Shown piece by piece: positions 1 through 52,789 of a DNA stretch of 52,789 nucleotides (positions are counted from its first letter, which is position 1; each line of letters starts with the position of its first letter). The stretch spans positions 1-52,789 of the forward strand of contig JBFFCW010000001.1 of the NCBI GenBank assembly GCA_041559695.1, in the 5' to 3' direction. The DNA is from Desulfobacterales bacterium (GTDB taxonomy: Bacteria > Desulfobacterota > Desulfobacteria > Desulfobacterales > JAHEIW01). The translations under genes were made by a program, and so were the position numbers. Under the pieces are notes generated by a model. The model worked only from the letters and a program-made list of their open reading frames with translations, ran no database searches and had not been told where the DNA came from.

Positions 1-1058
1 GGCGGGAAAGGGGCATACCCTAAAAATTCAGGGTTGAGTTTGAGCAGGATATGGTGCATAGCGGTGTTGCCGCCGAGGGTAATATCCTCAATATCTTCCC
101 GGGCAAGGCGCAGATAGGTTTTGCCTTCCTCCGGCACTTCCACATATTCAACCGGTCCTTCCTCGCCTTTTTTCTTTTTCTTTTTTTTCTTGGGCGGATG
201 CGTGTTCTGAATAGCCTGGTCAATCAAGGTGTTGAGCCCTTCGATGATATCATCGCTCATGCGCTGAAGCCCATCGGGTGTCGTCATATGGTAGGTGATG
301 CGGGCCATTACGTCTTCACCGTATTTACACTGCGGATTCATCATGGAAACCGTATCGATAACCTCCATTGTGGTAAGGTCGCAGAAATAGGCAGCCACTG
401 TGGTGGTGCCGACATCAATGGCCAGACCGTAAGCATGCTCAAATTTACCCGGCCGGAAGCGGAGGATTTCTTTGTCGTTCCACACGCTGGCCGTGATGCT
501 CCAATTCCCGTCACGCAGTGCCATCGAAAGCTGTCTTAGCGCAAATATATCGACTGTCAGATCCTTAAGGCCATAGTCTCTTTCTAGCGCCCTGCAGACG
601 CGCTCGAAATCCGCTGTCGGTTCCTCAAAGGTGGGCTCGTCCACCTCCACAAAATACAGTTTCACCGCCGGGTTGTGTTCGATGTGAATTTCCCGGGCAG
701 CCTTGCTCACCACCTGCTTACCGGCCCTGGATTCCTCAGGTACGAATACGAGGATATCTCCTTCTACCTGGGCGGTGCAGCCAAGTCGAAAACCTTTCTC
801 CCGCTGTTCGGGTGTTATAAACTTGTCCTCTTCCTCCAGCCAGGGGCTTACATGTGACATGCTGGATTGAATTCCGTATTTTTCGAAATACCCTTCCTCA
901 ATTCGAACAACACACTTTCCACATACCTTTTTCTCTCCACAGAGGGCTTCGATGTCTACACCCAGCAATCGCGATGCCTCTATCAGGGTGATACCTTTGA
1001 GAACTTCACCTCTGCGGCCTGAAGGCTGAAAAACTACCATCACTTTGTCTTCATCCAT
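1..1058 (-). CDS. Corrinoid reductive activase, RACo type (2Fe-2S ferredoxin plus ASKHA ATPase). Only the 5' part is present; the gene continues past the left edge.
   Basis: Absent from the ORF track because no stop lies in the window. My minus-strand translation from ATG 1058 (GGAG at 1067-1070) reads MDEDKVMVVFQPSGRRG..CGEKKVCGKCVV (2Fe-2S motif)..GLAIDVGTTTVAAYF..GGNTAMHHILL. It is colinear with the N-terminal third of the 37847 ORF. Confidence 0.8.
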   Translation of the reverse strand, partial: MDEDKVMVVFQPSGRRGEVLKGITLIEASRLLGVDIEALCGEKKVCGKCVVRIEEGYFEKYGIQSSMSHVSPWLEEEDKFITPEQREKGFRLGCTAQVEGDILVFVPEESRAGKQVVSKAAREIHIEHNPAVKLYFVEVDEPTFEEPTADFERVCRALERDYGLKDLTVDIFALRQLSMALRDGNWSITASVWNDKEILRFRPGKFEHAYGLAIDVGTTTVAAYFCDLTTMEVIDTVSMMNPQCKYGEDVMARITYHMTTPDGLQRMSDDIIEGLNTLIDQAIQNTHPPKKKKKKKKGEEGPVEYVEVPEEGKTYLRLAREDIEDITLGGNTAMHHILLKLNPEFLGYAPFP

Positions 1059-1267
1059 TTACACAACTCCTTCTTTCATATGATTTCGGCGGGTTATCGA
1101 TAAGCCCGTTCGCACAATTATTCGGATCGGGGTTAATGCTAAGATTTGACGCTTTACATGTGAAGACCCGGGCTTCGAATCAATGACAACCTGTCACAGG
1201 CCAGCGTCTGTGCAAAATCAGCAAGGGAAAGGCAATCTTGAACGGTGGGCGCTAAACCGGTGAACGC

Positions 1268-1633
1268 TTATTTCTTCGCTTGCTGGGTTTCATCTTTCTG
1301 CAGAAGAAGGGAACCCTGATGGCGTTTAAACTGAGTGGATGAATATTTGGCCAATTTCCAGTCGGGCACGCCGCAAACCCGGCAGACATCCGTGATCCAT
1401 TTATTGCGAAGCCAGCGGGCCGCTCTGCTGCTTCTGGAATTGTTGACCATGAATGTCTTGTTGCAGTGGGTGGTAATCTGAGCCTGGTCCCCCAGTTTTT
1501 CGATGGTTTTGATACCATGCAGAATTCCTTTTCGCGACGGCCACAGTTTAATTTTATCGATCAGGCGAAACAGCTCGACGCGTTTGCGATAGTATCGTTT
1601 GGCTGGTTTTTTTATTTTTTTCTCTGGCGCCAT
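1268..1633 (-). CDS. pylS: PylSn, the stand-alone N-terminal tRNA-Pyl-binding domain of a split bacterial pyrrolysyl-tRNA synthetase
   Basis: LWPSRKGILHGIK..MVNNSRSSRAARWLRNKW..CRVCGV matches the Methanosarcina PylRS N-terminus (LWMSRTGTIHKIK..VVNNSRSSRTARALRHHKY..CKRCRV). The start is taken at ATG 1633; the ORF track's upstream start at 1720 is a GTG and remains possible. Confidence 0.8.
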   Translation of the reverse strand: MAPEKKIKKPAKRYYRKRVELFRLIDKIKLWPSRKGILHGIKTIEKLGDQAQITTHCNKTFMVNNSRSSRAARWLRNKWITDVCRVCGVPDWKLAKYSSTQFKRHQGSLLLQKDETQQAKK

Positions 1634-2052
1634 GGCTGAATCAGCAGATCTTTCTGTAACGTGTTTGATATCATCTGTTCTCAGTCGGTCTGAATTCGAA
1701 GCGGTATATCGGTACAGCACTTACGTGCTTTTATCGCAATGGCTGTGGGCCGTCAATTTAATTCAGTAAATTTATAAAAATTACGTTTCGATCGGTTCGC
1801 TTCGCTCCTGGGGGGGACAGAAAAAAAATGGCCGGTCAATGCGAAGAAAGGCAGAAACAGAATAATATCCGGGCAAATTTCAGCAAAAATTTTTGAGTCC
1901 ATATAAAAGAGGTGGCATCTTACTGTGAGGCATGCTATGGATATGGTTTCTTGATTTTATCTATACAAGTAAGGTAACATACAGAAACTCAGGCTGTTCG
2001 CCCGTATTTAAGATTTTCAGAATTTCAATCATAATTCAAGCTGGCAATCAAC

Positions 2053-3954
2053 ATGAAATCGCCATCTAAAAAACCTGCCGTGCCCTCTGAACATCGGCCA
2101 GAGGAGCATACTCAGACCCGCAGCCGCCAGATAACGCAATCCGACAAGGTTCTCGGCCCGACTAACAGTAGATGGGATACGGCCCGCTGGCACGTTCCCA
2201 GGGCCCTGTGTACAGATCACAAAAAATTCGCCATCTCCGGGCAATTCGACCAATGCCTTACTTTCCCGGTATTTAATACCCATGCGGAGCCGGATTACCA
2301 TGGCTGGAGCAATTTTGTCCCTGATGAAGTCAAAAAATTTATCGAAAACACGTTCTGCAGCGCGCCGGTTCAAAAGCTAAAAGAAGACCTGGAACTTGCT
2401 GAGCGCAAATATCGACGTCTGTTTGAAGGCTCCAAGGACTTGATCTTTATTGCTCATAAGGATGGCGGATTCAGAGAGGTAAACCAGGCCTGTGTGGATC
2501 TGCTGCGATATGGCAGCAAGGAAGAGCTGTTTTCACTGGGTTCGGTGGGAAAGATTTACGATAAAACCACGCACTGGGAGGTATTTAAAAGACAAATCGA
2601 TCGTGACGGGTTTATAAAAGATTTTGAAGCCCTTTTCAGAAGAAAAGACGGAAGCCGCGTACACTGCCTGCTCAGCGGCAATGCGGTTCGAAGCAAGCAC
2701 GGAGAAATCATCGGCTATCAGGGCATTGCGAAAGACATCACGGCCCGCACGGATGCCACTCGAAATTTTTTCCAGCGACATCGGGAGCTTTGGGTTTTAA
2801 CCTCCGTGGCTTTTGCCATGAACCAGACCCAGGATTTGGACGCCATCCTGATGACCGCCTTGGAAAAGGCCCTGAAGGCGTTAAATCTCACCTGCGGCGG
2901 TATCTTTTTGATCGATTACGATAAACCCGCTTTTGTGCTAAAAGCGCAACAAGGATTTCCCGGGAATGCTACAAAAAAAACCAACCCGATACGGCTTCTT
3001 GACGAAACCCTCATGCGGTCACTGCTCCAAAAAGAGCTTATCCTCACTCCCGAGCCCATATTCCCCCCTTTCAAAGCGATTCTAAAAGGTGAAAATAATA
3101 ATCCGATACAGCTTATTTGTTTTTTGATAACTGCCAAAGAGAAGGCCTCCGGATTCCTTGCATTGGATGTCCCACCGGACAGGGACCTTGCGGCCGGTCA
3201 GGATTTTCACCTTTTGGGGTCATTGGGCAATTTTTTAGGCGGTGCCATTGAGAACAACCGCTTGGCTCAGACCATCGTCCGCCACCGGGAGGAACTCAAA
3301 GGGCTTACCGCCAGGCTGTTTCATTCTCAGGAGACAGAGCGGAGACGAATTGCACGGGAATTGCACGACGAAGTGGGCCAGGCTCTCACCGGGATCAATT
3401 TTACCCTTGAGACCGTTGAAAAAATCGCCGAGAAAGAGCCCGAGCGCCTCAGGCTTCATATTTTAGAAATAAAAAAACAAATCAACGGCACCTACCAGGA
3501 AATGCGCCGCCTGTCTCATTGGCTGCACCCGGCCCTTTTAAGTGATCTCGGGCTGGAGCCGGCGCTGGACGCCTATTTGAAAAATATTTCCGAACGCTGC
3601 GACCTTCGTATCGATTTTACAATGATGGGGTTCACAAAACGGTTGGATCTCGATATCGAAAGTGTTTTGTACCGGCTCGCCCAGGAGGCGCTCACCAACA
3701 CCCTGAAGTATGCCAGTGCAACCCGGTTTAAGCTTTCCATCATCAAGAGTTTTCCCAATATTATTTTCCTGGCTCAAGACGACGGAATCGGGTTTGACGC
3801 CGAAAAATTCATGGAAAACAAGCCGACCCTCGGGCTCTTGTCCATGCGTGAGCGGGCGGCTATGCTGGGCGGCAAATTCACACTGCATACATCAAAAGGG
3901 GCCGGTGTGCGCGTACGGATCGAAATCCCCCTGAAGGAGAGCGCTGATGAGTGA
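2053..3954 (+). CDS. Cytoplasmic sensor histidine kinase (PAS, GAF, HisKA_3, HATPase; NarX/LiaS-like)
   Basis: The H-box is ELHDEVGQALTG and the C-terminal region carries an ATPase G-box (DDGIGF, LGLLSMRERA). No transmembrane segment is apparent. Its stop overlaps the start of the response regulator by 8 nt. Confidence 0.8.
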   Translation: MKSPSKKPAVPSEHRPEEHTQTRSRQITQSDKVLGPTNSRWDTARWHVPRALCTDHKKFAISGQFDQCLTFPVFNTHAEPDYHGWSNFVPDEVKKFIENTFCSAPVQKLKEDLELAERKYRRLFEGSKDLIFIAHKDGGFREVNQACVDLLRYGSKEELFSLGSVGKIYDKTTHWEVFKRQIDRDGFIKDFEALFRRKDGSRVHCLLSGNAVRSKHGEIIGYQGIAKDITARTDATRNFFQRHRELWVLTSVAFAMNQTQDLDAILMTALEKALKALNLTCGGIFLIDYDKPAFVLKAQQGFPGNATKKTNPIRLLDETLMRSLLQKELILTPEPIFPPFKAILKGENNNPIQLICFLITAKEKASGFLALDVPPDRDLAAGQDFHLLGSLGNFLGGAIENNRLAQTIVRHREELKGLTARLFHSQETERRRIARELHDEVGQALTGINFTLETVEKIAEKEPERLRLHILEIKKQINGTYQEMRRLSHWLHPALLSDLGLEPALDAYLKNISERCDLRIDFTMMGFTKRLDLDIESVLYRLAQEALTNTLKYASATRFKLSIIKSFPNIIFLAQDDGIGFDAEKFMENKPTLGLLSMRERAAMLGGKFTLHTSKGAGVRVRIEIPLKESADE

Positions 3955-4642
3955 CAGGACCATCACCGTCTTTCTAGCGGACGATCACACGATTGTGCGG
4001 CAGGGGCTGGCAAAGATGCTGGAGGAAGAACCCCATTTCAAGGTCGTCGGGCAGGCGCACAATGGGCGGGAGGCCGTAAACATGGTAGAGGCGCTGAAAC
4101 CGAACATTGTCATTATGGACATTTCCATGCCCCTCTTAAATGGTATTGAAGCAACGCGGCTAATCAAGAAAAGCCGCCCTCAGACCAAAGTCATCATCCT
4201 CAGCATGCACAGCCATGATCGGTATATCGTGGAGCTTTTCAATCTTGGCATTTCGGGTTATCTGCTGAAAGACTCGACCGGTTCGGACATCATTCAGGCC
4301 ATTTCCGCAGCTGTCAGGGGAGATACCTACCTGAGCCCCTCCATCTCGCAACGGGTCATCGAAGATTACCTTTATTTAAAAAAAAGGTCTCCTCAGGAAG
4401 ACCTTTACGACAAACTTTCCAACCGGGAGCGCGAGGTGTTCCAGATGATTGCCGAAGGGCATTCAACCAAAAAGATTTCGGACATCCTCTGTATCAGCGC
4501 CAGTACGGTTAAAACCCACCGGGCAAATATCATGGAAAAGCTACAATTCGAAAATATTTCCCAGTTGATTCAATTTGCCATACATTTGGGAATTGTTGAC
4601 TTTCAATATTCCGCGCAAAGCCCGGATGAAACGGAAAGGTGA
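3947..4642 (+). CDS. NarL/LuxR-family response regulator (receiver plus HTH)
   Basis: The receiver reads VFLADDHTIVRQGL..MDISMP and the C-terminal LuxR HTH reads LSNREREVFQMIAEGHSTKKISDILCISASTVKTHRANIMEKL. Confidence 0.85.
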   Translation: MSDRTITVFLADDHTIVRQGLAKMLEEEPHFKVVGQAHNGREAVNMVEALKPNIVIMDISMPLLNGIEATRLIKKSRPQTKVIILSMHSHDRYIVELFNLGISGYLLKDSTGSDIIQAISAAVRGDTYLSPSISQRVIEDYLYLKKRSPQEDLYDKLSNREREVFQMIAEGHSTKKISDILCISASTVKTHRANIMEKLQFENISQLIQFAIHLGIVDFQYSAQSPDETER

Positions 4643-4731
4643 TGGTAGTTCAGATGTCTTTGCTCCGTGCAGGGCCGCTACTAAATCTCAAACTACGGGC
4701 GCCAAATTTCAAATTAGTGAACGATCGTCAT

Positions 4732-5859
4732 TCATGGGTGTGAAGCAAGACGGAAGGTTTGGGATGAGCATCGTGAACCAAGGGGTTTTCTGCGAGCCGC
4801 TGTTTCCTTGCGCTCCGCCATCCAGGATTCATATACGTTGCCACTGGCGACCCTCAGCCCCATAGCGGTGATCACTTTTTTAACTTCAGCCACGGTGCGC
4901 AGCCCCTGCTCGATGTCCAAAGCGCTTTGAGAAACTCCGGCCAGCCGGTTGTTGGGGGGAATAATGGATGTGATCACATTGGCTCCGGCATCCAGGCGCA
5001 TTTTGAGCCCTTTAATTCCGTCAACATCCAGCGAAGCGGGAATTAACCGGTCCGGCATGGCCAGACGCATCACCGCGATACACAAACATTCGATCATTCT
5101 CGAAGGGCTGGACATCCCGCAAAGCGGTGTCTCGGACTGGGGCACAAAACTCATCGTCCGGGCCTGGTCCACATCATTTTGCCGCATGGCCATAATGGAA
5201 TCCGCACGATCGTTGAGGGTTTCTCCGACGCCCAGCAAGATCCCGTCTTCCACCAGCATTCCGGCACGACGCGCGGCGTTTCTTTTATCGTTGCGGTATT
5301 TAAAGCGCTGGCCGGTTCTCAATTTTTTAAATAAAACGGAATTGTGAGTTTCCTGGTACAAAGCATACCAGTCCGTCTTAATTGCGGCGAACTGATGCAG
5401 GATTTCCTCGGGGACCACACCCGGTGAAATCATAACCGGTAAGCCTGTGTTTTTCTTTACCTGCGCAATCATTTCGATAAGAATATGGAAGTTGCCGCTA
5501 TCGTGTATCATTGGGTCTTCACCCAGGGTCAGGTCAACCAGATGCACGCCTGAATTTGCCAACTCGCAAGCGATTTCGATGACTTCTTCCAAACTCTTGC
5601 GGTAACGGGGGCTTTGTTTATTCGTTTTTCTATAAAAACAAAAAGTGCAATGATTTCGGCAATAAGTCGATAAATATATGAAACCATACAGGAATAATTG
5701 GTTCGCGAAATGCAGCCGGCACACCTTGCGAGCGGCTGACATAACCAGCTGAATCGATGCAGAATCTTTTAGAGACAATAATTGAAGGGTATCATCCGGT
5801 GATGGAGAAAATCCATGGATTGCCCTATCTAAAATATCGTTTAAACGACGCTGAGGCAT
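4732..5859 (-). CDS. pylB: Radical-SAM methylornithine synthase PylB (pyrrolysine biosynthesis)
   Basis: Colinear with Methanosarcina PylB: FIYLSTYCRNHCTFCFYR (CxxxCxxC), VDLTLGEDP, ALYQETHN, VEDGILLGVG and RLIPASLDVDGIKGLKMRLDAGANVITSIIPP. ATG at 5859. About 25 extra C-terminal residues. Confidence 0.8.
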   Translation of the reverse strand: MPQRRLNDILDRAIHGFSPSPDDTLQLLSLKDSASIQLVMSAARKVCRLHFANQLFLYGFIYLSTYCRNHCTFCFYRKTNKQSPRYRKSLEEVIEIACELANSGVHLVDLTLGEDPMIHDSGNFHILIEMIAQVKKNTGLPVMISPGVVPEEILHQFAAIKTDWYALYQETHNSVLFKKLRTGQRFKYRNDKRNAARRAGMLVEDGILLGVGETLNDRADSIMAMRQNDVDQARTMSFVPQSETPLCGMSSPSRMIECLCIAVMRLAMPDRLIPASLDVDGIKGLKMRLDAGANVITSIIPPNNRLAGVSQSALDIEQGLRTVAEVKKVITAMGLRVASGNVYESWMAERKETAARRKPLGSRCSSQTFRLASHP

Positions 5860-5885
5860 CGTATACCACCTTTTCCGTTTTCCGT

Positions 5886-7718
5886 TTAGTTTAAGCAGTC
5901 TAAAATCGCACAGGCAATTTCAGTCTCATCTTCGACAAACGAAAAGTCCCCTTCTCCCTTGACGGCCAATTGGCGGATTTTCTCACGCTTGGCCGGCGGA
6001 AAACCGATGACACCCAGTTTATCGAACCGCACCGCCGCCTCCAGGGGGTCTCCTCCCCGGTTCCAGGCCCCGTCCGTCAGAATCAGCCCTCTTTTCTCCT
6101 CAAACTTGGCTAAATGATCCAGGCCGGCTTCTAGCGCCAGTCGAATATCGGTATCCCCGCTCAATTGTAAAGCAAACAACCGTTCTAGCACCTCTTCCGG
6201 TCCTGTTGACTCATCGATACCTTTTAGAACGGTAATCTGGTTGCTAAATGCCAAAACACCGTAATCTTTTTTGAAGTGTTGGGCAATGGCGGCGGCCGTG
6301 ATGGCAGCGAGTATGATCTTCATTCCTTTCATGGAATAACTGTGATCAAACATCATGACAAATGCCCTTTTTTCCTGTTGCCTGATGTAAGATACGAGAT
6401 TATCCAAAATCCCCAGTTCCGGTTGCTGCGCATATCTTTCAAGGCTGCAGTCCAATTCTATTTCAGCGCCGTCTGAAAAACCATTTTTCAGTTTCATCCT
6501 TCCGGTGCGGCAGCCGGTGTCGGCAATTTGTTTGGCGATTTTAATGATTAAGCGACTCGCTATTTTTACAGCCAGCGCTCGAACATTTTCTTTCAACATG
6601 CCGATGACATTGGCGAATACTTCCAATGAATCTTGTTTTTCAAAAAAAAGATCAAGCTCGTCGGGATTGGCGTTAAGATAACAAGCCACACGGTAGAAAT
6701 AGGAGCAATGCTCCATTTCTTCGCTTAGAAACCAGTTTGCTACGTAGCGATCAGTTTTTTTTTTGGCCTTTAAGGCTTCATCCGAACTTTTTTCTTCATC
6801 CTCCTGTTGGGTGCCGGGGTCGGTATTCTGGTCCCCGCTGCTCTCAAAATAAGACGCGCCCTTACCCCTTAAGCTGTTCCAAAGATCTTCAATGATTTCA
6901 TCGGCGGATTTCGCCGCCATTTCATTCAACCAGATTTTGTTGGACATGGCCATCCAGGCGGATCTTAAAAAATTTTGCTCCGGTTTATCGCTCAGTTTTT
7001 GCATGCCGTTGAATAAATCAACCAGATCAATACCGGCCCGGATGGATGCGCCCAGCTTGATATCCGGGTGATTTCGCGTCTCGCGCACCATCTTGACGGC
7101 CAATTCAATGATTTTGAGGTTGTCCGATCCGGTCCGAAGTCGAACAATAGCGCGTTCCTCATCTTCGTTCTGGTATTTCATTTTGATCAGGCAAATGCGA
7201 TCCATAAAGGCGCGGCTGACTCTGACAGTGCCGACATCGTCGTAAGGGTTTTGGGCGGCGATCACGGTAAACGGACGAACAGACTTTATCGAGCCGAACC
7301 TGGGAATAGCTATTTCCCCTTCCTCCATCGGAGAAATCAGCACATTGGAAACATCCGCCGGCATCCGATTAAATTCTTCGATGTAAAGAATACCGCCTTT
7401 TTCCATGGCACTTGTTAGCGGTCCCTTCTCAAAATATTCGGGCAGGTAACTATCTGCCATCACTTTGGCCGGATTAAAATGGCCGACCAGTTTGGCGGGT
7501 GTCAGATCGACATTTCCTTCTATTATATAAAACGGAATACCGGCCGCCTTGGCGATTATCCGCAGCAAGGTTGACTTTGACGTGCCGGGCGGCCCTTCCA
7601 AAAGAATATGTTTTCCGGCTTCCATGGCCGTCAGAATCGATATTATTTCGATCTGCCGGCCGACCACCGTTTCACAGGCTTTACGATAGATTTCAGTGAT
7701 TTTAAGTTTTTGTCCCAT
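5886..7718 (-). CDS. MoxR-type AAA+ ATPase fused to a C-terminal von Willebrand factor A (VWA) domain
   Basis: Walker A GPPGTSKST, Walker B ILYIEEFN, AAQNP and AFMDR. An acidic linker follows, then a VWA MIDAS motif (DHSYSM, SGDTD, LTDG). ATG 7718 is preferred; the ORF track's start at 7733 is a GTG. Confidence 0.75.
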   Translation of the reverse strand: MGQKLKITEIYRKACETVVGRQIEIISILTAMEAGKHILLEGPPGTSKSTLLRIIAKAAGIPFYIIEGNVDLTPAKLVGHFNPAKVMADSYLPEYFEKGPLTSAMEKGGILYIEEFNRMPADVSNVLISPMEEGEIAIPRFGSIKSVRPFTVIAAQNPYDDVGTVRVSRAFMDRICLIKMKYQNEDEERAIVRLRTGSDNLKIIELAVKMVRETRNHPDIKLGASIRAGIDLVDLFNGMQKLSDKPEQNFLRSAWMAMSNKIWLNEMAAKSADEIIEDLWNSLRGKGASYFESSGDQNTDPGTQQEDEEKSSDEALKAKKKTDRYVANWFLSEEMEHCSYFYRVACYLNANPDELDLFFEKQDSLEVFANVIGMLKENVRALAVKIASRLIIKIAKQIADTGCRTGRMKLKNGFSDGAEIELDCSLERYAQQPELGILDNLVSYIRQQEKRAFVMMFDHSYSMKGMKIILAAITAAAIAQHFKKDYGVLAFSNQITVLKGIDESTGPEEVLERLFALQLSGDTDIRLALEAGLDHLAKFEEKRGLILTDGAWNRGGDPLEAAVRFDKLGVIGFPPAKREKIRQLAVKGEGDFSFVEDETEIACAILDCLN

Positions 7719-7819
7719 TGCCCCGTTTCTCACATATCCGCTAAATAGCTGATGGGTTGATAGATTGATTCGTACCTATTCAAAATTAAGTCTAAATTAC
7801 CATATGTCACGTTGGCTTT

Positions 7820-8386
7820 TCAGACAAGCAGCAGCCCGATAAAATTGACATATTCCTTTGGCGGCCATTCCACCGCCACACCGGCTTGCCGTGCCAGTTC
7901 GGTGATATCTATGCCGAAACCCTCGGGACTGGGGCGCGCTTTATAGGGGTGACGACAGGGTTCTCCCGGCGGCGCGCAGGCGTCGCACAATTTGCAGCCG
8001 CCCACGCATAGACCCAACGCCTGGTAGAATCCTTTCTCAAAAGCAGCCAATTCCAGATCAGCGACGGCTTCAGATAATTTTAGTTCAGCACTGAAATCCT
8101 GGCGATAATCATTTAGGTTTTTTATTTTTTCCCGTAGCACCACCAAAAACGCTTTACGGTAACTGCGCAAGGCCTCCCTGAATTCCGCCACACTTGGAAT
8201 ATGGGGTGGGCAAACCTTGCAAACGTCAAAATATTCACACAAGGGAACCTGGCACTTTAAGCGCATGCTCTGACGGGGATTAATTTCTTTGACTTCTATC
8301 GGGTAAATATCGACGCCCCACTTGCGCGCCACCGCCTCAAAGGTATCTGCTAAAGTCTGGCCGTTATCCATATCCCCTTTGCTCAC
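7820..8386 (-). CDS. DUF2284 Cys-rich predicted metal-binding protein
   Basis: LKCQVPLCEYFDVCKVCPP and CVGGCKLCDACAPPGEPC. It is a paralogue of the 42515 gene. The start (GTG 8386 or ATG 8371) is uncertain. Confidence 0.65.
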   Translation of the reverse strand: MSKGDMDNGQTLADTFEAVARKWGVDIYPIEVKEINPRQSMRLKCQVPLCEYFDVCKVCPPHIPSVAEFREALRSYRKAFLVVLREKIKNLNDYRQDFSAELKLSEAVADLELAAFEKGFYQALGLCVGGCKLCDACAPPGEPCRHPYKARPSPEGFGIDITELARQAGVAVEWPPKEYVNFIGLLLV

Positions 8387-8428
8387 TTTATTCGGGGCCC
8401 CTTTGTTTGATTTGATATTGTCAATATC

Positions 8429-8452
8429 AGGCCCCGGTGTGAACCGGGGCCT
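8429..8452 (-). other. GC-rich intercistronic hairpin after mtbB
   Basis: AGGCCCCGG-tgtgaa-CCGGGGCCT (9 bp, perfect). Confidence 0.55.
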
Positions 8453-8466
8453 TTTAAACCAAATGG

Positions 8467-9867
8467 TTAAAACTTCATTTTTTCCTTCAAACGATTGACG
8501 CCGGCGATTTCGATATCGAGCAGCTCGGCAATTCTTACTTTTGCCTCAATTCCCTTGGCGCAACCCGGGACAGACGTAATGATCCCTAAGTCCAGCTCCT
8601 CGCGGACCTCTCTCATTACGTGTACATCCGACAGGTCGGCCGGGGAAACTTTTAGCTTTTTGGCAACGTAGGCTTTTGCGTCGTTGATCCGCATCTTGCG
8701 GGCCATCTGCATGCGGGCCACCAGATCTCCGGCGGTCCTGATTCCACCCATTCCTGCTGCCACTCCGTGAGCTATCGACATCCCCATGGGATCTCCCACG
8801 CCAATCTACAAACCGTCTACTTTGGCAATTTCCACCATGGCCTTCGACGCCCGGCTGACTGAATCGATAGGCGGTGTCTCGAATATCGGCGAGCCGCCAA
8901 CACCCATTCCCATGTTCACATGGATGGGGATGTTGGACGCTTCAACGCACGCTTTTACAAAGGTCACCGCTCTGGCCACATTCCACGGCATGTTTTTGCT
9001 GGGCTTGGTGTTTACCACCGGGCCAAAAATATCCGCCCCGGCTTGCTCCACGAGCTTGACTTGATCATGGCAGTACAAACCAGCGAGTTGCTGACCTTCA
9101 TATTCCAGACCGCCGTGCATACCGAGTACAAATTCTCCGGCCATTCCCACTTCAATGCACATATCGGTGTTTTTTTTCAGATGCTCGACGGCGTGCAGGG
9201 TGGCCTTAAAATCCGTATCGCCCGCAGCCCCGGTGGTATCGAAGTTTATCCCGTCACAACCGACCTCTGCGAGTCTTTCGCATACATAAACCATGTCCCG
9301 AATGGCGTGCTCCACCGCCCCTTCCTGGGCCTCATAGGACTCCTGGATCTTGCCCGCGGGCAGCAAATCCGAAGGATTTCCAAAAGGCCCGTCGGGACTG
9401 TAGTACAGACCCAGGTTTGGCATGGCGCCATAAAAGAGCGGCAGAATCGTTACCAGCAGCGCATTTTCCATTTCCTGCTGTTCCATAGCAATAACCGGCT
9501 TTACCGGCTTAAAGCTATAATCGATATGTCCCAGCTCCATGGTATCGGCACAAAATGCCCTTTCATGGACCTGGATGCCCTGCACCCGGCTCAGCGGTAT
9601 GCCGACACCGCTGTTGCCCTGGTCTCCCATCACCCGCAGGGTTCCGATATCGTGGGTGACGACCACTTCGTTCCCCGGCTCCACACTTACAAACCGAGTG
9701 GGGTTGGTAAAGATGTCCAGCAGGATGTCCAGATCATCTTTTGACAGCGGCGCTATCTTGCCCTTGTCGGCGGCGTCTGCAGTGCCCGCCTCCAAGTCGC
9801 TCATTATTTCCTCGGAAGTCATTTCAATGAGCGCTCCGTCCCCCCGTCTAGTAAGGTATTTCGCCAT
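8467..9867 (-). CDS. mtbB: Dimethylamine:corrinoid methyltransferase MtbB with in-frame UAG (Pyl) at 8806-8808, codon 354
   Basis: ORFs 8806-9885 and 8467-8799 are in the same frame and are separated only by TAG. The junction [16 protein letters not shown] equals the Methanosarcina MtbB VDG(I/L)-Pyl-IGVGDPLGM. The alignment holds over the full length ([24 protein letters not shown]). A strong RBS (GGAGGTGA) precedes ATG 9867. Confidence 0.9.
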
Positions 9868-9881
9868 ATTCTCACCTCCTT

Positions 9882-10526
9882 TCAACTGAATATTTCTTTG
9901 AGTTTCATCACCGTATCACCGGCGTTTTCCGCCCAAAAAGTCGCACCGATTTTGGCAGCCCAGTGTTCAGTGGTCGCCGCACCGCCGACCATAGTGGTCA
10001 GCTTGTCTCGAATTCCCGCGTCTTTCAGGGCTTGCTCAAGGGCTTTTTGCCCCACCTGGGTCGTTGTCATCAGCGCCGAGGAACCGACAACATCTGCGTC
10101 GGCCTCTTTTGCTTTTTCCACAAACGTCGCAATCGGTACATCTCGGCCCAGATCGATGACCTCAAAGCCGTAAACCCTAAGCATGGTGGCGACAATGCCT
10201 TTGCCGATGTCATGCACGTCCCCTTCGACCGTCCCGATCACAACCTTGGCCAGTTTCTTGCCGACCTGGTCTGCGGGCATGGCCTGTTCCAGTACCTTTA
10301 CCGCTGCCGTCATCGCCTCGGACGCGATGATCAGATGCGGTAAAAAGACCTCTCCGCGATCAAAGAGGTCCCCCAGTTTCCGGATGCCTTCAGAAAGACC
10401 TTTTTCGATCATCTCAACCGGATCGAGACCCTCATCTAAATATTCCTGGGCCAATTTCACTGCAGCTTGCTCATTTGCATCAATGATGTGCTGGGCAGCC
10501 TTTTCCATGAATTCCGCTTTGTCCAT
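9882..10526 (-). CDS. mtbC: B12-binding corrinoid protein (MtbC-like)
   Basis: DxHxxG motif (GDVHDIGK) plus SALMTTT and GGA motifs. It lies immediately upstream of mtbB. Confidence 0.85.
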
Positions 10527-10696
10527 CGATATTCACCTCCTTTCTTGGTTAAGGTAAAAACCGCATTTGATTTTTCCTTTTTGATGTGTCTCTCTATGAA
10601 TACCTTAACTGCCGTGGTGACCGACTTGTTTTGGGTTGGATAAATTTGTGTGACTGGAATCATTTTCTATGCCTGACAGCGCACCGTTATTTCCCT

Positions 10697-12394
10697 TCAA
10701 GTTTCACCCTTGGCAGCATACAATTTTTTTTGTACAAAGACTTTTTCCTGACAGGATTTTTCACATCTCCTGCAGGCAAGCCCATTGCATCGGGCCAGAT
10801 CGATGGTAATAGAAAATTTCCCCTCCTCCTCTTCCAGGACAAGGGCCTCCTCGGGACATTCTTCGATACAGTCCTCACAGCCAACGCAGCCTTCGAAAGC
10901 AATCGTTTTATGTTCACCAATATCGGAAATAATCTCCAGGCCCTTGATCCCAAGATCCGGAATATCCTTTTGCACTGTTTTGATGACTTCTGGAATCATC
11001 TCAGTCTCTTTTAACGGTGGAAGACCGAATTTTTCCAAAAACTGCTGGTACTGATTCATGGGCATCCCCTGGGTCCAATAAGAAAGTTCCAGGATATACA
11101 CCTGTTCAAATACCTTGGACTCAGCGAACATGCAGTGATGCTGTCGAAGATCATCGGCGATGCGCTTCATGCGCCAGAGTTCATCCACACGCTTGACCAT
11201 ATCCCTGGCCATGGCCAGGGACGAGTTTCCCACCTGGTAGATTTTGTTAACCCCGGGCGGTATCATGCCGATTTCCTGGGCTTTGAGCGCATCTACGTAA
11301 GTACCAGAAGCACCGGACATATAAGCGGTTTCGACATCTTCCAGTCGGATCCCGGCCTCCTGACACAGGGAGATATGACCGGCCCTGACCGCGCCGATGG
11401 CCTTGCCGGCTTCCTCAAGATCTTTCTCCGTAAACTTGATCCCGTCGGGCAAATGGATTTTTGCGTCCGAAGTATGGATCTTGGGAAGCCGAATGGTATG
11501 GGTTTTAAGGTTCTGGCTGATCAGGGCAATAACCCCGGTCCCGGTTATGCCGACGGCTTTTTCCAGTCCTTTTTCAAGCAACGCTCCCGTGGCTGGATCC
11601 ACCGTATCGCCCGGCTGAACCGTCATCGTGTCATCGAGGATAAATGTTTTCATCCGCCTGCTGATCGCTTGATCTTCCTGCGGGTTGTCTGCAACGCCGA
11701 TACCTTCACCTTTTAACGCCTCAAACTCGACATCGCAGATGGCCCCGGGAAGCGCCAATAGTCCATCTTCTATGTGTTGACCTTCCAGGGCCGGTCCGGC
11801 GGCTGTTGAACCGGTATAAACCGTGCCGTCGACGATCAGGGCCATCTCGGCATTCGTACCGTAGTCTGTGGTAATGGCGATTTCATCGCTGTTCAGCATG
11901 CCGGTCTGAATCATCATCGCCAGTGCATCGGCACCGATTTCATGCCGAACCGCCGGGGGAACCAGGATATCCGTGTTTGGCGGCAGATTGAGCGCGGAAA
12001 TTTCGCGAGCTTTCATGATTTGCGCGTCTCTTTTGGGAGCCACCACTCCCAAAGACGCCAGTTTCCGTTTTCCCGCATAGGCAAGATCCCTGATTTCGAT
12101 CTCCTGGAAAAGGGAAAGCTGGATGGGGTTGCCACAGACCGCCAGCCTGACCACCTCATTATTTTCGATCTTTAGATGGTCAATTACCCGGTTGACGGCA
12201 TGCACCACAATTTTGTGGGCTCGATCAAGACCCATCTCAACGGCAAAATGAAGGTGATCCATGACATTGGCGCCCGGAAGGGGATGCCGGGTGGTGACAG
12301 CGGTGGACAAAATCCTTCCATTTTGATCCAGATCGAGGGCCTGCCCGCGAAAACCACTGGTGCCCAAATCCAATGCAACACCCAGTCTTGCCAT
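10697..12394 (-). CDS. ramA: RamA-type methylamine corrinoid activation protein (ASKHA ATPase plus C-terminal 2x[4Fe-4S] ferredoxin)
   Basis: Near-colinear with M. barkeri RamA: ALDLGTSGFR, RLAVCGNPIQLSLFQ, IGADALAMM, TDYGTNAEMAL and LSYWTQGMP. The C-terminus carries CVGCEDCIEECP and CRRCEKSC. Confidence 0.9.
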   Translation of the reverse strand: MARLGVALDLGTSGFRGQALDLDQNGRILSTAVTTRHPLPGANVMDHLHFAVEMGLDRAHKIVVHAVNRVIDHLKIENNEVVRLAVCGNPIQLSLFQEIEIRDLAYAGKRKLASLGVVAPKRDAQIMKAREISALNLPPNTDILVPPAVRHEIGADALAMMIQTGMLNSDEIAITTDYGTNAEMALIVDGTVYTGSTAAGPALEGQHIEDGLLALPGAICDVEFEALKGEGIGVADNPQEDQAISRRMKTFILDDTMTVQPGDTVDPATGALLEKGLEKAVGITGTGVIALISQNLKTHTIRLPKIHTSDAKIHLPDGIKFTEKDLEEAGKAIGAVRAGHISLCQEAGIRLEDVETAYMSGASGTYVDALKAQEIGMIPPGVNKIYQVGNSSLAMARDMVKRVDELWRMKRIADDLRQHHCMFAESKVFEQVYILELSYWTQGMPMNQYQQFLEKFGLPPLKETEMIPEVIKTVQKDIPDLGIKGLEIISDIGEHKTIAFEGCVGCEDCIEECPEEALVLEEEEGKFSITIDLARCNGLACRRCEKSCQEKVFVQKKLYAAKGET

Positions 12395-12464
12395 TCTATT
12401 GCTTATCTCCTGTCTCGATTGGAATTGCCATGCCGAAATTGGCAGAATTCGTTAATTTTCAACT

Positions 12465-12515
12465 TTGATGAATTCGTAAAAAGTTTGCTTTTCTGACTTT
12501 TTACGAGATTATCAA
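12465..12515. repeat. Palindromic element between the mtbA-like gene and ramA, related to 49119-49150
   Basis: TTGATGAATTCGTAAAAAGT-ttgcttttctg-ACTTTTTACGAGATTATCAA. The inner 10 bp are perfect. The 18-mer TTGATGAATTCGTAAAAA is identical to the reverse complement of 49133-49150. Confidence 0.65.
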
Positions 12516-12536
12516 CTTTCAATCGACACTTTTCAA

Positions 12537-13550
12537 TCAATGCGCCTCGGCCGCTTCCAGCATGGCCTTGAGGTTCAGCGTCGTCGTCGCCGGCCCGACC
12601 GCACAGCCCGGTGCCAGGATCTGGATGCCGTCGGCAATGGCCGTCTCGGCTTCCTGTTTTATCTCTTCGGGCCCATGCAAAAATAGGGTGGTCGCCACAT
12701 CTATTCCGCCCAACAACACAATATCCGGTCCGCATTTCTCCCTGGCAACCCGAGGATTTGTTTTCGGGTCCAGGCTTAGAACAGTCGCGCCGGTTTGCCC
12801 CATCCATTCGACAATGTTGTCGACCTTGCCGCAGATATGCAAAAGCGTCGGGACAGAGATGGCTTCAAACTGTCTGGTCTGATATTCCAATTCATAATCT
12901 TTGTATGTTTTCGGCGCAATCAGCTCAGGCGAGGCGGTCATATCTTCGCAGGAAATGATGTCGGCCCCGGCATCGATAAGCGCTTTTGCCAGCGTGGTTC
13001 CGGCCTTTTCCCCGATCTCCAACCAGGGCCGCATCTTTTCGGGTGCTTTGAAAGACGCCTTGAGAAGGGGAACCGTATCGATAAGAGAACCGGCAATGGT
13101 AAAAGGCCCGATGATTCCAGCCACCACCGGCACTTCATCGCCCAATTCCTTTTTTAAAATGCCGACGGCTTTGAGCAGTTCCGGAATAAACCCCCGCGAA
13201 AGAAAATCATCGGGGAATACCGGCGTGTCGTCAAGATTAAACGCCGGCGGGTGATCGATCCCCGGAATTCCTTCAACACCGCCCGGGCCCTTTCCCGGTT
13301 TTATCTTAGATCCTAAAGCGCGCGCTTCAAACGTTTGACAGAATGGAACTCTGACCGCGTCAAAACCCAGGACCGTATGTGAGGCAAGCGCCAGTTTGGC
13401 CATGGCTTCCCCGTCTTCATGCGCTTTGGGCCAAAAGGCTTGAACCGCATCCATTTGCTCGTAAGTTGCCATAGAGTTGGCTCCAAAACACGGCATCCGG
13501 TCCGGCTTTTCATGGTTGAGAACCGCCATAACACGTTCTTTCGAATTCAT
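12537..13550 (-). CDS. UroD-family methylcobamide methyltransferase (MtbA/MtaA-like)
   Basis: MNSKERVMAVLNHEKPDRMPCF..VRVPFCQTFEARALG..LHICG is typical of the MtaA/MtbA/UroD fold. RBS GGAGG before ATG 13550. Confidence 0.8.
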   Translation of the reverse strand: MNSKERVMAVLNHEKPDRMPCFGANSMATYEQMDAVQAFWPKAHEDGEAMAKLALASHTVLGFDAVRVPFCQTFEARALGSKIKPGKGPGGVEGIPGIDHPPAFNLDDTPVFPDDFLSRGFIPELLKAVGILKKELGDEVPVVAGIIGPFTIAGSLIDTVPLLKASFKAPEKMRPWLEIGEKAGTTLAKALIDAGADIISCEDMTASPELIAPKTYKDYELEYQTRQFEAISVPTLLHICGKVDNIVEWMGQTGATVLSLDPKTNPRVAREKCGPDIVLLGGIDVATTLFLHGPEEIKQEAETAIADGIQILAPGCAVGPATTTLNLKAMLEAAEAH

Positions 13551-13650
13551 TTAATAACCTCCTCGTCATTTAATTGGTTTTTTATTCATAACTGCCGCGC
13601 TATTTTTCAGATCTGGACGATTCTGTTGTATACCGAAAAAATAGGGGGCA

Positions 13651-13679
13651 TGAAGGGAAACTTGATTAGATTCCCTTCA
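13651..13679 (-). terminator. Possible intrinsic terminator or attenuator downstream of mttB
   Basis: A 9-bp stem (TGAAGGGAA / TTCCCTTCA) with an 11-nt loop. On the minus strand it is followed by UGCCCCCUAUUUUUUCGG. Confidence 0.35.
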
Positions 13680-13941
13680 AGCACCCCCCAATGCAAGACC
13701 CAATTAAAACAGTTCGAGTGTCTTGTTGCTTCGACTTAATGGATGATACATCCAGCCAATGTGAAGCGGGTGTGTGAATTCTGCAAAAAAGCGCCGGGCG
13801 GTTTCACCGGCCTCCTTGGTCGGAAATATTGCCCTGCTTTTTTACGAATTGCGCCTCCATCTGAAACGTCACTGCTGAAGTATCATCTGAATTTACCTGC
13901 CGAAATCGATTGCATCGCAAAATAGCAACCTGGCGGATCAA

Positions 13942-15435
13942 TTATTTCTCCGCGGCTTTTGCGGCTTCTTCCGCTTCTAAAGCTTCCTGCTCTTCAACGA
14001 TGGAACGTAGTTTCGACGACACATCTTTGGGCAACGGAACCGGCTTATGGTTTTCCAAAATGTGGCGGGCTTCTTCTGCAGCCGCCTCGGCCATATCTTT
14101 GCCGCCACGTTTTTGCCAGGCCCCTCTCATCCGCCGGTCGATCAGCTTTACCTTGGACTGCTCCGGTCCCATATACTGCCGGGTATGCTTCTGAGCTAAA
14201 AAGTCCTTTCCGGCCCCGACCCTCTTGATGAGTTCAACCGCCAGGGTGTCATCGTTGATGGGTACACCTTGAACAACTCTTTTGCACATCCGGGCGATCT
14301 CATTATCAATCACAAGCTGGGCAAAGCTGAAAGTCACACCTAACTCCAACATACCCATCCCATAAATGAGATTTGCGCCCGCCAATGCCGGCAGCAGGGA
14401 GGTCATGGTTTTCTCATGCCCTGCTTGGACATCGGAAACCTTGCTGTCAGCCTACGCACCGGCGACATAGCTGGGTAAAAGGTACTTGCGTGCCAATGCC
14501 GTAACACCGGCACTGATCATGCCCAGTTCCGGTGCTCCCACCGGAGCGGTGGCATAGGTTAAATCAAAGGTTGTAGTCGAGCTGCCGTAAATCACCGGAG
14601 CGCCTTTGGCAGTCAACTGGGCCAGAACAATGCCGGACAACACTTCGGCATTGTGGGTCACCAGGGTCCCGCCAACGGTGACAGGGGAAGAAGCCCCTGA
14701 CATGGCCATGGAAAGAACGTTCACCGGAACCCCCGCCTTGGCGCACTCGATAATGATTTCAGCCGTATGAGTATGCAGCTCCAACGGGCTGGTGGGACAC
14801 ACCAGAGCGGAAACCAGGGGCCGCCTCCGCAGCTCGTCCATTCCGCCAATGATTTCGGCGGCCATTTCAAAAAACTTTTTGGCCCCGTCTCCGCCGGTCA
14901 GGTCAATGTGCTGACAGTGCTTGGACGTATTGCTCAAAAACGCCTCGGCTTCGTTTAAATCGGTGGCCCGTTCGACGTCTCTGGCCACCACTGCGCTGGA
15001 GTAAACATCCACATTATCCATGGCGTCACATGCCAGCGCGGTATGTCCGACATCCTGTTTGTTGGATTCCCGGAACTCACCGTTAAAGGGATCCACCACC
15101 ATGACGCCGGCGCCAAAGCTGGTGAATCCGACTCTGCCACCCTGCAGGGTGACATCATATTCCGGGGTTCGTCCGGCCAGCAGGATGGTGCTGGGAGCGG
15201 AACTAATGGCATCTTCCACCAGATGGGGAGGAATTCGAACATGGTTGTTCTCACGGTCCACGTAGGCGCCGCCATTTTCGAAAATATCCATGGCTTCGTC
15301 ACAATGAACCCCGACGCCGTAGTTTTGCAGGACGTCCAAGGTGGCGAGATGAATCTCGGTCAATTCATCATCGGTGAACATGCTCAACCCCCAGCCATCC
15401 ATGGTGCTGATGCCTGGTTGAAGTCCTCTGATCAT
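13942..15435 (-). CDS. mttB: Trimethylamine:corrinoid methyltransferase MttB with in-frame UAG (Pyl) at 14452-14454, codon 328
   Basis: ORFs 14452-15444 and 13942-14406 are in the same frame. Reading through gives [49 protein letters not shown], against M. barkeri [40 protein letters not shown] before ATG 15435. Confidence 0.9.
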
Positions 15436-15455
15436 AAGTATCACCTCCTTTGCTG

Positions 15456-16100
15456 CTATTTGATTAATTCTTTGGCTTTGAGAACCGTATCGTTCGCATC
15501 CTCAGCATAGCAATCGCAACCGATTTTATCCGCCCATTCCTGGGTGGTTGCCGCTCCACCGATCATGGTTTTAAAATTATCCCTGATACCGGCTTTGCGC
15601 AGCTTTTCTTCAAGGATTTTTTGCCCACCCATGGTCGTGGTCATCAGGGAAGAAGAGCCCAGTATATCCGGTTTAAGCTCTTTGGCCTTCTCAACGAACT
15701 CGTCGATCGGCACATCCCGGCCCAGATCATGAACTTCAAAGCCATAAACTTTCAGCATTGTCGCCACAATCCGTTTGCCGATATCATGGATGTCACCTTC
15801 GATGGTTCCAATGACGACGGTGCCTAACGATTCTGCAACTTCTTCCTTTGGAATATGCGGTTCCATTATCGCAATGGCCTTTGTCATGGCCTCGGCGGCT
15901 ACCAGGACACCGGGAAGGGGAATTTCTTCATTTGCGAAACCGTCACCCACCTCGGTCATTGCCGGTGACAAGCCTTCATTAATGATTTCCACCGGGTTGA
16001 TCCCCTCTTCAATGACTTTTTTGGCCATGGCCTCGGCAGCTTCCTCGTCACCCTGCACGACAGCCTGCCGGGCCTCTTTTAACAGGTCTTCCTTGCTCAT
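15456..16100 (-). CDS. mttC: B12-binding corrinoid protein (MttC-like)
   Basis: GDIHDIGK, SSLMTTT and GGAATT motifs. RBS [9 protein letters not shown]. It is the first gene of the minus-strand string and ends in TAG, with a TGA five codons later. Confidence 0.85.
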   Translation of the reverse strand: MSKEDLLKEARQAVVQGDEEAAEAMAKKVIEEGINPVEIINEGLSPAMTEVGDGFANEEIPLPGVLVAAEAMTKAIAIMEPHIPKEEVAESLGTVVIGTIEGDIHDIGKRIVATMLKVYGFEVHDLGRDVPIDEFVEKAKELKPDILGSSSLMTTTMGGQKILEEKLRKAGIRDNFKTMIGGAATTQEWADKIGCDCYAEDANDTVLKAKELIK

Positions 16101-16404
16101 CGGATCACCTCCTTTCTATTTTTCTCATAGAATGTTAGTGTGTTACCGGTTGACTTTATTTCTCCCGCTTCGGTTCAGATATAACGGTTCGACGTCCCCC
16201 CTGGTGGGAATTTTGCAGGAATTCCTCTGATTTTCATCATCGGTTCCGGATTGCGTCCCTTGGGGATCGGATTATTCAATCCGGCAAATCCGCGTGAATA
16301 TATTATCACCTCCCTCCGAATCGTACGGTTTTGAAGATGAGGGGAATGAAACGTCGCCCATAAACAAACTGGATCAGAAAATGGCATAAAAAATATCTGA
16401 AATT

Positions 16405-16454
16405 ATTGCAATAGTCCATTGGATGATTTTTGTTGGCATGCGGGTCTATTTTGG
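16405..16454 (-). promoter_or_regulatory. Conserved ~50-bp operator/promoter box, copy A, upstream of mttC-mttB
   Basis: The minus strand reads CCAAAATAGACC-N12-AAAATCATCCAATGGACTATTGCAAT. The same 12+12+26 layout occurs in copies B-D and E. A TTGCAA hexamer is followed 17 bp later by TATGCC. Confidence 0.6.
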
Positions 16455-16605
16455 TTTCCATTGAGCCTGATAAGGATTTGTATATATATATGATATTTTA
16501 AAATTTTTGTAAACGCTCAGCCACCAGCACGCAACGGCATCTACTGTTTCCTGTGGAATGATTGTCGATTTAAGGTGTTCTGTCAATCTTAATTGGCAAA
16601 CAGTT

Positions 16606-16655
16606 AAAAAATAGTCCCGCATCCTTTTGAAAATCATCCAATGGACGATTGCAAT
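16606..16655 (+). promoter_or_regulatory. Conserved operator/promoter box, copy B, upstream of mtmC-mtmB
   Basis: AAAAAATAGTCC-N12-AAAATCATCCAATGGACGATTGCAAT. TTGCAA, then 17 bp, then TAATTA (16672-16677). It is divergent from copy A. Confidence 0.6.
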
Positions 16656-16975
16656 TCTATTACACCTTGACTAATTAAACTTCTTATTATTAACTGGCCG
16701 AACTAGCGCCTTTTGCAGACAAGAGGCGGCAACGGCCAATCGGCAGCCTGCCGTTTCAGTTACTGAATTCGGGAAAGTTTAGATTCTACCTCGATTGAGC
16801 GTTTTTTGAAAAGAAGTGTACCGGATTTGTGTCCATCAGGATTTGCGAAAACCGCAGGCATACCTGTGGCCAGATCGATGATTTTCGTCCCGCCCAGGCG
16901 AGAATGCGCAAGAGACCGGTACGTCTCAAGCAAAAAATCGCTCAATTCAGGTCCTCATGAAAGGAGGTGAAATTA

Positions 16976-17614
16976 ATGTCTGAAAAGGAAATGTTCGAGC
17001 GTTTGAAAAAAAGCGTTATTGATATGGACGAGGAGGGCGCCAAGGCGGCGGCCAATGATGCGATCGCACAAAAGCTTGATCCCCTTGCCTGTATTGAAGG
17101 GGGTTTGTCCGCAGCCATGAAGGTGATCAGCGACAAGTTTGATAGCGCCGAGATTTATGTGCCGCAGATCATTCTTGCGGCCGAGGCCTTTACAGCCGCC
17201 GTAGACATTCTGGCATCCCACATCGAGGGAGGCTACGCCGGCAAGGGTAAAATTATCCTTCATACCGTTGAAGGGGACATTCATGACATCGGCAAAAACA
17301 TTGTCGGGATCCTGTTGCAGGCCAACGGCTTTGAGGTTATCGATTTAGGGCGGGACGTGGCTGTCGTTGATGTGGTTGACGCAGCCGTTGAGAAGGGTGT
17401 TGATGTGATTGCCGGTTCGGCTCTGATGACGACCACGATGCCTGCTCAACGGGAGATCATGGATGAGTTGAAAGACCGCGGCATCAAGGACCAATTCAAG
17501 TGCCTCTTTGGTGGCGCCCCCACGAGTCAGGAATGGGTGGACCAGATCGGCGCTGATGCATGGGCGGAAAACGCCGCGGAAGCAGTGACTGTTGTCAACG
17601 AATTAACGAGCTAA
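16976..17614 (+). CDS. mtmC: B12-binding corrinoid protein (MtmC-like)
   Basis: GDIHDIGK, SALMTTT and GGAPT motifs. AAGGAGGTGA at 16961-16970 precedes ATG 16976. The ORF track's start at 16967 lies inside the RBS. Confidence 0.85.
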   Translation: MSEKEMFERLKKSVIDMDEEGAKAAANDAIAQKLDPLACIEGGLSAAMKVISDKFDSAEIYVPQIILAAEAFTAAVDILASHIEGGYAGKGKIILHTVEGDIHDIGKNIVGILLQANGFEVIDLGRDVAVVDVVDAAVEKGVDVIAGSALMTTTMPAQREIMDELKDRGIKDQFKCLFGGAPTSQEWVDQIGADAWAENAAEAVTVVNELTS

Positions 17615-17641
17615 ACGTTTTAGCGGAAAGGAGGGATATAC

Positions 17642-19027
17642 ATGGCTTTCAAAGAGAAAGTGGGCGTGTTCGAAACTTATGATCGAGCACGCACCGGTCC
17701 CAGGGTCGATGAAAAGGAATGGGATCGAAAGATCACATTTCAAACGGCAAGCAAGTTAAAGGAAAAATACAAACTTAAATTCGACCGATCCAAGATCATC
17801 CCCACTGATACCGACATGATAGATCGATTATACCAGGCCGGTCTTGAAATGCTTGTGGAAATGGGTGTTTTTTGCATGGATACGGGTCGCGTCATCAAGT
17901 ACACTGAAGATGAAGTCCTGATGGCTGTTGCCGGAGCGCCTCATGAGCTTACGTTGGGTGAAGGTCGCGATGCGCGCCAGCTGGCAGGCAGAAGTTTCGA
18001 TGATCCCCGCCCACCCCTGAATCAAGGTGGTCCTACCGGGGCTCCTGTATCGGAAAACATTTTTATTCCCATGCATGAGGCCTACGCTAGAGAACCTTTG
18101 GTAGATGCCATCGTTAACGGGGTCTTGTCCACCATCAACGGCAGGGAGCCTAAGCCCGGTTCTCCATGGGAGATAGCCGCCGTCAAAGGAGAGGTCTCAA
18201 TGATCCGGATGGCGATGACGCGGGCCGGTCGTCCCGGCATGGCCATGTAGGGGAGCGAAACATCACTGACTGCCGCCGGTGTGGTGGCGGCTGATTTTCC
18301 TGGGGGCATGAGAGCCTGCGACAGCCACGAAGTGAGCCAATTAAACGAGCTTAAAATTGACATCAATGCGCTCACCTTCACGGCACATTACAGGTTAGCG
18401 GGCGACATCATCATGAGCGAGCAGATGCCAATCATTGGGGGCTGGGCCGGAGGGGTCGAGGAGACCTCTATCGTGAACGTCGCCACCCATTTGGCCGCTT
18501 TTATTATGGTCGGAGCGGACTGGCATTTGGACGGACCCATTCACGTACGCTGGGGCAACACCACGGCCAGGGAGCCGTTGATGGTTGCCGGCCATGCGTG
18601 TCGGGCTGTGGATCGCAATACGCACCTGTTGCTGGGAAATCAGTACTATACCTCCGCGGGACCTTGCACTGAAATGTGTCTGCTGGAAGCGGCGGCCCAG
18701 GCCATAACGGATACGGCCAGTGGCCGCGAGATCATGAGCGGATGCGCTTCGGCCAAAGGCGTGGCCCTGGATTATACCACCGCCATGGAAGCCCGGTTCA
18801 TGGCTTACGCAGCCAGAGCGGTGGCGGGAGTCGAAACTGAAAAGGTCAATGCGATGCTGGATAAGCTGGTGAGCATGTATGAGACCAAGTTCAAAGAGGC
18901 GCCCAAAGGCAAGACCTTTCAAGATTGCTACGATGTGAGCACCCTGACGCCTTCCGATGAGTATTTGAAGGTGTTTGATGGCGCGCTTAAAACCATGGAG
19001 AAAATCGGATTTAAATTTAAAATTTAG
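17642..19027 (+). CDS. mtmB: Monomethylamine:corrinoid methyltransferase MtmB with in-frame UAG (Pyl) at 18248-18250, codon 203
   Basis: ORFs 17642-18250 and 18281-19027 are in the same frame. AGRPGMAM-TAG-GSETSLTAAG..DSHEVSQLNELKID matches M. barkeri AGRPGMGV-Pyl-GPETSLSAQG..DSHEVSQLNELKID. The remainder is also colinear (GPCTEMCLLEAAAQAITDTASGREI). Confidence 0.9.
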
Positions 19028-19059
19028 AAAGATGGTGGTGCGCCGAGTTGAAGATTGAG

Positions 19060-19092
19060 TTTGTGCCGGAGATCTACATCCTCCGGCACAAA
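19060..19092 (+). terminator. Perfect 12-bp stem-loop after mtmB (terminator or processing hairpin; no clear U-tract)
   Basis: TTTGTGCCGGAG-atctacatc-CTCCGGCACAAA. Confidence 0.35.
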
Positions 19093-19143
19093 TAATCTCC
19101 TTGATCAATGAATTAAAAATCTGCTATCGACAAAGGACACAAA

Positions 19144-19458
19144 TTGGCCAAATGTAAAATCGAAGGTGGAATCTGCGGTTTTGTCACTACGGTTGAGGCA
19201 CATCCGGCGGGGAAGCGAAACATACGTCTGAAGATAACCAGCGATTGCCCCAATGTTAGTAAGCTGACAGAGGAATTTGTTGAGGTTGATCCGCTTGACG
19301 AGATAGCAAAAAGAGCCAATTCAACCAAAACATATGAGATGGCCAGCAAACATTGTCCCCATCCCGCCTGTATTGTTCCATCAGGGATAATAAAAGCAAT
19401 CGAGGTCGCAGCCGGTTTCGCATTACCGAAAAATGCCGTCATAAAAATAGAAAAGTAG
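19144..19458 (+). CDS. Small Cys-containing hypothetical protein (104 aa)
   Basis: Clean ORF with five Cys (CKIEGGIC, DCP, HCPHPAC). I do not recognise a family with confidence. Confidence 0.4.
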   Translation: MAKCKIEGGICGFVTTVEAHPAGKRNIRLKITSDCPNVSKLTEEFVEVDPLDEIAKRANSTKTYEMASKHCPHPACIVPSGIIKAIEVAAGFALPKNAVIKIEK

Positions 19459-19480
19459 TCAGCAATTGTATTTATAAAGT

Positions 19481-19531
19481 CCAAAATAGACCTTGATTAT
19501 TATCAACATCCTCCAATGTAATGATTGCAAT
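19481..19531 (+). promoter_or_regulatory. Conserved operator box, copy E (degenerate, 1-nt insertion), upstream of ABC importer 1
   Basis: CCAAAATAGACC-N12-AACATCCTCCAATGTAATGATTGCAAT. The distal 12-mer is identical to that of copy A. Confidence 0.45.
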
Positions 19532-19690
19532 TTCTTCAACATATGATTTCTCAGATCTATTTCTTAAAAATAAGTGACGAGTGATCATTTTTTGGCAAGA
19601 GAGGACATTAAATGGAGAGGTTTTTTTTGGGTAAGCCCTCTTTATTCATTGCTCCAATCAATCAATAATCTATATCAAGGAGGTGGCGTT

Positions 19691-20965
19691 ATGGGTATTA
19701 CAAGGAGAGACTTTTTAAAAGCCGCAGCCGCTGGCACCGTATTAACAGGAATTGGGCTGCCAGGGATTGCATTCGGAGCCAATAAAACGGTAAAAATCGG
19801 CTTTTTAGCACCCCTCACAGGGGAGGTTGCCGGATGGGGCCTCCCGGGGCTTTATGGATGTGAGATCTGGGCAGAGTGGGTCAATGCCGCCGGCGGGATC
19901 AAAATCGGCGGCGATAATTATATGGTAGAATTTGTCTCATTTGACAATGAGTACCTGCCGGATAAAGCCCTGCAGGGCGGCAAAAAACTGGTCACGGAAG
20001 AAGATGTCAAATTCGTCATGATGCTCGGGGGGTCTACCTGGCCGGGAGTGCAGAAGTTTTTCAGCCGCAAAAAGATGCTTTCCAGCACCCTGCTGCCCAG
20101 CGATTTAAACCCCGATTCCCCGTATCATCTGGCGCCCTGTGAAGTTCATCCGATCTATAACATTACCGGTGTGGAATGGTTGGCCGAAAAGTTCCCAAAA
20201 GCGAAAAGAGCTGTCATCTGCGCCCAGGACGACGAATTGGGGATTCCTTCAGTTGCAACCTACCGGGCAGCGTTTGAAGTGGCCGGAATCGAGGTCATCG
20301 GAGAAAACATCTTCGATATCGCAACGACCGACTTTGCCCCCATCGTGACATCGTTGCTGGCTGAAAAACCGGATATTTTCTGCTTTGATACGGCCTATAC
20401 CGACTATGTCAACCTGATTGCGGTACAGCTTTATGAGCAGGGATACAAAGGCAAGATGATATCCTGCACCCTGGATAACTACCCGGCCATCATCGATAAG
20501 ACCAGCAAGGAATTTTTAGAAGGCTTTATTTTCCAGTTTCCGGATTTCGATGACCCCGCGCTCAACCAACCGCACATCAGCTTCAAAAACCCCAATAAGT
20601 TCTTTCAAGAGTACAACAAAAAACATCCGGCATCATGGACGGCGGTTTCATACGAGTATGCCTCCATCATGGACCTGTGGAAAGCGGGGGCTGAGAAAGC
20701 CGGGAGCGTAGAGCCCATGGCGGTATTTGAGGCGATGAAAGGTATGAAGACATTGCCGCATATATTCGGCCCGGCACAGTGGTGGGGCAAAGAGCTTTGG
20801 GGCATCGATAATGCCCTGGTGGGCAATTGGCCCGTGGTAACCATTCAAAACGGCAGAGCCAGGATTGTGGAGTACAAAAATATCCCGCGGTGGTGGGCCA
20901 AGCACAAAGATGTCTATATCAAGCACATGGAGAAGCTGAACCAAATGTGGTATCAGCAAAAGTGA
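19691..20965 (+). CDS. Periplasmic substrate-binding protein, LIV/amide/urea (Peripla_BP_6-like) family, with Tat signal
   Basis: MGITRRDFLKAAAAG twin-arginine leader after the GGAGGTGG RBS. VKIGFLAPLTGEVAGWGLPG is typical of family-4 substrate-binding proteins. Paralogue of the 27782 gene. Confidence 0.8.
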   Translation: MGITRRDFLKAAAAGTVLTGIGLPGIAFGANKTVKIGFLAPLTGEVAGWGLPGLYGCEIWAEWVNAAGGIKIGGDNYMVEFVSFDNEYLPDKALQGGKKLVTEEDVKFVMMLGGSTWPGVQKFFSRKKMLSSTLLPSDLNPDSPYHLAPCEVHPIYNITGVEWLAEKFPKAKRAVICAQDDELGIPSVATYRAAFEVAGIEVIGENIFDIATTDFAPIVTSLLAEKPDIFCFDTAYTDYVNLIAVQLYEQGYKGKMISCTLDNYPAIIDKTSKEFLEGFIFQFPDFDDPALNQPHISFKNPNKFFQEYNKKHPASWTAVSYEYASIMDLWKAGAEKAGSVEPMAVFEAMKGMKTLPHIFGPAQWWGKELWGIDNALVGNWPVVTIQNGRARIVEYKNIPRWWAKHKDVYIKHMEKLNQMWYQQK

Positions 20966-21012
20966 TGAGACATCATCCATCGCTGGCATGCTGCAACCTG
21001 TAAATGACCAAT

Positions 21013-21041
21013 GGGATCCAGGCGCTCAGCGCCTTGATCCC
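21013..21041 (+). terminator. Attenuator or terminator hairpin between the substrate-binding protein gene and the permease genes
   Basis: GGGATCCAGGCGC-tca-GCGCCTTGATCCC (13-bp stem, 1 mismatch), followed by ATTTATT. Confidence 0.45.
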
Positions 21042-21068
21042 ATTTATTGAGGAAAGGGGGAAGACCGC

Positions 21069-21938
21069 TTGGAAGTCGTTTTGCAGACCTCTGTAAATGC
21101 CCTTGTGGCGTGCGGATTTTCTGCACTCATGGCCGTAGGGCTCGTCATGATTTTTGGTGTGATGGGGATCGTGAATTTTGCCCACGGAGAGCTTTTTATG
21201 GCCGGGTCGTACACGGTGTGGTATCTCTATTCCATATCCGGCTGGCCGTTTATTCTCGCGGTTTTGGGAGCGCTCGTTGTCGTCATGGTGATTGGCCTGT
21301 TGATGGAACGCGGACTTTTCCGTCCCATGCGCGATAATCCGCTTGGCGGGCTCATTAACTCCATCGGCGTATTATTCATTCTCCAGGTGCTGGCCGTCAA
21401 AATCGGCGGATTGGGTTTGATGAAACATGTTCCGCCGGCCTTCCCCGGAGTCTGGGAGATTGTTGAGGGCGTCATGCTTTCAAAACAACGGCTTGTGGCC
21501 CTAATCATGGCTTCGGTTCTATTGTTTCTGATTTGGTTGTTTCTTACCCGCACAAAACTCGGTTGGGCGCTGCGCGCTACTGCACAGGACAGGGAGGCGG
21601 CGGCGTTGCAAGGGATCAACATCAATCGAATTTCAATGATCGCAATGGCGATGGGCGCCGGTGCCGCCGGGGTAGCCGGTGCACTCATGGCCCCCCTGAC
21701 CCGTGTACAGCCCTATATGGGTCATACCGTCATCATTACCGCATTTATCGTGACCATCGTCGGTGGCCTTGGAAGCCTTTCGGGCGCCATCTTGGCGGCT
21801 GTCCTTTATGCGTTTTTTCATACCTTTGTGACCACTTATTATGGGGGCGTCATCGCTACGATATTAGGACTCTTAATCATGCTCGTTGTTCTCATTGTTA
21901 AACCAACCGGACTAATGGGAACCCAAACAACTGAGTAA
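21069..21938 (+). CDS. ABC permease, LivH type
   Basis: Polytopic membrane protein with FAHGELFMAG and AAALQGININ motifs. TTG start. Confidence 0.8.
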   Translation: MEVVLQTSVNALVACGFSALMAVGLVMIFGVMGIVNFAHGELFMAGSYTVWYLYSISGWPFILAVLGALVVVMVIGLLMERGLFRPMRDNPLGGLINSIGVLFILQVLAVKIGGLGLMKHVPPAFPGVWEIVEGVMLSKQRLVALIMASVLLFLIWLFLTRTKLGWALRATAQDREAAALQGININRISMIAMAMGAGAAGVAGALMAPLTRVQPYMGHTVIITAFIVTIVGGLGSLSGAILAAVLYAFFHTFVTTYYGGVIATILGLLIMLVVLIVKPTGLMGTQTTE

Positions 21939-22010
21939 TTTACGTCCCGAAAATTGTGCAACTTAGTGAAGTTAACGGAATTTATTGAGACGTGGTGCTT
22001 TCCACTCACA

Positions 22011-22159
22011 CATGGAATAATGGAATGATGGAAGATTGGAATGTTGATTTTAAAGGAATTTTTTGAATATTCGGATAATAGCAACTTGGGTGTCCATAAG
22101 AAAATAGCCAATGAACCCATATCCCGGTTTTCCAGAACCCAATATTCCAACATTCCAAT
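22011..22159. repeat. GGAAT-rich repeats and a 12-bp inverted repeat inside an unusual 259-bp livH-livM spacer
   Basis: GGAATAATGGAATGATGGAAGATTGGAATG at 22013 onward. ATTGGAATGTTG (22035-22046) and CAACATTCCAAT (22148-22159) form a perfect inverted repeat. Confidence 0.6.
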
Positions 22160-22197
22160 TGTGAGCGAAGCGAACTAGCTTGTAGTGAGCGTGAGTA

Positions 22198-23184
22198 ATG
22201 GCTAACAAACGAGTGTACAAAGCGTTGGGGTTGGTTGCACTGTTCGTCATCCTGGCAGTGCTTCCCTTCAAACTGAAATTCCATCAACAGGATTTTATGA
22301 TTTTCCTGTTGATAAATATCCTGGTGGTAGCCAGCTATCGCCTCATGACCCTCACCGGTGAATGGTCACTCATACATGTTGTCTTGATGGGTGTCGGTGG
22401 GTATTCCAGTGCGTTGTTGGCGAAAAATTTTGCCCTGTCTTTCTGGCTGACCATGCCTTTAGCGGGAATCATCTGCGCCCTGCTCGCTGTTCTCCTCAGC
22501 GTCCCCCTCTTTCGCATGAAGCAGTTCTATTTTCTGATTGGCTCGTTTGCGGCCGGAGAAGCGATCCGCCTGGCCTGGGTCTATTTCAAAGTGCCCTTTG
22601 GGGGGGCGAAAGGGATCAAGCACATCCCATCGCCGAAAATTGTGTTTCCGGGCCTCAAGGAGGCAATTGAGATCTGGGAGCCAATCCCTTACTATTTCCT
22701 GACACTCGCAATCGTGACGCTGTGCTTATGGGTTCTTTATCGCCTCGAATACTCGCGTATTGGGTTGACGCTGCATTCTGTTCACTGGCGCGATGCGCTC
22801 GCAGAGTCCGTTGGCGTCAACACCTGGCGATACAGAACCCTTGCGTTTGGCGTTGCTTCATTTTTCGCCGGTATCGCCGGGGCGCTGTTTGCGCACTATC
22901 TGGGGTCGCTCAATCCCGCCCAGTTTGGTGTGGGCCTGATGGTTTATGTGCTGATATGGGTGATTGTCGGCGGCACAGCGACGTTCTACGGCCCCATCAT
23001 TGGGGTAACGGTTTTATCGTTGGTCAATGAATGGTTCCGCGCCTTTGAGATATGGCGCCCGGCCATTTACGGCTGTATCTTGATTGCCTCCATCATGTTC
23101 CTGCCCGACGGATTGGAGAGCCTTCCCGCCAAATTACGAAGCGGTTTCAACCGCTTGCGCGGTAAGGAAAAAATGAATGCCTGA
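22198..23184 (+). CDS. ABC permease, LivM type
   Basis: Polytopic membrane protein. Paralogue of 30033-31034. Confidence 0.8.
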   Translation: MANKRVYKALGLVALFVILAVLPFKLKFHQQDFMIFLLINILVVASYRLMTLTGEWSLIHVVLMGVGGYSSALLAKNFALSFWLTMPLAGIICALLAVLLSVPLFRMKQFYFLIGSFAAGEAIRLAWVYFKVPFGGAKGIKHIPSPKIVFPGLKEAIEIWEPIPYYFLTLAIVTLCLWVLYRLEYSRIGLTLHSVHWRDALAESVGVNTWRYRTLAFGVASFFAGIAGALFAHYLGSLNPAQFGVGLMVYVLIWVIVGGTATFYGPIIGVTVLSLVNEWFRAFEIWRPAIYGCILIASIMFLPDGLESLPAKLRSGFNRLRGKEKMNA

Positions 23185-23352
23185 GCCACCGATAGGGGAA
23201 ATCAGAAGAAATCGGAGCAGGCAACGATACCATTGAGATTAAAATCCGGGTGACTGCTTCACAGACCACCGTAAGGATTGTTTAAGCGATGCGTTCTGAT
23301 TGAGGACAGACTTTTGCAATGTGTTTACGGTTAGGATGGGAGAAGACCGCCA

Positions 23353-24105
23353 ATGGCGTTACTTGAAGTCAACATGATGACCAAACGGTTCGGGGGCCTC
23401 GTTGCGTTAGACAATGTCAGCTTTAGCGTTGAAGAAGGGGAGCTTCGTGGGCTGATCGGTCCGAACGGCGCCGGCAAAAGTGTTATGTTTAAGACCATTT
23501 CCGGCTTTTATCAGCCTACCAAAGGCCAGATCCGATACCAGGGAGAAGACATCACCGGCCGGGGTGCAAGCACGATTGCGGAACGCGGATTGGTGCGCAC
23601 TTTCCAGGAGACCACCCTGTTTCAGGAATTTACGGTGTATGATAACGTCCTGGTCGGCTGCCACTTGCGCGCCCGTTCCAATTTTTTCTCCGCGCTTTTG
23701 CGCACGGATCGCGCCAAACAGAAAGCGGCAGCGGCCAAGACTCTCGAGGTTCTCGACTTTATGGGATTGCTGGACCGCCAAGATCAATTGGCCTTAAACC
23801 TCCCGCTGGGATCGCAGCGAGCGTTGGCGGTTGCCGTCGCATTGGCTGCCGAACCGAAGCTTTTGTTGTTGGACGAGCCGTTTGCCGGTATGAATCCGGA
23901 AGAAACCTCTCAAATGATGCTGATGGTTAAAAAAGTCCATGAGTCCGGTGTTACGATCATTTTGGTGGAACATGATATGAAGGCCGTGATGGGGATCTGC
24001 CAGAAGCTTATGGTGCTGAACTTTGGGCAGTTGCTGGCTGAAGGCTCACCGGAAGAGATTCGAGCCAATGAACAGGTAATTAAAGCTTACTTGGGATCTG
24101 CTTAA
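23353..24105 (+). CDS. ABC ATPase, LivG type
   Basis: Walker A GPNGAGKS, signature LPLGSQRAL and Walker B LLLLDEP. Confidence 0.85.
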   Translation: MALLEVNMMTKRFGGLVALDNVSFSVEEGELRGLIGPNGAGKSVMFKTISGFYQPTKGQIRYQGEDITGRGASTIAERGLVRTFQETTLFQEFTVYDNVLVGCHLRARSNFFSALLRTDRAKQKAAAAKTLEVLDFMGLLDRQDQLALNLPLGSQRALAVAVALAAEPKLLLLDEPFAGMNPEETSQMMLMVKKVHESGVTIILVEHDMKAVMGICQKLMVLNFGQLLAEGSPEEIRANEQVIKAYLGSA

Positions 24106-24106
24106 A

Positions 24107-24814
24107 ATGTTATTAACGCTAAGCGATATCGTTGTCCATTATCAAAAGGTAGCTGCGGTTCAGGGCATTTCGCTTGAACTTCAAGAAGGGCAGCTTGTCA
24201 CCATTATCGGTTCCAACGGTGCCGGAAAGAGCACGACGCTGCGGACAATTTCCGGTCTCGTCCGTCCGAGTGCCGGAGAGATTCTGTTTGACGGACAGCG
24301 CATCGACGGCCATTCACCGGACAAAGTTCTCAAGCTGGGTATCGCCCATGTCCCTGAAGGCCGACGGGTGTTCCCGGGTCTCACCGTATTGGAGAATCTT
24401 TACACCGGTGCATTTGTCCGATCCGATAAGGAGGAAATCCAAAGAGATTTGGAAATCGTTTTCGATCATTTTCCGGTGCTTAAGGCCCGCCGCAAACAGA
24501 TGGCAAAAACCATGAGTGGCGGTGAACAGCAAATGCTCGCCATTGGCAGGGCGCTGATGTCGCAACCGCGGCTCCTCATGTTGGATGAACCCTCTTTGGG
24601 GCTTGCGCCCCTTGTCGTCCAGGAGATCACTCAAATCCTTAGGGAAATTAACAAAGAAGGGGTTTCCGTGATTTTGGTTGAACAAAACGCGGAGCTCGCG
24701 CTGGATCTTGCACATTATGCTTATGTTCTGGAAACCGGGCGTATCGCTTTGCACGGAAAAGGAAGCGAGCTCAAGGATGATGAACACGTGCGCAAGGCCT
24801 ACCTCGGGATTTGA
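24107..24814 (+). CDS. ABC ATPase, LivF type
   Basis: GSNGAGKST, MSGGEQQMLAIGRAL and LLMLDEPS. Confidence 0.85.
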   Translation: MLLTLSDIVVHYQKVAAVQGISLELQEGQLVTIIGSNGAGKSTTLRTISGLVRPSAGEILFDGQRIDGHSPDKVLKLGIAHVPEGRRVFPGLTVLENLYTGAFVRSDKEEIQRDLEIVFDHFPVLKARRKQMAKTMSGGEQQMLAIGRALMSQPRLLMLDEPSLGLAPLVVQEITQILREINKEGVSVILVEQNAELALDLAHYAYVLETGRIALHGKGSELKDDEHVRKAYLGI

Positions 24815-24867
24815 CGGTTTGCCGTAAATTTGTCATTTGCCCATTGGTCGTTGATGATACATAACAC

Positions 24868-25653
24868 ATGACGAATGACAATAATATCCGAAAAGATGGG
24901 GCCAGCCCGGAGTTTTTATGGGTGCGGGCCACTGAAACGGCCAACTCAGAATTTGACAGCGGCCGGTTTAGCGATGCGGCCGAAAATTGGCGAAATGCCC
25001 TCCATATTGCTCGCGAGTTTGACGGCCGCGATCCACGCCTTGCTGGCAGCCTGAATAATCTGGCGATTGCCTTTCGAATCAACCATGACTTCGATAAGGC
25101 TGAGCGAATTTATCACAACGCATTGGAAAATTGGCAGTCAGCGGCAGACTGGGTCGACAGGATGCAGTTAAGGCAGCGAGCACGCAGCTCACTTTTTCAT
25201 CTCAGGCTGGAAAGCAAGCACCGTACGAAATACGATAAAATGGCGCGCAAAAACTATCAGAAGCTGCTTTCGGCAGGCCGGGCCGGCACGCTCAATAACC
25301 TGGCAGAACTATTTCAAAGTACAAACCGGTTTAAAGAAGCGGAACAGTTTTATCGTCAAGCGCTTCGTATCCGCACCGGTTCCATGGATGGGCAAGAAGG
25401 CGGAGTGGCAATAATTAACACGAATCTGGCCAGCCTATCCGACACAGTCAACAAACCGCCGCGAACAGCGCTTCGTGCCACGCACAAATCGAAGGAAACT
25501 GCCGGTTTCATTTCAAGGGCCGAACAGCAGGGCTGGATTGTGGACAAACCCGCTGAATTTACGGATGAGGGTAGATTAATGGCAGCGATTTTTTTGACCC
25601 ACCTTGTCAATCATACCGCTATAAAACCGCTGAGGTCAAAACCGAATCGTTAG
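24868..25653 (+). CDS. TPR-repeat protein
   Basis: Repeated NNLA..(F/Y)..A(E/L) motifs, for example LNNLAIAFRINHDFDKAERIYHNAL and LNNLAELFQSTNRFKEAEQFYRQAL. Confidence 0.55.
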   Translation: MTNDNNIRKDGASPEFLWVRATETANSEFDSGRFSDAAENWRNALHIAREFDGRDPRLAGSLNNLAIAFRINHDFDKAERIYHNALENWQSAADWVDRMQLRQRARSSLFHLRLESKHRTKYDKMARKNYQKLLSAGRAGTLNNLAELFQSTNRFKEAEQFYRQALRIRTGSMDGQEGGVAIINTNLASLSDTVNKPPRTALRATHKSKETAGFISRAEQQGWIVDKPAEFTDEGRLMAAIFLTHLVNHTAIKPLRSKPNR

Positions 25654-26153
25654 TCCTGTTGGCTCTTTCCAATAACAGATTCTTCAAACGCCTTGAAAAA
25701 TTTGTCCTTTTCCTTCCAATCGGGGCCAAAGCGCTGGTTAAAATAGTCACCGAACCGATTGAAAAGTTTTCGCCAGATGGGCTTTCCCTCTTCCAAAACC
25801 ACCTGTTCAAGAAAATCTGCAAGATCCGCCATCTTTTCTTTGGGCAGAAAAGATACGGCGCCAAGTTTTATGGATGTTTTCAGGGCTTCCGGCGTAAGCG
25901 CATGGGCAGTAAGCATCAAAGTTGGAAACCCTCTTTCCACGGACTTTTTCAGAAGTTCAAAACCGTTAACCCCCATGATATCCAGGATGACCACATCATA
26001 GGTATACATCGAGATGGATTCAAGCGCCGTATGATAATCCTGCGCTTTGTGGATGATGCACATGTCCAGCTCATCTGCGATTGCTTCGAGCACATCCGGC
26101 TCATCATCAACAACCAGGATGACCTTATCTTTTAGAAGGCTATCTGAGCTCAT
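25650..26153 (-). CDS. Single-domain response-regulator receiver with a conserved C-terminal extension of unknown function
   Basis: VILVVDDEPDVLE..DVVILDIMGVNGFELL..MLTAH, then GKPIWRKLFNRFGDYFNQRFGPDWKEKDKFFKAF. Close paralogue of 32730-33230. Confidence 0.75.
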   Translation of the reverse strand: MSSDSLLKDKVILVVDDEPDVLEAIADELDMCIIHKAQDYHTALESISMYTYDVVILDIMGVNGFELLKKSVERGFPTLMLTAHALTPEALKTSIKLGAVSFLPKEKMADLADFLEQVVLEEGKPIWRKLFNRFGDYFNQRFGPDWKEKDKFFKAFEESVIGKSQQD

Positions 26154-26398
26154 ACCTTGTCTACCCTCCTGTGTCAGATTTTTCGCAAATCACCGTTTTT
26201 TTCATAGCAAAAAGTGTCTGTTGGGTCAAAGGTATTTCAAGGGCAGCCTAACAGTTCAATTCAAAATTGACGCTTACCGTTGCAGCATCGATTATTGCGG
26301 CATATGCGCCATTTGTTTTAAATCCTTTACCCGTGCTCCTTTTTTTGTTATTTTTTTTGTTGTTTTACCGTGGTCAATGAAAATTGAGGAAAAAGCCC

Positions 26399-27421
26399 AT
26401 GCAGAAATCATCTGTAATCCCCCCCCCACAAACAAAGGTCATTGTTCTGGCGGGGTTTCTGGGAGCCGGCAAGACCACGCTTTTAAAAAGGATACTCTCC
26501 TGGGAGGCCGACCTGTCGGACACGGTGGTCATTGTCAACGAATTCGGAGCGGTGGGAATCGACGGATCGCTGCTTGCGGATGCCGGCTCGGATGTGGTGG
26601 AATTGACCAGCGGATGCGTCTGCTGCTCCCTGCAAGCGGACCTGAACCAGACCCTGAAAAAGATCAGGCAACAGTTCAATCCCGGGCGAATTTTCATAGA
26701 GGCTACGGGGGTTGCCGACCCGCTGGCGATCACGGAAGTTTTTCAGGATTTGGAATTGCATCAGCACATGGCAATGGACAAAATCATCACGGTCCTGGAC
26801 GCCGATTTCTGGGAGATGCGCGAATGCCTCGGAACGCTGTTTTTTCGTCAACTCCGGCACGCGGACCTGATCCTCTTGAATAAAATCGACACCGTAGACC
26901 CTGGCAGCGTTCCCCTTATTTTGAAAGAACTCCATGAAACCGCACCGGGCCCTCAGGTGATACCGACCATCCAATGCGGAATCGATCCCGAGAGTTTGGG
27001 GACGGTCGGTCGCCGGAAAGATTTCGGGCTTAAGCCGGATCGGTTTTTTCAGATGGTTACGCCGGCCCCCGGGCCCGATCGCCGGCCGGATCACAGTCGC
27101 TCACCCGCCCCGGGTTCGGCCGGGACACCCCCCGACGACGTTGCCGAGGAAAAATCACATTACGTTGCCTTTTCCTTTAGCCATTCGGCGCCCCTGAACG
27201 AAAATTGCTTCAAGCGATTCGCCGAAAATTTACCGTGGGAATTATTTCGTATGAAAGGCCCGGTCCGTTTTCACGACCGCACGGTGCTGGTAAACTATGT
27301 AGGCGGCAAGTGCGGGTGGGCGGATTGGAGCGGTGCACAAGAGACGCGTCTGGCGTTTGTGGGATGGAAAGTCGATGGCAAAGAAACCATCGGGAAGCTG
27401 GAAAACTGCATCGCCCCCTGA
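26399..27421 (+). CDS. CobW/COG0523-family G3E GTPase (metallochaperone-like)
   Basis: P-loop GFLGAGKTTLL and GCVCCSL metal-binding motif. GAGGA RBS before ATG 26399. There is a Pro-rich insert before the C-terminal domain. Confidence 0.8.
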   Translation: MQKSSVIPPPQTKVIVLAGFLGAGKTTLLKRILSWEADLSDTVVIVNEFGAVGIDGSLLADAGSDVVELTSGCVCCSLQADLNQTLKKIRQQFNPGRIFIEATGVADPLAITEVFQDLELHQHMAMDKIITVLDADFWEMRECLGTLFFRQLRHADLILLNKIDTVDPGSVPLILKELHETAPGPQVIPTIQCGIDPESLGTVGRRKDFGLKPDRFFQMVTPAPGPDRRPDHSRSPAPGSAGTPPDDVAEEKSHYVAFSFSHSAPLNENCFKRFAENLPWELFRMKGPVRFHDRTVLVNYVGGKCGWADWSGAQETRLAFVGWKVDGKETIGKLENCIAP

Positions 27422-27544
27422 TCGTCCTCGGTCCCATAAACGCTTCCTTAGAAATAATTTCAAAACGCGCCCTTTGAACCAGGCTCTCGGCCTGCGCGGA
27501 TGGGCTCGCGACAATTCTCAAGATATGCCCGTGCCGAAAAGTCC

Positions 27545-27594
27545 AAAAAATAGTCCCCCACGCTTAGAAAAATCGTCCAATGGACTATTGCATT
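27545..27594 (+). promoter_or_regulatory. Conserved operator/promoter box, copy C, upstream of ABC importer 2
   Basis: AAAAAATAGTCC-N12-AAAATCGTCCAATGGACTATTGCATT. TTGCAT, then 17 bp, then TATTTA (27611-27616). Confidence 0.6.
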
Positions 27595-27781
27595 TTATTA
27601 TCATGTAAAATATTTAAATCTCGGCTGTATTGCGCCCATAAAACGGGGGGTATAAAGCTGGGATTCAAAATATCACGACTGAATAATATAAAAGTGGCAC
27701 TAAGGAGGTGATAAAGCGCCGGCAAGGAAAAGCGTAATTAAACTTTAAATGGACTCAATTGTTGGCACGGAGGTGATTACA

Positions 27782-29089
27782 ATGAAAAAGAAAAAAATAT
27801 TTGGCCTTTCTGTCCGTATCCCGCTGTTATTGGCATTAATAGTGACTTTCTCTGTCGTCAGCGGCACGACCGCGCTATCGGCAGAAGATACGATTAACAT
27901 TGGTTTTCTGGCGGCTTTATCGGGACCCGACGCCGGATGGGGCCTGCCGGGACTTACCGGAAATCAGATCTTTATCGACAGGGTCAACGCCGAGGGGGGG
28001 CTTTTAGTCGGCGGGAAGCGATATAAGCTTAAGATGCATGCCTTCGACGATGAGGCAACCGGCAGTAAGGCCCTGCAGGGTGCCCGGCAACTGGTTTTGG
28101 AACATGACGTCAAATTTATCAGCGCCATTGGCGGGACTCCCGCTGACGCCACACACCCGTTTCTCACCAAGAAGAAGGTCTTCTACGCCACGCTGATATC
28201 GACGGACATCATGCCGGACAGACCATACTTGATCGGGGGCGGAGATGTGACCCCCAGAATCGATATGTTAAGGCCCTGGTATCACAAATTTAATAATCCC
28301 AAGTTAAAGAGATGGGCGGTCACTTCTCAAGACGAGACCATCGGCCGCACCTGTCAGGCCTGGGAGGTGGGATCAGCCATCGCTGAGGGCTGGGATGTCG
28401 TCTATGACAAGCATTTTTCTTTGGAGACCACCGATTTCGCTCCGGTGGTGACTGCCATTTTGGCCACCAAGCCCGACGTGGTCAGCCTGAACCTTACCTG
28501 GCCCGATTTTGTTACCCTGATCATCGAGCAGCTATACCTCCAGGGCTACAAGGGGATCATATCGGCCAACTATATCGACACGGAATCCGTTATGCAGAAG
28601 GTGCCGATCGAGTATATGGAGCTTACCAAAAGCGCCAACAGCTTTCCCCTGTTCGATGACCCCTGGTGGGGAGAGCAATCCTGGCAGCACGAGTTTATCA
28701 AAGAGTGGAATGCCAAATTCGGTCCGGGCGCCCCCCAGGATGTGAAACGTAAAATAACCGGGATCGACTGGGACCACGTGATCATGCTCATGGTGTGGGC
28801 CCATGGGGCCCAGCTGGCAGGCTCCTTTGACCCGGATGAGATCTTAAAAGCGCTGCGGGCGGCACCGATGATTCCCACCATTTTGGGACCGGCCGTGATG
28901 TACGGCAAAGAGATGTGGGGCATCGATAACATGGTATCGCCCCCTGTTCCGATCGCCGAGGTAAAGGCGGACTGCAAATGTAAGCGTATTCAAGCCCATA
29001 TTAAATTCGAAGAGTGGTTCGAATCGAGAAAGGATACGATCATCAAAGTGGTCAAAGAAAAAGGGCAGTACTTTGACCAGCGGAAATAA
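27782..29089 (+). CDS. Periplasmic substrate-binding protein, LIV/amide/urea family, with Sec signal
   Basis: MKKKKIFGLSVRIPLLLALIV signal after the GGAGGTGA RBS. INIGFLAALSGPDAGWGLPG. Paralogue of the 19691 gene. Confidence 0.8.
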   Translation: MKKKKIFGLSVRIPLLLALIVTFSVVSGTTALSAEDTINIGFLAALSGPDAGWGLPGLTGNQIFIDRVNAEGGLLVGGKRYKLKMHAFDDEATGSKALQGARQLVLEHDVKFISAIGGTPADATHPFLTKKKVFYATLISTDIMPDRPYLIGGGDVTPRIDMLRPWYHKFNNPKLKRWAVTSQDETIGRTCQAWEVGSAIAEGWDVVYDKHFSLETTDFAPVVTAILATKPDVVSLNLTWPDFVTLIIEQLYLQGYKGIISANYIDTESVMQKVPIEYMELTKSANSFPLFDDPWWGEQSWQHEFIKEWNAKFGPGAPQDVKRKITGIDWDHVIMLMVWAHGAQLAGSFDPDEILKALRAAPMIPTILGPAVMYGKEMWGIDNMVSPPVPIAEVKADCKCKRIQAHIKFEEWFESRKDTIIKVVKEKGQYFDQRK

Positions 29090-29099
29090 CAGGGAAAAT

Positions 29100-29129
29100 A
29101 CAAGGGGCGGCATCTTTGTCGTCCCTTGT
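29100..29129 (+). terminator. Attenuator or terminator hairpin after the substrate-binding protein gene
   Basis: ACAAGGG..CCCTTGT stem followed by TTTTG. It occupies the same position as the hairpin in importer 1. Confidence 0.4.
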
Positions 29130-29176
29130 TTTGTAACAATACAGTCGAGAATCGATCTTAAAGAGCAGAGAAAAAT

Positions 29177-30046
29177 ATGGAACTGGCAACTTTTATACAA
29201 ACGATAGCGAATTCCGTGGTCGCAGGATCCATTTACGCCACCGTCGCCGTGGGATTGGCCTTGGCTTTTGGGGTCATGCAAATGGCCAATCACGCCCACG
29301 GCGAGTTCTTCATGTTAGGGGCCTATGTGGTATACGTATTCTACGCTTTGGGTGGGATGCCTTTCCCTTTCGCCGTACTATTGGCCATTCCAACGATTGC
29401 CGTTATTGGTTTATTGACCGAGCGATTAATTTTCCGGCCCACCAGGGGAAATGTTCTGGCCGGGTTTATGGCAACGGCCGGGTTAACCTGGATTTTACAG
29501 GTAGCCGCGGGGCGGATTTGGGGGTTGGCTTTTATGAAAAAAATACCCACACCGTACATGGGCGCAGCAACCATTGCCGGCGCCCAGATCGGTCTGCAAA
29601 GAGTTATCATCATACCGGCTGCCTGCATCCTGCTCGGGCTGCTTTGGTTCTTCCTGTATCGGGTTAAGCTAGGCAAGGGGCTGCGCGCCTGCGCCCAAGA
29701 TCCGGAAGCCGCTGCGTTGCAAGGGATCAGCATTAACAAGATGACGGCCCTTGCCATGGGCATCGCCGGGGCATATGCCGGAGTGGCCGGAGCCCTCATG
29801 GCACCCATCCATGCCGTTACCCCCTATATGGGCCGCGATCTTCTGATTACCGCTTTTATCGTCGTCATCGTAGGGGGGATGGCAAGCATCGAGGGCGCTG
29901 TTTTAGCCGCTTTTCTTTTAGGCTTTATACACACCTTTATCACCACCATATTCGATGCAACGTCGGGTGTTATGGTCGGCGTTGCGTTTATGGCTTTTAT
30001 CTTAATCGTAAAACCAACGGGGTTAATGGGCCGTGTCAAAGCATAA
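29177..30046 (+). CDS. ABC permease, LivH type
   Basis: Paralogue of 21069-21938 (HAHGEFFMLGAY, AAALQGISIN). Confidence 0.8.
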   Translation: MELATFIQTIANSVVAGSIYATVAVGLALAFGVMQMANHAHGEFFMLGAYVVYVFYALGGMPFPFAVLLAIPTIAVIGLLTERLIFRPTRGNVLAGFMATAGLTWILQVAAGRIWGLAFMKKIPTPYMGAATIAGAQIGLQRVIIIPAACILLGLLWFFLYRVKLGKGLRACAQDPEAAALQGISINKMTALAMGIAGAYAGVAGALMAPIHAVTPYMGRDLLITAFIVVIVGGMASIEGAVLAAFLLGFIHTFITTIFDATSGVMVGVAFMAFILIVKPTGLMGRVKA

Positions 30047-31034
30047 GGTATTATCAATAATCGGTGTAACGGCATTGCTTGGCGTCATGAGTGTCCTGCC
30101 GTTTTTTGCCAGAGAATACCATGTTGAAATTCTGATCATATTCCTGATTAACGTCATCCTCGCGACAAGCTACCGGCTGATCGCTACAACCGGAGACTGG
30201 ACGCTTTGCCATGTGGTTTTGTTGGGTGTGGGCGCTTACGCCAGTGCCCTCATGGCCAAGCATTTTGGTTGGCCCTTTTGGATGACCGCGCCACTGGCAG
30301 GCGCAACTGCAGGACTGGTTGGTTTGGGAATTGTGTATCCGCTGCTGAGGACCGTGGGTTTCGGCTTTTTTATTGCGTCTTTAGCTATCGGGGAATTCAT
30401 CAGACTCATCTGGATCAAGTTCCACACTCCTTTCGGAGGTCCCCGCGGTATGATAAACATTCCCTATGTGGGCGAATTAGGACCGATCGATTTCTATGAA
30501 GCCATCCCTTACTATTTTATGACGCTGGTGATCACCTTGGTGTGCGTGATCATTATGTATCGAATTGACAGATCGCGCATCGGGGATACCTTCAAATCGA
30601 TTTATGAGGACGATATTTTGGCAGCGTCTATCGGCATCAGGGTCGGGCGATACAGAAGTTTGGCTTTTGTCCTCGGCTCTTTTTTCGCCGGAATCGCCGG
30701 TGCTCTCATGGCGCATCGGCTCAATGCCATAGACCCGCATATCTTTGGCCTGGATGAAATGGTGTATCTCCTTGTTTGGGTGGTTGCAGGGGGCACGGCC
30801 ACCTTTGCAGGTCCTATCATCGGGGTTGCCGTGATGAGTTTTCTCTTTGAATGGACGCGTCCGCTGCTGGAATGGCGGCCCTTATTCTTTGGCGCTATCT
30901 TGATCGGGTTTTTGATATTTATGCCGGGCGGGCTCGAGAGTTTGATTCCGAAATTTACACGCCTGTTTGGAAACCGAAATGCGGTGCCGGCGAAGGCCGA
31001 GCAGCCCGCAGGAGCAAAAGAGCCCGTTGTTTAA
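30033..31034 (+). CDS. ABC permease, LivM type
   Basis: The GTG start overlaps the end of livH by 14 nt. Paralogue of 22198-23184. Confidence 0.8.
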   Translation: MSKHKVLSIIGVTALLGVMSVLPFFAREYHVEILIIFLINVILATSYRLIATTGDWTLCHVVLLGVGAYASALMAKHFGWPFWMTAPLAGATAGLVGLGIVYPLLRTVGFGFFIASLAIGEFIRLIWIKFHTPFGGPRGMINIPYVGELGPIDFYEAIPYYFMTLVITLVCVIIMYRIDRSRIGDTFKSIYEDDILAASIGIRVGRYRSLAFVLGSFFAGIAGALMAHRLNAIDPHIFGLDEMVYLLVWVVAGGTATFAGPIIGVAVMSFLFEWTRPLLEWRPLFFGAILIGFLIFMPGGLESLIPKFTRLFGNRNAVPAKAEQPAGAKEPVV

Positions 31035-31184
31035 AACCCATGACGACCAGGGGCTTCCTGTAAGCCTTGGAGGCGCGCCGCGTATGAATTGAACGCTTTG
31101 GGCAGCAACGCTGTCCGGAAAAAGCGGTGTTGTCTGACTTGAGATCATTGTTCTATTTCAGATAAGAAGGGGGAAAAAGCGCTT

Positions 31185-31979
31185 ATGGCAATGTTCGAGG
31201 TGAAAAGTTTAAGCAAAAATTTCGGAGGGTTGACGGCTATAAGCGAGCTGGATCTGGAAGTGGAGGCGAGCGAGATCAGAGGCGTCATCGGACCGAATGG
31301 GGCGGGGAAAACAACCCTATTTAACGTTATCAGCGGGGTTTATCGGCCCACCAAAGGAAAAATAATATACCAGGAAGAAGAATTATCCGGCCTCAAAGCA
31401 AGTCAAATAGCGGAAAAAGGCGTTGTGCGAACTTTTCAGAGAACGGCCCTTTTCCATAAATTCACTGTTCTGGGCAATGTGCTGGTGGCCCGCCATTTAC
31501 AGGCCAAGGGAGGGCTTTTCAAGACCATATTCGGAACAAACCGGCGCATTGAACAAGCACATGAGAAGAAGGCCATGGAAATCATCGACTTTATGGGCCT
31601 GTCGGACCTCAAGGACGAACTGGCCTATAACCTGCCGCATGGCCATCAAAGGGCATTGGGTATTGCCATTGCGCTGGCTGCTGAGCCCAAACTGCTCATG
31701 TTGGATGAACCAGTTACCGGCATGGATCCCACGGAAACGCATCACATGACAGGCTTAATCAAAAAGGTGCGTGATCAATGGGGAATGACGATTTTACTGG
31801 TAGAGCATGATATGAAGGTGGTGATGGGCATCTGCGATAAGATAAGCGTTCTGAATTTCGGGAAAAAACTGGCCGAAGGTCTACCTGAAGAAATACAGGC
31901 GCACCCGGACGTTATCGAGGCCTATCTGGGCGGAGAAGAGGTTGCGACCTTATTGGGCGGAGAAGCGGTTGCGGCCTAA
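31185..31979 (+). CDS. ABC ATPase, LivG type, with a C-terminal extension created by a 22-nt tandem duplication
   Basis: GPNGAGKTT and LLMLDEP. The 3' end carries GGGCGGAGAAGAGGTTGCGACC (31928-31949) and GGGCGGAGAAGCGGTTGCGGCC (31955-31976). Confidence 0.85.
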   Translation: MAMFEVKSLSKNFGGLTAISELDLEVEASEIRGVIGPNGAGKTTLFNVISGVYRPTKGKIIYQEEELSGLKASQIAEKGVVRTFQRTALFHKFTVLGNVLVARHLQAKGGLFKTIFGTNRRIEQAHEKKAMEIIDFMGLSDLKDELAYNLPHGHQRALGIAIALAAEPKLLMLDEPVTGMDPTETHHMTGLIKKVRDQWGMTILLVEHDMKVVMGICDKISVLNFGKKLAEGLPEEIQAHPDVIEAYLGGEEVATLLGGEAVAA

Positions 31980-31995
31980 CGAAGAGGGGGAAAAA

Positions 31996-32703
31996 TTGCT
32001 GCTCAATGTCAAAGACATTACCGTTCATTATAAAAAGGTGGACGCTATTCGTAACATCTCCATTGAAGTGGAACAGGGCGAAATCGTTACCCTTATCGGT
32101 TCCAACGGGGCCGGCAAGACGACCACTTTAAGAACCATTTCAGGGCTCAGTCATCCGACAACCGGCGAAATCTGGTTTGAGGGTCAGCGCATCGACAAAA
32201 AGCCTCCGGAAAAAATAAACAAAGCCGGAATTGCTCAAGTCCCGGAAAACAGAAGAGTTTTTCCCTATATGACGGTTGCGGAAAACCTGGAAATGGGAGC
32301 TTTTCTGCGTAAAGATGAAGAAGGGATGAATCGGGACCTGGAAGGGGTTTTCAAGCATTTTCCCATACTGAAGTTACGTCAGAAGCAGATGGCGGGCACA
32401 ATGAGCGGCGGTGAACAGCAGATGCTGGCCATGGGCCGCGCCCTGATGTCCAATCCGAAACTGCTGCTATTAGATGAACCTTCATTGGGTTTGTCCCCGA
32501 TTATGTGCCTTGAAATCGCCAAAATCATAAGGGACATTCACAACGAAGGCAACACAATTGTCCTGGTGGAGCAAAATGCCCGTCTTGCACTGGCTCTGGC
32601 CCAGAAGGGCTACGTCCTGGAAACCGGGAATATCGTCCTGAAAGGTGATGCAAAAGAGTTACGTGACAATGAGAAGGTGAAGAATGCTTATTTGGGTGGC
32701 TGA
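31996..32703 (+). CDS. ABC ATPase, LivF type
   Basis: A TTG start after GAGGGGGA is preferred, by analogy with the N-terminus of 24107 (LLL..DI.VHY). GSNGAGKTT and MSGGEQQMLAMGRAL. Confidence 0.8.
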   Translation: MLLNVKDITVHYKKVDAIRNISIEVEQGEIVTLIGSNGAGKTTTLRTISGLSHPTTGEIWFEGQRIDKKPPEKINKAGIAQVPENRRVFPYMTVAENLEMGAFLRKDEEGMNRDLEGVFKHFPILKLRQKQMAGTMSGGEQQMLAMGRALMSNPKLLLLDEPSLGLSPIMCLEIAKIIRDIHNEGNTIVLVEQNARLALALAQKGYVLETGNIVLKGDAKELRDNEKVKNAYLGG

Positions 32704-32729
32704 CCGCACAAAAGGAGGCAAAAAAAACG

Positions 32730-33230
32730 ATGGCAACGGAAAGCACCTTGAAAGACAAGACCGTCCTGATTGTCGATGACGAGCCTGATGTGCTTGAGGT
32801 GGTGGCAGAGGAACTGGACATGTGCCTGGTTCACAAGGCCCAGGATTACAAAACCGCCCTGCAATATCTCGCCAGCTACAACTATGATATTGTCATCCTG
32901 GATATTATGGGGGTTAACGGTTTTGAACTTTTAAAAGAAGCCGTATCCAGGGGGTTTCCTGCCGTCATGCTCACTGCTTATGCTGTTTCACCGGAATCGT
33001 TGAAAAAATCCATTAAGCTCGGCGCCGTTTCTTTCCTTCCCAAGGACAAAATTGTGGAGCTCAGTTCATTTCTTGAAGATGTGGTCCTGGGTGGCGGCAA
33101 GCCGGTCTGGCATAAGGTTTTTGATAAATTAGGCGGATATTTTAAAAAACGATTCGGCCCCGATTGGGAAGAAAAAGACCAATTTTTCAAGGAATTTCAA
33201 GAAGCGTTTACAAAGAGCAAAGGTGACTAA
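32730..33230 (+). CDS. Single-domain receiver protein, paralogue of 25650-26153
   Basis: VLIVDDEPDVLE..DIVILDIMGVNGFELL, then GKPVWHKVFDKLGGYFKKRFGPDWEEKDQFFKEF. Confidence 0.75.
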   Translation: MATESTLKDKTVLIVDDEPDVLEVVAEELDMCLVHKAQDYKTALQYLASYNYDIVILDIMGVNGFELLKEAVSRGFPAVMLTAYAVSPESLKKSIKLGAVSFLPKDKIVELSSFLEDVVLGGGKPVWHKVFDKLGGYFKKRFGPDWEEKDQFFKEFQEAFTKSKGD

Positions 33231-35581
33231 TCCTGCGGGCTTTTAGGCGCGGGTGAAAAGTAAATTGAAAAAGCCGTTCCGCCTGAGCCATAACAATCCT
33301 CCTGTCTTTTGCAATGGGTGCACTCGCTGATATTGTCCGGGCAAATATCACTTTCCTGCGGTATGTATCCACATCGCGAGGTGTCCACGTCTATTTTAAA
33401 ATGATAGCGCTCCGAAAAGATTTTCATCCGCAACAGATCCACCCCTTTGCCTCCGGCACTGAAGTCAAAGGGGGTTTTGGTTGAATAGGCCATGGTATCG
33501 TGGGTTGTAAAAAAGCCCTCAAATATCCGTTTTTTGTTTTCTTGCGTAACGCCGACACCGTAATCACGAACCACAAGCGCAGTGCCCTGCCTTTTTTTTT
33601 GGACACTCACCTCCACCTTCCCCTCATCCGGCGTGTTTTCCACGGCATTGCGAATCAGACCATCAACGATCTTTTGCAGAACATATACCGGAATGCATAT
33701 GGCCGGCGCCGGCTCCAGCCGGCTGATGATGTTCATCTGGCGGTGGGAAAAGGACGGGCTCAAATGCTCGAGCCTTTGCTTGACAAATTCATTCAGCAGA
33801 ATGTTTATCGAAACAAAATCACTGGAACCATATATGGCGTCAATCCGGTTTCTTACACGCTTTAAAATCGGCTGCTCACCGCCTTCGTCGGTGAGCAGCG
33901 CATCCAGTTCATCGATGCACTGATCGAGTATGTTCGAAAGAACCTGATGATGGGTGTTATACTGCTTATTTCGCATGATGTCTTCCACAACGTATTGAAT
34001 CTCCATAATGCGATTCAGATTCCGTCGGGCCCTTTCCATTACGGCGGTCCAATCCTTCGGGGGCAGCGCCGCCATTTTTTTTGCCAGAGAGCGCAGGGAA
34101 AGGGAAAGGACGGAGACCGGGGTTTTCAATTCATGCGATAAGTGACTGATAACCTTGTCTTTGGCCCGATTCAAACTCATGACTTCCCGGTGGGCTTGCT
34201 TTATTTCCTCGGAAAACCTGGCGTTCTCAATGGAAAGGGCGACGGTTCCCGATATCATACTCAACAGCTCAATATCGGTTTGATCAAAGACCCCTTCCTT
34301 CTTGTTGATGGCGCATAACACCCCGATCGTGCGATCGCTGCTTTTTAAAGGCACCTCAAGAAGGTTCCGGGTATGGTATCCGAATTGCTTGTCTCTTTCG
34401 GGATAAAGATCGGGGTCCTTGGAGGCATCGGGCACAATAATCGGCTCACCGGTCTGAATGACCTTTCCCGCGACGATTTGATCCATATGAAAACGCGTTT
34501 CCTTGACCCTTTTTTGGGTGGTCATATCATCATAAGCCGCACCGGGAAAATAAAGCTCCTGACGCTTTTCATCCAGCAATATAACAAGGGCGCCTTCGGA
34601 GCCCAGGAGCCGCTTGACCTCGCTGCTGATAAAATCCAAAAGGCCTTCCAGATCAGGATGTTCCGGAAGTGCCATGCTGATCCGGCGCATCACCCCCTTG
34701 TTTCGCGCAATACCCTTTTCCAGGGTGATATCTCTGAGGATAATGAGCGCTCCAGCCGGTTCGCCTTTGGACTCGGTATAGACAACACCCCTGGTCACGA
34801 CGTCCAGAATCCGACCATCTTTTGTCATCCGTTTGGTTTCATACGGAAAGAGCCCGCCTTCTTCGAGGAGTCTCCGGAAGCTTTCACCGGCTTCCAACTC
34901 AATTTCCGGGGATCCATAGGGGAGTTTCTTTCCCTTTAGTTCCTCAATGGTCCAGCCGAAAAGTTTTGTGAAGGATGGGTTCAGATAGGAAACCCGGCCG
35001 TCCAGGTTAAATACCACAATCGGGCTGGGAACCACATCCAACAAAGCCCTGAATCGTTTCTCCGACTCGCGCAGGGCCTCCTCGGCAAGCGTCCGCTCGG
35101 TGATATCGGTGATGAAACCCTCTAAGGCCAGCAGGTCGCCGTTCTCCACAAACACCCCTTGACCCTGTTCCCAGACCCATTTTTCCCGACCTGAAGCCGT
35201 TTGGATGCGGTATACCATCCGGAAGGGCTGACGTTTCGCCAGGGCTTTCTGTACCTGCTTCCAGGCAGACTGACGATCATCGGGATGGATCAACTCACTG
35301 TAAGAAAGCGTCCGATTTCCAATCAGCTCCGAAGGGGCATAACCGGTCAGCTCATAGCACCCCTCGCTAATGAATTCCATGGTCCAGTTTTCATCGTTCA
35401 GACAGCGATAAGCCATGCCCGGCAGATTGCCGATCAGTGTGGACAGCACCCGTTGGCTCTCATGCAGCGATTCCTGGGTTTGAGCATGCTTGATTTCACA
35501 GGCTTCCAACTCGGATATCCGCCGACGCAATTCGGTCAGCTCATTTTCGAGTTGTTCTTTGGATTTATTTTCCTTTTTCAT
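33227..35581 (-). CDS. Sensor histidine kinase (coiled coil, two PAS domains, GAF, HisKA, HATPase, Cys-rich tail)
   Basis: H-box ISHLSHELKTP and ATPase DYGVGV. The tail reads CPDNISECTHCKRQEDC. No transmembrane segment. It converges on the 32730 receiver gene with a 4-nt overlap. Confidence 0.8.
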   Translation of the reverse strand: MKKENKSKEQLENELTELRRRISELEACEIKHAQTQESLHESQRVLSTLIGNLPGMAYRCLNDENWTMEFISEGCYELTGYAPSELIGNRTLSYSELIHPDDRQSAWKQVQKALAKRQPFRMVYRIQTASGREKWVWEQGQGVFVENGDLLALEGFITDITERTLAEEALRESEKRFRALLDVVPSPIVVFNLDGRVSYLNPSFTKLFGWTIEELKGKKLPYGSPEIELEAGESFRRLLEEGGLFPYETKRMTKDGRILDVVTRGVVYTESKGEPAGALIILRDITLEKGIARNKGVMRRISMALPEHPDLEGLLDFISSEVKRLLGSEGALVILLDEKRQELYFPGAAYDDMTTQKRVKETRFHMDQIVAGKVIQTGEPIIVPDASKDPDLYPERDKQFGYHTRNLLEVPLKSSDRTIGVLCAINKKEGVFDQTDIELLSMISGTVALSIENARFSEEIKQAHREVMSLNRAKDKVISHLSHELKTPVSVLSLSLRSLAKKMAALPPKDWTAVMERARRNLNRIMEIQYVVEDIMRNKQYNTHHQVLSNILDQCIDELDALLTDEGGEQPILKRVRNRIDAIYGSSDFVSINILLNEFVKQRLEHLSPSFSHRQMNIISRLEPAPAICIPVYVLQKIVDGLIRNAVENTPDEGKVEVSVQKKRQGTALVVRDYGVGVTQENKKRIFEGFFTTHDTMAYSTKTPFDFSAGGKGVDLLRMKIFSERYHFKIDVDTSRCGYIPQESDICPDNISECTHCKRQEDCYGSGGTAFSIYFSPAPKSPQD

Positions 35582-35716
35582 TTGGCCGCACCCATATGAG
35601 CGATCATATTACCATAAACAAAGTGCAATTATAATTATTCTACCCAACATTCTCAACCCCAAAACCGTTGCACTCCTGATAATCCGTAAAAATGCCTTTT
35701 GTAGCGTCAATTAAAC

Positions 35717-35766
35717 TGAAAATAGTCCTGCGTGCTAATAAAAATCATCCATCGGACCATTGAAAT
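35717..35766 (+). promoter_or_regulatory. Conserved operator/promoter box, copy D, upstream of the mtrH-like operon
   Basis: TGAAAATAGTCC-N12-AAAATCATCCATCGGACCATTGAAAT. TTGAAA, then 17 bp, then TATACG (35783-35788). Confidence 0.55.
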
Positions 35767-36017
35767 CATTTTGGATATTGTTTATACGGTCAACTATAAA
35801 AAGCATCACAATCATTTGCATTCCTTTTGGAGCGCATTGTTAATTTCAAAGCGATCGAGGGCGGTAAAAATTGGTCAGTCGCTGGCTATTTATACGCACT
35901 GATTTAAGCCGTTCAGCATACGTTTGTCAGGGGCGGAATTTCCCTCGAATTCCAATTTTTTGGTTCGCTCTACGAAGGAAATTCATATAATTCTTAAACA
36001 TTAGGGGAGGTTAAATC

Positions 36018-36968
36018 ATGTTTAAATTTGAAACCGAGCAAAAAGTTTGTGAGGTAGGCGGAGTGAAGTTTGGCGGGCAACCCGGAGAGTACCCCACGGC
36101 GGTTTGCGCTTCCATCTTCCAAAAAGGGGATAAAGTTTTCACCGGAAAGCGTAAGGAGGGGTTCGACGAAAAGCGGGCTGAGGAACTGCTCAAAACCCAG
36201 GATCGCTTGACGGAAGAAACCGGCATCCCGGGCATGGCCGACATCGTGGCCAATACGGGACAGGAATTTGAAACATTTATTGATTTTGTTGCCTCTGCCA
36301 GCGATATGCCGTTTTGCATCGATGCCTGGGTGATGAAGCCTAAATTGGCAGGCGCAGCCTACTGCGCGGAAAAGGGCCTTTTGGACCGCATGTTTTACAA
36401 CAGCCTGACCGTATGGGAAAAAGATCTGGAAACGGAAATCCGCGAAATATCTCAAATTGGTGTCAAGCACGTGCTTTTGGTGGCCTTTGACCAGGAAGAT
36501 CAATTGCCCAGCGGCCGCATTACCGGAACCCAAAAGCTTTTAGACGCCATCGAGAAGGTCGGCGCCGAGTTTGAAAGCATTTTTGTCGACACCTCCGTGA
36601 TGAATGGCCCGGCCACAGCCTTTTGCGGTATTGCAAACCGGATGATCAAGGAGAAATGGGGATTTCCAGGGGCCAGTGCGCCAAGCAACGGCTCCTATAT
36701 GTGGAAAAAAGCCCAGGAGTTATGGGGTTTCAAAGGCTGGGCTGCTGCCGATGCCGGCCTGGAGGCTCTTTCTGCTTTCATGTACCACGACATGATATTC
36801 TCCGGGCCCATGGCCGGAGCAACAAGGATCTTTCCGGCCGTAGCGATGGCCGACGCCTTTTTGGCCACCGCAGCGTTCGCCGAGACAAAGGAATTTCCCA
36901 AAGATCAAAATCACCCGTTGTATAAGTTGTTCCCGGAGTTTGTTGAACAGCTTAAAACCATTGGATAA
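36018..36968 (+). CDS. MtrH-family methyltransferase (probable methylcorrinoid:pterin methyltransferase)
   Basis: MFKFETEQKVCEVGGVKFGGQPGEYPTAV matches the archaeal MtrH N-terminus MFKFDKEQMVIDFAGAKFGGQPGEYPTAL. FPAVAMADAF is also conserved. Confidence 0.8.
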   Translation: MFKFETEQKVCEVGGVKFGGQPGEYPTAVCASIFQKGDKVFTGKRKEGFDEKRAEELLKTQDRLTEETGIPGMADIVANTGQEFETFIDFVASASDMPFCIDAWVMKPKLAGAAYCAEKGLLDRMFYNSLTVWEKDLETEIREISQIGVKHVLLVAFDQEDQLPSGRITGTQKLLDAIEKVGAEFESIFVDTSVMNGPATAFCGIANRMIKEKWGFPGASAPSNGSYMWKKAQELWGFKGWAAADAGLEALSAFMYHDMIFSGPMAGATRIFPAVAMADAFLATAAFAETKEFPKDQNHPLYKLFPEFVEQLKTIG

Positions 36969-37064
36969 GTCTCTGATTATTTCTGAGAATCAGATTGTCG
37001 GATAAGATTCGAGAAAACAATACAACAATAATCAAGTGCGACTAAATGTATAAGGAGGTTAAAA

Positions 37065-37742
37065 ATGGCTTCAGAAGAAAGAACAAAAGAAATCATAAAC
37101 GAGATTCGTCAGGCACTGATAAACTATGATGAGGATGGCGTGCAAGAGTGGTGCAAAACTGCCCTGGACGAAGGTGTTGACCCATTCCGCGCAACCATGG
37201 AAGGGATTGCCGACGGGATGATAGAGGTGGGAGATCTTTACAATAAAAAGGAATACTTTGTCCCTGAACTGCTGCTTTGCTCGGATGCATTATATGCCGG
37301 ACTGGACATTCTAAGGCCGGCCATCAAGGAATCGGGCCGGGAATCCGAGGCCAAAGGCTCCATCGTCCTGGGTGTGGTCGAGGGCGATGTTCATGACATC
37401 GGTAAGAACCTGATCAAGATGATGTTCGATGTCGCCGGATGGACCGTTTATGATCTGGGAAAGGATGTGCCGCTAGAAAAATTTCTGGAAGAGCAGATGA
37501 AGACGGATTGCGACATCGTCGGTCTCTCCGCACTGATGACCACCAGCATGGTGGCGATGCCCGAAATTGTAAAGAAGCTGAAAGAGAAAAATCCCAACGT
37601 CCGCATCATGCTCGGTGGCGCTCCCATCACACCGGAACTTGTAGACACGTACGGCGCTGACGGCTATGCAGAAAGCGCCGGGACCGCCGTTGACGAAGCG
37701 ATCAAACTGATCAAGATGCTGAAGGAAGAAGAAATGAAATAG
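37065..37742 (+). CDS. B12-binding corrinoid protein
   Basis: [15 protein letters not shown] and GGAP motifs. AAGGAGG RBS. It ends TAG-TCC-TGA. Confidence 0.85.
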   Translation: MASEERTKEIINEIRQALINYDEDGVQEWCKTALDEGVDPFRATMEGIADGMIEVGDLYNKKEYFVPELLLCSDALYAGLDILRPAIKESGRESEAKGSIVLGVVEGDVHDIGKNLIKMMFDVAGWTVYDLGKDVPLEKFLEEQMKTDCDIVGLSALMTTSMVAMPEIVKKLKEKNPNVRIMLGGAPITPELVDTYGADGYAESAGTAVDEAIKLIKMLKEEEMK

Positions 37743-37846
37743 TCCTGATGGCTTAAAACCGCGACGGTACCAATATTGAAGGCCCGGTAAGGGATTCATC
37801 AAGCGCTAACAGTACTTAACCACAATATATCGAAAGGGAATGAAGT

Positions 37847-40800
37847 ATGCCAGGAAATGAGGAAGATAAATATTTAGTCATTTTTCAGCCATCCGGGTGC
37901 CGGGGCTACCTTGAGAAAGGAACGAGCCTTAAAGAGGCCTCGGTGGCGCTGGGTGTTGATATAGAGGGCGTATGCGGCGAAAAGGCCATTTGCGGCACGT
38001 GCAAGGTTCGCATCGAAGAAGGTAATTTCGAGAAATACGGCATAACGTCAACCCGGGAAAATCTTTCCCCCATGGGGCCGACGGAAAGAAAGTTCTTCAA
38101 TCTCCAGCAGGAGGAAGAAGGCTACCGTCTGGCCTGCCAGACAAAGATACTGGGAGATGTCGTCCTGTTCGTCCCCGAGGAGAGCCGCATGGGCAAACAG
38201 GTCGTCCGCAAAGCGGCCACCGACAGGCCGATGAATTTAAACCCGGCGGTAAAGAAGTACTATGTGGAGCTTAAAAAGGCCACCCTGGAGGATACCCTCG
38301 GCGACCTGGAGCGGCTTACAAACGCACTTGAAAAAGAGTACAACCTGAGTAATCTCTCGATTGATTATCAGGTGCTCATGGAACTCCAAACCGTCGTACG
38401 TGAAGGTGATTGGAAGATAACCGCAACCGTCTGGCATAATAAAGAGATCATCAAAGTCGAGCCGGGACGTGTCGAAAAGGTTTACGGTCTTGCGGTGGAT
38501 GTGGGTACATCCACAGTTGCCGGTTACCTTTGTGATTTGACGGACGGCAAAGTTCTGACGACCGGCTCCATGATGAATCCGCAGGTGGTATATGGCGAAG
38601 ATGTAATGTCCCGTATCAGTTTCACCATGACCAACCCCAGAGGTCTCGAGATCCTAAACGGTGCCATTATTGACGGCCTCAACGGAGTTGCGGATGAGGT
38701 TGCATCCGCAGTGGGTATTAAACGACAGGATATCGTCGATATGTCCATCGTGGGCAATACCTGTATGCACCATATCTACCTGAATACCGATCCGAAATAT
38801 ATCGGTCGTTCCCCTTTCCCGCCCGCACTTCATCACTCAATCGATATTAAAGCCCGGGACTTTGGACTCAAAATAGAACCGGAGGCTGAAGTCGCCGGCA
38901 AGGGTATCTGGCCGCCCTGCCAGGTCGCATGCCCGGCCGGGGTCAACGGACAGGACTTCCTGTATCTCATCGCCCAGGGCAAGCACCGGGAAGCCCTCGA
39001 ACTGGTTAGGATGGCCATTCCCTTTGCCGGAGCGCTCGGGCGTATTTGCAACCATCCCTGTGAAACCGAATGCGAAAGACAATTTGTGGAAGAACCGCTT
39101 TCCATCCGCTCGCTGCATCGTTTTATTGCCGATTACGAGATCGAGCAGGGCCGGGAGAAAGCGGCACCCATCGAGAAAACAAAAGAGGAAAAGATTGCTG
39201 TCGTCGGTTCCGGGCCGGCCGGGCTTGCCTGCGCTTTTGAGCTGGTCAAAAACGGATATCCGGTGACGGTCTTTGAGGCGGAATCCGAGTGCGGCGGAAT
39301 GATGCGTTATGGCATACCCGAATACCGGCTGCCCAAAGAGATCCTGGATGACGAGATCAACTATATTAAGGAACTGGGTGTGGAGATAAAAACCAACAGC
39401 CCGGTGGACAGCATTGAGAGCCTTTTCAATCAGGGGTATAAGGCGATCTTTCTGGGTACGGGCGCCTGGTCAAGCTTGAAGCTGGAAATTCCTGATGAAG
39501 ATGCGGACGGCGTCATCCACGCCCTTGATTTTCTTAAGAAGGCCAATACCGGTGAAACGGTCGCGCTGGGTGATAAGGTGGCGGTTATTGGCGGCGGAAG
39601 CGTCGCCATCGATTCCGCCAGGCTGGCCCAGCGGCTGGGCGCCGGCGAAGTCAACCTGATTTGTCTGGAATCCACCGACCTGACCTGTGCGGACAGAATG
39701 ACGGCCCAGGACATGGAAATTGGACAGGCCGCGGAAGAAGGCGTTATTGTGCATCCGAATCTCGGCGTCGCCAAGATCCTGACGCAGGACGGCAAGGTCA
39801 CGGCCCTCGAAACTTCAAGTTGCGTCTCCGTGCTCGATTCGGAAGGCAGATTTGATCCTAAATTCAGCGACGAACCGACCCCCACCATACCGGCGGACAC
39901 CGTGATTGTTGCCATCGGTCAGAAACCGGACGGAAAAGACTTTAGCGAGCTGGAAAAATACCCGTCCGGTATTATCAAAGCAGACAAAACCACCCTGGAA
40001 ACAAATATTGCAGGGGTCTTTGCCGGCGGTGATGTGGCCTCCGGGCCGGCTGACGTCATCGGTGCTGTTGCCGGCGGTAAGAACGCCGCTATTTCCATTG
40101 AGCTTTATCTGGCCGGAATGGATGTTAAGGAATCCAGACCTGCGCCTCTTTTACGCATCGAAGAGGTGCCCAAGGATGGCGTGGTAAAAGAGGCGAGACA
40201 GGCGGAGCCCCTGCTCGAACTGCAAAAACGCAAAGGGCTTGCCGAGGTCGAGCTGGGCTATGAGGAGCAGGCGGCCAAACAGGAATCACAGCGTTGTCTG
40301 CACTGTGGCGTTTTTGCCCAGAAGGAATCCTCCGATATTGCCCAGGCCCGCGGCGTCGGGCTTAAAATCTCCCCGGGGGCCTATGTCCATGTGCTTCCGA
40401 TCGAGGCTGGCTTTGTCGGAGCCGATAATGTCGGGGTGCTCATTGCCGAAGAGCCTTACAAGCAGGATAAAATAAAGCTTATTATCGATATCGGAACCAA
40501 CGGTGAGATCATCTTCGGTAATAAAAAGATGCTGATCTCGGCATCCTGCGCCACCGGTCCTGCCTTTGAGGGCGCCGAGCTGAAATTCGGCATGCGCGCG
40601 GCGCCGGGGGCGATTGAAAAGGTGGAAATTAATCCGGAAACCAAAGATGTCCGCTTCAAAATTATTGATGAAACCCGCTGGAATACCGAGATGAAGTCGG
40701 AGGAAGTGGGCGCCAAGGGGCTCTGTGGATCCGGCATCATTGATGCCATCCCCCAGCTTTTTCTGGCAGGCGTTATCGACAAAACGGGAAAGTTTTTAAA

Positions 40801-41299
40801 GGACGATTCCAATCCCCGCCTGCGTATAGCGGATGACCAGTACGAGTATGTTATTGCCTGGGCCAAGGAGACGTCAATCGGTCAGGATGTTGTCGTCTGT
40901 CAGGACGATATCCGGGCGATACAGCTGGGTAAGGGTGCCATGTATGCGGGCAGCAAGATCCTGCTGGAAACCCTCGGAGTCGAGAAGGTAGACGAGGTCG
41001 TTTTGGCCGGTGCCTTTGGAAGTTACATAGACAAGGAATCGGCAGCGGTACTGGGGATGTTTCCCGACTGTGAACCGGAGAATGTCTATTCCGTGGGGAA
41101 TGCTGCGGGCGATGGTGCGCGTATGGCGCTGCTCGACGTTGATAAACGCAAGGAGGCCGATGAATTCGCCAGGAAGGTGGAGTACATAGAACTGACGGTG
41201 AATCCTGAGTTTGAAAAGACGTTTGCCAAATCTATGTGGATACCGCATATGAAGGATAAGTTTCCGAACCTCAGTCACATTTTACCGCAAAAAAAGTAA
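37847..41299 (+). CDS. RACo-type corrinoid reductive activase with an inserted GltD-like NAD(P)H/FAD/FeS oxidoreductase module (1150 aa)
   Basis: The N-terminus has a 2Fe-2S motif (CGEKAICGTCKV) and ASKHA motif GLAVDVGTSTVAGY. The insert at 38894-40345 carries CQVACPAG..CNHPCETECER, KIAVVGSGPAGLACAFEL, KVAVIGGGSVAIDSAR and FAGGDV. The ASKHA fold then resumes (AGFVGADN, IDIGTNGE, CATGPAFEGA). Confidence 0.85.
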   Translation: MPGNEEDKYLVIFQPSGCRGYLEKGTSLKEASVALGVDIEGVCGEKAICGTCKVRIEEGNFEKYGITSTRENLSPMGPTERKFFNLQQEEEGYRLACQTKILGDVVLFVPEESRMGKQVVRKAATDRPMNLNPAVKKYYVELKKATLEDTLGDLERLTNALEKEYNLSNLSIDYQVLMELQTVVREGDWKITATVWHNKEIIKVEPGRVEKVYGLAVDVGTSTVAGYLCDLTDGKVLTTGSMMNPQVVYGEDVMSRISFTMTNPRGLEILNGAIIDGLNGVADEVASAVGIKRQDIVDMSIVGNTCMHHIYLNTDPKYIGRSPFPPALHHSIDIKARDFGLKIEPEAEVAGKGIWPPCQVACPAGVNGQDFLYLIAQGKHREALELVRMAIPFAGALGRICNHPCETECERQFVEEPLSIRSLHRFIADYEIEQGREKAAPIEKTKEEKIAVVGSGPAGLACAFELVKNGYPVTVFEAESECGGMMRYGIPEYRLPKEILDDEINYIKELGVEIKTNSPVDSIESLFNQGYKAIFLGTGAWSSLKLEIPDEDADGVIHALDFLKKANTGETVALGDKVAVIGGGSVAIDSARLAQRLGAGEVNLICLESTDLTCADRMTAQDMEIGQAAEEGVIVHPNLGVAKILTQDGKVTALETSSCVSVLDSEGRFDPKFSDEPTPTIPADTVIVAIGQKPDGKDFSELEKYPSGIIKADKTTLETNIAGVFAGGDVASGPADVIGAVAGGKNAAISIELYLAGMDVKESRPAPLLRIEEVPKDGVVKEARQAEPLLELQKRKGLAEVELGYEEQAAKQESQRCLHCGVFAQKESSDIAQARGVGLKISPGAYVHVLPIEAGFVGADNVGVLIAEEPYKQDKIKLIIDIGTNGEIIFGNKKMLISASCATGPAFEGAELKFGMRAAPGAIEKVEINPETKDVRFKIIDETRWNTEMKSEEVGAKGLCGSGIIDAIPQLFLAGVIDKTGKFLKDDSNPRLRIADDQYEYVIAWAKETSIGQDVVVCQDDIRAIQLGKGAMYAGSKILLETLGVEKVDEVVLAGAFGSYIDKESAAVLGMFPDCEPENVYSVGNAAGDGARMALLDVDKRKEADEFARKVEYIELTVNPEFEKTFAKSMWIPHMKDKFPNLSHILPQKK

Positions 41300-41308
41300 A
41301 CCAACGGT

Positions 41309-41345
41309 TGTGAAATTCCCCGCCCAAAAGGGCGGGGAATTCACA
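41309..41345 (+). other. Strong GC-rich intercistronic stem-loop
   Basis: TGTGAAATTCCCCGCCC-aaaa-GGGCGGGGAATTCACA (12 perfect bp plus a 4-bp extension with one bulge). There is no U-tract. Confidence 0.6.
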
Positions 41346-41365
41346 AAACAGGAGGAAAATGAGAT

Positions 41366-42409
41366 ATGAACACAGAACTTAGCTCCAAAGAGAGAGTGCT
41401 TAAATTTTTTGCACGGGAACAGATAGACCGTCTTCCGGTCTTCAGCGGCTATGGGAATGTAACCGTACACGGACTTGAGAAATACGGCTGGAATTTTGCC
41501 GAGATACATGTGGACGCCAATAAAATGGCAAGCGTGGCGGCGTCCACCTATCAGCTCTTTGGTTTAGAATGTGCAGCCGTCCCCTTTGATATGGGGGTTG
41601 AGGCCGAAGCCCTTGGCGCCGGCGTAAACTTTTATTCCCACCACACCGATATCGTTTACCCCACCATAACAAAAAAGGTGTCGGAAACCGTAGCGGATCT
41701 GGACCTGCAGGTCCCGTCGGATCTGGCCGAGGCGGGGCGGATTCCTTTGGTCGTAGACGCGATTGGCCAGTTAAAAGCGGAAATCGGCGATCAAGTGCCG
41801 ATCGCGGCATGGGTGCTGGGGCCCTATACCCTGGCCGGGCAACTTGTCGATATTGGCGATTTGGCCAAGATGGCGTTTAAAAAGAAAGACATGGTCGATG
41901 GGGTACTGGACAAGCTAGCGGATGTACTCATCGAAATATCGGGGATCTATAGAGAAGCGGGGGCTGACTACATTACCGTCCGCGAGATGGGGGCTGGGCC
42001 GGATATATTGAGCCCGCGTATGTTTAAAACCCTTATTCGGCCCCATCTGGAGAAAGTCTTCAAGGGCTTGGCATCGCCCAAAATCCTGCATATTTGTGGA
42101 GATACGAATACCATTGTCGAGGAGATGGCCCTCTGCGGGGCAGACGCCATCAGCGTAGACCAGGTGAACGACGTGGCGGAATCGCGCAAGAAGTTGGGAT
42201 CGGATGTATGTATTTTGGGCAATGTCGATCCTTATAAAGTAATTGTGACCGGAAGCCCGGAGGATGTGGACAATGCCGTAAAAGAAGCCGTTGCGAACGG
42301 TGTCAGTGCCATCTGGCCCGGGTGTGACATTTTCCCGGCCGCTCCCAAGGAGAACATGGAAGCGCTGATTGCCGCGACGCAGAAATATGGTAAGCTCGAG
42401 CCTTGTTAA
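41366..42409 (+). CDS. UroD-family (MtaA/MtbA-like) methyltransferase
   Basis: KERVLKFFAREQIDRLPVF..AAVPFDMGVEAEALG..LHICGD. GGAGG RBS. Confidence 0.8.
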   Translation: MNTELSSKERVLKFFAREQIDRLPVFSGYGNVTVHGLEKYGWNFAEIHVDANKMASVAASTYQLFGLECAAVPFDMGVEAEALGAGVNFYSHHTDIVYPTITKKVSETVADLDLQVPSDLAEAGRIPLVVDAIGQLKAEIGDQVPIAAWVLGPYTLAGQLVDIGDLAKMAFKKKDMVDGVLDKLADVLIEISGIYREAGADYITVREMGAGPDILSPRMFKTLIRPHLEKVFKGLASPKILHICGDTNTIVEEMALCGADAISVDQVNDVAESRKKLGSDVCILGNVDPYKVIVTGSPEDVDNAVKEAVANGVSAIWPGCDIFPAAPKENMEALIAATQKYGKLEPC

Positions 42410-42514
42410 AAAGGTATAGACCTTTTGATTTGAAGAGGCATCGCCGCATGTGTTCAGTAATGGGCTGTGCCTCTTCAGTTTTCTGCGAATCTTCTTTATA
42501 CGGAGAAAATTCAC

Positions 42515-43111
42515 ATGAAAGGTAATAAAGTCGTACCGTTCCAAAGCACCGGCAATATTTCCCAATCATTGCTGCAACGGCTCTTTGATAAGGGAAAAAC
42601 TCATGGCCTGGAGGCCATCACGCCTATTTGTACAGAAGATATCATTGTTGCCGAATGGGTCAATTTGAAATGCCGCTATGGTTGCAACCGCTATAACACC
42701 ACCTGGTGTTGTCCGCCGGCCACACCTGGACCTGATGAGGCGCGTAAGATTCTTGGAGAATTTTCTTCAGCGCTGCTTTTGGAGGTCCGGCAGCGGTATC
42801 CGGAATTTTATCTAAATAATACCCGAAAAAGAATAAAACAGGTACGCGGCTGGAAGGTAACCGTTAGCTTGGAACGTCTACTTTTTCTGGAAGGATTTTA
42901 TAAAGCGTTCAGCCTGGTGGGGGAATGCTGCGCCCTGTGCAAGGAATGCATCTACCCGGAAAATTGTCGTTTTCCGCAGGAAAAACGGCCATCGGTGGAG
43001 TCGTTTTCGATTGATGTGATCGGGACACTTCAACTTCTTGGCAAAACTCCCCAGGTTGCTGAAAATACGAAAGATTCATTTAATTACTACAGCATCATAC
43101 TATTGGAGTAA
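42515..43111 (+). CDS. DUF2284 Cys-rich predicted metal-binding protein
   Basis: LKCRYGCNRYNTTWCCPP and GECCALCKECIYPENC. GGAG lies 9 nt before ATG 42515. Confidence 0.65.
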   Translation: MKGNKVVPFQSTGNISQSLLQRLFDKGKTHGLEAITPICTEDIIVAEWVNLKCRYGCNRYNTTWCCPPATPGPDEARKILGEFSSALLLEVRQRYPEFYLNNTRKRIKQVRGWKVTVSLERLLFLEGFYKAFSLVGECCALCKECIYPENCRFPQEKRPSVESFSIDVIGTLQLLGKTPQVAENTKDSFNYYSIILLE

Positions 43112-43120
43112 ACGGTTTGT

Positions 43121-43708
43121 TTACACATTCACTCCGATGAGAATCGTTCCCAATCCTTTTTCATGGATGCCATCGAAATACTGCGCTTTTAAAAACGTAT
43201 CGCCAAGTGTACTCGGATTTGCATAGATAATGGAATGATTCTCAATCGCCTCATCGTCCAGCTGGCACCAATCCGCTTGAAGACCCGGAATTTCAAAATG
43301 GCATATTTTTTTCATTAAATCTTGCGGAAAAGAGACTTTGTCTTTATAAATAACAAAGTTTTGGTGCATAAACCAGACATCTTTACGGTCCGACAATTCG
43401 GCAAGGTGCTCTTTATCCCGGACCTCTTCACCCACCAGGTCCTGTCCTTTTTTCATAACCAAACTGGGCTGACAGCCCCAGTCAAAATCCATATTCGTCA
43501 GGGCGACATAAATAAATTCGCAGGTCAAAACTTCCCGTACGCCGGCATTGACGACATTACCGAGTCCCATAAAGGCCTTCTTTTCCGCTTCCTGCTCAAC
43601 ATCAAGCATCTTCCGGCGATCATCGCTTGCAAAAGGGCCGGCTTTCACTATGCCCTTTACGCTTTTTAAGGCTATGGTCATACTCTTGTCTATTTTCCGT
43701 CTATTCAT
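43121..43708 (-). CDS. Hypothetical protein (195 aa), family not recognised
   Basis: Clean ORF convergent with the DUF2284 gene. I could not identify any motifs. Confidence 0.4.
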   Translation of the reverse strand: MNRRKIDKSMTIALKSVKGIVKAGPFASDDRRKMLDVEQEAEKKAFMGLGNVVNAGVREVLTCEFIYVALTNMDFDWGCQPSLVMKKGQDLVGEEVRDKEHLAELSDRKDVWFMHQNFVIYKDKVSFPQDLMKKICHFEIPGLQADWCQLDDEAIENHSIIYANPSTLGDTFLKAQYFDGIHEKGLGTILIGVNV

Positions 43709-43815
43709 GGCCTTAGCGCCTTTAACGATAGGTTTGAATTGAAATGATGACGATTTGGCACGAACAAATTTACAAATCCGGCTTTTCCATGCGCTCGTAT
43801 CTCTTAAAAATCGAA

Positions 43816-44328
43816 TTACTTTTCGATTCCAATCCTGGCTCCAACGCCTTTCTGGTAATAATGCTTGATTAATCGCATCTCAGTGACCAGGTCTGCATGT
43901 TCAATAATCTGGGGGGAAGCACCGCGGCCTGTTATCACAAGTTCTAAATCAGGAGGTTTGTTTACGATTAAGTTGATAAGTTCCTGTACGGAGAAAAGGT
44001 TATGCTTCACCGCAACATTGGCCTCTTCCAAAATAATAACGTTATACGCATCAGAAAAGATGATCTTCTTTACCTTATCAAGCCCTTTCTGAGCAGCTTC
44101 GAAATCTTCTGGCGAAGGATTATTTTCGAAAAGGCCGAGCCCGAATTGTTCTACCGTAATCAGGTCGGAAAACCGCTTCAGTGATTTAATCTCACTGAAG
44201 TCTCCCAATTTAATAAACTGGGCAATGAATACCTTTAACCCGGCACCTGCAGCTCGTATGGCCAGACCCAATGCGGCTGTGGTTTTGCCTTTTCCATTAC
44301 CGGTATAAACCTGCGTATATCCTTTCAT
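43816..44328 (-). CDS. cobO: Cob(I)yrinic acid a,c-diamide / cob(I)alamin adenosyltransferase (CobO/BtuR type)
   Basis: VYTGNGKGKTTAALGLAIRAAG P-loop. The length (170 aa) and the HYY..G motif are typical. Confidence 0.8.
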   Translation of the reverse strand: MKGYTQVYTGNGKGKTTAALGLAIRAAGAGLKVFIAQFIKLGDFSEIKSLKRFSDLITVEQFGLGLFENNPSPEDFEAAQKGLDKVKKIIFSDAYNVIILEEANVAVKHNLFSVQELINLIVNKPPDLELVITGRGASPQIIEHADLVTEMRLIKHYYQKGVGARIGIEK

Positions 44329-44629
44329 AGCGCTTTAAATGTCCTTTACTTTCAACGATTATCATTATCTCGATCGGGTGAGGCCCACTCGACTGGACCA
44401 TACCCCAACTCACCCCCCAATACAATAGACAAACCGGAAAGAGAGTCAATTGCTTCCGGAAAATTTGGGTTATCAAATTATAATCGAATTGATTGAAATC
44501 ACGCCCAAAATAGCAGCTCCCAAAAACCTAAGCGGCATGATTTGAATTTAAAAGAGTTGCACCCGGTTGACTTTATCCTTATCATTTTTATGCACAGTAA
44601 CGATAAAGCATTTATCGGTTCCGGATCAA

Positions 44630-45664
44630 ATGAAACTCAGCCCAAAGAAAAGAGCATTCAAAGCGCTATTGGGAAGCAGAACCGATCGCGTGCCCGTCAC
44701 AACATTGACGGGTTGTGGCGGTTCCGTAAATGTTGACATGCAAAAGGCAACCGGCATCTTTTGGCCTGCTGCTCATAAGGACCCAAAATTAATGGCCAAA
44801 CTTGCTATTGCCGGCTATGAAATCGGCGGCATAGAATGTGTGAAGCTCCCATTTCACAACATCGTGGAAGCCGAAGCTTTAGGATGTAAAACAAGATATC
44901 CCAAACAACGGCATCTTTACCCTGTCGTCGTGGAGCATCCCTGCACGAATCCTCAGGACTTAAAGATGCCGAATCGCATCCTTGATTCGGGCAGACTGCC
45001 GGTTGTTCTGGAAGCAATACGAATAGCAAGAGAACTCGTAGGAGACTTTCTTCCGGTCTCGAGCCATGTTATCGGTCCGTTCACGCTTGCTTGCGAACTG
45101 GTCGGGATAGAGCGCTTTTCGATATGGTCTCTCAAAAATATTGAGCATGTAAGATCCGTTCTTGATTTTGCGACCGAATTTATCATTGCGTTCGGTAAAG
45201 CTCAATACCGGGCCGGTTCTGATTTTGTAACCGTTGCAGACGGCTCTCTCGCGCAGAATTTGGTAACACCTGAAGTGCTTCATCGCTTCTTAAAACCCGC
45301 TTTAATTCGAATTGCTGAAAATTTTTATGGTATCCGGCTGCTATACATCGGCGGCAAAGAAGAACCGATGGTTCCGTTTCTGGCGGAGTGCGGTTATGAT
45401 GGAATCAGCGTGGCAGAGACAGTGGATATTGCCAAGATCAAACCTCTTGTCGGGGAAGTCAAAATCCTTGGCAATGTCAGCTCTAAAACCACGTTAACCC
45501 GGGGCTCTCCCAAAGAGGTTAAATCCGAAGTCAAGAAGGCGATTGAAGGTGGGGCGGATCTGATTGAGCCCAGTTGTGGTATTCCCCCCGAAACCCCTAC
45601 CGCCAACATCAGGGCGATGGTTGAAGCGGTGAAAACATATGGGGGCCCGCTAAAGCCGAGCTGA
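44630..45664 (+). CDS. UroD-family (MtaA/MtbA-like) methyltransferase
   Basis: KKRAFKALLGSRTDRVPV..ECVKLPFHNIVEAEALG..LYIGG. ATG 44630 is chosen although its RBS is weak; the ORF track's start is at 44567. Confidence 0.7.
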   Translation: MKLSPKKRAFKALLGSRTDRVPVTTLTGCGGSVNVDMQKATGIFWPAAHKDPKLMAKLAIAGYEIGGIECVKLPFHNIVEAEALGCKTRYPKQRHLYPVVVEHPCTNPQDLKMPNRILDSGRLPVVLEAIRIARELVGDFLPVSSHVIGPFTLACELVGIERFSIWSLKNIEHVRSVLDFATEFIIAFGKAQYRAGSDFVTVADGSLAQNLVTPEVLHRFLKPALIRIAENFYGIRLLYIGGKEEPMVPFLAECGYDGISVAETVDIAKIKPLVGEVKILGNVSSKTTLTRGSPKEVKSEVKKAIEGGADLIEPSCGIPPETPTANIRAMVEAVKTYGGPLKPS

Positions 45665-45708
45665 TGCCGGTCGTTGATTGCGGCCTTGAGCCTAGGGAGA
45701 ATAAAACA

Positions 45709-45945
45709 ATGAAACATATAGATTTTAATAAATATCTAAGCAGTCGAAATAAGAAGTTAAAAAAAAGAAGTCCGGAAAGTACCCGGATCCAGACCGAGAA
45801 AGAACCATCGGCAATCATTATCCCCTTTCACGCCATGTTAAAAAATGAGTTGAAGCTATACCGCGGTAAATCCAAATCCGCTCGTCTGGGTGTGCTTGGG
45901 AAATACGATGAACTCATCGCCATGGCCCGCAAAAGGAAGTCCTAA
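45709..45945 (+). CDS. Small basic hypothetical protein (78 aa)
   Basis: GGGAG RBS 9 nt before ATG 45709. No recognisable family. Confidence 0.3.
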   Translation: MKHIDFNKYLSSRNKKLKKRSPESTRIQTEKEPSAIIIPFHAMLKNELKLYRGKSKSARLGVLGKYDELIAMARKRKS

Positions 45946-46040
45946 AATGCGTTTTCACCGTGAGGGAGAACCGAGGCCCATGGGTGTTTGGATTCGATGC
46001 CAATATGGATTAAAAATAGACCAGACAGGAAGGGACCGTC

Positions 46041-46517
46041 ATGGGAATAATCTGCCATGGGTGGGATGCCAATGATTTCAAATTTATCGAGAATTGTTTG
46101 CCCCAAAAAGCATCTTGCTCAACAGCAGGGTGAGGTTCAAGCATCGTTCGAGGGGTCCTCGAAAAGTTGCTGAACGTTCTAAAAGCGATTGAAGCAAAAA
46201 AGGCAACGGCGGAGTTTGAAGTTTCTGAGAGCGCAACTGAAAAGCTCCAGGCGCTGTTAGCCCGACGGAAGAATGCTTCTTCTATCCGGATCCTATTGGT
46301 AGAAGCTGCATGACCCGGTCAGACGCTGGCAATGGTTCTGGATGAACCAAGAAATGGCGATACGGTAATCGATCACAATGGGATCACCTTTGTCATGGCA
46401 CAAGAATTTTTCGATCGTGTCAAACCGATGGCCGTGGATTTCAATACCGCCCCCAACAGTTCCGCGTTTTCCATTTCCTCGGTTGCCTATAATTTTTCCT
46501 TGCGGGTTCTATTGTAA
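46041..46517 (+). CDS. Candidate HesB/IscA-like selenoprotein with two in-frame UGA codons (46131-46133 and 46311-46313)
   Basis: ATG 46041 follows AGGAAGG. Reading through gives ..SCSTAG-U-GSS..FEVSESATEKLQALL..IRILLVEAA-U-PGQTLAMVLDEPRNGDTVIDHNGITFVM. The second U sits where IscA/HesB proteins have the first conserved Cys (..GCSG..). No ATG or GTG lies in frame between the two UGAs. Confidence 0.45.
46147..46163 (+). other. SECIS-like hairpin after the first UGA
   Basis: TTCGAGG-GGT-CCTCGAA (7-bp perfect stem, G-rich apical loop). It starts 14 nt after the UGA. Confidence 0.35.
46333..46349 (+). other. SECIS-like hairpin after the second UGA
   Basis: TGGTTC-TGGAT-GAACCA (6-bp stem, loop containing GG). 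It starts 20 nt after the UGA. Confidence 0.35.
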
Positions 46518-46624
46518 AGGAGAAAAAGAGCGCCTCAATCGGTGGAACGCTTTTGCAGTTCTCTCCGGCGCCAAGATACAAGGGCTTGGGTAATCGGTAA
46601 CAACTTTTTTCCGTTTGCCCTCAA

Positions 46625-48007
46625 TCAAGATATTTTTTGTTTAAACTTGTTGACACAGTTAATTTCCAAATTTAGCAATTTTGCGATGCGAAACTTGGCA
46701 TCAATTCCTTTTGCCACGCCAGGGCATTCATTCAGGGCCCCAAGATCCATATCTTCCCTGACTTCTCTCATGGCAACCGGATCTGCGATATCTTCCACCG
46801 AAACCCCGAGCCTGCCGGCCACATACTTCTTGGCGTCCTCAATCCGCATCGCCCGGTTCAGCTGCAAACGCGCCACCAGATCTCCGGCAGTGCGTAATCC
46901 GCCCATCCCCGAAACGATTGCATGTGCCGCATGCATCCCGTAAGGGTCGCCAACGCCCACCTACAATCCGTCCAATCTACAAATCTCAACATGCGCTTTG
47001 GAAGCTCTCGCCAGGGCGTCCACCGGCGGGGAAATCGCCATTGGAACGCCACCCACACCCATTCCCAGATTGGCATGTACCGGGATATCGGATGCCTCCG
47101 AACAGGCCTTTGTATAGGTGAGGGCCCGGGCCAGGTTGAAAGGCAGTGATTTGCTGGGGACGACATTGATGGCCGGTCCGAAGATCGTAGCCCCTGCTTT
47201 TTGTGCCAGTTTTATTTGGTCGTGGGGATAGAGCCCCGCCAATCGGACCCCATCGTATTCGACCTCACCATGCAACCCCATTATGAATTCCGAAGCCATT
47301 CCCATTTCAATGCCCATCTCGGGATATTTCTTTTTAAGGATCTCCACTGCTTGGAGCGCCGCGAGAAACTCCGCATCTCCCGCCGCAGCGGTGGTGTCAA
47401 AATTAATGCCATCTGCTCCGGTTTCATACATTTCACTGCCCACATAGACCATGTCTTTTACCGCATAATCTATCGCCTCTTCAAAAGAGGCCCTGCCTTC
47501 GGCGATCTTCCCCTGAGCGAACAGATCCAGTGGATTGGGGCAGGGACCGACGGGTTGGCTGTACAATCCCAAATTCGGCATCGCACCATAAAGAAGGGCC
47601 GGAATGGTAATTAATAACGCCTGTTCCATGATGGGTTTCTCGAATACCACGATGGGTTTTACCGGTTTATAGCTGTAGTCAATGTGAGCAAGCTCCAGGG
47701 TATCGGCGCCGAGTGCCCTTTCAAAAATCTGTAATGATTGGATTTTACTCAGCGAGACGTGTGCGCGCTTGATTTTAGTGGTACAGCTGTCGTAGGTAAG
47801 GCAAACCTCCTTTCCTTTTTCAACACCGACCACCCGATCCGTACATTTGTGGATTTCATACAAGTACTGAAGTTCATCTTTGGTAAGAACCGGGATCTTT
47901 GCTCTGTCTGCAGCATCGGTCGTCCCTTTTTCAAGATCTTCCCGGAGTTCGGCTCCGGTCATTTCGCACCTGATACCGTCACCCATTCTGGTTTGGATTT
48001 TTTCCAT
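46625..48007 (-). CDS. Divergent MtbB-family methyltransferase with in-frame UAG (Pyl) at 46961-46963, codon 349
   Basis: ORFs 46961-48028 and 46625-46960 abut in the same frame. LDGL-TAG-VGVGDPYGM retains the MtbB Pyl context. Other regions are conserved ([36 protein letters not shown]), but the [11 protein letters not shown] segment of canonical MtbB is missing. GGAGGAAG RBS before ATG 48007. Confidence 0.85.
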
Positions 48008-48024
48008 TGTCTTCCTCCATTTAC

Positions 48025-48792
48025 TCAATCGGTTTTAGAATTCAGATATGCCTTGACCGAATCCCAGGTCTTTAATAAGATTCTATGGGTGCCTTCACAG
48101 ACGTCCGTACGGAAACCAAACATCTCATTGAAAGCCTCGATATTTCGTCTCATTTCTGCAAGACACATAATCGGTGTTTGAATCAGCAGAGAGCGTTCAT
48201 AATGCTTGAATAGCCGTTTCGCCATTTCAGCGCTTAGGTTGCCGAACTCCTGCTCGAACATGCGCTTCCAATGGTATGTCCAGCCGGGTATCATAAAAAA
48301 GGTGCCCGCCACCCGGCACTGTTCTTCGTAATAGCGTTTGCGCCCACCGATAATCAGACCGATACAATCGTCAACCGGATGATCCTCATCCATGGGGATA
48401 AAAACAGGCACCCCGGCATCGGACAGCAGTCCCCCGGGATTTTCAAATGCGTTCCCGCACAAACCGTATCCAAGCATCAGAGCATCCACGCGAGGCCCAA
48501 ATGCCATTGCTGCCTCAATTAATCCCTGTTGAAGGGTGTGTTTGCGAATATGCAAGGCCAGCTCTAAAACACCGACCAAGACTTCCAGAGCAATTTGGGG
48601 ATCCGGGGTGAAATCATTCAGATGGGCGATCCGATTTAACTTGTCTTTATTGGTGGACTCAAAGGCAGCAATCAAGCGCGCGGATCGCTCATTCTCAAGA
48701 ACCGTAATGCGGCCGACTTCCTTATCCACCGCCAACAATTCGGCAAATTCCAGTTCCAGAATCTCACAGGTCAGCACGCCCAAAATTGCCAT
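48025..48792 (-). CDS. DUF1638-like protein (family assignment tentative)
   Basis: 255-aa ORF with an LGYGLCGN motif. It lies immediately upstream of the mtbB paralogue, with its stop 18 nt before that gene's start. Confidence 0.5.
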   Translation of the reverse strand: MAILGVLTCEILELEFAELLAVDKEVGRITVLENERSARLIAAFESTNKDKLNRIAHLNDFTPDPQIALEVLVGVLELALHIRKHTLQQGLIEAAMAFGPRVDALMLGYGLCGNAFENPGGLLSDAGVPVFIPMDEDHPVDDCIGLIIGGRKRYYEEQCRVAGTFFMIPGWTYHWKRMFEQEFGNLSAEMAKRLFKHYERSLLIQTPIMCLAEMRRNIEAFNEMFGFRTDVCEGTHRILLKTWDSVKAYLNSKTD

Positions 48793-48880
48793 TGATCTTC
48801 GTCTCCCTAAATCTAATTAACTTAATTTATAAAATCTCTGAAATTAGTTCAAGTCTGTCATGACCATCATTAAAACCTGG

Positions 48881-48901
48881 ATGCCCGCCTGACGCGGGCA
48901 T
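48881..48901. other. Perfect 8-bp GC-rich hairpin in a divergent intergenic region
   Basis: ATGCCCGC-ctgac-GCGGGCAT. Confidence 0.6.
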
Positions 48902-48964
48902 GACGGCAAAACTCCCAGACCGCTCGGTTAAGGAATATTCCTTTCATGATTTTGTGTCAAGCTT

Positions 48965-49000
48965 GGCAACAGAAGGTTGTTGTCTGTTACCGGCTTTTTT
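48965..49000 (+). terminator. Intrinsic-terminator-like hairpin plus T6, with no upstream plus-strand gene
   Basis: GGCAACAGA-aggttgttg-TCTGTTACC (9-bp stem, 1 mismatch), then GGCTTTTTT. Confidence 0.35.
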
Positions 49001-49009
49001 GCTACGAGA

Positions 49010-49118
49010 GTGTTTAGTATTTGGTGTTTAGTATTTGGTGTTTAGTGTTTAGAATTGTATCAAATTGATAAAAAGTCATATACGCTATACTAAACACAAA
49101 ATACGAAACACCAAACAC
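49010..49118. repeat. Tandem 14-bp GTGTTTAGTATTTG units with an imperfect inverted copy
   Basis: GTGTTTAG occurs at 49010, 49024, 49038 and 49045. The reverse complement of the right arm (49090-49118) is GTGTTTGGTGTTTCGTATTTTGTGTTTAG, matching the left arm at 26 of 29 positions. Confidence 0.7.
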
Positions 49119-49150
49119 TTGATGAATTCAGTTTTTTACGAATTCATCAA
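49119..49150. repeat. Perfect 11-bp palindrome just upstream of the DUF169 gene RBS; shares an 18-mer with 12465-12482
   Basis: TTGATGAATTC-agttttttac-GAATTCATCAA. Confidence 0.7.
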
Positions 49151-49174
49151 AATTTAAATGCTGAGGAAGACGAT

Positions 49175-49897
49175 ATGAACGATTTTCAAACCATTTCTCG
49201 AAACCTGGTTAAAAGCCTGTCCCTTCAATATGAGCCGGTTGGCGTCCTGCTTTACCAGGAAACAGACCCGCTGCCGGTCGAACTGCCCTTCACCCAAAGA
49301 GAATACAAAAGCTATTGCCATGCGCTGGTCGCCGCCGGTGAGGGTGAGGTCCTGCTTTTGAAAAAAGAGCAAATGGGCTGCAAACTGGGAACATCCGTTT
49401 TGGGTTTTGAAAAAGACATGGCGGCCTTCCTGGATGACGGAGTCTTAGAAAAGTATGGTGTGGGCCTCTTTGAAACTGAAGCGGCTTCGGCTGAAACGAT
49501 TCTCAAATCGTCGTACCTGGAAAAAGGCAAAACCCGGGCCGCGCTGATCGCCCCGCTGTCATATTTTAAACAAACGCCCCAGGTTATGATATTTACCGCC
49601 AACAGTGAGCAGGTCATGTGGTTGCTTTACGCCCTGAATTATGAAAAAGGCGGGCGCATGCAGCTTCCGCAATCCGGCGGCGCCTTGGGCGGCTGTGCCG
49701 ATATTACGGCCCTGCCCCTTCTGGAGGGGATTTCCAACATTACCTTTTTGGGTCTGGGGTGCCGGCTGAAATCAGCGGTGGATCCATGTGATCTGATGCT
49801 GGGCGCACCCGGGGATCGGCTGGAGATGATTCACAACCATATCCTGGATATGGTAAAGCCGATCGCCATGCTTAAACAGCAAAGCGCCGCTTCTTGA
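49175..49897 (+). CDS. DUF169-like protein (assignment tentative)
   Basis: 240-aa ORF with a GAGGAAG RBS. The LGLGCRLKS motif and overall length resemble DUF169. Confidence 0.5.
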   Translation: MNDFQTISRNLVKSLSLQYEPVGVLLYQETDPLPVELPFTQREYKSYCHALVAAGEGEVLLLKKEQMGCKLGTSVLGFEKDMAAFLDDGVLEKYGVGLFETEAASAETILKSSYLEKGKTRAALIAPLSYFKQTPQVMIFTANSEQVMWLLYALNYEKGGRMQLPQSGGALGGCADITALPLLEGISNITFLGLGCRLKSAVDPCDLMLGAPGDRLEMIHNHILDMVKPIAMLKQQSAAS

Positions 49898-49919
49898 AAA
49901 CAGGCCAGGACAATCAGCC

Positions 49920-50573
49920 GTGGACAACGTTTGGATCATCGGTGGCGGCAAATTTGGCCTCAGGGCCGCCAATACGCTCAGCAAAAAACATCCCTTAACG
50001 AACCTGACCGTTGTGGAGAAGGAAAAAGCCGTTTGCAGGCAGTTGGGCCGGCTGGGGTTTGAGGCGGTTTGCACGGACGGTATCCAATACCTTGAACGCA
50101 ACCTGGTGAGCGCGCCATACCCCGACTGGATTGTGCCCGCCATCCCTTTGCATGCGGCATATGAGTGGATCAGAACCAAACTATCAAAGACCCACAACGT
50201 ACAAAAAATCGCCGTACCGCAGGACCTCGTCACTGAGCTTCCCTATCCGACAAACGCAGAAACCGGCCGACTTTATATCAGCATCGCCGATTTTAAATGC
50301 CCCGAAAACTGCCCCGAGCCGGATGAAATCTGCACCCATACGGGTAAACCGCGGTTAATGGTCCTGCATGAATTTCTGAAATCAATTCAGCGAAAAGACC
50401 TAAAAACCGTTGTGATCCGAAGCCATCAACTGGCCCCCGGGGTGGGCGGATACACACCCGGGGCCCTGTTTGCTGCCTTAAATGAAATTGAGGCCGCCCA
50501 AGGGCCGATAGTACTCAGTACCGCCTGCAGCTGTCATGGCGTCATTGACGCATTTAAATTATCAGCAAGATAA
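49920..50573 (+). CDS. Rossmann-fold (NAD/FAD-binding-like) protein with a Cys motif; function unknown
   Basis: VWIIGGGKFGLRAA dinucleotide-binding motif and CPENCPEPDEIC. GTG start. Confidence 0.5.
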   Translation: MDNVWIIGGGKFGLRAANTLSKKHPLTNLTVVEKEKAVCRQLGRLGFEAVCTDGIQYLERNLVSAPYPDWIVPAIPLHAAYEWIRTKLSKTHNVQKIAVPQDLVTELPYPTNAETGRLYISIADFKCPENCPEPDEICTHTGKPRLMVLHEFLKSIQRKDLKTVVIRSHQLAPGVGGYTPGALFAALNEIEAAQGPIVLSTACSCHGVIDAFKLSAR

Positions 50574-50655
50574 CTCCTGGCTTCTGGCAGCCACATAGGG
50601 TTGACCTTTAGGAGGGTTCCATTGGGGTGGCGAATTTTACAGAGCTTATTTTTAT

Positions 50656-50726
50656 AATCTGTGTAATCTGTGTGATCTGCGGATATTTTTTATAGATCAT
50701 CTGTGTGGGTCTGTGTGGGCCCGTGG
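50656..50726. repeat. Short tandem ATCTGTGT-type repeats flanking an AT-rich core
   Basis: AATCTGTGT AATCTGTGT GATCTGCGG, then atattttttatagatc, then ATCTGTGTGGG TCTGTGTGGG. Confidence 0.6.
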
Positions 50727-50773
50727 CTATTAAAATTCCGAAATCCGCAATCACCTGGACCTGTCCTCTGTCA

Positions 50774-51217
50774 TCAATACATGCTGTCGATTAATTCGCA
50801 AAAGGCCTCATTGACAAACTTGCGCTTGACTTTCATGGTGGGGGTGACTTCGCCGTCTTCCTCGTAGAGTTTTTTGGGCAGGACACAAAACTTTTTAATC
50901 GTTTCAACTCTCGCCAAAGTTTTGTTCACCGCTCGAACTTCATCCCCAATCATCTTTCGAATATCATCATGCAGGGTCAGATCCTTGTAGGTTGAAAACT
51001 GAATTTTATGATCCTGAGCATATTTAACCACGTTGTCTTCATCAATCATAATCAAACAGGTTAAATATTTACGCCGGTCGCCGATAACCACCGCATCATT
51101 AATATAGACGCTGGCCTTGAATTTGTTTTCGATATACTGGGGCGTAATATTCTTGCCGCCGGCAGTGACGATGATATCTTTTTTGCGAGCCGATTCAGGT
51201 TTTAAAAAAATCAGCAA
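50774..51217 (-). pseudogene. 3' remnant of a long-chain acyl-CoA synthetase (AMP-binding family)
   Basis: Only the last ~140 residues are present (RKKDIIVTAGGKNITPQYIE..EVTPTMKVKRKF). Full-length enzymes are ~550-600 aa, and similarity stops within ~10 codons of 51217. Confidence 0.65.
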
Positions 51218-51253
51218 ATCGCGGGCCCGGGAGTTGCCGGCTCTGGCAGGAAT

Positions 51254-52186
51254 TCAGGTTGATTTTAATTTTCGATGGACAAAATCTAAAATAAGGCGGG
51301 CGCTTTCCTGCGGTTTTTCCATCGGCGGGAAGTGTCCGGTATCAGGAATGGTCTGCAGCTCATAATCAGCAATGATGCCCCCCAATCGCCGGGCCGCGTC
51401 AGCATAGAACGTATCGGATAATTCTCCGCGAATGGCCATTACGGGGCACTTGATCTTTTTCGCATATCGCCAGACTTTCAGCGGAATGGATTCAAAGATC
51501 TGGGCTTCGAGCTCCGGATCGCATTTTAAAACCGCTGTCTTTTCATCTTTTTCGAGAAGCCCGCATTCTAAATATGCCTGCACAAATTCTTTGGACCAGT
51601 TTTTAAAGATGCCTCGTCCGGCGGCAAAGAGCCTCAGAGCCTCTTGCTTGCTCTTAAAGATCCGCCGCCGCCGTCTGGCCATCTTCGCCAGAGGTAACGC
51701 CCCCCCTAACCCCAGAAATTTCAAAGCGGCAAGCAACCATAACAGCCGTCGGGGTAAAATAACCGGGTCGATCAAAACGATACCGCCAAAAAGATGCGGA
51801 TATTTAGCCGCAGCCATGTAAGTTGTCACGGCGCCCAGCGAATGGCCCAGGCCGATAACCGGCGGCGACATTTTTTGCTCGATCAGATTTCTTAAATCTT
51901 CTGCAAAAATGTCCCAATGGCGGACGCGTTCAACTCTGGGCTGATCGGAGCCCCCGTGACCGCGCACATCACTGGCCAGAATGTGGAGATCATCAACAAG
52001 ATATCGCATAAACGGCGTATAGGTTCCCGCACAAAAACCATTGCCATGCAAAAAATGCGCTGGTAAACCGTCACCGCCCCAATCCAGGTAGTGGATCCGC
52101 CCATCGGGCAATTCTAAAAATTGTTCGGTTGGCTCCGGACCCGGGTCTGTTTCAGTGGTTCCCGCTGTTTCCATGGTTGATTCCAT
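51254..52186 (-). CDS. Alpha/beta-fold hydrolase
   Basis: HGNGF oxyanion region and GHSLGA nucleophile elbow. 310 aa. Confidence 0.75.
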   Translation of the reverse strand: MESTMETAGTTETDPGPEPTEQFLELPDGRIHYLDWGGDGLPAHFLHGNGFCAGTYTPFMRYLVDDLHILASDVRGHGGSDQPRVERVRHWDIFAEDLRNLIEQKMSPPVIGLGHSLGAVTTYMAAAKYPHLFGGIVLIDPVILPRRLLWLLAALKFLGLGGALPLAKMARRRRRIFKSKQEALRLFAAGRGIFKNWSKEFVQAYLECGLLEKDEKTAVLKCDPELEAQIFESIPLKVWRYAKKIKCPVMAIRGELSDTFYADAARRLGGIIADYELQTIPDTGHFPPMEKPQESARLILDFVHRKLKST

Positions 52187-52239
52187 TGACGTTTGTTCCC
52201 TTTACCCCGATGGGTATATCTGATATTTAGCGATAAGAG

Positions 52240-52789
52240 ATGAATGCTGCAAACAAAAAAGACGGTTTTTTTCTAAAAGGGCGCTATACGCAATTTCTGC
52301 CGATCATCCTGCCGATAGCCCTGGCCATTGCCGTCTATATAAACGCCCTGCCAAATGGCTTTGTCTTTGATGATATGACAACAATCGTGCACAACGTGCA
52401 CATTAAGGATCTCGCTAAAAACTTTCCGGCATTTTTTAGTCTGGATTACTTTAAAATTGCCCAGGCCGAAGTCAGTTATCGCCCCATCGCGACGCTGTCA
52501 TACTTTCTGATATACGCCCTGTTTAACCTAAATCCGCTGGCATTCCATCTAACCAGTCTGCTGCTGCATATTTTAAATGTGATCGGGGTCTACGTGCTGG
52601 TGGACATTATCCGGCAAAATAAAAGATATTCTCTGGTCGCCGCCTTGGTATTTGCCTGTCACCCGGTGCTGACCGAGACCGTTAATTGTATTTCCTACAA
52701 CGAAGATCTTTTAGCGACCTTTTTTTATTTGCTGGCTCTGGTACTGTACATCAAAGCTGCCGCAAAAGAGAATCGCTCCGGTTTGCCAA
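52240..52789 (+). CDS. Polytopic membrane protein of the TPR-linked glycosyltransferase-39/TMTC-like type; N-terminal part only, continuing past the right edge
   Basis: My translation from ATG 52240 reads MNAANKKDGFFLKGRYTQFLPIILPIALAIAVYINALPNGFVFDDMTTIVHN..SYRPIATLSY. The FVFDD..I..N motif is typical of this family. Confidence 0.55.
   Translation, partial: MNAANKKDGFFLKGRYTQFLPIILPIALAIAVYINALPNGFVFDDMTTIVHNVHIKDLAKNFPAFFSLDYFKIAQAEVSYRPIATLSYFLIYALFNLNPLAFHLTSLLLHILNVIGVYVLVDIIRQNKRYSLVAALVFACHPVLTETVNCISYNEDLLATFFYLLALVLYIKAAAKENRSGLP

Follow-up and report, generated by a model that had tools for sequence, protein, structure and literature searches.

In our assessment, a foreign pylB located last in a methylamine operon has quite probably replaced a pylB deleted from the pyrrolysine (Pyl) gene cassette of an uncultured Desulfobacterales bacterium, leaving a complete Pyl system on at least two loci and wired to the methylamine regulon. 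Pyl is the 22nd amino acid. The organism is a sulfate-reducer-type bacterium represented by a MAG of 487 contigs (72% complete, 3.7% contamination), of which contig C1 constitutes the window, i.e. the whole stretch of 52,789 nucleotides analysed here. A sequence-only reading of the window had found pylSn and pylB with a kinase and a regulator between them and had described the pyl genes as dispersed. All four genes were confirmed at their positions:

3..1058, minus strand: 5′ part of a RACo/AcsV-like corrinoid activase gene (Pfam Fer2, RACo_linker, Raco_middle)
1268..1633, minus strand: pylSn, tRNA-binding small subunit of the split bacterial pyrrolysyl-tRNA synthetase (TIGR03912)
1634..2052, no strand: divergent spacer of 419 nt separating pylSn from the kinase gene (GC 0.45, AT-richer than its surroundings)
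2053..3954, plus strand: soluble sensor histidine kinase (Pfam PAS, GAF_3, HisKA_3, HATPase_c)
3947..4642, plus strand: NarL/LuxR-type response regulator (Pfam Response_reg and GerE HTH)
4732..5859, minus strand: pylB, methylornithine synthase (TIGR03910, 3T7V)

PylSn matches TIGR03912 with 126.7 bits (cut-off 51) over the full model (positions 1-89 of 89); in an alignment with 5UD5, the N-terminal domain of PylRS, it retains both the VNNSRSSR motif and the His/Cys ligands. PylB reaches 440.7 bits against TIGR03910 (cut-off 348) and 281 bits against structure 3T7V, and its CxxxCxxC motif is conserved. According to whole-genome profile searches, both genes are single-copy in the 72%-complete assembly and located in the window, pylSn thus away from pylSc. 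The remaining components lie on contig C4, where a compact pylT-pylSc-pylC-pylD cassette occupies the ancestral cassette position. There, ARAGORN identified pylT (22883-22956), which folds into a cloverleaf with a CUA anticodon, and PylSc (329 bits), PylC (423 bits) and PylD (263 bits) all exceed their curated cut-offs and are 79%, 65-67% and 66% identical to same-genus counterparts, respectively. Profile searches placed pylSc, pylC and pylD on C4 only, and neither ARAGORN nor Rfam detected any tRNA in the window, so that the earlier statement that these three genes and pylT are absent from it stands and no pylT had been missed. With pylT, pylSc, pylC and pylD on C4, the Pyl system is complete and spread over at least two loci.

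No second pylB is present in the C4 cassette, and hence the dispersed arrangement is not offset by a complete cassette elsewhere in the assembly. The slot between pylSc and pylC holds only a 48-codon open reading frame (C4 23876-24022), which aligns to residues 1-25 (the first 25) and 353-375 (the last 23) of the cassette PylB of the same-genus genome G107. Contig C24 of G107 is collinear with C4 at 72-85% nucleotide identity outside two stretches missing from C4: approximately 1.0 kb of pylB, and pylSn together with 5.9 kb following pylD. Sister MAGs likewise carry only the relic in this slot. As the relic matches both ends of PylB, the native gene has been removed in place by an in-frame internal deletion. 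The pylSn gene is gone from the end of the C4 cassette as well; since the PylSn encoded in the window is similarly close to PylSn of same-genus genomes (76-82% amino acid identity) and of genomes bearing the methylamine island (76-84%), the relocated gene could be native or co-transferred. A repeat search revealed no flanking repeats in the spacer 1634..2052, only short, chance-level matches.

Where does the pylB in the window come from? Its product shares only 50% identity with the same-genus cassette PylB, compared to 72-80% with operon-end PylB proteins from three other Desulfobacterales families (G110, G115, G136) and 63-64% with Firmicutes PylB. In a PylB tree, which is unrooted, lacks archaeal sequences and is the basis for transfer direction and donor, the operon-end proteins form a clade (support 100/100) whose sister group is Firmicutes PylB (99/97) and which is separated from cassette PylB (99/99). 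A single Desulfobacterales PylB clade was rejected by an AU test (p = 0.010) for a group named after the first tree had been seen. PylB from the window groups with Firmicutes PylB rather than with the cassette PylB of Desulfobacterales and thus appears to be a xenologue, and this replacement of the native cassette gene by a foreign lineage is the main point missed by the sequence-only reading. The operon-end lineage travels as the final gene of an mtaA-ramA-mtbC-mtbB-(DUF2284)-AAA-VWA-pylB module, usually accompanied by a convergent HisKA_3/NarL two-component pair, and is shared by several families of Desulfobacterales but absent from the organism's own genus. Positions 2107-19072 and approximately 35970-42400 of the window show 72-88% nucleotide identity to G136, G110 and G115 and gave no match in same-genus genomes in the nucleotide comparison; the parts that do match same-genus genomes are 1-1058 and 48025-52789. 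Among four genomes with an operon-end copy, three have lost the cassette pylB, while G136 keeps both kinds.

Following this argumentation, the methylamine module would have been acquired horizontally with its pylB, which would have made the cassette copy redundant and allowed its subsequent loss, a case of xenologous displacement for which G136 may represent the intermediate state. PylB would then supply free 3-methyl-D-ornithine, the committed Pyl precursor; PylC and PylD encoded on C4 would finish Pyl, PylSc and PylSn would charge tRNA-Pyl(CUA), and UAG would be read as Pyl in mttB, mtbB and mtmB. As the only pylB would be read from the methylamine string, which is headed by a putative regulon box, Pyl would be made mainly when the methylamine regulon is switched on. 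This co-directional string runs from mttC to pylB in the order mttCB-mtaA-ramA-mtbCB-DUF2284-AAA/VWA-pylB, all on the minus strand:

5886..7733: AAA_5 (MoxR-like)-VWA fusion protein (Pfam AAA_5, VWA_CoxE, VWA), directly upstream of pylB
7820..8386: DUF2284-type metal-binding protein (weak NCBIfam DUF2284-domain matches)
8467..9885: mtbB, dimethylamine methyltransferase, in-frame TAG at 8806-8808 (TIGR02368, 663 bits with TAG read through)
9882..10526: mtbC-type corrinoid protein (TIGR02370, 242 bits)
10697..12394: ramA, corrinoid protein reductive activase (TIGR04270, 764 bits)
12537..13550: MtaA/MtbA-like methylcobamide methyltransferase, URO-D fold (NF004889, 305 bits; TIGR01463, 265 bits)
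13942..15444: mttB, trimethylamine methyltransferase, in-frame TAG at 14452-14454 (TIGR02369, 740 bits with TAG read through)
15456..16100: mttC-type corrinoid protein (TIGR02370, 254 bits)
16382..16456: regulon box at the string head, 75 nt long and carrying an ATAGTCC...GGACTAT dyad, about 280 nt 5′ of mttC

In sister MAGs, the identical gene is annotated with Pfam DUF2284, and the AAA-VWA fusion corresponds to two genes (324 and 276 aa) on the environmental contigs L045 and L047, again just before pylB. Rfam PYLIS_2 (81.5 bits, 8709-8808) and PYLIS_3 (86.6 bits) elements were found in mtbB and mttB, respectively, and mtbB is a client of the Pyl system.

The sequence-only reading had suggested that pylB expression is tied to the methylamine operon, and this coupling remains plausible: pylB follows the upstream gene after 26 nt with a ribosome-binding site (AAGGTGG), the intergenic gaps of the string contain no terminator-like site, the box lies at the string head, and pylB is operon-terminal in five other lineages (G110, G136, HSG9, L045, L047). 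From spacing and synteny, pylB is predicted to be transcribed together with mtbB or mttB. The string may comprise more than one transcription unit, since three of its gaps measure 391, 142 and 170 nt and a promoter-like site is located at 12536-12508. It could be argued that pylB is a passenger at the island end with its own weak or constitutive promoter, and that its position is a product of neutral gene-order drift without regulatory meaning, the split being tolerated because the PylB product is a free, diffusible metabolite. Indeed, a promoter-like site lies 285 nt upstream of pylB inside the AAA-VWA gene, and no other pyl gene is as mobile in Desulfobacterales: in 10 of 42 genomes, pylB lies elsewhere than between pylSc and pylC, in several unrelated contexts (on its own in G147, G198 and G263, within a pylT-pylB-pylSn arrangement in G094 and G200, and behind pylSn in inverted orientation in G154). 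In HSG9 and on contig C119 of G110, it comes after other genes, mtaA and ORF195, respectively. However, every operon-end lineage examined keeps a gap of 18-47 nt before pylB (at 67-100% PylB identity), which together with the loss of the cassette copy in three of the four genomes suggests that an operon-borne pylB is sufficient and perhaps preferred. We thus regard the passenger scenario as unlikely and favour the interpretation that the foreign pylB at the operon end probably ties Pyl synthesis to methylamine availability.

The two-component pair belongs to the island. Kinase orthologues (66-76% identity) were found only in the island-bearing genomes G110, G115, G136 and G139, while same-genus genomes contain paralogues of 46-47% identity only. 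The regulator gene, which shares 8 nt with the kinase gene and is convergent with pylB, encodes a protein that is 75-82% identical to the regulators occupying this position in G110, G115, G136 and L045. The regulon box is one of five copies, all in the window (repeat families D1, I4, I5, I7); an nhmmer search of the whole genome yielded five matches with E ≤ 5e-13, all on C1, followed by a next match at E = 0.29. In G136 and G139, copies of the box adjoin the orthologous pair of kinase and regulator, and the environmental strings of L045 and L047, which start at mtaA, lack a box within the DNA examined. Most likely, the pair regulates the methylamine regulon through this putative operator and would hence affect decoding only indirectly, via pylB.

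The sequence-only reading went further in suggesting that the pair may control Pyl decoding, a proposal that found no support in its direct form, namely that kinase and NarL regulator directly control pylSn and/or pylT-pylSc expression, which would explain the position of pylSn. Its appeal stems from the divergent arrangement of pylSn and the kinase gene around a common spacer and from conservation of the pair beside operon-end pylB in G110, G115, G136 and L045. Yet, pylSn adjoins the pair in this species only (a RACo gene takes its place in G110 and a TPR gene in L045), and pylSn of relatives, where kept in the cassette, forms the cassette end. Moreover, the nhmmer box profile found the sole recognisable regulon box neither in the spacer 1634..2052 nor before pylT on C4, and in G139 the box-flanked orthologous pair accompanies a methylamine island without pylB, with a normal cassette elsewhere in that genome. 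With the box at the string head and absent before pylT and pylSn, coupling is plausible, there is no support for the kinase directly controlling decoding, which appears quite improbable, and any control of decoding by the pair would be indirect, through Pyl supply.

It is even harder to conceive pylB in the window as an auxiliary paralogue with another role, accompanied by an intact cassette-type pylB in the unrecovered 28% of the genome. Incompleteness of the genome and the coexistence of two pylB kinds in G136 speak for this scenario, which we nevertheless consider very improbable: the cassette slot is contiguous sequence with only the relic, also in the sister MAGs, the protein from the window reaches the equivalog level for PylB and its radical-SAM motif is intact, and Pyl is required by the UAG-containing methyltransferase genes of this genome, of which there are at least five.

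Regarding the assembly itself, the RACo/AcsV-like gene lies downstream of pylSn on the same strand at a contig end with 69-77% nucleotide identity to same-genus genomes (e.g. contig C43 of G107 and C189 of G154), and is full length (686 aa) on sister MAG contigs. Four further MAGs (GCA_041559255.1, GCA_041555015.1, GCA_041571755.1, GCA_041561115.1) each contain a window-like contig and a pylT-Sc-relic-C-D contig; with both contigs in at least four independently binned MAGs, the split is not an assembly artefact. An origin of C1 and C4 from different populations, or a chimeric assembly that fused pylSn with the island, with an ordinary pylT-Sc-B-C-D-Sn cassette in the true genome in either case, is scarcely credible: the fragmented and incomplete MAG with its contamination, the compact cassette in four of four clear same-genus genomes and the closeness of the C1 island to other families rather than the own genus are outweighed by C1 ends for which same-genus genomes are the only or best match, a GC and tetranucleotide profile of C1 typical of the bin, a genus-typical REP-like repeat within the island, recurrence of the order pylSn-kinase-regulator-pylB in at least five independent assemblies, the joint binning in four MAGs, and a C4 cassette with a pylB deletion scar and without pylSn, exactly the two genes found on C1.

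As far as covered by the available text of Borrel et al. 2014 (PMC3941956), usual bacterial layouts are pylTScBCDSn or pylSnScBCD, sometimes interrupted by other genes. The Desulfitobacterium hafniense type, pylT-pylSc-pylB-pylC-pylD-pylSn, which recurs exactly in the same-genus genomes G107 and G285 and in the complete genome G085, has the same six components with PylRS split into PylSn and PylSc. In contrast, both pylB and pylSn are out of the cassette here, leaving pylT-pylSc-(48-codon pylB relic)-pylC-pylD, and the working pylB is of another lineage, at a methyltransferase operon end on another contig. In the available text, the nearest published precedent for this layout is 'Candidatus Methanomethylophilus alvus', in which a single-copy pylB is detached by ~0.7 Mb from an otherwise compact pylTSCD cluster (PMC3941956). 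That organism is, however, an archaeon with an unsplit, PylSn-less PylRS, and the same text does not describe a deletion scar, a foreign pylB origin, embedding in a methylamine operon or an adjacent two-component system. A detached pylB is thus already known, and it is common in Desulfobacterales (10/42 genomes). Pyl-using marine Deltaproteobacteria/Desulfobacterales, likewise sulfate-reducer-type bacteria with Pyl-dependent MttB and MtbB, are described in the available parts of Zhang & Gladyshev 2007 (PMC1976440) and Kivenson et al. 2021 (PMC8318568), the latter reporting a PylB tree in which 'several divergent sequences' of Deltaproteobacteria fall outside the main clades. Those parts do not describe gene order, an operon-end pylB lineage, cassette pylB loss or the two-component pair, and the words 'operon' and 'synteny' are absent from PMC8318568. 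The pair has the domain architecture of NarL/UhpA-family systems (HisKA_3 kinase and REC-GerE regulator), including the kinase H-box and the receiver Asp, but its kinase is a soluble protein whose sensor domains are PAS and GAF, and no two-component equivalog model reached its cut-off (best MctS/MctR, 154/187 bits versus 700/300). Prat et al. reportedly found in 2012 that the bacterium Acetohalobium arabaticum switches on Pyl synthesis and UAG read-through solely when growing on trimethylamine. In that case, regulation acts on the whole of a compact pyl cluster, whereas here pylB would be the only pyl gene in the methylamine regulon, through a putative coupling; the logic of regulation suggested here would nevertheless give the same outcome.

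The pyl and methylamine genes that the sequence-only reading had placed in the window were all recovered there by ORF listing and profile searches, and its failure to see a pylT was borne out, with no tRNA detected in the window by either ARAGORN or Rfam.

Genes at the pylB end of the window
1268-1633, minus strand: pylSn (TIGR03912, 126.7 bits against a cut-off of 51.15, model positions 1-89 of 89)
2053-3954, plus strand: soluble PAS-GAF-HisKA_3-HATPase_c histidine kinase (Pfam)
3947-4642, plus strand: REC-GerE (NarL-type) regulator (Pfam), overlapping the kinase gene by 8 nt
4732-5859, minus strand: pylB (TIGR03910, 440.7 bits against a cut-off of 348.2, model positions 3-347 of 347)
5886-7733, minus strand: AAA_5-VWA gene (profile search)
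7820-8386, minus strand: DUF2284 gene (profile search)
8467-9885, minus strand: mtbB with in-frame TAG and a PYLIS_2 match
9882-10526, minus strand: mtbC (profile search)
10697-12394, minus strand: ramA (profile search)
12537-13550, minus strand: MtaA-like gene (profile search)
13942-15444, minus strand: mttB with in-frame TAG and a PYLIS_3 match
15456-16100, minus strand: mttC, first gene of the co-directional string that ends in pylB

PylB aligns over residues 7-341 with the solved Methanosarcina barkeri enzyme 3T7V (281 bits) and keeps the radical-SAM CxxxCxxC motif (YCRNHCTFCFY aligned to YCKNQCSFCYY). In a genome with pylC, pylD, pylS, pylT and no fewer than five methyltransferase genes that contain UAG, this sole pylB would be expected to provide conversion of lysine to 3-methyl-D-ornithine. 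PylSn is a stand-alone ORF of 121 aa starting at ATG 1633, in line with the about 110-120 aa expected of the PylRS small subunit, and its alignment to the PylRS N-terminal domain 5UD5 shows the conserved tRNA-binding and zinc-site residues of that domain (VNNSRSSR, the His/Cys pair and the CxxC motif). All domains of the kinase and regulator exceed the Pfam gathering scores except GAF_3 (24.4 versus 27), and the pair has the make-up of a NarL-family two-component system, with HisKA_3 and HATPase_c in the kinase and REC and a GerE/LuxR HTH in the regulator. In the window, MoxR-like AAA and VWA modules are fused into a single protein of 615 aa (5886-7733, minus strand); they are two adjacent genes of about 324-348 aa and 275 aa on the environmental contigs L045 and L047, and tblastn suggests separate genes in genomes G110, G136 and G139 as well.

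The 3.9-Mb assembly, in 487 contigs (72% complete, 3.7% contamination), includes the window as its contig C1, and a genome-wide search placed the four remaining pyl genes together on a second contig, C4.

Pyl genes on contig C4
22883-22956: pylT with CUA anticodon (ARAGORN tRNA-Pyl(cta))
23037-23879: pylSc (328.8 bits against a cut-off of 178)
24016-25206: pylC (423.0 bits against a cut-off of 248)
25184-26044: pylD (263.0 bits against a cut-off of 150)

The predicted tRNA-Pyl folds into a compact cloverleaf whose 7-nt anticodon loop contains CUA. Profile searches of the whole 72%-complete assembly returned one pylB and one pylSn, both in the window, and with the four genes on C4 the pyl system is therefore complete. 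The compact order pylT-Sc-B-C-D-Sn is absent, as pylB and pylSn lie on C1 and the remainder on C4. A cassette with a second pylB elsewhere in the genome, which would have made the window copy redundant, was looked for; the one on C4 has no pylB, and the proposed dispersal of the pyl genes thus stands. Compactness of the cluster is usual, yet it is no requirement for function.

How the C4 cassette came to lack pylB can be read from its closest counterpart. In the same-genus genome G107, contig C24 carries the classical order pylT-Sc-B-C-D-Sn, and C4 is collinear with it at 72-85% nucleotide identity. About 1.0 kb comprising the G107 pylB is replaced on C4 by a short stretch, and pylSn and the next 5.9 kb are missing after pylD. 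Between pylSc and pylC, at C4 23876-24022 (L011 10877-11023), lies a 48-codon ORF whose first 25 residues correspond to residues 1-25 of G107 PylB (MRFKVN... versus MRIKVN...) and whose last 23 correspond to residues 353-375 (YQNGVKRRQ...AEAAC versus YQSWLKGRQ...TEAAC). The ORF thus joins the two ends of the native pylB, which was deleted in place by an in-frame loss of codons 26-352, and with them all of the catalytic core. Gene callers list this 48-aa ORF in sister MAGs too, as a hypothetical protein. A pylB remnant was also sought by tblastn in the 515-nt pylSc-pylC gap of G110, with matches at chance level only. Relative to G107, C4 carries an inserted flavocytochrome c (FAD-binding) gene between an AOR-like gene and pylT (L011 8350-9774), and the corrinoid protein gene that follows mtbB in G107 is missing.

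The relocated pylSn may be either native or co-transferred with the island, as its product shares 76-82% identity with same-genus PylSn and 76-84% with PylSn of the island-bearing genomes described below. No meaningful direct or inverted repeats, as traces of a mobile element, were found around it in window 900-2200, and the 5.9 kb following pylSn in G107 have no close match in the source genome, only weak paralogue-like matches of 67-70%.

The proteins encoded by the C4 cassette look native to the genus by their identity to same-genus counterparts (79% for PylSc, 65-67% for PylC and 66% for PylD). PylB of the window is 50% identical to same-genus cassette PylB, versus 72-80% to PylB of G110, G115 (Desulfococcaceae bacterium HSG9) and G136, representing three other families, and 63-64% to Firmicutes cassette PylB. 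In a maximum-likelihood tree, unrooted and calculated without archaeal sequences, the window copy, that of HSG9, the operon-end copy of G136 and both copies of G110 form one clade (support 100/100), which is sister to Firmicutes PylB (99/97) and split from all Desulfobacterales cassette PylB (99/99). An AU test, applied to a group named after a first tree, rejected a single Desulfobacterales PylB clade (p = 0.010). As defined here, the operon-end ('type 2') PylB lineage is a separate monophyletic clade, and the window pylB belongs to this foreign lineage.

The surroundings of this gene recur across families. In G110 (C13), G136 (C150), L045 and L047, pylB likewise comes last after mtaA-ramA-mtbC-mtbB-(DUF2284)-AAA-VWA, preceded by a gap of 18-47 nt across lineages (26 nt in the window), below the 50 nt set as the upper limit for this arrangement, and the orthologous regulator and kinase genes converge on pylB in G110, HSG9, G136 and L045. 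The context departs from this pattern in HSG9, where pylB follows mtaA, and on G110:C119 and the environmental contig L043, where it follows a gene termed ORF195. G136 possesses a full cassette including its own pylB beside the operon-end copy and looks like an intermediate state of pylB replacement; G110 has pylSc-pylC-pylD-pylSn without pylB and HSG9 pylSc-pylD without pylB or pylC. The cassette pylB is hence lost in three of the four species genomes with an operon-end pylB.

In DNA searches of relatives with two 20-kb pieces of the window, positions 2107-19072 and about 35970-42400 matched G136, G110 and HSG9 at 72-88% nucleotide identity and had no match in seven same-genus genomes; the flanks at 1-1058 and 48025-52789 matched same-genus genomes (e.g. 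G028:C40 and G107:C43) at 75-85%. Mis-binning of the contig was considered and rejected, as neither this flank synteny nor the GC content and tetranucleotide profile, which are ordinary for the bin, gave it any backing. The MtaA-like gene and ramA are separated by a palindromic REP-like hairpin of 45 nt (12465-12515; CGTAAAAAGT...ACTTTTTACG), which has related copies on at least seven other contigs of the source genome, on at least 12 contigs of the same-genus genome G154 and once in G110, and can serve as a host-specific marker within the island. The exact PylB protein is found on 13 public contigs. GCA_041559255.1, GCA_041555015.1, GCA_041571755.1 and GCA_041561115.1 each hold a window-like contig and a pylT-Sc-relic-C-D contig, and the order string-pylB, regulator-kinase, pylSn and RACo is kept wherever a window-like contig extends far enough; the split is therefore reproducible. 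The island was in all probability acquired and is not a binning error.

ORF195 itself is encoded in the window at 43121-43708 (minus strand) and belongs to a highly conserved 195-aa family without Pfam or NCBIfam match, with 468 homologues at 60-89% identity, nearly all of exactly 195 aa. Its AlphaFold model is confident (pLDDT 84, pTM 0.78), and a comparison of the predicted fold with the PDB yielded no match (best E = 0.23). In HSG9 the gene follows pylSn at a distance of 15 nt, and on G110:C119 and L043 it immediately precedes the operon-end pylB. A role as pyl-specific accessory gene was nevertheless rejected, as its neighbours are always corrinoid methyltransferase genes in general (RamA/RACo, URO-D, DUF2284, MtaB).

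Among 301 sampled Desulfobacterales species genomes, 42 contain pylB. Classed by the positions of PylB, PylC, PylSn and PylSc, with some compact cases cut by contig ends, 32 of the 42 have the compact order Sc-B-C-D-Sn, nine are split or dispersed (the source genome, G094, G110, HSG9, G147, G160, G198, G200 and G263) and G154 shows both kinds of layout. A lone pylB occurs in G147, G198 and G263. A pylT-pylB-pylSn unit lies apart from pylSc-pylC-pylD in G094 (L019, G094:C1, 9270-10825) and G200 (L025, G200:C8, 13423-15099), so that in both the tRNA gene accompanies pylB and pylSn, not the catalytic subunit of the synthetase. Of all parts of the cassette, pylB is evidently the least firmly fixed in the Desulfobacterales. 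In G154, pylSc-pylC-pylD-pylSn is followed by a convergent, inverted pylB of long-branch cassette type (L029, G154:C392, 3-3851); an ordinary pylB-pylC fragment is also present, and this MAG may be a strain mixture. In HSG9, pylSc is directly followed by pylD, with pylT 3 kb upstream of pylSc, while pylSn and pylB occupy one further contig each (pyl loci L055, G115:C91, 7199-8897, and L054, G115:C35, 7473-7817). The genome is 94% complete and gave no match for pylC; either the gene falls in a gap or the pyl system is decaying. Bacterial layouts have been described as pylTScBCDSn or pylSnScBCD, sometimes interrupted, and 'Ca. M. alvus' has pylB 0.7 Mb from pylTSCD (PMC3941956). Kivenson et al., in the portions used here, note divergent deltaproteobacterial PylB sequences and do not discuss gene order (PMC8318568).

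Is the foreign pylB tied to the operon that it closes, and do kinase and regulator control decoding, as the sequence-only reading had suggested? The pylB start codon, preceded by the ribosome-binding site AAGGTGG, lies 26 nt past the end of the AAA-VWA gene, and no terminator-like site was found in the intergenic gaps of the string. Internal promoters are nevertheless possible, given the larger gaps of 391, 142 and 170 nt and the promoter-like site at 12536-12508. The string is headed by one of five copies of an about 75-nt regulon box with an ATAGTCC...GGACTAT dyad, each of which heads an operon.

Copies of the regulon box in the window
16382-16456, minus strand: box preceding mttC, first gene of the pylB-ending string
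16604-16678: box copy
19478-19555: box copy
27543-27617: box copy
35714-35789: box copy

A whole-genome nhmmer search with a profile of these copies returned only the five sites (E <= 5e-13; next match E = 0.29), so that neither the region ahead of pylT on C4 nor the spacer between pylSn and the kinase gene (1634-2052) yielded a box; this gives no support to one regulon spanning every pyl gene. Conserved copies occur in G110, G136 and G139. In G136 the box immediately precedes the orthologous kinase gene (L031, G136:C150, 11595-11662), and in G139 boxes flank the regulator-kinase pair at either end (L051, G139:C26, 15366-15420 and 18562-18628), a placement that would fit an autoregulated pair acting on the box; the corresponding upstream region of the window has pylSn instead. 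With boxes beside the orthologous pair in these two genomes and heading five operons in the window, control of the mttC...pylB string by the regulator is a putative one. G139 carries the pair and methylamine genes without pylB, with a normal cassette elsewhere in its genome, which ties the pair to the methylamine genes rather than to pylB or to decoding as such. Coupling of pylB to the methylamine operon is thus retained as probable on the grounds of spacing, ribosome-binding site, terminator-free gaps and leading box; direct control of Pyl decoding by the kinase pair is not supported, given the missing boxes and the situation in G139. A link of pyl genes with a two-component system was not found in the literature searched.

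Only when the methylamine genes are transcribed would PylB supply 3-methyl-D-ornithine, which PylC and PylD from C4 would complete to Pyl; PylSc and PylSn would then charge tRNA-Pyl, and UAG in mttB, mtbB and mtmB would be read as Pyl. Since the product of PylB is a free metabolite, pylB need not sit with the other pyl genes, and gating of PylB alone would gate decoding. Our tentative reading, to which we give somewhat less than even credence, is a conditional code expansion through one gene: a module bringing its own pylB was acquired, the cassette pylB was repeatedly discarded (in three of four module genomes, here with a scar), and the committed step to Pyl would be taken only when the box-controlled, two-component-regulated methylamine regulon fires, so that UAG means Pyl only when Pyl-dependent enzymes are wanted and stop otherwise.

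The clear deletion scar and the recurrent operon-borne pylB lineage make the case notable. In most accounts the pyl genes form a compact, self-contained unit that is passed whole from one genome to another; here, the cassette has been taken apart in nature, its biosynthetic entry gene apparently replaced by a foreign copy riding on a substrate-utilisation operon, with the scar of the old copy still visible. Annotation pipelines requiring an intact pylBCD cluster would miscall about a quarter of Pyl-positive Desulfobacterales. If the proposed wiring is true, nature has a simple solution to an unsolved difficulty of Pyl users, that UAG might be read through all over the genome at times when no Pyl enzymes are required: the supply of the amino acid would be gated rather than the tRNA or synthetase. 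TMA-dependent code expansion has reportedly been described for Acetohalobium arabaticum; the outcome that we infer would be the same, achieved here via a single gene.

What the first reader, a model, noticed from the sequence alone, without database searches (positions are those of the whole stretch)
8467..9867. mtbB (dimethylamine methyltransferase) carries an in-frame UAG, completing a tri-, di- and monomethylamine set in a bacterium
TAG at 8806-8808 joins ORFs 8806-9885 and 8467-8799. The junction [14 protein letters not shown] matches the MtbB Pyl-356 context. Together with mtmB and mttB, the window holds all three Pyl-dependent methylamine methyltransferase classes, each with its own corrinoid protein. 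It also holds an archaeal-type RamA and an MtbA-like gene. To my knowledge such a complete set is usual in Methanosarcinales but reported in few bacteria.
Basis: partly seen in the sequence, partly recalled or inferred. Interest (0 to 1): 0.65.

Follow-up and report, generated by a model that had tools for sequence, protein, structure and literature searches.

The report
Pyrrolysine dimethylamine methyltransferase gene in Desulfobacterales
This is a genuine bacterial gene for a dimethylamine methyltransferase whose in-frame UAG stop codon almost certainly encodes pyrrolysine; it sits in a sulfate-reducer-type (Desulfobacterales) locus with the tri- and monomethylamine enzymes, but such loci are already known and are common in public bacterial genomes.

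Summary
The minus-strand gene 8467-9867 is a full-length mtbB (TIGR02368, 660 bits). It has one in-frame TAG, at 8806-8808 (codon 354 of 466), in the same VDG[LI]-O-[IV]GVGDP context as Methanosarcina codon 356. The 112 codons after the TAG are under strong purifying selection, and all 87 mtbB homologues examined carry TAG at that codon. The window also holds Pyl-type mttB and mtmB, each with its own corrinoid protein, plus RamA, an MtaA/MtbA-family zinc methyltransferase and pylB.

The contig is bacterial (Desulfobacterales) and not chimeric: the same locus was assembled in at least five MAGs. MtbB1 falls in a bacterial clade (Desulfobacterota, Bacillota, Actinomycetota; 70-92% identity). Archaeal enzymes are only 60-65% identical, so a recent archaeal transfer is not supported.

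Bacterial Pyl-mtbB was reported in 2007, 2021 and 2023. About 25 GTDB species carry this clade, and at least five have all three classes within 10 kb. This is a new member of a known kind, of modest interest. pylS, pylT, pylC and pylD were not found in the sequence available.

The parts
8467..9867 (-). mtbB (MtbB1): dimethylamine:corrinoid methyltransferase, 466 codons with Pyl at codon 354, TAA stop
   Evidence: TIGR02368 660 bits, full length. Translation. 70-93% identical over all 466 residues to bacterial homologues.
8806..8808 (-). In-frame UAG, inferred pyrrolysine codon
   Evidence: TAG at the homologous codon in 87/87 mtbB copies. Same context as Methanosarcina codon 356.
8709..8808 (-). 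Match to Rfam PYLIS_2 (RF02509), the first 100 nt from the UAG
   Evidence: 81.5 bits against a gathering score of 36. Hairpin 2 (cols 73-92) has 5 invariant pairs and one covarying pair. Hairpin 1 is poorly supported.
8578..8742 (-). Codons 376-430: stretch of suppressed synonymous variation downstream of the UAG
   Evidence: Mean codon identity at conserved residues is 0.62, against 0.42 in codons 1-353 (Mann-Whitney p=9e-6). GCC GGA GAT CTG is kept even in Actinomycetota with GC3 of 0.85-0.88.
9882..10526 (-). mtbC-like cognate corrinoid protein
   Evidence: TIGR02370 242 bits (above cutoff). MtbC equivalog 241 bits, below its cutoff of 350.
10697..12394 (-). ramA: reductive activase with a C-terminal 2x[4Fe-4S] domain
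   Evidence: TIGR04270 764 bits against a cutoff of 500. 45-47% identical to archaeal RamA.
12537..13550 (-). MtaA/MtbA-family (URO-D fold) methylcobamide:thiol methyltransferase homologue
   Evidence: PRK06252 305 bits and TIGR01463 265 bits, both above cutoff. MtbA equivalog 234 bits against a cutoff of 600. Best PDB match is 4AY7 MtaA, with HxC...C conserved.
13942..15444 (-). mttB: trimethylamine methyltransferase with in-frame TAG at 14452-14454 (probable start ATG at 15435)
   Evidence: TIGR02369 738 bits. Rfam PYLIS_3 86.6 bits at 14355-14454.
15456..16100 (-). mttC-like corrinoid protein (its stop codon is TAG)
   Evidence: TIGR02370 254 bits. Stop-codon survey.
16967..17614 (+). mtmC-like corrinoid protein
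   Evidence: TIGR02370 232 bits.
17642..19027 (+). mtmB: monomethylamine methyltransferase with in-frame TAG at 18248-18250; its terminal stop is also TAG
   Evidence: Pfam PF05369 699 bits, positions 2-449 of 450. Homologues are all cut at 202 aa.
7820..8386 (-). DUF2284 predicted metal-binding protein
   Evidence: PF10050 147 bits. Conserved next to bacterial mtbB and absent from 54 archaeal loci.
5886..7733 (-). Fused MoxR-type AAA+ ATPase and vWA domain protein
   Evidence: AAA_5, AAA_3, VWA_CoxE and VWA matches. Conserved with bacterial mtbB only.
4732..5859 (-). pylB: methylornithine synthase, first step of pyrrolysine synthesis
   Evidence: TIGR03910 441 bits against a cutoff of 348.
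2053..4642 (+). PAS/HisKA_3 histidine kinase plus NarL/LuxR-type response regulator, the likely regulator of the locus
   Evidence: Pfam families on the called genes. Synteny with L007 and L013.
46625..48007 (-). Second, divergent Pyl-mtbB (MtbB2) with TAG at 46961-46963, overlapping the upstream DUF1638 gene (48025-48792)
   Evidence: TIGR02368 505 bits. PYLIS_2 67 bits. 56% identical to MtbB1. Separate clade.

Best explanation
The gene 8467-9867(-) is a functional mtbB of an uncultured Desulfobacterales bacterium. Its single internal UAG is translated as pyrrolysine, giving a 466-residue dimethylamine:corrinoid methyltransferase.

The gene belongs to a methylamine-demethylation locus laid out as mttC-mttB, mtbA-like, ramA, mtbC-mtbB, DUF2284, AAA/vWA and pylB on the minus strand. 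mtmC-mtmB is divergently transcribed, and a two-component regulator sits next to pylB.

Inferred mechanism, by analogy with the reconstituted Methanosarcina systems:
1. Pyl in MtbB binds and activates dimethylamine.
2. The methyl group goes to Co(I) of the adjacent corrinoid protein.
3. RamA re-reduces inactive Co(II), using ATP.
4. The methyl group is passed on by a second methyltransferase. This could be the locus's own zinc (HxC...C) MtaA/MtbA-family enzyme acting on a thiol acceptor, or an MtrH-like or pterin methyltransferase acting on tetrahydrofolate.
5. The methyl group is finally oxidised, presumably coupled to sulfate reduction.

Shown here: gene identity, the conserved UAG, selection on the downstream frame, gene neighbourhood, and bacterial origin. 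Inferred: Pyl insertion, substrate, methyl acceptor and physiology.
For: - Full-length family matches for MtbB, MttB, RamA, PylB and the corrinoid proteins and for MtmB.
- TAG at the homologous codon in 87/87 MtbB copies.
- The region after the TAG is 76-98% identical to Desulfobacterota homologues, with synonymous differences far outnumbering non-synonymous ones (22:2 with L007, 38:8 with L009).
- Rfam PYLIS_2 hit starting exactly at the TAG, and reduced synonymous variation 66-230 nt downstream.
- pylB lies three genes downstream of mtbB on the same strand (8467 versus 5859).
- The identical locus occurs in NCBI MAGs GCA_041559255.1, GCA_041555015.1, GCA_041547075.1, GCA_041573035.1 and GCA_041571755.1, and in two Logan assemblies.
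- The nearest genomes are Desulfobacteraceae and Desulfobacula MAGs with the same gene order, including the regulator pair.
- A flanking alpha/beta hydrolase clusters at >=90% identity with proteins labelled Desulfobacterales bacterium.
- GC content is even across the window, 0.46-0.54.
- Related marine Deltaproteobacteria express Pyl-MttB and pyl genes in sediments (PMC8318568).
Against: - pylS, pylT, pylC and pylD are not in the window. ARAGORN finds no tRNA and Rfam finds no tRNA. They are also absent from the further ~6 kb of contig JBFFDR010000001.1 fetched beyond the window start. Pyl decoding capacity in this genome is therefore unproven.
- TAG is not avoided: 5 of 41 genes end in TAG, including mttC and mtmB. 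Read-through must therefore be regulated or tolerated.
- There are no expression or proteomic data for this organism.
- The MtbA-like protein scores below the MtbA and MtaA equivalog cutoffs, and sulfate reducers are not known to make coenzyme M, so the methyl acceptor is unknown.
Confidence: 0.85

Rival explanations
1. The TAG is a true stop. The locus would then be a pseudogene, or two separate genes of 353 and 110 residues, and no pyrrolysine would be inserted.
For: Standard gene callers split it this way in every public record. pylS, pylT, pylC and pylD were not seen in the sequence available. TAG is used as an ordinary stop in 12% of the window's genes.
Against: The 3' segment stays in frame and is as conserved as the 5' part, or more so, across three phyla, with mostly synonymous change. 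TAG itself is invariant in 87/87 copies, whereas a decaying pseudogene would vary. There is no start codon or ribosome-binding site immediately after the TAG. The listed GTG at 8799 lies inside the conserved motif. pylB is in the same gene string.
Confidence: 0.04
2. The contig is archaeal or a chimeric or mis-binned assembly, so the "bacterial" set is an artefact.
For: Methylamine methyltransferase clusters are typical of Methanosarcinales. At least one bacterial-labelled record in the scan looks like archaeal contamination: L055 'Tissierellaceae' is a 2-kb contig that groups tightly with Methanomethylovorans.
Against: - The same 40-60 kb arrangement was assembled independently in at least five MAGs and two SRA runs.
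- Flanking genes are bacterial in type: NarL/HisKA_3 two-component system, Liv-type ABC transporters, CobO, and CobU/CobS/CobD just outside the window.
- >=90% cluster mates of a flanking hydrolase are labelled Desulfobacterales.
- GC content is uniform.
- All cluster proteins are only 34-65% identical to their archaeal counterparts.
Confidence: 0.02
3. The set is a recent horizontal acquisition from methanogenic archaea.
For: Literature opinion holds that bacterial Pyl systems came from archaea by several transfers (PMC9723677). The pathway components RamA, the MtbA-like gene and the corrinoid proteins are the same kinds as in methanogens.
Against: - MtbB1 is 60-65% identical to archaeal MtbB but 70-92% identical to bacterial copies.
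- In a neighbour-joining tree it sits in a clade whose sub-clades follow bacterial phyla (Desulfobacterota, Bacillota, Actinomycetota).
- RamA is 45-47%, MttB 44-51%, MtmB 48-58%, MtbA 34-36% and PylB 40-42% identical to archaeal neighbours.
- The DUF2284 and AAA/vWA genes accompany the bacterial clusters but none of 54 archaeal ones.
- There is no compositional island.
- Any transfer is therefore old, and its direction is unresolved. The NJ tree is midpoint-rooted and archaeal sampling is limited.
Confidence: 0.05

Closest known systems
MtbB1-3 of Methanosarcina barkeri (dimethylamine:corrinoid methyltransferase, UAG at codon 356; Paul, Ferguson & Krzycki 2000, cited in PMC8318568)
   Same: Same family model, length (466 versus 467 aa) and position of the UAG. 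Same VDG[IL]-O-[IV]GVGDP motif, adjacent cognate corrinoid protein and RamA-type activase.
   Different: Only 63-65% identical. The host is a bacterium. The cluster carries DUF2284, AAA/vWA and pylB, which are not seen beside archaeal mtbB. The downstream methyl acceptor cannot be assumed to be coenzyme M, and there is no methyl-CoM reductase context.
Pyl-containing MtbB/MttB genes of the Olavius algarvensis delta1 symbiont and of marine Deltaproteobacteria (PMC1976440; PMC8318568)
   Same: Deltaproteobacterial (Desulfobacterota) hosts. In-frame UAG in mtbB and mttB. Multiple copies per genome, corrinoid protein and RamA nearby, and pyl genes split over several loci.
   Different: Those reports list no Pyl-MtmB (0 in delta1). 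Kivenson et al. state that MtbA is absent and the second methyltransferase is unknown. Here mtmB and an MtaA/MtbA-family gene are in the same locus.
Uncultured Desulfobacteraceae and Desulfobacula MAG loci (L007 CAZHAH010000150.1, L013, L010 Ca. Desulfobacula maris, L017)
   Same: 85-93% identical MtbB. Same gene order: mtbA-like, ramA, mtbC, mtbB, DUF2284, AAA/vWA, pylB, response regulator, kinase.
   Different: No mtmB lies within their 10-kb flanks. The only close mtmB neighbour in the fetched loci is L025 (86%), a proteobacterial MAG contig.
Actinomycetota and Peptococcaceae loci with all three classes (L022, L026, L028, L029, L031), and Actinobacteriota expressing Pyl-mttB and Pyl-mtbB (PMC10805028)
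   Same: mtbB, mttB and mtmB, each with an in-frame TAG, lie within 10 kb, together with pylB and in some cases pylS-, pylC- and pylD-like ORFs.
   Different: Different phyla and 70-77% identity. Their pyl genes are linked, whereas here only pylB is.

Membership tests
MtbB, dimethylamine--corrinoid protein Co-methyltransferase (TIGR02368 / PF09505) | Full-length match above the curated equivalog cutoff | tested here: met
   660 bits against a cutoff of 369, profile positions 4-464 of 466.
MtbB, dimethylamine--corrinoid protein Co-methyltransferase (TIGR02368 / PF09505) | Single in-frame UAG at the conserved active-site position (codon 356 in Methanosarcina), with the conserved flanking motif | tested here: met
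   TAG at codon 354. Context [14 protein letters not shown], compared with VDGI-O-IGVGDP[LM]GM. TAG in 87/87 homologues.
MtbB, dimethylamine--corrinoid protein Co-methyltransferase (TIGR02368 / PF09505) | Adjacent cognate corrinoid protein (MtbC) | tested here: met
   9882-10526(-) lies immediately upstream. TIGR02370 242 bits, although the MtbC equivalog score of 241 is below its cutoff of 350.
MtbB, dimethylamine--corrinoid protein Co-methyltransferase (TIGR02368 / PF09505) | Pyrrolysine actually incorporated, and dimethylamine-specific methyl transfer to Co(I) | not testable with these tools
   Needs proteomics or enzymology. No solved MtbB structure exists for comparison.
Pyrrolysine decoding system (pylT, pylS, pylB, pylC, pylD) | pylB present | tested here: met
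   TIGR03910 441 bits against a cutoff of 348, at 4732-5859(-).
Pyrrolysine decoding system (pylT, pylS, pylB, pylC, pylD) | pylT (tRNA-CUA), pylS (or pylSn/pylSc), pylC and pylD present in the genome | tested here: inconclusive
   None found in the 52.8-kb window or in the ~6 kb of the same contig fetched beyond it. The rest of the MAG could not be read. Split pyl loci have precedents (PMC2933860, PMC3941956).
PYLIS_2 (Rfam RF02509, mtbB downstream element) | Score above the gathering threshold, starting at the UAG | tested here: met
   81.5 bits against 36, at 8709-8808(-).
PYLIS_2 (Rfam RF02509, mtbB downstream element) | Base-paired structure supported by covariation | tested here: inconclusive
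   Across 26 bacterial sequences, hairpin 2 has 5 invariant pairs plus one covarying pair. Hairpin 1 has three pairs that are mostly unpaired. The sequences are coding and related. Synonymous sites are nevertheless constrained.
[quoted passage not shown] | Full-length subfamily match with the C-terminal ferredoxin-type [4Fe-4S] domain | tested here: met
   764 bits against a cutoff of 500, positions 2-532 of 534. Fer4 matches at residues 495-559.
MtbA (NF041608, methylcobamide:CoM methyltransferase, equivalog) | Score above the equivalog cutoff | tested here: not met
   234 bits against a cutoff of 600; MtaA equivalog 295 against 400. Only the broader PRK06252 (305 against 244) and TIGR01463 MtaA/CmuA (265 against 235) models are passed. 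It is 34-36% identical to archaeal neighbours.
MtbA (NF041608, methylcobamide:CoM methyltransferase, equivalog) | Zinc-binding His-x-Cys...Cys motif for thiol activation (motif recalled from the MtaA/MT2 literature) | tested here: met
   LLHICGKV and LAPGCAVGP align with VLHICGNV and LAPGCGIAP of MtaA, PDB 4AY7.
MttB (TIGR02369) and MtmB (PF05369), Pyl-dependent | Full-length match with in-frame TAG at the conserved position | tested here: met
   MttB 738 bits, TAG at codon 327 of the 497-residue sequence that starts at the ATG at 15435. MtmB 699 bits, TAG at codon 203. TAG in 50/50 and 21/21 homologues.

The most novel reading that the evidence does not exclude
The bacterial methylamine clusters may work differently from the methanogen paradigm in ways nobody has characterised. 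Three features point that way.
1. A zinc MtaA/MtbA-family enzyme is conserved in the Desulfobacterota clusters. It may methylate a thiol cofactor (coenzyme M or a bacterial analogue) in a non-methanogen.
2. The DUF2284 and MoxR-AAA/vWA pair is found beside bacterial mtbB but beside none of 54 archaeal mtbB loci. It may be a dedicated maturation or cofactor-loading module.
3. The synonymously constrained stretch 66-230 nt after the UAG may be a functional recoding signal that lets a genome with 12% TAG stops read UAG as Pyl selectively.
Probability: 0.2. Interest if true: 0.6.

Novelty: new member of a known kind. Interest (0 to 1): 0.3.

Why it matters
If the set is expressed, this sulfate-reducer-type bacterium could strip all three methyl groups from trimethylamine (TMA to DMA to MMA to ammonia). 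It would then compete directly with methylotrophic methanogens for "non-competitive" substrates in anoxic sediments. That bears on methane budgets, and it adds a compact, well-assembled example of bacterial genetic-code expansion.

The locus is also a convenient starting point for two open questions:
- What is the second methyltransferase and methyl acceptor in bacterial Pyl-dependent methylamine pathways?
- How do bacteria that still use TAG as a stop codon control UAG read-through?

The core observation itself repeats what has been published for Deltaproteobacteria, Firmicutes and Actinobacteriota.

Tried and rejected
- ARAGORN and Rfam found no pylT or any other tRNA.
- Extending the contig past the window start gave a second RACo, a B12-binding protein and CobD/CobC/CobS/CobU, but no pylS, pylC or pylD.
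- An exact-sequence look-up of the histidine kinase failed.
- The PDB holds no MtbB relative, so structure prediction and fold search were not pursued.
- Promoter and terminator scans were at background level.
- A literature search for DUF2284 gave nothing functional.
- The named Desulfobacterales MtmB hit on a 6.8-Mb genome (P0424) has only an mtmC-mtmB fragment, with no further methylamine genes nearby. It does not provide a second complete set.
- I considered and rejected pseudogene, archaeal or chimeric contig, and recent archaeal transfer (see the rival explanations).
Full report
**Observation**

The window has two ORFs on the minus strand, 8806..9885 and 8467..8799. Translating 8467-9867(-) gives one continuous 466-codon frame. 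It is interrupted only by TAG at 8806-8808 (...[21 protein letters not shown]...) and ends in TAA. The likely start is the ATG at 9867, five bases after GGAGGTGA.

The joined protein matches the NCBIfam equivalog for dimethylamine--corrinoid protein Co-methyltransferase (TIGR02368) end to end, at 660 bits against a cutoff of 369. In Methanosarcina and Methanococcoides genomes fetched here, the TAG is codon 356 of 467, in the context VDGI*IGVGDP[LM]GM.

**Is the UAG read through?**

There is no direct evidence, but the comparative evidence is strong.

- In 86 related loci, the codon aligned to the window's TAG is TAG in 87/87 MtbB, 50/50 MttB and 21/21 MtmB copies.
- The 112 codons after the TAG are at least as conserved as the 353 before it. 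Against the closest genome, L007, they are 98% versus 92% identical, with 22 synonymous and 2 non-synonymous differences. The same pattern holds out to Actinomycetota.
- Public gene calls all truncate at 353 aa. This shows the position is universal.
- pylB (TIGR03910, 441 bits) lies three genes downstream on the same strand.
- Rfam's PYLIS_2 model hits from the TAG onward, at 81.5 bits. Across 26 bacterial sequences, only the second small hairpin has any pairing support: 5 invariant pairs and one covarying pair.
- Synonymous variation is significantly reduced in codons 376-430. Codon identity there is 0.62, against 0.42 upstream (p=9e-6). GCC GGA GAT CTG is retained even in Actinomycetota with GC3 of 0.85-0.88. 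A nucleotide-level constraint downstream of the UAG therefore exists. This agrees with Have et al. 2013 (PMC3639795). Its function is unknown.

**What else is in the locus**

- Pyl-mttB at 13942-15444(-), TAG at 14452, 738 bits, with PYLIS_3 at 86.6 bits.
- Pyl-mtmB at 17642-19027(+), TAG at 18248, Pfam MtmB 699 bits.
- A cognate corrinoid protein next to each methyltransferase: 9882-10526, 15456-16100 and 16967-17614.
- RamA at 10697-12394, TIGR04270 764 bits.
- An MtaA/MtbA-family protein at 12537-13550. It passes the subfamily cutoffs but not the MtbA or MtaA equivalog cutoffs. It keeps the HxC...C zinc motif of MtaA, PDB 4AY7.

- pylB.
- A DUF2284 protein and a fused MoxR-AAA/vWA protein between mtbB and pylB.
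- A second, divergent Pyl-mtbB at 46625-48007(-), at 505 bits and 56% identical to the first.
- A further corrinoid methyltransferase module at 36018-45664: an MtrH-like protein, a corrinoid protein, a 1150-aa RACo with an inserted GltD-like flavoprotein domain, two URO-D-family proteins and a second DUF2284.

**Origin of the contig**

- The identical RamA and response regulator occur on contigs of five NCBI MAGs and two Logan assemblies, with the same gene order. The arrangement is therefore not an assembly chimera.
- GC content is even, 0.46-0.54.
- A flanking alpha/beta hydrolase (51254-52186) is in a >=90% cluster with proteins labelled Desulfobacterales bacterium.
- The closest mtbB loci among 185,579 GTDB species genomes are uncultured Desulfobacteraceae (92%), Desulfobacula (85-88%) and other Desulfobacterales. 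These are followed by Thermincola and other Bacillota (75-84%), Actinomycetota (71-77%) and a Peptococcaceae MAG (70%). Archaea start at 65%.
- L007 and L013 share the whole order: mtbA-like, ramA, mtbC, mtbB, DUF2284, AAA/vWA, pylB, response regulator, kinase.

The contig is bacterial, order Desulfobacterales.

**Evolution**

In a midpoint-rooted neighbour-joining tree, MtbB1 sits in a bacterial clade whose sub-clades follow phyla. That clade is separate from the Methanosarcinales clade. MtbB2 forms a third, deep branch with a second copy from a Desulfohalobiaceae MAG.

All other components are 34-58% identical to their archaeal counterparts. DUF2284 and the AAA/vWA gene accompany nearly all bacterial mtbB loci but none of 54 archaeal ones. 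A recent transfer from methanogens is therefore not supported. An old inter-domain transfer of unresolved direction remains likely, as the literature assumes (PMC9723677).

**How unusual is it?**

The literature already covers most of this:

- Six Pyl-MtbB and two Pyl-MttB genes in the Olavius delta1 symbiont (PMC1976440, 2007).
- MtmB+corrinoid+MtbA+RamA in Desulfotomaculum acetoxidans, with the suggestion of CoM use (PMC2933860, 2010).
- "Most" of nine marine Deltaproteobacteria carry several Pyl-MttB genes and a Pyl-containing dimethylamine methyltransferase, and related transcripts were found in sediments (PMC8318568, 2021).
- Actinobacteriota expressing Pyl-mttB and Pyl-mtbB (PMC10805028, 2023).

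The databases agree:

- 4113 proteins hit MtbB1 at E<=1e-10, and more than 75 clusters at >=69% identity are all cut at 352-357 aa.
- MtbB2-type and MtmB-type relatives are likewise numerous.
- Five bacterial loci have all three classes within 10 kb.

What is comparatively uncommon is mtmB beside mtbB and mttB in a Desulfobacterota locus. None of the other eleven or so Desulfobacterota loci shows mtmB within its 10-kb flanks; only the proteobacterial MAG contig L025 does. Those flanks are short, however, and the Desulfohalobiaceae contig does carry mtmB elsewhere (P0408). It is also uncommon to find an MtaA/MtbA-family gene in the cluster, because Kivenson et al. reported it missing from their genomes.

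**Mechanism and caveats**

The methyl-transfer chain is inferred from the reconstituted Methanosarcina systems: MtbB-Pyl, then corrinoid Co(I), then a second methyltransferase, with RamA as ATP-dependent reductive activase. It has not been shown here.

- The acceptor is unknown. It could be a thiol, via the zinc MtbA-like enzyme, or tetrahydrofolate, via MtrH-like or pterin methyltransferases.
- pylS, pylT, pylC and pylD were not found in the window or in the ~6 kb beyond it. Split pyl loci have precedents (PMC2933860, PMC3941956).
- TAG terminates 5 of 41 genes here, including mttC and mtmB. This is typical of Pyl-using bacteria, where induction by substrate has been shown in Acetohalobium (cited in PMC3941956). 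The adjacent kinase and regulator pair is a plausible controller, by inference.

**Verdict**

This is a new member of a known kind, of modest interest (0.3). The more interesting leads are the side observations: the bacteria-specific accessory genes, the divergent MtbB2 clade, the constrained region 3' of the UAG, and the MtbA-like thiol methyltransferase.

Noticed in passing
window 46625-48792 (-): There is a second Pyl-type mtbB (TAG at 46961-46963; TIGR02368 505 bits), only 56% identical to the first and apparently co-transcribed with a DUF1638 gene. It forms a separate deep clade with a second copy in a Desulfohalobiaceae MAG. More than 120 database clusters at >=68% identity are cut at or near the same codon (333-360 aa, most at 348). 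On Tara Oceans contigs it lies beside a Pyl-mttB in a bacterial context. Its substrate may differ from that of canonical MtbB.
   Followed up: partly
window 5886-8386 (-): A DUF2284 metal-binding protein and a fused MoxR-type AAA+/vWA protein lie between mtbB and pylB. The pair is conserved beside mtbB in Desulfobacterota, Bacillota and some Actinomycetota loci, but occurs in none of 54 archaeal mtbB loci. No functional literature was found. It may be a cofactor-insertion or maturation module.
   Followed up: partly
window 8578-8742 (-): Synonymous-site variation in bacterial mtbB is significantly reduced in codons 376-430, which lie 66-230 nt after the UAG. GCC GGA GAT CTG is invariant even in very GC-rich Actinomycetota. 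The constrained stretch extends beyond the 100-nt Rfam PYLIS_2 model.
   Followed up: partly
window 37847-41299 (+): A 1150-residue RACo-type corrinoid activase (2Fe-2S, linker, middle and ASKHA C-terminal domains) has a GltD-like Fer4_20 plus FAD/NAD(P)H oxidoreductase module inserted in the middle domain. This suggests pyridine-nucleotide-driven reductive activation. Its 90% cluster has 61 members.
   Followed up: no
window 36018-45664: A separate corrinoid methyltransferase module is present. It comprises an MtrH-like protein, a corrinoid protein, the large RACo, a URO-D-family protein with HxC...C, a second DUF2284, CobO, and a URO-D-family protein lacking HxC (YIGG instead). It may supply the route from corrinoid to tetrahydrofolate, or serve other methylated substrates.
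   Followed up: no
window 4732-5859 (-) and L087 1-7112: pylB stands alone, without pylC, pylD, pylS or pylT. The contig beyond the window start carries another RACo (686 aa), a B12-binding protein and CobD/CobC/CobS/CobU. A lone pylB after the AAA/vWA gene is conserved in L007, L009, L011, L013 and L019.
   Followed up: partly
window 15456-16100, 17642-19027, 24868-25653, 33227-35581, 37065-37742: Five of 41 genes (12%) end in TAG, including mttC, mtmB itself and another corrinoid protein. The next in-frame stop lies 1-30 codons further on. Pyl-tRNA read-through would therefore add short tails to proteins of the same pathway.
   Followed up: no
window 19574-24814 and 27749-32703: Two complete Liv-type ABC transporters (Peripla_BP_6 binding protein, two permeases, two ATPases) flank the methylamine genes. 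Each is followed by a near-identical stand-alone receiver-domain protein (25650-26153 and 32730-33230). The first binding protein is 89-92% conserved beside the methylamine genes in L009 and L016. They may be amine uptake systems.
   Followed up: no
L055 (JAHDQA010000017.1, 'Tissierellaceae' MAG): This is a 2-kb contig whose mtbB groups tightly with Methanomethylovorans in the tree. It is probably archaeal contamination of a bacterial bin, and a caution against counting bacterial mtbB by MAG labels alone.
   Followed up: no

Follow-up and report, generated by a model that had tools for sequence, protein, structure and literature searches.

Two open reading frames that lie end to end in the 52,789-nucleotide stretch of DNA analysed here (hereafter the window) could be separate coding sequences, or they could be the two parts of one gene interrupted by a UAG codon that is read as pyrrolysine (Pyl). 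The question raised by this locus is which of these holds, and whether the resulting protein is a trimethylamine (TMA) methyltransferase of the MttB type. Our analysis makes it very probable that positions 13942-15435 form one intact gene encoding a Pyl-dependent MttB of an uncultured Desulfobacterales-like bacterium, with Pyl insertion predicted at the UAG and TMA as the predicted substrate.

One reading frame across a UAG codon

The gene and the two signals that define its reading are the following:

13942-15435, minus strand: mttB, Pyl-type trimethylamine:corrinoid methyltransferase, 497 codons including one UAG (from translation, PF06253, TIGR02369, PDB 7xcl and membership of the TAG-bearing clade)
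14452-14454, minus strand: in-frame UAG, codon 328, predicted pyrrolysine (X334 (Pyl) column of PDB 7xcl, 78 of 78 relatives and two paralogues of the same genome)
15444-15449, minus strand: Shine-Dalgarno sequence AGGAGG, 8 nt before the mttB ATG (read from the sequence and kept in orthologues)

Translated with TAG as O, the minus strand gives a frame that runs from the ATG at 15435 to a TAA at 13944-13942 and whose sole internal stop, the TAG at 14454-14452, occupies position 328 of 497. The two listed ORFs, 14452-15444 and 13942-14406, are a single mttB gene cut at this TAG, and minus-strand translation confirms the view of an earlier note on this DNA that they share one frame. The same translation agrees with that note in finding the 45 nt between them (14407-14451) open, the TAG at 14452-14454 aside; this interval is no more than the distance from the TAG to the next Met downstream. 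It also reproduces exactly the read-through peptide that the note had quoted, and the resemblance claimed for this peptide to the Pyl-334 region of Methanosarcina barkeri MttB holds up on alignment, where it falls on the LPSYVAGS-X334 stretch of PDB 7xcl. Past the TAG, the frame continues for 169 more sense codons, a run that would arise by chance with a probability of ~3e-4 if stops occurred at ~3/64 per codon. The ORF lister placed the start of the gene at a GTG at 15444; we fixed it at the ATG at 15435 because the arrangement of Shine-Dalgarno sequence and ATG is conserved, AAAGGAGGTGA-N-ATG being common to the orthologues.

Family membership, active site and conservation of the UAG

The MttB domain (PF06253) was detected by Pfam at residues 18-484 with 305.5 bits, and the protein scores 740.5 bits against the NCBIfam equivalog of Pyl-type MttB, TIGR02369, for which the cut-off is 525. 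In a six-frame search of the genome the gene again stood out, with 738 bits to TIGR02369 and '1 TAG' inside the match, and its score is the highest in its own genome; the score alone is insufficient to define the Pyl type, as some paralogues lacking the TAG also pass the cut-off, with 529-608 bits. The closest solved structures are those of M. barkeri MttB, 7xcl, 7xcm and 7xcn (for 7xcl, E 1.6e-142 and an identity of ~50% over 475 columns), and residue 328 of the window enzyme pairs with X334, the pyrrolysine of 7xcl. The TAG therefore lies in the Pyl334 column of a solved MttB, which answers the alignment check that the earlier note had proposed.

The active site of the M. barkeri enzyme, which has the same fold and length and a KM of ~50 uM, has been described in detail (PDB 7XCL/7XCM/7XCN; Li et al., 2023, PMC9842639). 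In this enzyme, Gly110 and Tyr364 hold a water that protonates the Pyl imine and Met249 gates the TMA pocket, while Thr111 and Gly372 contact the corrinoid; Thr111 was reported to hydrogen-bond with the latter, and its roles include the N-H and carbonyl of the Gly110-Thr111 peptide (PMC9842639). Glu225 of M. barkeri MttB contacts Arg130 of its corrinoid protein, MttC (PMC9842639). The window MttB keeps Gly108 (=Gly110), Met243 (=Met249), Tyr358 (=Tyr364) and Gly366 (=Gly372), and the contact pair is kept as well, as Glu219 (=Glu225) in MttB and Arg128 (=Arg130) in MttC. In contrast, Thr111 of M. barkeri is replaced by Ala in the window enzyme, at a position that is variable across the Pyl clade. 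Every one of the 82 TAG-bearing sequences has Met249 and Gly372, and 81 have Tyr364; the non-TAG paralogues differ from them at these three positions.

The conservation of the codon itself was followed in 78 related loci of bacteria and Methanosarcinaceae drawn from a genome collection. The TAG is present in the Pyl334 column in all 78, which span six phyla: Thermodesulfobacteriota (including Desulfobacterales), Bacillota, Actinomycetota, Spirochaetota, Nitrospirota and, among archaea, Methanobacteriota (Methanosarcinaceae). TAG-bearing MttB genes occur in 14 of 40 related genomes. The genome of the window itself has 19 MttB-superfamily matches by family search, 18 of which were recovered by tblastn extraction and used in the alignment and tree. 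Exactly three of its copies, the window mttB and two paralogues, contain an internal TAG, in each case in the Pyl334 column. At this position the 15 non-TAG paralogues and the glycine betaine methyltransferase 9yce show C, L, M, Y, T, R, V, S, I or G instead, as expected from the earlier note's statement that non-Pyl members of the superfamily lack the codon.

The phylogeny gives the same picture. In a quick maximum likelihood tree (IQ-TREE, LG+G4), in which several of the non-Pyl paralogues sit on long branches, a branch with an SH-aLRT support of 98 separates all 82 TAG-bearing sequences from all 16 non-TAG ones. The window gene groups with genes from MAGs of Desulfobacterales and Desulfobacula, to which it is 89-92% identical. 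The phylogenetic check suggested in the earlier note thus places the gene inside the TAG-bearing clade and apart from the non-Pyl paralogues, of the glycine-betaine type and others, and the note's assignment of the gene to the Pyl-type MttB enzymes rather than to the non-Pyl members is borne out by the column, the clade and the contrast with the paralogues. Glycine betaine MtgB and its kin (PDB 2QNE, 9YCE) belong to the same superfamily as the window enzyme and share its TIM-barrel fold and type of corrinoid partner, but they have only ~29% identity to it, carry Leu where the Pyl would be, replace Tyr364 with His or another residue, and fall outside the TAG clade.

These data bear directly on two simpler explanations of the TAG. 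It could be a true stop, leaving either a pseudogene or two proteins, one of 327 and one of 154 residues, and both the splitting of mttB by standard ORF calling and the frequency of TAG as a terminator in this genome (~24% of ORFs) are in keeping with this. We nevertheless consider it highly improbable. Measured against eight close orthologues, dN/dS is 0.05-0.10 past the TAG and 0.03-0.075 before it, with dS of at least 0.7, and because the value past the TAG matches that upstream, the post-TAG segment is translated in the mttB frame, under purifying selection as strong as before the TAG. The TAG has persisted while the synonymous sites of mttB turned over nearly to saturation, remaining in 78 of 78 relatives. 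Furthermore, a TIM-barrel enzyme ending at residue 327 would be without Tyr358, Gly366 and the dimerisation loop, and the genome contains a complete set of pyl machinery. The second explanation, a sequencing or assembly error, is suggested by the nature of the genome, a fragmented MAG of 487 contigs, and had been named in the earlier note as a finding that would overturn its reading. Its probability is negligible, since the codon recurs at this alignment position in 78 genomes that were assembled independently, and again in two further paralogues of the host MAG. The conservation of the TAG, the placement of the gene in the clade and the selection past the TAG together exclude, for practical purposes, both a pseudogene and a sequencing error.

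Decoding of the UAG

The host MAG is 3.9 Mb long in its 487 contigs, ~72% complete and Desulfobacterales-like. ARAGORN detected a tRNA-Pyl gene (pylT) with the anticodon CTA at C4:22883-22956, followed on the same contig, C4, by the genes for PylSc, PylC and PylD, and it also detected a tRNA-Sec gene in the MAG. The remaining components lie in the window:

1268-1720, minus strand: pylSn, small N-terminal subunit of the split bacterial PylRS (TIGR03912, 126.7 bits, cut-off 51; start codon approximate)
4732-5859, minus strand: pylB, methylornithine synthase (TIGR03910, 440.7 bits, cut-off 348), at the end of a co-directional string of genes

PylSn is a hallmark of the split bacterial synthetase. 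The pylB gene of the window is the only match in the genome above the TIGR03910 cut-off and is located apart from pylT-pylSc-pylC-pylD, on another contig. No dsrA, dsrB or CdhC/AcsB gene was found in this 72%-complete MAG, and because the MAG is incomplete we make no claim about sulfate reduction or the Wood-Ljungdahl pathway in this organism.

With these components, the UAG at codon 328 would be read by Pyl-tRNA(CUA) charged by the split PylSn/PylSc synthetase, with pyrrolysine made by PylB, PylC and PylD. Since Pyl at this codon is a prediction made from sequence, one may ask whether the UAG is instead read through with a canonical amino acid, by a near-cognate or other suppressor tRNA. A dedicated tRNA(CUA) adjoins pylSc-pylC-pylD, with pylB and pylSn present too, and catalysis by MttB depends on the Pyl imine (PMC9842639), making this alternative vanishingly improbable. 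Pyrrolysine is thus the residue that we infer to be actually inserted, just as we take TMA to be the likely substrate and consider the methyl acceptor below.

In this genome UAG is ambiguous. A crude ORF-based census shows that TAG ends ~24% of the long ORFs, including mttC and mtmB; in this respect the genome, in which UAG is a frequent ordinary stop, differs from that of M. barkeri. Such ambiguity is as described for Pyl-using bacteria. Because TAG is not avoided as a stop, read-through of the mttB codon must be partial or regulated, and a truncated product of 327 residues is also expected. The TAG that ends mttC just before mttB was considered as a coupling signal and rejected, the orthologues of mttC ending in TAA or TGA.

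A specific recoding signal in the mRNA was sought downstream of the UAG, where a database match is found:

14355-14454, minus strand: match to PYLIS_3 (Rfam RF02510, the cis-regulatory element 'pyrrolysine insertion sequence mttB') over the 100 nt from the UAG on, at 86.6 bits where the gathering score is 38

The PYLIS_3 model stems from Theil Have et al. (2013, PMC3639795) and contains few pairs, four of which are non-canonical in the window mttB. The stretch after the UAG folds no better than its shuffles (z-score -0.07), and RNAalifold found 0 consensus pairs after the UAG in 46 diverse Pyl-mttB genes. Conservation past the UAG in the same 46 genes has the 3-nt periodicity of codons. A PYLIS-like RNA structure after the mttB UAG was accordingly rejected on the z-score and the lack of a shared pair in the 46 genes, and we judge the PYLIS_3 match to reflect conservation of coding sequence at codon positions 1 and 2 rather than a structured element. 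Pyl-tRNA(CUA) would then compete with release factor 1 (RF1) at this codon, no dedicated mRNA structure having been found.

Insertion of Pyl might still be helped by two local devices acting together, the placement of pylB and a clade-specific context after the UAG, a proposal that we regard as doubtful. PylB catalyzes the first step of Pyl synthesis, and the position of its gene at the end of the mttC-mttB-...-mtbB string may mean that the Pyl supply rises only with transcription of the methylamine genes. The second device would be the context UAG GCU GAC AGC of the Desulfobacterales clade, which could weaken termination by RF1. In 10 related sequences of this clade, codons 326-341 rank lowest or second lowest in mttB for synonymous variation, with an observed/expected ratio of 0.75-0.79; a similar dip is seen at codons 445-462, and the dip after the UAG is gone across all 79 mttB genes.

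The methylamine locus and its predicted chemistry

The mttB gene is surrounded by other genes of methylamine metabolism:

8467-9885, minus strand: mtbB, dimethylamine methyltransferase, with an in-frame TAG at codon 360 counted from the TTG at 9885 (PF09505, TIGR02368, translation)
9882-10526, minus strand: mtbC-like corrinoid protein (TIGR02370, 242 bits)
10697-12394, minus strand: ramA, reductive activase of methylamine corrinoid proteins (TIGR04270, 764 bits, cut-off 500)
12537-13550, minus strand: MtaA/CmuA-family (URO-D fold) methylcorrinoid methyltransferase, or MT2 (PF01208; TIGR01463 and NF004889 above their cut-offs)
15456-16100, minus strand: mttC, cognate corrinoid protein, directly upstream of mttB and co-directional with it (TIGR02370, 254 bits)
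16967-17614, plus strand: corrinoid protein of a divergent mtm operon (TIGR02370, 231.6 bits)
17642-19027, plus strand: mtmB, monomethylamine methyltransferase, with an in-frame TAG at codon 203 (translation)

The best solved relative of the window MttC is M. barkeri MttC (7xcn_M, E 2.1e-68), and in addition to Arg128 (=Arg130) the protein keeps the Asp-x-His ligand motif and the threonine of MTTTM. Its gene adjoins mttB in every close orthologous locus that reaches far enough upstream, that is, in 8 of 9, the locus L016 being cut just before its mttB. Downstream of mttB, the genes for MT2, RamA, the second corrinoid protein, the TAG-containing mtbB, a DUF2284 protein, an AAA+/VWA protein and pylB follow in the same direction, and the locus probably has an operon structure. 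The order mtmB / mttC-mttB-MT2-ramA-mtbC-mtbB-DUF2284-AAA/VWA is repeated in the nearest relative, L014; the MT2 gene is syntenic in L014, L016 and L021, and mtmB orthologues of 84-92% identity adjoin mttC-mttB in L014, L015 and L019. A scan reported no intrinsic terminator 3' of mttB on the minus strand. By eye, a putative GCCGG/CCGGC hairpin followed by T6 can be seen at ~13785-13811, with a 9-nt loop that is beyond the loop limit of the scan.

By analogy with the M. barkeri structures, the Pyl imine of the window enzyme would add TMA to give a quaternary adduct, the imine-protonating water being held by Tyr358 (=Tyr364) and the carbonyl of Gly108 (=Gly110). One methyl group would then pass to the Co(I) of MttC with release of dimethylamine. 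Methyl-MttC would be unloaded by the MtaA/CmuA-family MT2, probably onto tetrahydrofolate, and RamA would re-reduce oxidised Co(II) with ATP. The dimethylamine and then monomethylamine would go to the MtbB and MtmB systems encoded nearby, which are also of the Pyl type.

The substrate assignment has one competitor, in which the protein is a Pyl enzyme whose physiological substrate is another tertiary or methylated amine and the three Pyl-MttB paralogues of the genome differ in specificity. The divergence of these three TAG-bearing paralogues (50.6-55.5% pairwise identity) leaves room for this, as do the many substrate specificities known in the MttB superfamily (PMC8604678, PMC12155760). The window mttB, on the other hand, has the best score of its genome to the TMA equivalog and retains the full set of pocket residues found in the TMA enzyme, and its position beside MttC, MtbB/C and MtmB/C is the arrangement expected for stepwise TMA demethylation. 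We therefore give a different substrate little weight and retain TMA as the predicted one.

Compared with M. barkeri MttB, the window enzyme shares the UAG in the Pyl334 column and the residues Gly110, Met249, Tyr364 and Gly372, and it has an adjoining MttC with the Asp-His-Thr triad and the Glu225-Arg130 contact pair. The two systems differ in that the window belongs to a bacterial host with a split PylRS (PylSn and PylSc) and in the replacement of Thr111 by Ala; the use of coenzyme M by the downstream methyltransferase of the window, moreover, cannot be assumed. Related systems are also known from bacteria. Pyl-type MttB has been reported in the delta-1 symbiont of Olavius algarvensis, a member of the Deltaproteobacteria (Zhang and Gladyshev, 2007, PMC1976440), and in marine Deltaproteobacteria/Desulfobacterales with a dual expansion of the code by Sec and Pyl (Kivenson et al., 2021, PMC8318568). 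The window shares with these systems its bacterial group and a Pyl-MttB whose cognate corrinoid protein and RamA are encoded close by; its genome, like theirs, combines Sec with Pyl and has multiple MttB paralogues of the non-Pyl kind. Unlike those systems, the window locus adds a Pyl-type mtbB (of which there are two copies in the window) and mtmB, and its pylB is detached from pylT-Sc-C-D. The window also has an MtaA/CmuA-family MT2 directly downstream of mttB, whereas in the marine systems the second methyltransferase was uncharacterised and a MetH-family protein was suggested (PMC8318568).

Judged by its sequence, the window mttB is a genuine Pyl-MttB, and as such genes are already documented in Desulfobacterales, the finding by itself leaves existing knowledge unchanged; it is one more example of genetic-code expansion in sulfate-reducer-type bacteria. 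It also has a practical side for annotation: automatic pipelines will break mttB into two pieces, of 330 and 154 residues, and may label some of the non-Pyl paralogues as TMA methyltransferases. By grouping three Pyl methyltransferases with RamA, an MtaA-family MT2 and pylB, the locus offers a possible test bed for two questions about bacteria: the identity of the enzyme that takes the methyl group from methyl-MttC, and the means by which an ambiguous UAG is tolerated. In anoxic sediments, sulfate-reducer-type bacteria that carry Pyl-MttB may compete with methanogens for trimethylamine.

Sequence and gene structure downstream of the mttB UAG

The sequence at and just 3' of the in-frame UAG of the window's Pyl-type mttB matches the Rfam model RF02510 PYLIS_3 (window 14355-14454, - strand, 86.6 bits). 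We looked for thermodynamic and covariation support for this stretch and found none, and coding conservation appears to be what the model captures. Within the Desulfobacterales clade, synonymous variation is lowered at mttB codons 326-341 (window 14400-14460, - strand; observed/expected ratio of 0.75-0.79), a dip that is the lowest or second lowest across the gene, with low-variation codons directly 3' of the UAG (GCT GAC AGC ... TCC GAT); the reduction is absent when all lineages are compared.

About 130 nt beyond the mttB stop, within the 391-nt gap preceding the MtaA/CmuA-family methyltransferase gene, lies a hairpin (stem GCCGG/CCGGC, loop 9 nt) with T6 on its 3' side (window ~13785-13811, - strand); it was not called in the terminator scan because its loop exceeds the limit of the scan. 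This hairpin may be a terminator or attenuator separating mttCB from the downstream genes. Further downstream, one ORF of 615 codons encodes the AAA+(MoxR)-VWA protein, both in the window (5886-7733, - strand) and in the related locus L017; it aligns in two pieces in three other related loci, L014 (15987-17449), L020 and L021. In L014, where the frames were examined, the pieces lie in different, overlapping frames, and the difference among loci points to either a fusion versus two genes, or a frameshift.

Pyl-related genes elsewhere in the genome

The pyl cassette of G000, the window's own genome (a 72%-complete MAG), is divided between the window and contig C4; pylB, of which we found a single copy, closes the methylamine gene string, and pylSn lies in the window past a two-component system. 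Several further methyltransferase genes accompany the window's mttB.

Pyl-related and MttB-family genes in G000 and a relative
window 4732-5859, - strand: pylB
G000 C4:22883-26045: pylT-pylSc-pylC-pylD, without pylB
window 46625-48028, - strand: second mtbB (dimethylamine methyltransferase) copy, in-frame TAG at codon 356
G000 C50:7706-9088: mtbB-like copy
G000 C4:17909-19291: mtbB-like copy
G000 C50:6175-7623: Pyl-type mttB paralogue
G000 C62:8702-10150: Pyl-type mttB paralogue
G000 C4:10022-11428: non-Pyl MttB paralogue
G000 C263:31-1302: non-Pyl MttB paralogue
G019 (related genome) C165:9611-11023: non-Pyl MttB paralogue, with others in further relatives

The two additional Pyl-type mttB genes share 50-55% identity with the window copy and with each other, and in our tree they cluster with Thermoleophilia sequences, a grouping flagged as long branches meeting; 3' of the C50 copy lie an mtbB-like gene and a gene for a corrinoid protein. 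The listed non-Pyl paralogues of G000 and its relatives make up a clade that is sister to the Pyl enzymes; their residue in the Pyl column is Tyr or Met, and Tyr364 (M. barkeri MttB numbering) is substituted. Some of them exceed the cut-off of TIGR02369, the equivalog model for Pyl-type MttB (529-608 bits against 525), and those that do often adjoin genuine Pyl-mttB genes. Their mis-annotation as TMA methyltransferases is likely.

Genomic markers and UAG as an ordinary stop

Searches of the 72%-complete MAG for dsrA, dsrB and CdhC/AcsB found none of them, in contrast to the Desulfobacterales/Desulfobacula labels borne by its nearest relatives. A tRNA-Sec is present on contig C380.

TAG terminates about 24% of crude ORFs across G000, including two methylamine genes of the window: mttC (TAG at 15456-15458, - strand; next in-frame stop 5 codons further) and mtmB (TAG at 19025-19027, + strand; next in-frame stop 8 codons further). 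The TAG stop of mttC is not conserved, its orthologues ending in TAA or TGA. If UAG is read as Pyl at these positions, the mttC and mtmB products would acquire short tails.

What the first reader, a model, noticed from the sequence alone, without database searches (positions are those of the whole stretch)
16405..35766. A ~50-bp box repeated five times defines a putative methylamine regulon that includes both ABC importers
Five intergenic regions carry the same layout: AAAATAG(T/A)CC, then 12 nt, then AAAATC(A/G)TCCAATGGACnATTGCAAT. Copy A is at 16405-16454 (minus strand, upstream of mttC). Copy B is at 16606-16655 (mtmC), copy C at 27545-27594 (importer 2) and copy D at 35717-35766 (mtrH-like operon). 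Copy E, at 19481-19531 (importer 1), is degenerate with a 1-nt insertion. The box contains a near-palindrome (G/A)TCCAATGGAC. It also contains an outer inverted pair, ATAGTCC ... GGACTAT, whose centres are ~32 bp (three helical turns) apart. That fits an operator for a dimeric or tetrameric regulator. The proximal TTGCAA, TTGCAT or TTGAAA hexamer is followed after exactly 17 bp by a TA-initiated hexamer in copies A-D. These are weak -10 candidates, so the promoter assignment is tentative. The implied leaders are long: about 300 nt for mttC and mtmC, and 150-250 nt for the others. Candidate regulators in the window are the NarL-type regulator (3947-4642) with its kinase.
Basis: seen in the sequence. 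Interest (0 to 1): 0.7.

Follow-up and report, generated by a model that had tools for sequence, protein, structure and literature searches.

The report
Conserved promoter box for methyl-transfer operons
A 50-bp DNA box in front of five operons for methylamine use is a real regulatory site, conserved across uncultured Desulfobacterales (sulfate-reducing bacteria), and is most likely the promoter and docking site of a NarL-type response regulator encoded in the same window.

Summary
Four intact copies (A-D) and one decayed copy (E) sit at the stated coordinates, each pointing at the downstream operon. There are no further copies in the window.

Public-data scans found 72 distinct boxes, all but one in Desulfobacterales-type contigs. 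Where enough sequence was available, almost all lie upstream of eight gene types:
- MtrH-type methyltransferase operons
- acsE-CFeSP
- URO-D/corrinoid/RACo modules
- mttC and mtmC
- the two LivK-type importers

Positions that the search pattern did not fix are still conserved: A18, T19, G21, T25, and T42/A43 at a fixed 17-bp spacing from TTGCAA. Flanks are unconserved. So the box is three half-sites (ATAGTCC, about 21 bp, ATCATCC-N3-GGACTAT) fused to a promoter.

In 24 boxes an ortholog of the window's NarL-type regulator (3947-4642) and its kinase ends 20-229 bp upstream. Starting from the regulator instead, 4 of 8 loci carry the box.

"Methylamine regulon" is too narrow: this is a regulon of corrinoid-dependent methyl transfer. 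Binding, activation and the signal are inferred only. It is a new member of a known kind. Interest is moderate.

The parts
16405..16454 (-). Box A, upstream of mttC. H1 AAAATAGACC 16452-16443. H2-N3-H3 core AAAATCATCCAATGGACTAT 16430-16411. -35 TTGCAA 16411-16406.
   Evidence: PWM 43.4 bits
16383..16388 (-). Inferred -10 of box A (TATGCC), 17 bp after TTGCAA.
   Evidence: T42/A43 conserved in 59/62 and 56/62 copies
16606..16655 (+). Box B, upstream of mtmC and divergent from A. H1 16608-16617, core from 16630, -35 TTGCAA 16649-16654.
   Evidence: PWM 41.8 bits. The same divergent mttC/mtmC box pair occurs in L028, L064, L072, L073.
16672..16677 (+). Inferred -10 of box B (TAATTA).
19481..19531 (+). 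Box E, decayed. H1 19483-19492 and H2 19505-19514 are kept. H3 is GTAAT with a 1-nt insertion. The -10 position reads TTCTCA.
   Evidence: aligned with intact boxes in front of the orthologous importer in L027, L029, L048, L076
27545..27594 (+). Box C, upstream of importer 2. H1 27547-27556, core from 27569, -35 TTGCAT 27588-27593, -10 TATTTA 27611-27616.
   Evidence: 38.1 bits; orthologous boxes before SBP2 in 8 loci
35717..35766 (+). Box D, upstream of the MtrH-corrinoid-RACo-URO-D operon. H1 35719-35728, core from 35741, -35 TTGAAA 35760-35765, -10 TATACG 35783-35788.
   Evidence: 38.3 bits; orthologous boxes before MtrH in 23 loci
2053..3954 (+). Sensor kinase: PAS-GAF-HisKA_3-HATPase. No transmembrane segment, so probably cytoplasmic.
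   Evidence: orthologs lie upstream of boxes elsewhere
3947..4642 (+). NarL/FixJ-type response regulator (REC with D12 D13 D58, plus a GerE/LuxR HTH). It is the proposed protein that binds the box.
4732..16100 (-). Gene string downstream of box A, all on the minus strand: mttC, mttB (Pyl), URO-D, RamA-like, mtbC, mtbB (Pyl), DUF2284, AAA-VWA, pylB.
   Evidence: No intergenic terminator-like site on the minus strand. A single transcript is inferred, not shown.
16977..19027 (+). mtmC-mtmB (Pyl codon TAG at 18251), downstream of box B.
19574..24814 (+). LivKHMGF-type ABC importer 1, downstream of the decayed box E.
27749..33230 (+). LivKHMGF-type ABC importer 2 plus a 166-aa receiver-only protein, downstream of box C.
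36018..43111 (+). MtrH-family methyltransferase, corrinoid protein, 1150-aa RACo fusion, MtaA/CmuA-family URO-D and DUF2284, downstream of box D.

Best explanation
Each box is a composite, activator-dependent promoter.

**Anatomy.** It carries three 7-bp half-sites on one face of the DNA helix.
- H1 is ATAG(T/A)CC.
- H2 is ATC(A/G)TCC, 21-22 bp downstream of H1 and in the same orientation. Each of H1 and H2 is preceded by an A-tract.
- H3 is GGAC(T)AT, inverted, 3 bp after H2.
- H3 runs into a -35-like TTGCAA, which is followed after 17 bp by TAT.

**Proposed mechanism (inferred).** The cytoplasmic PAS-GAF kinase (2053-3954) phosphorylates the NarL-type regulator (3947-4642). A regulator dimer occupies the H2/H3 palindrome, centred about 43 bp upstream of the inferred start. 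A further subunit or dimer sits on H1. The bound regulator recruits RNA polymerase to an otherwise weak promoter.

**Scope.** The module is shared across Desulfobacterales, where it drives operons for corrinoid-dependent methyl transfer. In this genome it is wired to four intact promoters: mttC through pylB, mtmCB, importer 2, and the MtrH operon. A fifth, in front of importer 1, has decayed.

**Shown:** the box, its conservation, its gene context and its synteny with the regulator. **Inferred:** binding, direction of control, transcription start and signal.
For: **The box is real and under selection.**
- Four copies score 38-43 bits against a shuffle maximum of 17.3.
- 72 distinct boxes occur in genomes and metagenomes.
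- In 62 dereplicated copies, positions the search did not fix are conserved: A18 and T19 in 62/62, G21 in 60/62, T25 in 57/62, T37 in 54/62, T42 in 59/62, A43 in 56/62.
- Flanking positions carry only 0-0.3 bits in the same copies.
- The distance from the regulator site to TA is fixed. This fits a stereospecific contact with RNA polymerase.

**Gene context is specific.** MtrH 23, acsE-like 15, SBP2 8, SBP1 4, mttC 6, mtmC/mtbC-type 6, URO-D modules 5. Pfam confirms Pterin_bind, CdhD and CdhD+FeS after the box in L013 and Pterin_bind in L089.

**The regulator is linked to the box.**
- Orthologs of the window's regulator and kinase end 20-229 bp upstream of 24 boxes, on the same strand.
- Starting from regulator orthologs, the box follows immediately in L021, L023 and L090. 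In L089 it lies 9 kb away, in front of a Pterin_bind gene.
- The recognition helix STVKTHR(A/S)NIMEKL is nearly invariant in 30 distinct orthologs.
- It is the only protein with a recognised DNA-binding domain among the roughly 40 main ORFs of the window that were scanned.
- It is a full-length NarL/LiaR/DevR-type regulator.

**The basal promoter looks weak.** The consensus scanner does not call it. This fits dependence on an activator.
Against: - No binding, expression or 5'-end data exist for these uncultured organisms.
- The last position of the -10 is T in only 17/62 copies. This is unusual for a sigma-70 promoter, so the promoter assignment could be wrong.
- A site overlapping the -35 is equally compatible with repression.
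- In the window the regulator lies 12 kb from the nearest box. Four of eight regulator-first loci show no canonical box within the sequence available.
- Synteny could instead mean that the two-component system belongs to the regulon rather than ruling it.
- Many of the 62 copies are orthologs, so they are not independent observations.
Confidence: 0.6

Rival explanations
1. The same box and the same regulator, but acting as a repressor-operator. The regulator sits over the -35 and blocks RNA polymerase until a signal removes it.
For: The palindrome overlaps the -35-like hexamer. Many NarL-family proteins can repress (established knowledge).
Against: - The basal promoter is weak. The -35 matches 4 of 6 positions, the -10 lacks the final T, and the consensus scanner does not call it. 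Little would need repressing.
- The site-to-TA distance is invariant in 59/62 copies. A simple steric block would not require this.
Confidence: 0.2
2. The box is a promoter-operator bound by a different transcription factor encoded outside the window. The NarL-type system sits next to it only because it belongs to the same metabolic island.
For: - In the window the regulator is 12 kb from any box.
- Two regulator-first loci (L020, L091) show no box within 10 kb.
- Two receiver-only proteins and a second kinase lie among the box-controlled operons.
Against: - 24 boxes start 20-229 bp after the stop codon of a regulator ortholog.
- No other DNA-binding domain is found in the window.
- The receiver-only proteins have no detectable DNA-binding domain, even at E up to 10.
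- A 7-3-7 inverted repeat suits a LuxR-type HTH dimer.
Confidence: 0.12
3. The box acts as RNA. It would be the 5' end of a conserved leader, forming a hairpin or riboswitch-like element that controls the long leaders.
For: Leaders are 90-440 nt long. The core is a near-palindrome that could form a hairpin.
Against: - No Rfam family is found in the window or in 11 related loci, apart from PYLIS elements and one unrelated cobalamin riboswitch.
- The would-be stem has two conserved mismatches. C5 opposite T17 is unpaired in 48/62 copies. A6 opposite C16 is unpaired in 52/62.
- The sequence after +45 is not conserved.
- The mttC leader folds no better than shuffles (z = -0.65).
Confidence: 0.03
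4. The box is a generic dispersed repeat or a remnant of a mobile element, with no regulatory role.
For: It is a multi-copy sequence of about 50 bp containing inverted repeats.
Against: - It is always intergenic and oriented toward the downstream gene.
- It is restricted to eight related gene contexts.
- It is absent from 2.9 million viral contigs.
- Only about 45 bp is conserved, and the flanks are unrelated.
Confidence: 0.02

Closest known systems
NarL/NarP operators of E. coli (inverted heptamers, '7-2-7')
   Same: The regulator has REC plus a GerE/LuxR HTH and is paired with a HisKA_3 kinase. NarL structure 1a04 matches at 2.9e-33. The operator is built from 7-bp half-sites and includes an inverted pair.
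   Different: The half-site sequence (ATAGTCC) and the spacing (7-3-7) differ. There is an extra direct half-site two helical turns upstream. The kinase is cytoplasmic with PAS-GAF, not a periplasmic nitrate sensor. The NarL equivalog model scores 145.9, below its cut-off of 250.
LuxR-type class II activation (lux box centred near -42.5, overlapping the -35)
   Same: A palindrome of about 17-20 bp abuts and overlaps a weak -35. Its centre is about 43 bp upstream of the inferred start. The basal promoter is weak. The lux box position is recalled from established knowledge, not tested here.
   Different: The regulator here is a phosphorylation-controlled response regulator, not an autoinducer receptor. 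The transcription start is not mapped.
LiaR/VraR cell-envelope stress regulators
   Same: This is the closest solved structure (5hev, 1.7e-41, full length). From memory, these regulators bind a primary palindrome plus an adjacent secondary site after phosphorylation-driven oligomerisation. That would resemble H2/H3 plus H1.
   Different: The regulon and the signal are unrelated. The comparison of operator layouts rests on recollection only and was not tested.
MctS/MctR two-component system (NCBIfam NF052443 and NF052445)
   Same: These are the best-scoring named family models for both the kinase and the regulator.
   Different: Both scores are far below the equivalog cut-offs (187 against 300, and 154 against 700). 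The window proteins are not members.
Substrate-dependent expression of methylamine and pyrrolysine genes in methanogens and Firmicutes
   Same: The outcome is the same in function: conditional expression of Pyl-containing methyltransferases. PMC8318568 cites Prat et al. 2012 for transcriptional feedback that controls Pyl use in a Firmicute.
   Different: No shared regulator or motif is known. PMC8318568 notes only an uncharacterised 'transcriptional regulator' near the deltaproteobacterial mttB.

Membership tests
NarL/FixJ-family two-component regulon | Regulator with a receiver domain, conserved phospho-acceptor Asp and a LuxR/GerE HTH | tested here: met
   Pfam Response_reg 1.6e-28 and GerE 2.5e-21. 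D12, D13 and D58 are read from the sequence.
NarL/FixJ-family two-component regulon | Adjacent cognate HisKA_3 histidine kinase | tested here: met
   HisKA_3 2.1e-19 plus HATPase_c. The kinase gene overlaps the regulator gene by 8 nt. The pair is conserved in relatives.
NarL/FixJ-family two-component regulon | Operator made of short half-sites, including an inverted pair sized for an HTH dimer | tested here: met
   ATCATCC-N3-GGACTAT plus ATAGTCC 21-22 bp upstream.
NarL/FixJ-family two-component regulon | The regulator physically binds the operator in a phosphorylation-dependent way | not testable with these tools
   Only synteny supports it: 24 boxes directly follow the regulator gene.
Sigma-70 promoter with a class II activator site | -35 and -10 hexamers at 16-18 bp spacing | tested here: inconclusive
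   TTGCAA-like hexamer, then 17 bp, then TAT is conserved (T42 59/62, A43 56/62). The final T of the -10 is present in only 17/62 copies. The consensus scanner does not call these sites.
Sigma-70 promoter with a class II activator site | Activator site centred near -41.5 relative to a mapped start | not testable with these tools
   The centre is computed at about -43 from the inferred -10. No 5'-end data are available.
Sigma-54 promoter | GG and GC elements about 12 nt apart start to start (TGGCAC-N5-TTGC) | tested here: not met
   In TGGACnATTGC the GG and GC are 8 nt apart (sequence).
Known cis-regulatory RNA (Rfam) | Match to a curated covariance model at gathering score | tested here: not met
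   The only hits are PYLIS elements inside genes and one cobalamin riboswitch elsewhere in L068.
MctSR system (NCBIfam equivalogs) | Score at or above the curated cut-off | tested here: not met
   187.1 against 300 for the regulator, and 154 against 700 for the kinase.
Dispersed repeat or mobile element | Copies scattered regardless of gene context or orientation | tested here: not met
   67 of 72 boxes lie upstream of eight related gene types, all oriented toward the gene. There are none in viral contigs. A whole-genome count in a single genome was not possible.

The most novel reading that the evidence does not exclude
The box and its two-component system act as a master switch that senses an intracellular state of methyl-group or corrinoid metabolism, not methylamine itself. 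Across Desulfobacterales the switch co-ordinates every corrinoid-dependent route into methyl-tetrahydrofolate, including acsE-CFeSP of the Wood-Ljungdahl pathway. In this lineage it also gates expansion of the genetic code. The pyrrolysine biosynthesis gene pylB is the last gene of the string downstream of box A, so UAG would be read as pyrrolysine only when the regulon is on.
Probability: 0.2. Interest if true: 0.7.

Novelty: new member of a known kind. Interest (0 to 1): 0.5.

Why it matters
Methylamines are usually treated as substrates that methanogens do not have to share with sulfate reducers. These Desulfobacterales carry pyrrolysine-dependent methylamine methyltransferases. How they control them was not described in any paper found in the searched library.

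The finding gives three concrete handles:
- a precise motif;
- a named candidate regulator and kinase;
- a predicted regulon that links methylamine genes, two importers, an MtrH-type methyl-corrinoid module and, in relatives, the acsE-CFeSP operon.

This makes regulation in uncultured sediment bacteria directly testable. It offers a motif for finding further regulon members in MAGs. It also suggests how imported methylamine and Pyl genes were wired into an older regulatory circuit.

Tried and rejected
- **Sigma-54 promoter.** Rejected on the spacing of the GG and GC elements.
- **Known RNA families.** Rfam at gathering score on the window and on 11 related loci gave nothing in the leaders.
- **Structured mttC leader.** The fold is no better than shuffles. 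ARAGORN found no tRNA gene in the window.
- **Receiver-only proteins (166/167 aa) as the DNA binder.** Pfam on the whole proteins and on the 64-65-aa C-terminal segments, at E up to 10, found no DNA-binding domain. NCBIfam matched only the receiver domain of the 166-aa protein.
- **Sensor domain of the kinase against the PDB.** Only a weak generic PAS hit came back, so the ligand remains unknown.
- **Sigma-70 consensus scanner.** It does not call the box promoters. It does find a near-consensus promoter for the 784-aa kinase on the other strand.
- **Autoregulation.** No box lies upstream of the kinase-regulator operon, in the window or in L023.
- **Second mtbB cluster (46961-48792).** It has no box. 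It has a different heptamer-repeat element instead.
- **Chance matches.** Three of nine genome-scan hits (L012, L015, L019) and one metagenome hit (L074) were chance matches and were discarded.
- **Not possible.** Genome-wide box counts in a single genome, the organism name for the window's MAG (GCA_041559255.1 and relatives), and any expression data.

Full report
**Observation**

- The core TCCAATGGACNATTG with up to two mismatches gives 5 hits against 0.63 expected.
- A weight matrix scores copies A-D at 38-43 bits. The best hit in shuffled windows scores 17.3. The matrix finds no further copy in the 52.8 kb.
- The repeat finder recovers the same copies independently (family D1; pairs I4, I5, I7, I10).
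- The inner palindrome, the outer inverted pair about 32 bp apart, and the 17-bp spacing to a TA-initiated hexamer are all confirmed from the sequence.

**Gene map**

The window is a methylotrophy island of a pyrrolysine-decoding bacterium (Pfam; NCBIfam; Rfam PYLIS hits).
- Box A faces a minus-strand string: mttC, mttB (Pyl), URO-D, RamA-like activase, mtbC, mtbB (Pyl), DUF2284, AAA-VWA and pylB. The pylB call rests on TIGR03910 at 440.7 bits, above its cut-off of 348.2.
- Box B faces mtmC-mtmB.
- Box E faces LivK-type importer 1.
- Box C faces importer 2 plus a 166-aa receiver-only protein.
- Box D faces an MtrH-family methyltransferase, a corrinoid protein, a 1150-aa RACo fusion, an MtaA/CmuA-type URO-D and DUF2284.
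- The only protein with a recognised DNA-binding domain among the ORFs scanned is the NarL-type regulator at 3947-4642. Its gene overlaps that of a PAS-GAF-HisKA_3 kinase. The kinase has no transmembrane segment.

**Comparative evidence for the box**

A degenerate pattern was scanned over one genome per species. It gave nine hits. Six carry the whole box, and all six come from Desulfobacterales or Deltaproteobacteria MAGs.

A second pattern scanned over metagenome contigs gave 65 loci. Together with the genome loci this makes 72 distinct boxes. There were none in viral contigs.

In 62 dereplicated copies, positions that the patterns did not fix are still almost invariant:
- A18 and T19 in 62/62
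- G21 in 60/62
- T25 in 57/62
- T37 in 54/62
- T42 in 59/62
- A43 in 56/62

Positions outside the box carry only 0-0.3 bits in the same sequences. The conservation is therefore selective and not just recent common descent.

The anatomy is as follows.
- H1 is ATAG(T/A)CC.
- H2 is ATC(A/G)TCC, in the same orientation as H1. In the 54 H1-anchored dereplicated copies it lies 22 bp downstream in 38 and 21 bp downstream in 16.
- H3 is GGAC(T)AT, inverted, after a variable 3-bp spacer.
- H3 merges into TTG(C/T/A)A(A/T). After 17 bp comes TA(T).

**Context of the boxes**

The first gene downstream of each box was classed by blastx against the window's proteins.

| Downstream gene type | Boxes |
|---|---|
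| MtrH-type | 23 |
| acsE-like pterin-binding methyltransferase, followed by both CFeSP subunits | 15 |
| SBP2 importer | 8 |
| SBP1 importer | 4 |
| mttC | 6 |
| mtmC/mtbC-type | 6 |
| URO-D/RamA | 2 |
| URO-D/corrinoid | 3 |
| Unclassified | 5 |

Of the five unclassified boxes, three have too little downstream sequence, one is a chance match, and one is a divergent variant.

Pfam confirms Pterin_bind, CdhD and CdhD+FeS after the box in L013, and Pterin_bind in L089. The divergent mttC/mtmC box pair recurs in L028, L064, L072 and L073. It also shows that the regulon reaches beyond methylamines, to corrinoid-dependent methyl transfer in general.

**Who binds**

- In 24 boxes an ortholog of the window's regulator ends 20-229 bp upstream on the same strand, preceded by the kinase ortholog. 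Identities are 71-79% for the regulator and 59-76% for the kinase.
- The reverse test started from eight regulator orthologs found by protein search.
  - The box lies directly after the regulator gene in L021, L023 and L090.
  - It lies 9 kb away, before a Pterin_bind gene, in L089.
  - L020 and L091 share the upstream layout of L089, and their flanks show no box.
  - L022 has the window's layout and the contig ends.
  - L092 has only a weak look-alike.
- The recognition helix STVKTHR(A/S)NIMEKL is nearly invariant in 30 distinct orthologs.
- The protein is a standard full-length NarL/LiaR/DevR-type regulator. It belongs to no named equivalog; the MctR model scores 187 against a cut-off of 300.

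It is not proven.

**Mechanism**

The palindrome centre lies about 43 bp upstream of the start implied by the TAT element, and it overlaps the -35. The basal promoter is weak. The -35 matches 4 of 6 positions. The last base of the -10 is T in only 17/62 copies. The consensus scanner does not call these promoters.

The invariant distance between the protein site and TA argues for a stereospecific contact with RNA polymerase. That means activation of class II type, as known for LuxR-type proteins (established knowledge). Repression cannot be excluded. The missing -10 T is a real weakness of the promoter assignment.

The signal is unknown. The kinase is cytoplasmic. The same module drives acsE-CFeSP and MtrH operons elsewhere. 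So an intracellular cue is at least as likely as methylamine itself (inference).

**Copy E and the leaders**

Copy E aligns base for base with intact boxes in front of the orthologous importer in L027, L029, L048 and L076. It has lost GGAC of H3 and TAT of the -10. Importer 1 is probably expressed weakly from this site, or by read-through from mtmCB (inference).

The inferred leaders are about 276 nt (mttC), 293 nt (mtmC), 126-159 nt (importer 2) and 223 nt (MtrH). About 205 nt of the mttC leader is an insertion flanked by duplicated GGAGGTGAT. It is absent from L028, L031, L057, L064 and L072. No known RNA family and no unusual folding stability was found.

**Novelty**

Searches of the paper library found no description of this motif. 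They also found no two-component system described for methylamine or corrinoid methyltransferase genes in these bacteria. The paper on Pyl-using marine Deltaproteobacteria mentions only an uncharacterised regulator near mttB (PMC8318568).

The kind of system is ordinary: a NarL-family response regulator with an operator-promoter. The regulon, the motif and its link to pyrrolysine-dependent metabolism are new. The verdict is a new member of a known kind, of moderate interest.

Noticed in passing
window 16110-16302 (minus strand), mttC leader: An insertion of about 205 nt lies between a first SD-like GGAGGGAGGTGAT and a second AGGAGGTGAT at the real mttC start. It is shared with L073, L062 and L044. 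It is absent from L028, L031, L057, L064 and L072. The duplicated ends look like a target-site duplication or a leader duplication. The fold is not unusually stable.
   Followed up: partly
window 49009-49052 and 49087-49118: Six tandem heptamers GTGTTTA face about four inverted TAAACAC heptamers. They lie in the intergenic region between the DUF1638/second mtbB cluster and a DUF169 gene. This is a different candidate operator, and this cluster has no box.
   Followed up: partly
window 4732-5859 (-): PylB (methylornithine synthase, above the equivalog cut-off) lies convergent to the NarL-type regulator and last in the minus-strand string below box A. The regulator/radical-SAM arrangement recurs in L022 and L092. 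No tRNA gene was detected in the window, so pylT was not found there, and no pylS, pylC or pylD gene was identified.
   Followed up: partly
window 25650-26153 (-) and 32730-33230 (+): Two paralogous receiver proteins of 167 and 166 aa (about 72% identical at DNA level) each lie next to one importer. Each has a conserved C-terminal tail of about 55 aa, rich in Phe, Lys and Trp, that matches no Pfam family. They may be connectors or phosphate sinks for the kinases.
   Followed up: partly
window 33227-35581 (-), promoter 35656-35628: A 784-aa PAS-PAS-GAF-HisKA kinase lies divergent from box D. It has its own near-consensus sigma-70 promoter (TTGAGA, 17 bp, TATAAT). The arrangement is conserved in L045, L047, L052, L080 and L087. 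No partner with a DNA-binding domain was identified.
   Followed up: no
window 37847-41299 (+): A 1150-aa fusion combines a RACo-type corrinoid activase (Fer2, linker, middle and C-terminal ASKHA domains) with an inserted Fer4_20/Pyr_redox_2 flavoprotein module. It is conserved in L023 and in several box D-type loci.
   Followed up: no
window 19574-20965 (+): The substrate-binding protein of importer 1 carries a twin-arginine (TAT) signal. Neither binding protein matches any substrate-specific NCBIfam model, so the transported compound is unknown.
   Followed up: no
L090 1978-7105; L068 8719-8927: In L090 the same kinase-regulator-box-MtrH module sits beside a methanol methyltransferase MtaB, a RACo activase and a sigma-54 activator. 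In L068 a cobalamin riboswitch lies downstream of the box-controlled operon.
   Followed up: no

What the first reader, a model, noticed from the sequence alone, without database searches (positions are those of the whole stretch)
17642..19027. mtmB is split by a single in-frame UAG at the pyrrolysine position
Two same-frame ORFs (17642-18250 and 18281-19027) are separated by one TAG at 18248-18250. Read through, they give a 461-codon protein colinear with Methanosarcina MtmB. The residues flanking the TAG (AGRPGMAM / GSETSLTAAG..DSHEVSQLNELKID) match those flanking Pyl-202 in that enzyme. Standard gene callers would report two fragments or a pseudogene. The cognate corrinoid gene mtmC lies immediately upstream.
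Basis: partly seen in the sequence, partly recalled or inferred. Interest (0 to 1): 0.6.

Follow-up and report, generated by a model that had tools for sequence, protein, structure and literature searches.

The report
Pyrrolysine-encoding mtmB gene in a bacterium
This is an intact bacterial gene for monomethylamine methyltransferase whose single in-frame UAG "stop" sits exactly where the 22nd amino acid pyrrolysine is inserted in the archaeal enzyme, and the same genome carries the full machinery to read it; it is a correct observation of an already well-known phenomenon.

Summary
Two same-frame ORFs, 17642-18250 and 18281-19027, are separated by one TAG at 18248-18250.

- **Family match.** Read through, they give a 461-residue protein that matches Pfam MtmB end to end (703 bits). 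It is 55.6% identical to Methanosarcina barkeri MtmB1 (PDB 1NTH/1TV2).
- **Pyl position.** Codon 203 falls exactly on Pyl-202 of MtmB1.
- **Conservation.** All 77 homologous genes recovered from other genomes carry TAG at this column. They range from 94% identity (Desulfobacteraceae) to 54% (Methanosarcinaceae).
- **Selection.** dN/dS is about 0.04-0.10 both upstream and downstream of the TAG. A pseudogene, a split gene or an assembly error is therefore excluded.
- **Decoding machinery.** The assembly encodes tRNA-Pyl(CUA), pylSc, pylC and pylD on contig C4. pylB and pylSn lie in this window.
- **Neighbours.** mtmC lies immediately upstream.

- No PYLIS structure is supported.
- TAG is not depleted in the genome; it ends about 25% of long ORFs.
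- mtmB itself ends in TAG, with a backup TGA seven codons later.

Verdict: a new member of a known kind (bacterial Pyl-MtmB). Interest is low.

The parts
16976..17614 (+). mtmC, the cognate corrinoid (B12-binding) protein. The likely start is ATG 16976, preceded by the SD AAAGGAGG at 16960-16967. The mechanical ORF starts at GTG 16967.
   Evidence: PF02607 and PF02310. TIGR02370 pyl_corrinoid, 231.6 bits, above the cut-off. It contains the GDIHDIGKN cobalamin-ligand motif. An mtmC homologue lies immediately upstream of mtmB on the same strand in 17 of the 22 relatives' loci that gave a hit.
17629..17634 (+). Shine-Dalgarno AGGAGG, 7 nt before the mtmB ATG
   Evidence: read directly from the sequence
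17642..19027 (+). mtmB, monomethylamine:corrinoid methyltransferase. It has 461 codons with one in-frame UAG (codon 203).
   Evidence: PF05369, 703 bits, full length. PDB 1TV2/1L2Q MtmB1, E~1e-174, 55.6% identity. It sits in a bacterial MtmB clade in the tree.
18248..18250 (+). UAG codon 203, the predicted pyrrolysine codon
   Evidence: It aligns with Pyl-202 of MtmB1. TAG is present in 77/77 homologues. dN/dS downstream is 0.04-0.10.
18248..18347 (+). 100 nt downstream of the UAG, the position of the archaeal PYLIS element. No supported RNA structure here.
   Evidence: RF01982 scores 46 bits, below the gathering score of 70, and the outer stem is mispaired. Fold z-score is +0.29. Only 7 predicted pairs and essentially no covariation in 16 bacterial homologues.
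19025..19027 (+). the gene's terminator, also UAG
   Evidence: Among 74 homologues the terminator is TAA in 60, TGA in 12 and TAG in 2, the latter both Desulfobacula.
19049..19051 (+). backup in-frame UGA, 7 sense codons (KDGGAPS) after the terminal UAG
   Evidence: The tail is not conserved in frame in relatives.
19052..19098 (+). strong stem-loop directly after the backup stop. It is a probable transcript end or stabiliser and has no U-tract.
   Evidence: MFE -25.7 kcal/mol, z = -5.08, 0 of 200 shuffles fold as well.
16610..16651 (+). conserved ~45-nt box (AATAGTCC-N27-GGACnATTG) in the mtmC-mtmB upstream region. It is a candidate operator shared with other methylamine operons.
   Evidence: 4 strong copies, all in this window and none elsewhere in the assembly.
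4732..5859 (-). pylB (methylornithine synthase), the first step of Pyl biosynthesis
   Evidence: TIGR03910, 440.7 bits against a cut-off of 348.2.
1319..1585 (-). pylSn (N-terminal tRNA-binding subunit of the split bacterial PylRS), within ORF 1268-1720
   Evidence: TIGR03912, 127.4 bits against a cut-off of 51.15.

Best explanation
Window 17642-19027 is one functional gene, mtmB. It encodes the monomethylamine:corrinoid methyltransferase of an uncultured bacterium whose best hits are Desulfobacteraceae/Desulfobacterales.

What is shown:
- The UAG at codon 203 occupies the pyrrolysine position of the archaeal enzyme.
- The UAG is conserved as TAG throughout the family.
- The genome encodes a tRNA-Pyl with anticodon CUA, the split bacterial Pyl-tRNA synthetase (pylSc and pylSn), and the biosynthetic genes pylB, pylC and pylD.

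What is inferred:
- When these genes are expressed, Pyl-tRNA(CUA) outcompetes release factor 1 at UAG-203. The ribosome then makes the full 461-residue TIM-barrel enzyme with Pyl in the active site.
- As established for M. barkeri MtmB, the Pyl imine binds and activates monomethylamine, and the methyl group passes to Co(I) of MtmC, encoded just upstream.
- Methyl-MtmC is then demethylated by one of the MT2-type enzymes in the island (URO-D family or MtrH-like), and RamA/RACo-type activases keep the corrinoid reduced.
- No dedicated insertion element is needed. UAG stays an ordinary stop in the genome (about 25% of long ORFs), so discrimination probably relies on conditional expression of the Pyl machinery and on tolerated read-through. 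mtmB's own UAG terminator is backed up by a UGA 7 codons later.
For: - **Family and position.** Full-length PF05369 match, 703 bits. 55.6% identity to the solved MtmB1 structure, with codon 203 on Pyl-202.
- **Conservation.** TAG at this column in 77/77 homologues from independent assemblies of Thermodesulfobacteriota, Chloroflexota, Actinomycetota, Methanomassiliicoccales and Methanosarcinaceae.
- **Selection.** dN/dS is 0.04-0.10 downstream of the TAG, the same as upstream, with dS of 0.7 to more than 2.
- **Decoding machinery.** tRNA-Pyl(CUA) with a 6-bp anticodon stem at C4:22883-22956. pylSc, pylC and pylD lie next to it. pylB and pylSn are in the window.
- **Gene context.** mtmC is immediately upstream, and that synteny is conserved. 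Three more UAG-containing methylamine methyltransferase genes (mttB, 2x mtbB) are in the same window. MT2 and RACo/RamA genes are also in the window.
- **UAG usage.** TAG ends 24.6% of 1810 long ORFs.
- **Literature.** Pyl systems in Desulfobacteraceae are described in PMC8318568 and PMC1976440.
Against: - No direct evidence of translation: no proteome or transcript data, and raw reads could not be consulted.
- The assembly is a 72%-complete, 487-contig MAG. Co-residence of the C4 pyl genes with this contig therefore rests on binning (contamination estimate 3.7%).
- The fate of the methyl group is not established. dsrA/dsrB and CdhC/AcsB were not found in the assembly.
- Substrate specificity is inferred from homology only.
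Confidence: 0.94

Rival explanations
1. The TAG is a nonsense mutation, and mtmB is a pseudogene in decay.
For: By table 11 the frame is interrupted. TAG is a common ordinary stop in this genome.
Against: The same codon at the same column appears in 77/77 homologues across five phyla. dN/dS downstream of the stop is 0.04-0.10 despite saturated synonymous change. There are no further stops or frameshifts. The complete Pyl machinery is present.
Confidence: 0.01
2. The TAG is a sequencing or assembly error in this MAG.
For: The assembly is fragmented.
Against: Independent assemblies at 94%, 93% and 87% identity, and all more distant ones, have TAG at exactly this codon. An error would have to recreate the family's conserved codon by chance.
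Confidence: 0.01
3. The gene is genuinely split. A 202-aa N-terminal and a 248-aa C-terminal polypeptide (from GTG 18281) are made separately and assemble, without Pyl.
For: A GTG start exists 10 codons after the TAG. Public databases hold many C-terminal fragments called this way.
Against: There is no Shine-Dalgarno before GTG 18281. The 10 codons between TAG and GTG (GSETSLTAAG) are conserved as protein in all relatives. The active-site residue would be missing. The fragments in databases are gene-caller artefacts of the same UAG.
Confidence: 0.02
4. UAG-203 is read through, but by a near-cognate or other suppressor tRNA that inserts a canonical residue. This would yield a Pyl-less enzyme, by analogy with non-Pyl homologues.
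For: One homologue at 61% identity (L087) has Cys (TGT) at this column. Distant MtmB-family members, including one on contig C283 of this genome, have sense codons there. A non-Pyl MtmB homologue (MtqB) is functional on other substrates (PMC13044021).
Against: The only CUA-anticodon tRNA found is tRNA-Pyl. The genome keeps all six pyl genes intact. If a canonical residue sufficed, TAG would not be held in 77/77 orthologues.
Confidence: 0.02

Closest known systems
MtmB1 of Methanosarcina barkeri (monomethylamine:corrinoid methyltransferase; PDB 1NTH, 1L2Q, 1TV2-4), the protein in which pyrrolysine was discovered
   Same: Same Pfam family over the full length. 55.6% identity with a single one-residue gap. 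UAG at the column of Pyl-202. The mtmC-mtmB gene order is the same.
   Different: The host is bacterial and belongs to a distinct, well-supported bacterial clade. No PYLIS structure is supported downstream of the UAG. The terminator is UAG rather than UAA. The methyl acceptor is presumably not coenzyme M.
Bacterial Pyl-MtmB genes of uncultured Desulfobacteraceae/Desulfobacterales, Desulfobacula spp. and Dehalococcoidales in public genomes (e.g. loci L007, L015, L008, L009, L012)
   Same: 78-94% identity (L014 and more distant Dehalococcoidales loci are 65-72% identical). TAG at the same codon. mtmC upstream. In L007 and L015 the same LIV-type binding-protein gene lies downstream.
   Different: Most end in TAA. 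Only the window and two Desulfobacula genes end in TAG. I found no paper that discusses these genes specifically.
Pyl systems described in marine Deltaproteobacteria (Kivenson et al. 2021, PMC8318568; Olavius delta-1 symbiont, Zhang and Gladyshev 2007, PMC1976440)
   Same: Split pylSn/pylSc, pylBCD and pylT. UAG-containing mttB and mtbB. Co-occurring Sec machinery (a tRNA-Sec is also present here). No common PYLIS. UAG is still used as a stop.
   Different: Those papers report TMA and DMA methyltransferases. The delta-1 symbiont had 0 MtmB. Here the MMA enzyme is present as well, which completes the tri-, di- and mono-methylamine set.
Non-Pyl MtmB homologues (MtqB of Methanococcoides methylutens Q3c, PMC13044021)
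   Same: Same Pfam family and the same pairing with a corrinoid protein.
   Different: They have a sense codon at the Pyl column and a different substrate (tetramethylammonium/choline). The window's gene has TAG and groups with true MtmB. The genome's separate copy on C283 is of the non-Pyl kind.

Membership tests
MtmB, Pyl-containing monomethylamine:corrinoid methyltransferase (PF05369) | Full-length match to the family profile above the curated cut-off | tested here: met
   703.2 bits against a cut-off of 25; profile positions 2-449 of 450
MtmB, Pyl-containing monomethylamine:corrinoid methyltransferase (PF05369) | Single in-frame UAG aligned with Pyl-202 of M. barkeri MtmB1 | tested here: met
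   Query residue 203 aligns with chain residue 202. TAG in 77/77 homologues.
MtmB, Pyl-containing monomethylamine:corrinoid methyltransferase (PF05369) | Adjacent cognate corrinoid protein gene (mtmC) | tested here: met
   TIGR02370, 231.6 bits, above the cut-off of 215.3. It ends 27 nt upstream of mtmB. The synteny is conserved.
MtmB, Pyl-containing monomethylamine:corrinoid methyltransferase (PF05369) | Genome encodes tRNA-Pyl(CUA), PylRS and PylBCD | tested here: met
   pylT. pylSc 328.7 bits, pylC 423.1 bits, pylD 263 bits, pylB 440.7 bits. pylSn 127.4 bits. All are above their cut-offs.
MtmB, Pyl-containing monomethylamine:corrinoid methyltransferase (PF05369) | Sequence downstream of the UAG is translated (purifying selection) | tested here: met
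   dN/dS is 0.036-0.101 downstream and 0.029-0.12 upstream, against 7 relatives (upstream could be calculated for five of them).
MtmB, Pyl-containing monomethylamine:corrinoid methyltransferase (PF05369) | Pyrrolysine chemically present at the UAG position; monomethylamine-dependent methylation of Co(I)-corrinoid | not testable with these tools
   Needs mass spectrometry and an enzyme assay.
PYLIS_1 (Rfam RF01982), pyrrolysine insertion sequence of mtmB | Score at or above the gathering threshold | tested here: not met
   46 bits against 70. The outer stem is marked non-canonical, and the similarity is that of the coding sequence.
PYLIS_1 (Rfam RF01982), pyrrolysine insertion sequence of mtmB | Thermodynamically or evolutionarily supported stem-loop within 100 nt after the UAG | tested here: not met
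   z = +0.29 against shuffles. The consensus fold of 16 bacterial homologues is -1.9 kcal/mol with a covariation term of 0.06.
Non-Pyl MtmB homologues (MtqB-like) | Sense codon at the Pyl column | tested here: not met
   The window's gene has TAG. The genome's other family member on C283 does have a sense codon.

The most novel reading that the evidence does not exclude
In this bacterium UAG is a fully used stop codon (about 25% of genes) and mtmB has no insertion element. Pyrrolysine decoding would therefore be gated purely by supply.

pylB, the first biosynthetic step, sits at the end of the co-directional mttC-mttB-...-mtbB-...-pylB gene string (16100 down to 4732). That string lies behind the same ~45-nt operator-like box that precedes mtmC-mtmB. 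Pyl would then be made only when methylamine genes are induced.

mtmB's own UAG terminator would then yield a second isoform, extended by Pyl plus 7 residues and ended by the backup UGA. That isoform would be a built-in read-out of suppression level.
Probability: 0.3. Interest if true: 0.4.

Novelty: new member of a known kind. Interest (0 to 1): 0.15.

Why it matters
It matters mainly for annotation. Ordinary gene callers report this gene as two fragments or a pseudogene, so the organism's ability to use monomethylamine would be missed. The window also holds mttB and two mtbB genes, all with UAG. Together with mtmB they show that a non-methanogenic bacterium carries the complete tri-, di- and mono-methylamine demethylation set. 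This bears on competition with methylotrophic methanogens for methylamines in anoxic sediments. It adds no new principle. UAG as pyrrolysine in mtmB has been established since 2002, and bacterial Pyl systems, including those in Desulfobacteraceae, are described.

Tried and rejected
- **Raw reads.** Conservation of the codon across independent assemblies was used instead.
- **PYLIS element.** Rfam at gathering threshold gave no hit at mtmB, although the mttB and mtbB PYLIS models hit their genes. At a permissive threshold PYLIS_1 scored 46 bits against 70, with a mispaired outer stem. The single-sequence fold is no better than shuffles, and the alignment fold shows no covariation. Rejected as a structural element here.
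- **Shared box and the pylT locus.** I looked for the methylamine-promoter box upstream of pylT-pylSc on C4 and anywhere else in the assembly. No copy was found outside the window. A shared operator for pylT/pylS is therefore not supported.
- **Downstream physiology.** dsrA, dsrB and CdhC/AcsB were not found above cut-off in the 72%-complete assembly. The idea that the methyl group is oxidised via reverse Wood-Ljungdahl and coupled to sulfate reduction remains an analogy to the literature. It was not shown here.
- **NCBIfam.** There is no model for MtmB (0 families), so only Pfam and PDB served for membership.
- **Full-length database homologues without a stop.** One (P0002/L086) was simply called with TAG=Q. 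One (P0003/L087) truly has TGT.
- **C-terminal extension after the terminal TAG.** Its frame is not conserved in the two Desulfobacula genes that also end in TAG, so it is not a selected coding extension.

Full report
**Observation**

On the + strand, ORF 17642-18250 (202 aa, ATG start) and ORF 18281-19027 (248 aa, GTG start) are in the same frame. The only stop between them is TAG at 18248-18250. A strong Shine-Dalgarno (AGGAGG, 17629-17634) lies 7 nt before the ATG. No such site precedes GTG 18281. Translation with TAG read through gives 461 residues.

**Identity**

- The read-through product matches Pfam PF05369 (MtmB) over profile positions 2-449 of 450, at 703 bits and E=1.8e-211.
- Against solved structures it matches M. 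barkeri MtmB1 (1TV2/1L2Q/1NTH) over its entire length, at E~1e-174.
- Counting the printed alignment gives 255 identities in 459 columns (55.6%). Query residue 203 lies on chain residue 202, which is Pyl-202 (Pyl202 is named as such in PMC9842639).
- NCBIfam has no MtmB model.
- The gene upstream (mechanical ORF 16967-17614; probable start ATG 16976, behind AAAGGAGG) is a two-domain B12-binding protein. It scores above the cut-off of TIGR02370, the methylamine-methyltransferase cognate corrinoid family.

**Is the TAG real and is it read?**

Comparative evidence is nevertheless decisive.

- A scan of one genome per prokaryotic species returned 79 loci. These include uncultured Desulfobacteraceae/Desulfobacterales (94% and 93% identity), Desulfobacula spp. 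(84-87%), Dehalococcoidales (65-80%), a Coriobacteriia MAG, Methanomassiliicoccales and many Methanosarcinaceae (54-59%).
- In every one of the 77 gene copies where the motif could be located, the codon at this column is TAG.
- Nei-Gojobori estimates were made against seven relatives. dN/dS is 0.036-0.101 for the 255 codons downstream of the TAG. It is 0.029-0.12 for the 200 codons upstream, where it could be calculated for five of the seven. Synonymous divergence is 0.7 to more than 2.
- The part after the TAG is therefore translated and constrained exactly like the part before it.
- This excludes a pseudogene and an assembly error. It also argues against two separately made polypeptides, because the ten codons between the TAG and the GTG are conserved as protein.

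**Decoding machinery**

The window is contig C1 of a 3.9-Mb, 487-contig assembly that is about 72% complete with 3.7% contamination.

- ARAGORN finds exactly one CUA-anticodon tRNA, tRNA-Pyl at C4:22883-22956. It has the 6-bp anticodon stem typical of tRNA-Pyl.
- A tRNA-Sec is present on C380.
- Directly downstream of pylT on C4 lie pylSc (TIGR02367, 328.7 bits), pylC (423.1 bits) and pylD (263 bits).
- pylB is in the window itself at 4732-5859(-) (440.7 bits). pylSn is at 1319-1585(-) (127.4 bits).
- All six components are above their curated cut-offs.
- The split pylSn/pylSc arrangement is the bacterial form (PMC1976440).

**Context**

The window is a methylamine island.

- It holds mttB (13942-15444, -) and two mtbB genes (8467-9885 and 46625-48028, -). 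Each has one in-frame TAG, scores above its TIGR equivalog cut-off, and carries an Rfam PYLIS_2/3 hit.
- It holds several corrinoid proteins, three URO-D-family MT2 methyltransferases and an MtrH-like methyltransferase.
- It holds three RACo/RamA-type reductive activases, CobW, a corrinoid adenosyltransferase and two LIV-type ABC importers.
- mtmC-mtmB synteny is conserved in bacteria and archaea alike.
- In a maximum-likelihood tree the window's protein sits in a Thermodesulfobacteriota group, inside a starred bacterial clade with Dehalococcoidales and a Coriobacteriia sequence. This clade is well separated from the Methanosarcinaceae.

**How the UAG is distinguished**

- *No PYLIS structure.* The 100 nt after the UAG match Rfam PYLIS_1 only at 46 bits (gathering score 70), and the outer stem is non-canonical. 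They fold no better than shuffled sequence (z=+0.29). Sixteen bacterial homologues give a consensus fold of -1.9 kcal/mol with no covariation. The resemblance is therefore that of a conserved coding sequence, not of an RNA structure. This agrees with earlier reports that bacterial Pyl genes share no common structure (PMC1976440; PMC3639795).
- *TAG is not avoided.* Of 1810 non-overlapping ORFs of at least 250 aa, 24.6% end in TAG.
- *mtmB itself ends in TAG.* The terminator is at 19025-19027, and a TGA follows seven codons later at 19049-19051. Among homologues the terminator is TAA in 60, TGA in 12 and TAG in only two Desulfobacula genes. One of those has TAG-TAA in tandem and the other has a TGA after 8 codons. 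The tail is not conserved in frame. It therefore looks like a tolerated read-through with a nearby backup stop, not a selected extension.
- *A hairpin follows the backup stop.* A strong stem-loop at 19052-19098 (z=-5.1) comes directly after it and probably marks the transcript end.

The most economical mechanism is the one described for other bacteria (conditional supply of Pyl-tRNA, cited in PMC8318568 as Prat et al. 2012). Here this is inference only. One local observation is consistent with it: a ~45-nt box (AATAGTCC-N27-GGACnATTG). It precedes mtmC-mtmB (16610-16651), the divergent string on the minus strand that ends with pylB (16409-16450), the second importer and the mtrH-like operon. 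It occurs nowhere else in the assembly, and not upstream of pylT.

**Limits**

- Nothing here shows translation or chemistry directly.
- The link between contigs C1 and C4 rests on binning.
- The sink for the methyl group is unknown. dsrA/dsrB and CdhC/AcsB were not found in this incomplete assembly. The model of sulfate-reducing, reverse Wood-Ljungdahl metabolism from PMC8318568 cannot be asserted for this genome.

**Comparison and novelty**

UAG-encoded pyrrolysine in mtmB is the founding example of the 22nd amino acid. Bacterial Pyl systems are well documented, including in Desulfobacteraceae. Near-identical mtmB genes with the same TAG already sit in public MAGs.

The two Deltaproteobacteria papers I read emphasise mttB and mtbB. 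The Olavius symbiont had no MtmB. A full mono-, di- and tri-methylamine set in this lineage is thus a modest addition, and it is not new in kind. An earlier follow-up on the neighbouring mtbB of this window reached the same view.

Verdict: observation confirmed, interpretation supported, new member of a known kind, low interest.

Noticed in passing
L087:554-1951 (Logan contig from SRR15661548): This MtmB homologue is 61% identical to the window's protein. It has TGT (Cys) at the pyrrolysine column and no internal stop, and is followed by a corrinoid protein and a URO-D MT2 gene. It is a close relative of true Pyl-MtmB that has replaced Pyl by Cys.
   Followed up: partly
own genome contig C283 = L005:1495-2736 (3' end cut by the contig end), with a corrinoid gene at L005:797-1438: This is a second MtmB-family gene (PF05369, 246 bits, about 33% identity) with a sense codon at the Pyl column and its own corrinoid protein. 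It belongs to the non-Pyl MtmB class, whose first characterised member is MtqB (tetramethylammonium/choline; PMC13044021). Many such full-length non-Pyl homologues exist in Marinimicrobia, Anaerolineae, Desulfobacterales and Acidimicrobiia.
   Followed up: partly
window 16409-16450 (-), 16610-16651 (+), 27549-27590 (+), 35721-35762 (+); weaker copy near 19481-19518: A ~45-nt box, AATAGTCC-N27-GGACnATTG, with inverted-repeat ends lies in the upstream regions of mttC, mtmC, the second ABC importer and the mtrH-like operon. No copy exists elsewhere in the 3.9-Mb assembly, and none upstream of pylT.
   Followed up: partly
window 19025-19051: mtmB terminates with TAG, followed by 7 sense codons and a TGA. 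Only two Desulfobacula homologues also end in TAG; the other 72 use TAA or TGA.
   Followed up: yes
whole assembly (G000): TAG ends 24.6% of 1810 long ORFs, so the amber codon is not depleted despite a complete Pyl system. A tRNA-Sec is also present on C380, indicating dual code expansion.
   Followed up: partly
own genome contig C4 (L003:5884-9045) versus window 1268-5859: The pyl genes are split between two contigs. pylT-pylSc-pylC-pylD are together on C4 without pylB. pylB and pylSn are in the methylamine island, separated by a two-component system.
   Followed up: yes
window 19144-19458 (+): A 104-aa DUF6951 protein is encoded directly downstream of mtmB, before the LIV-type importer. Its function is unknown.
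   Followed up: no
window 16967-16976: The mechanical GTG start of mtmC overlaps its own Shine-Dalgarno. ATG 16976 is the more plausible start.
   Followed up: yes
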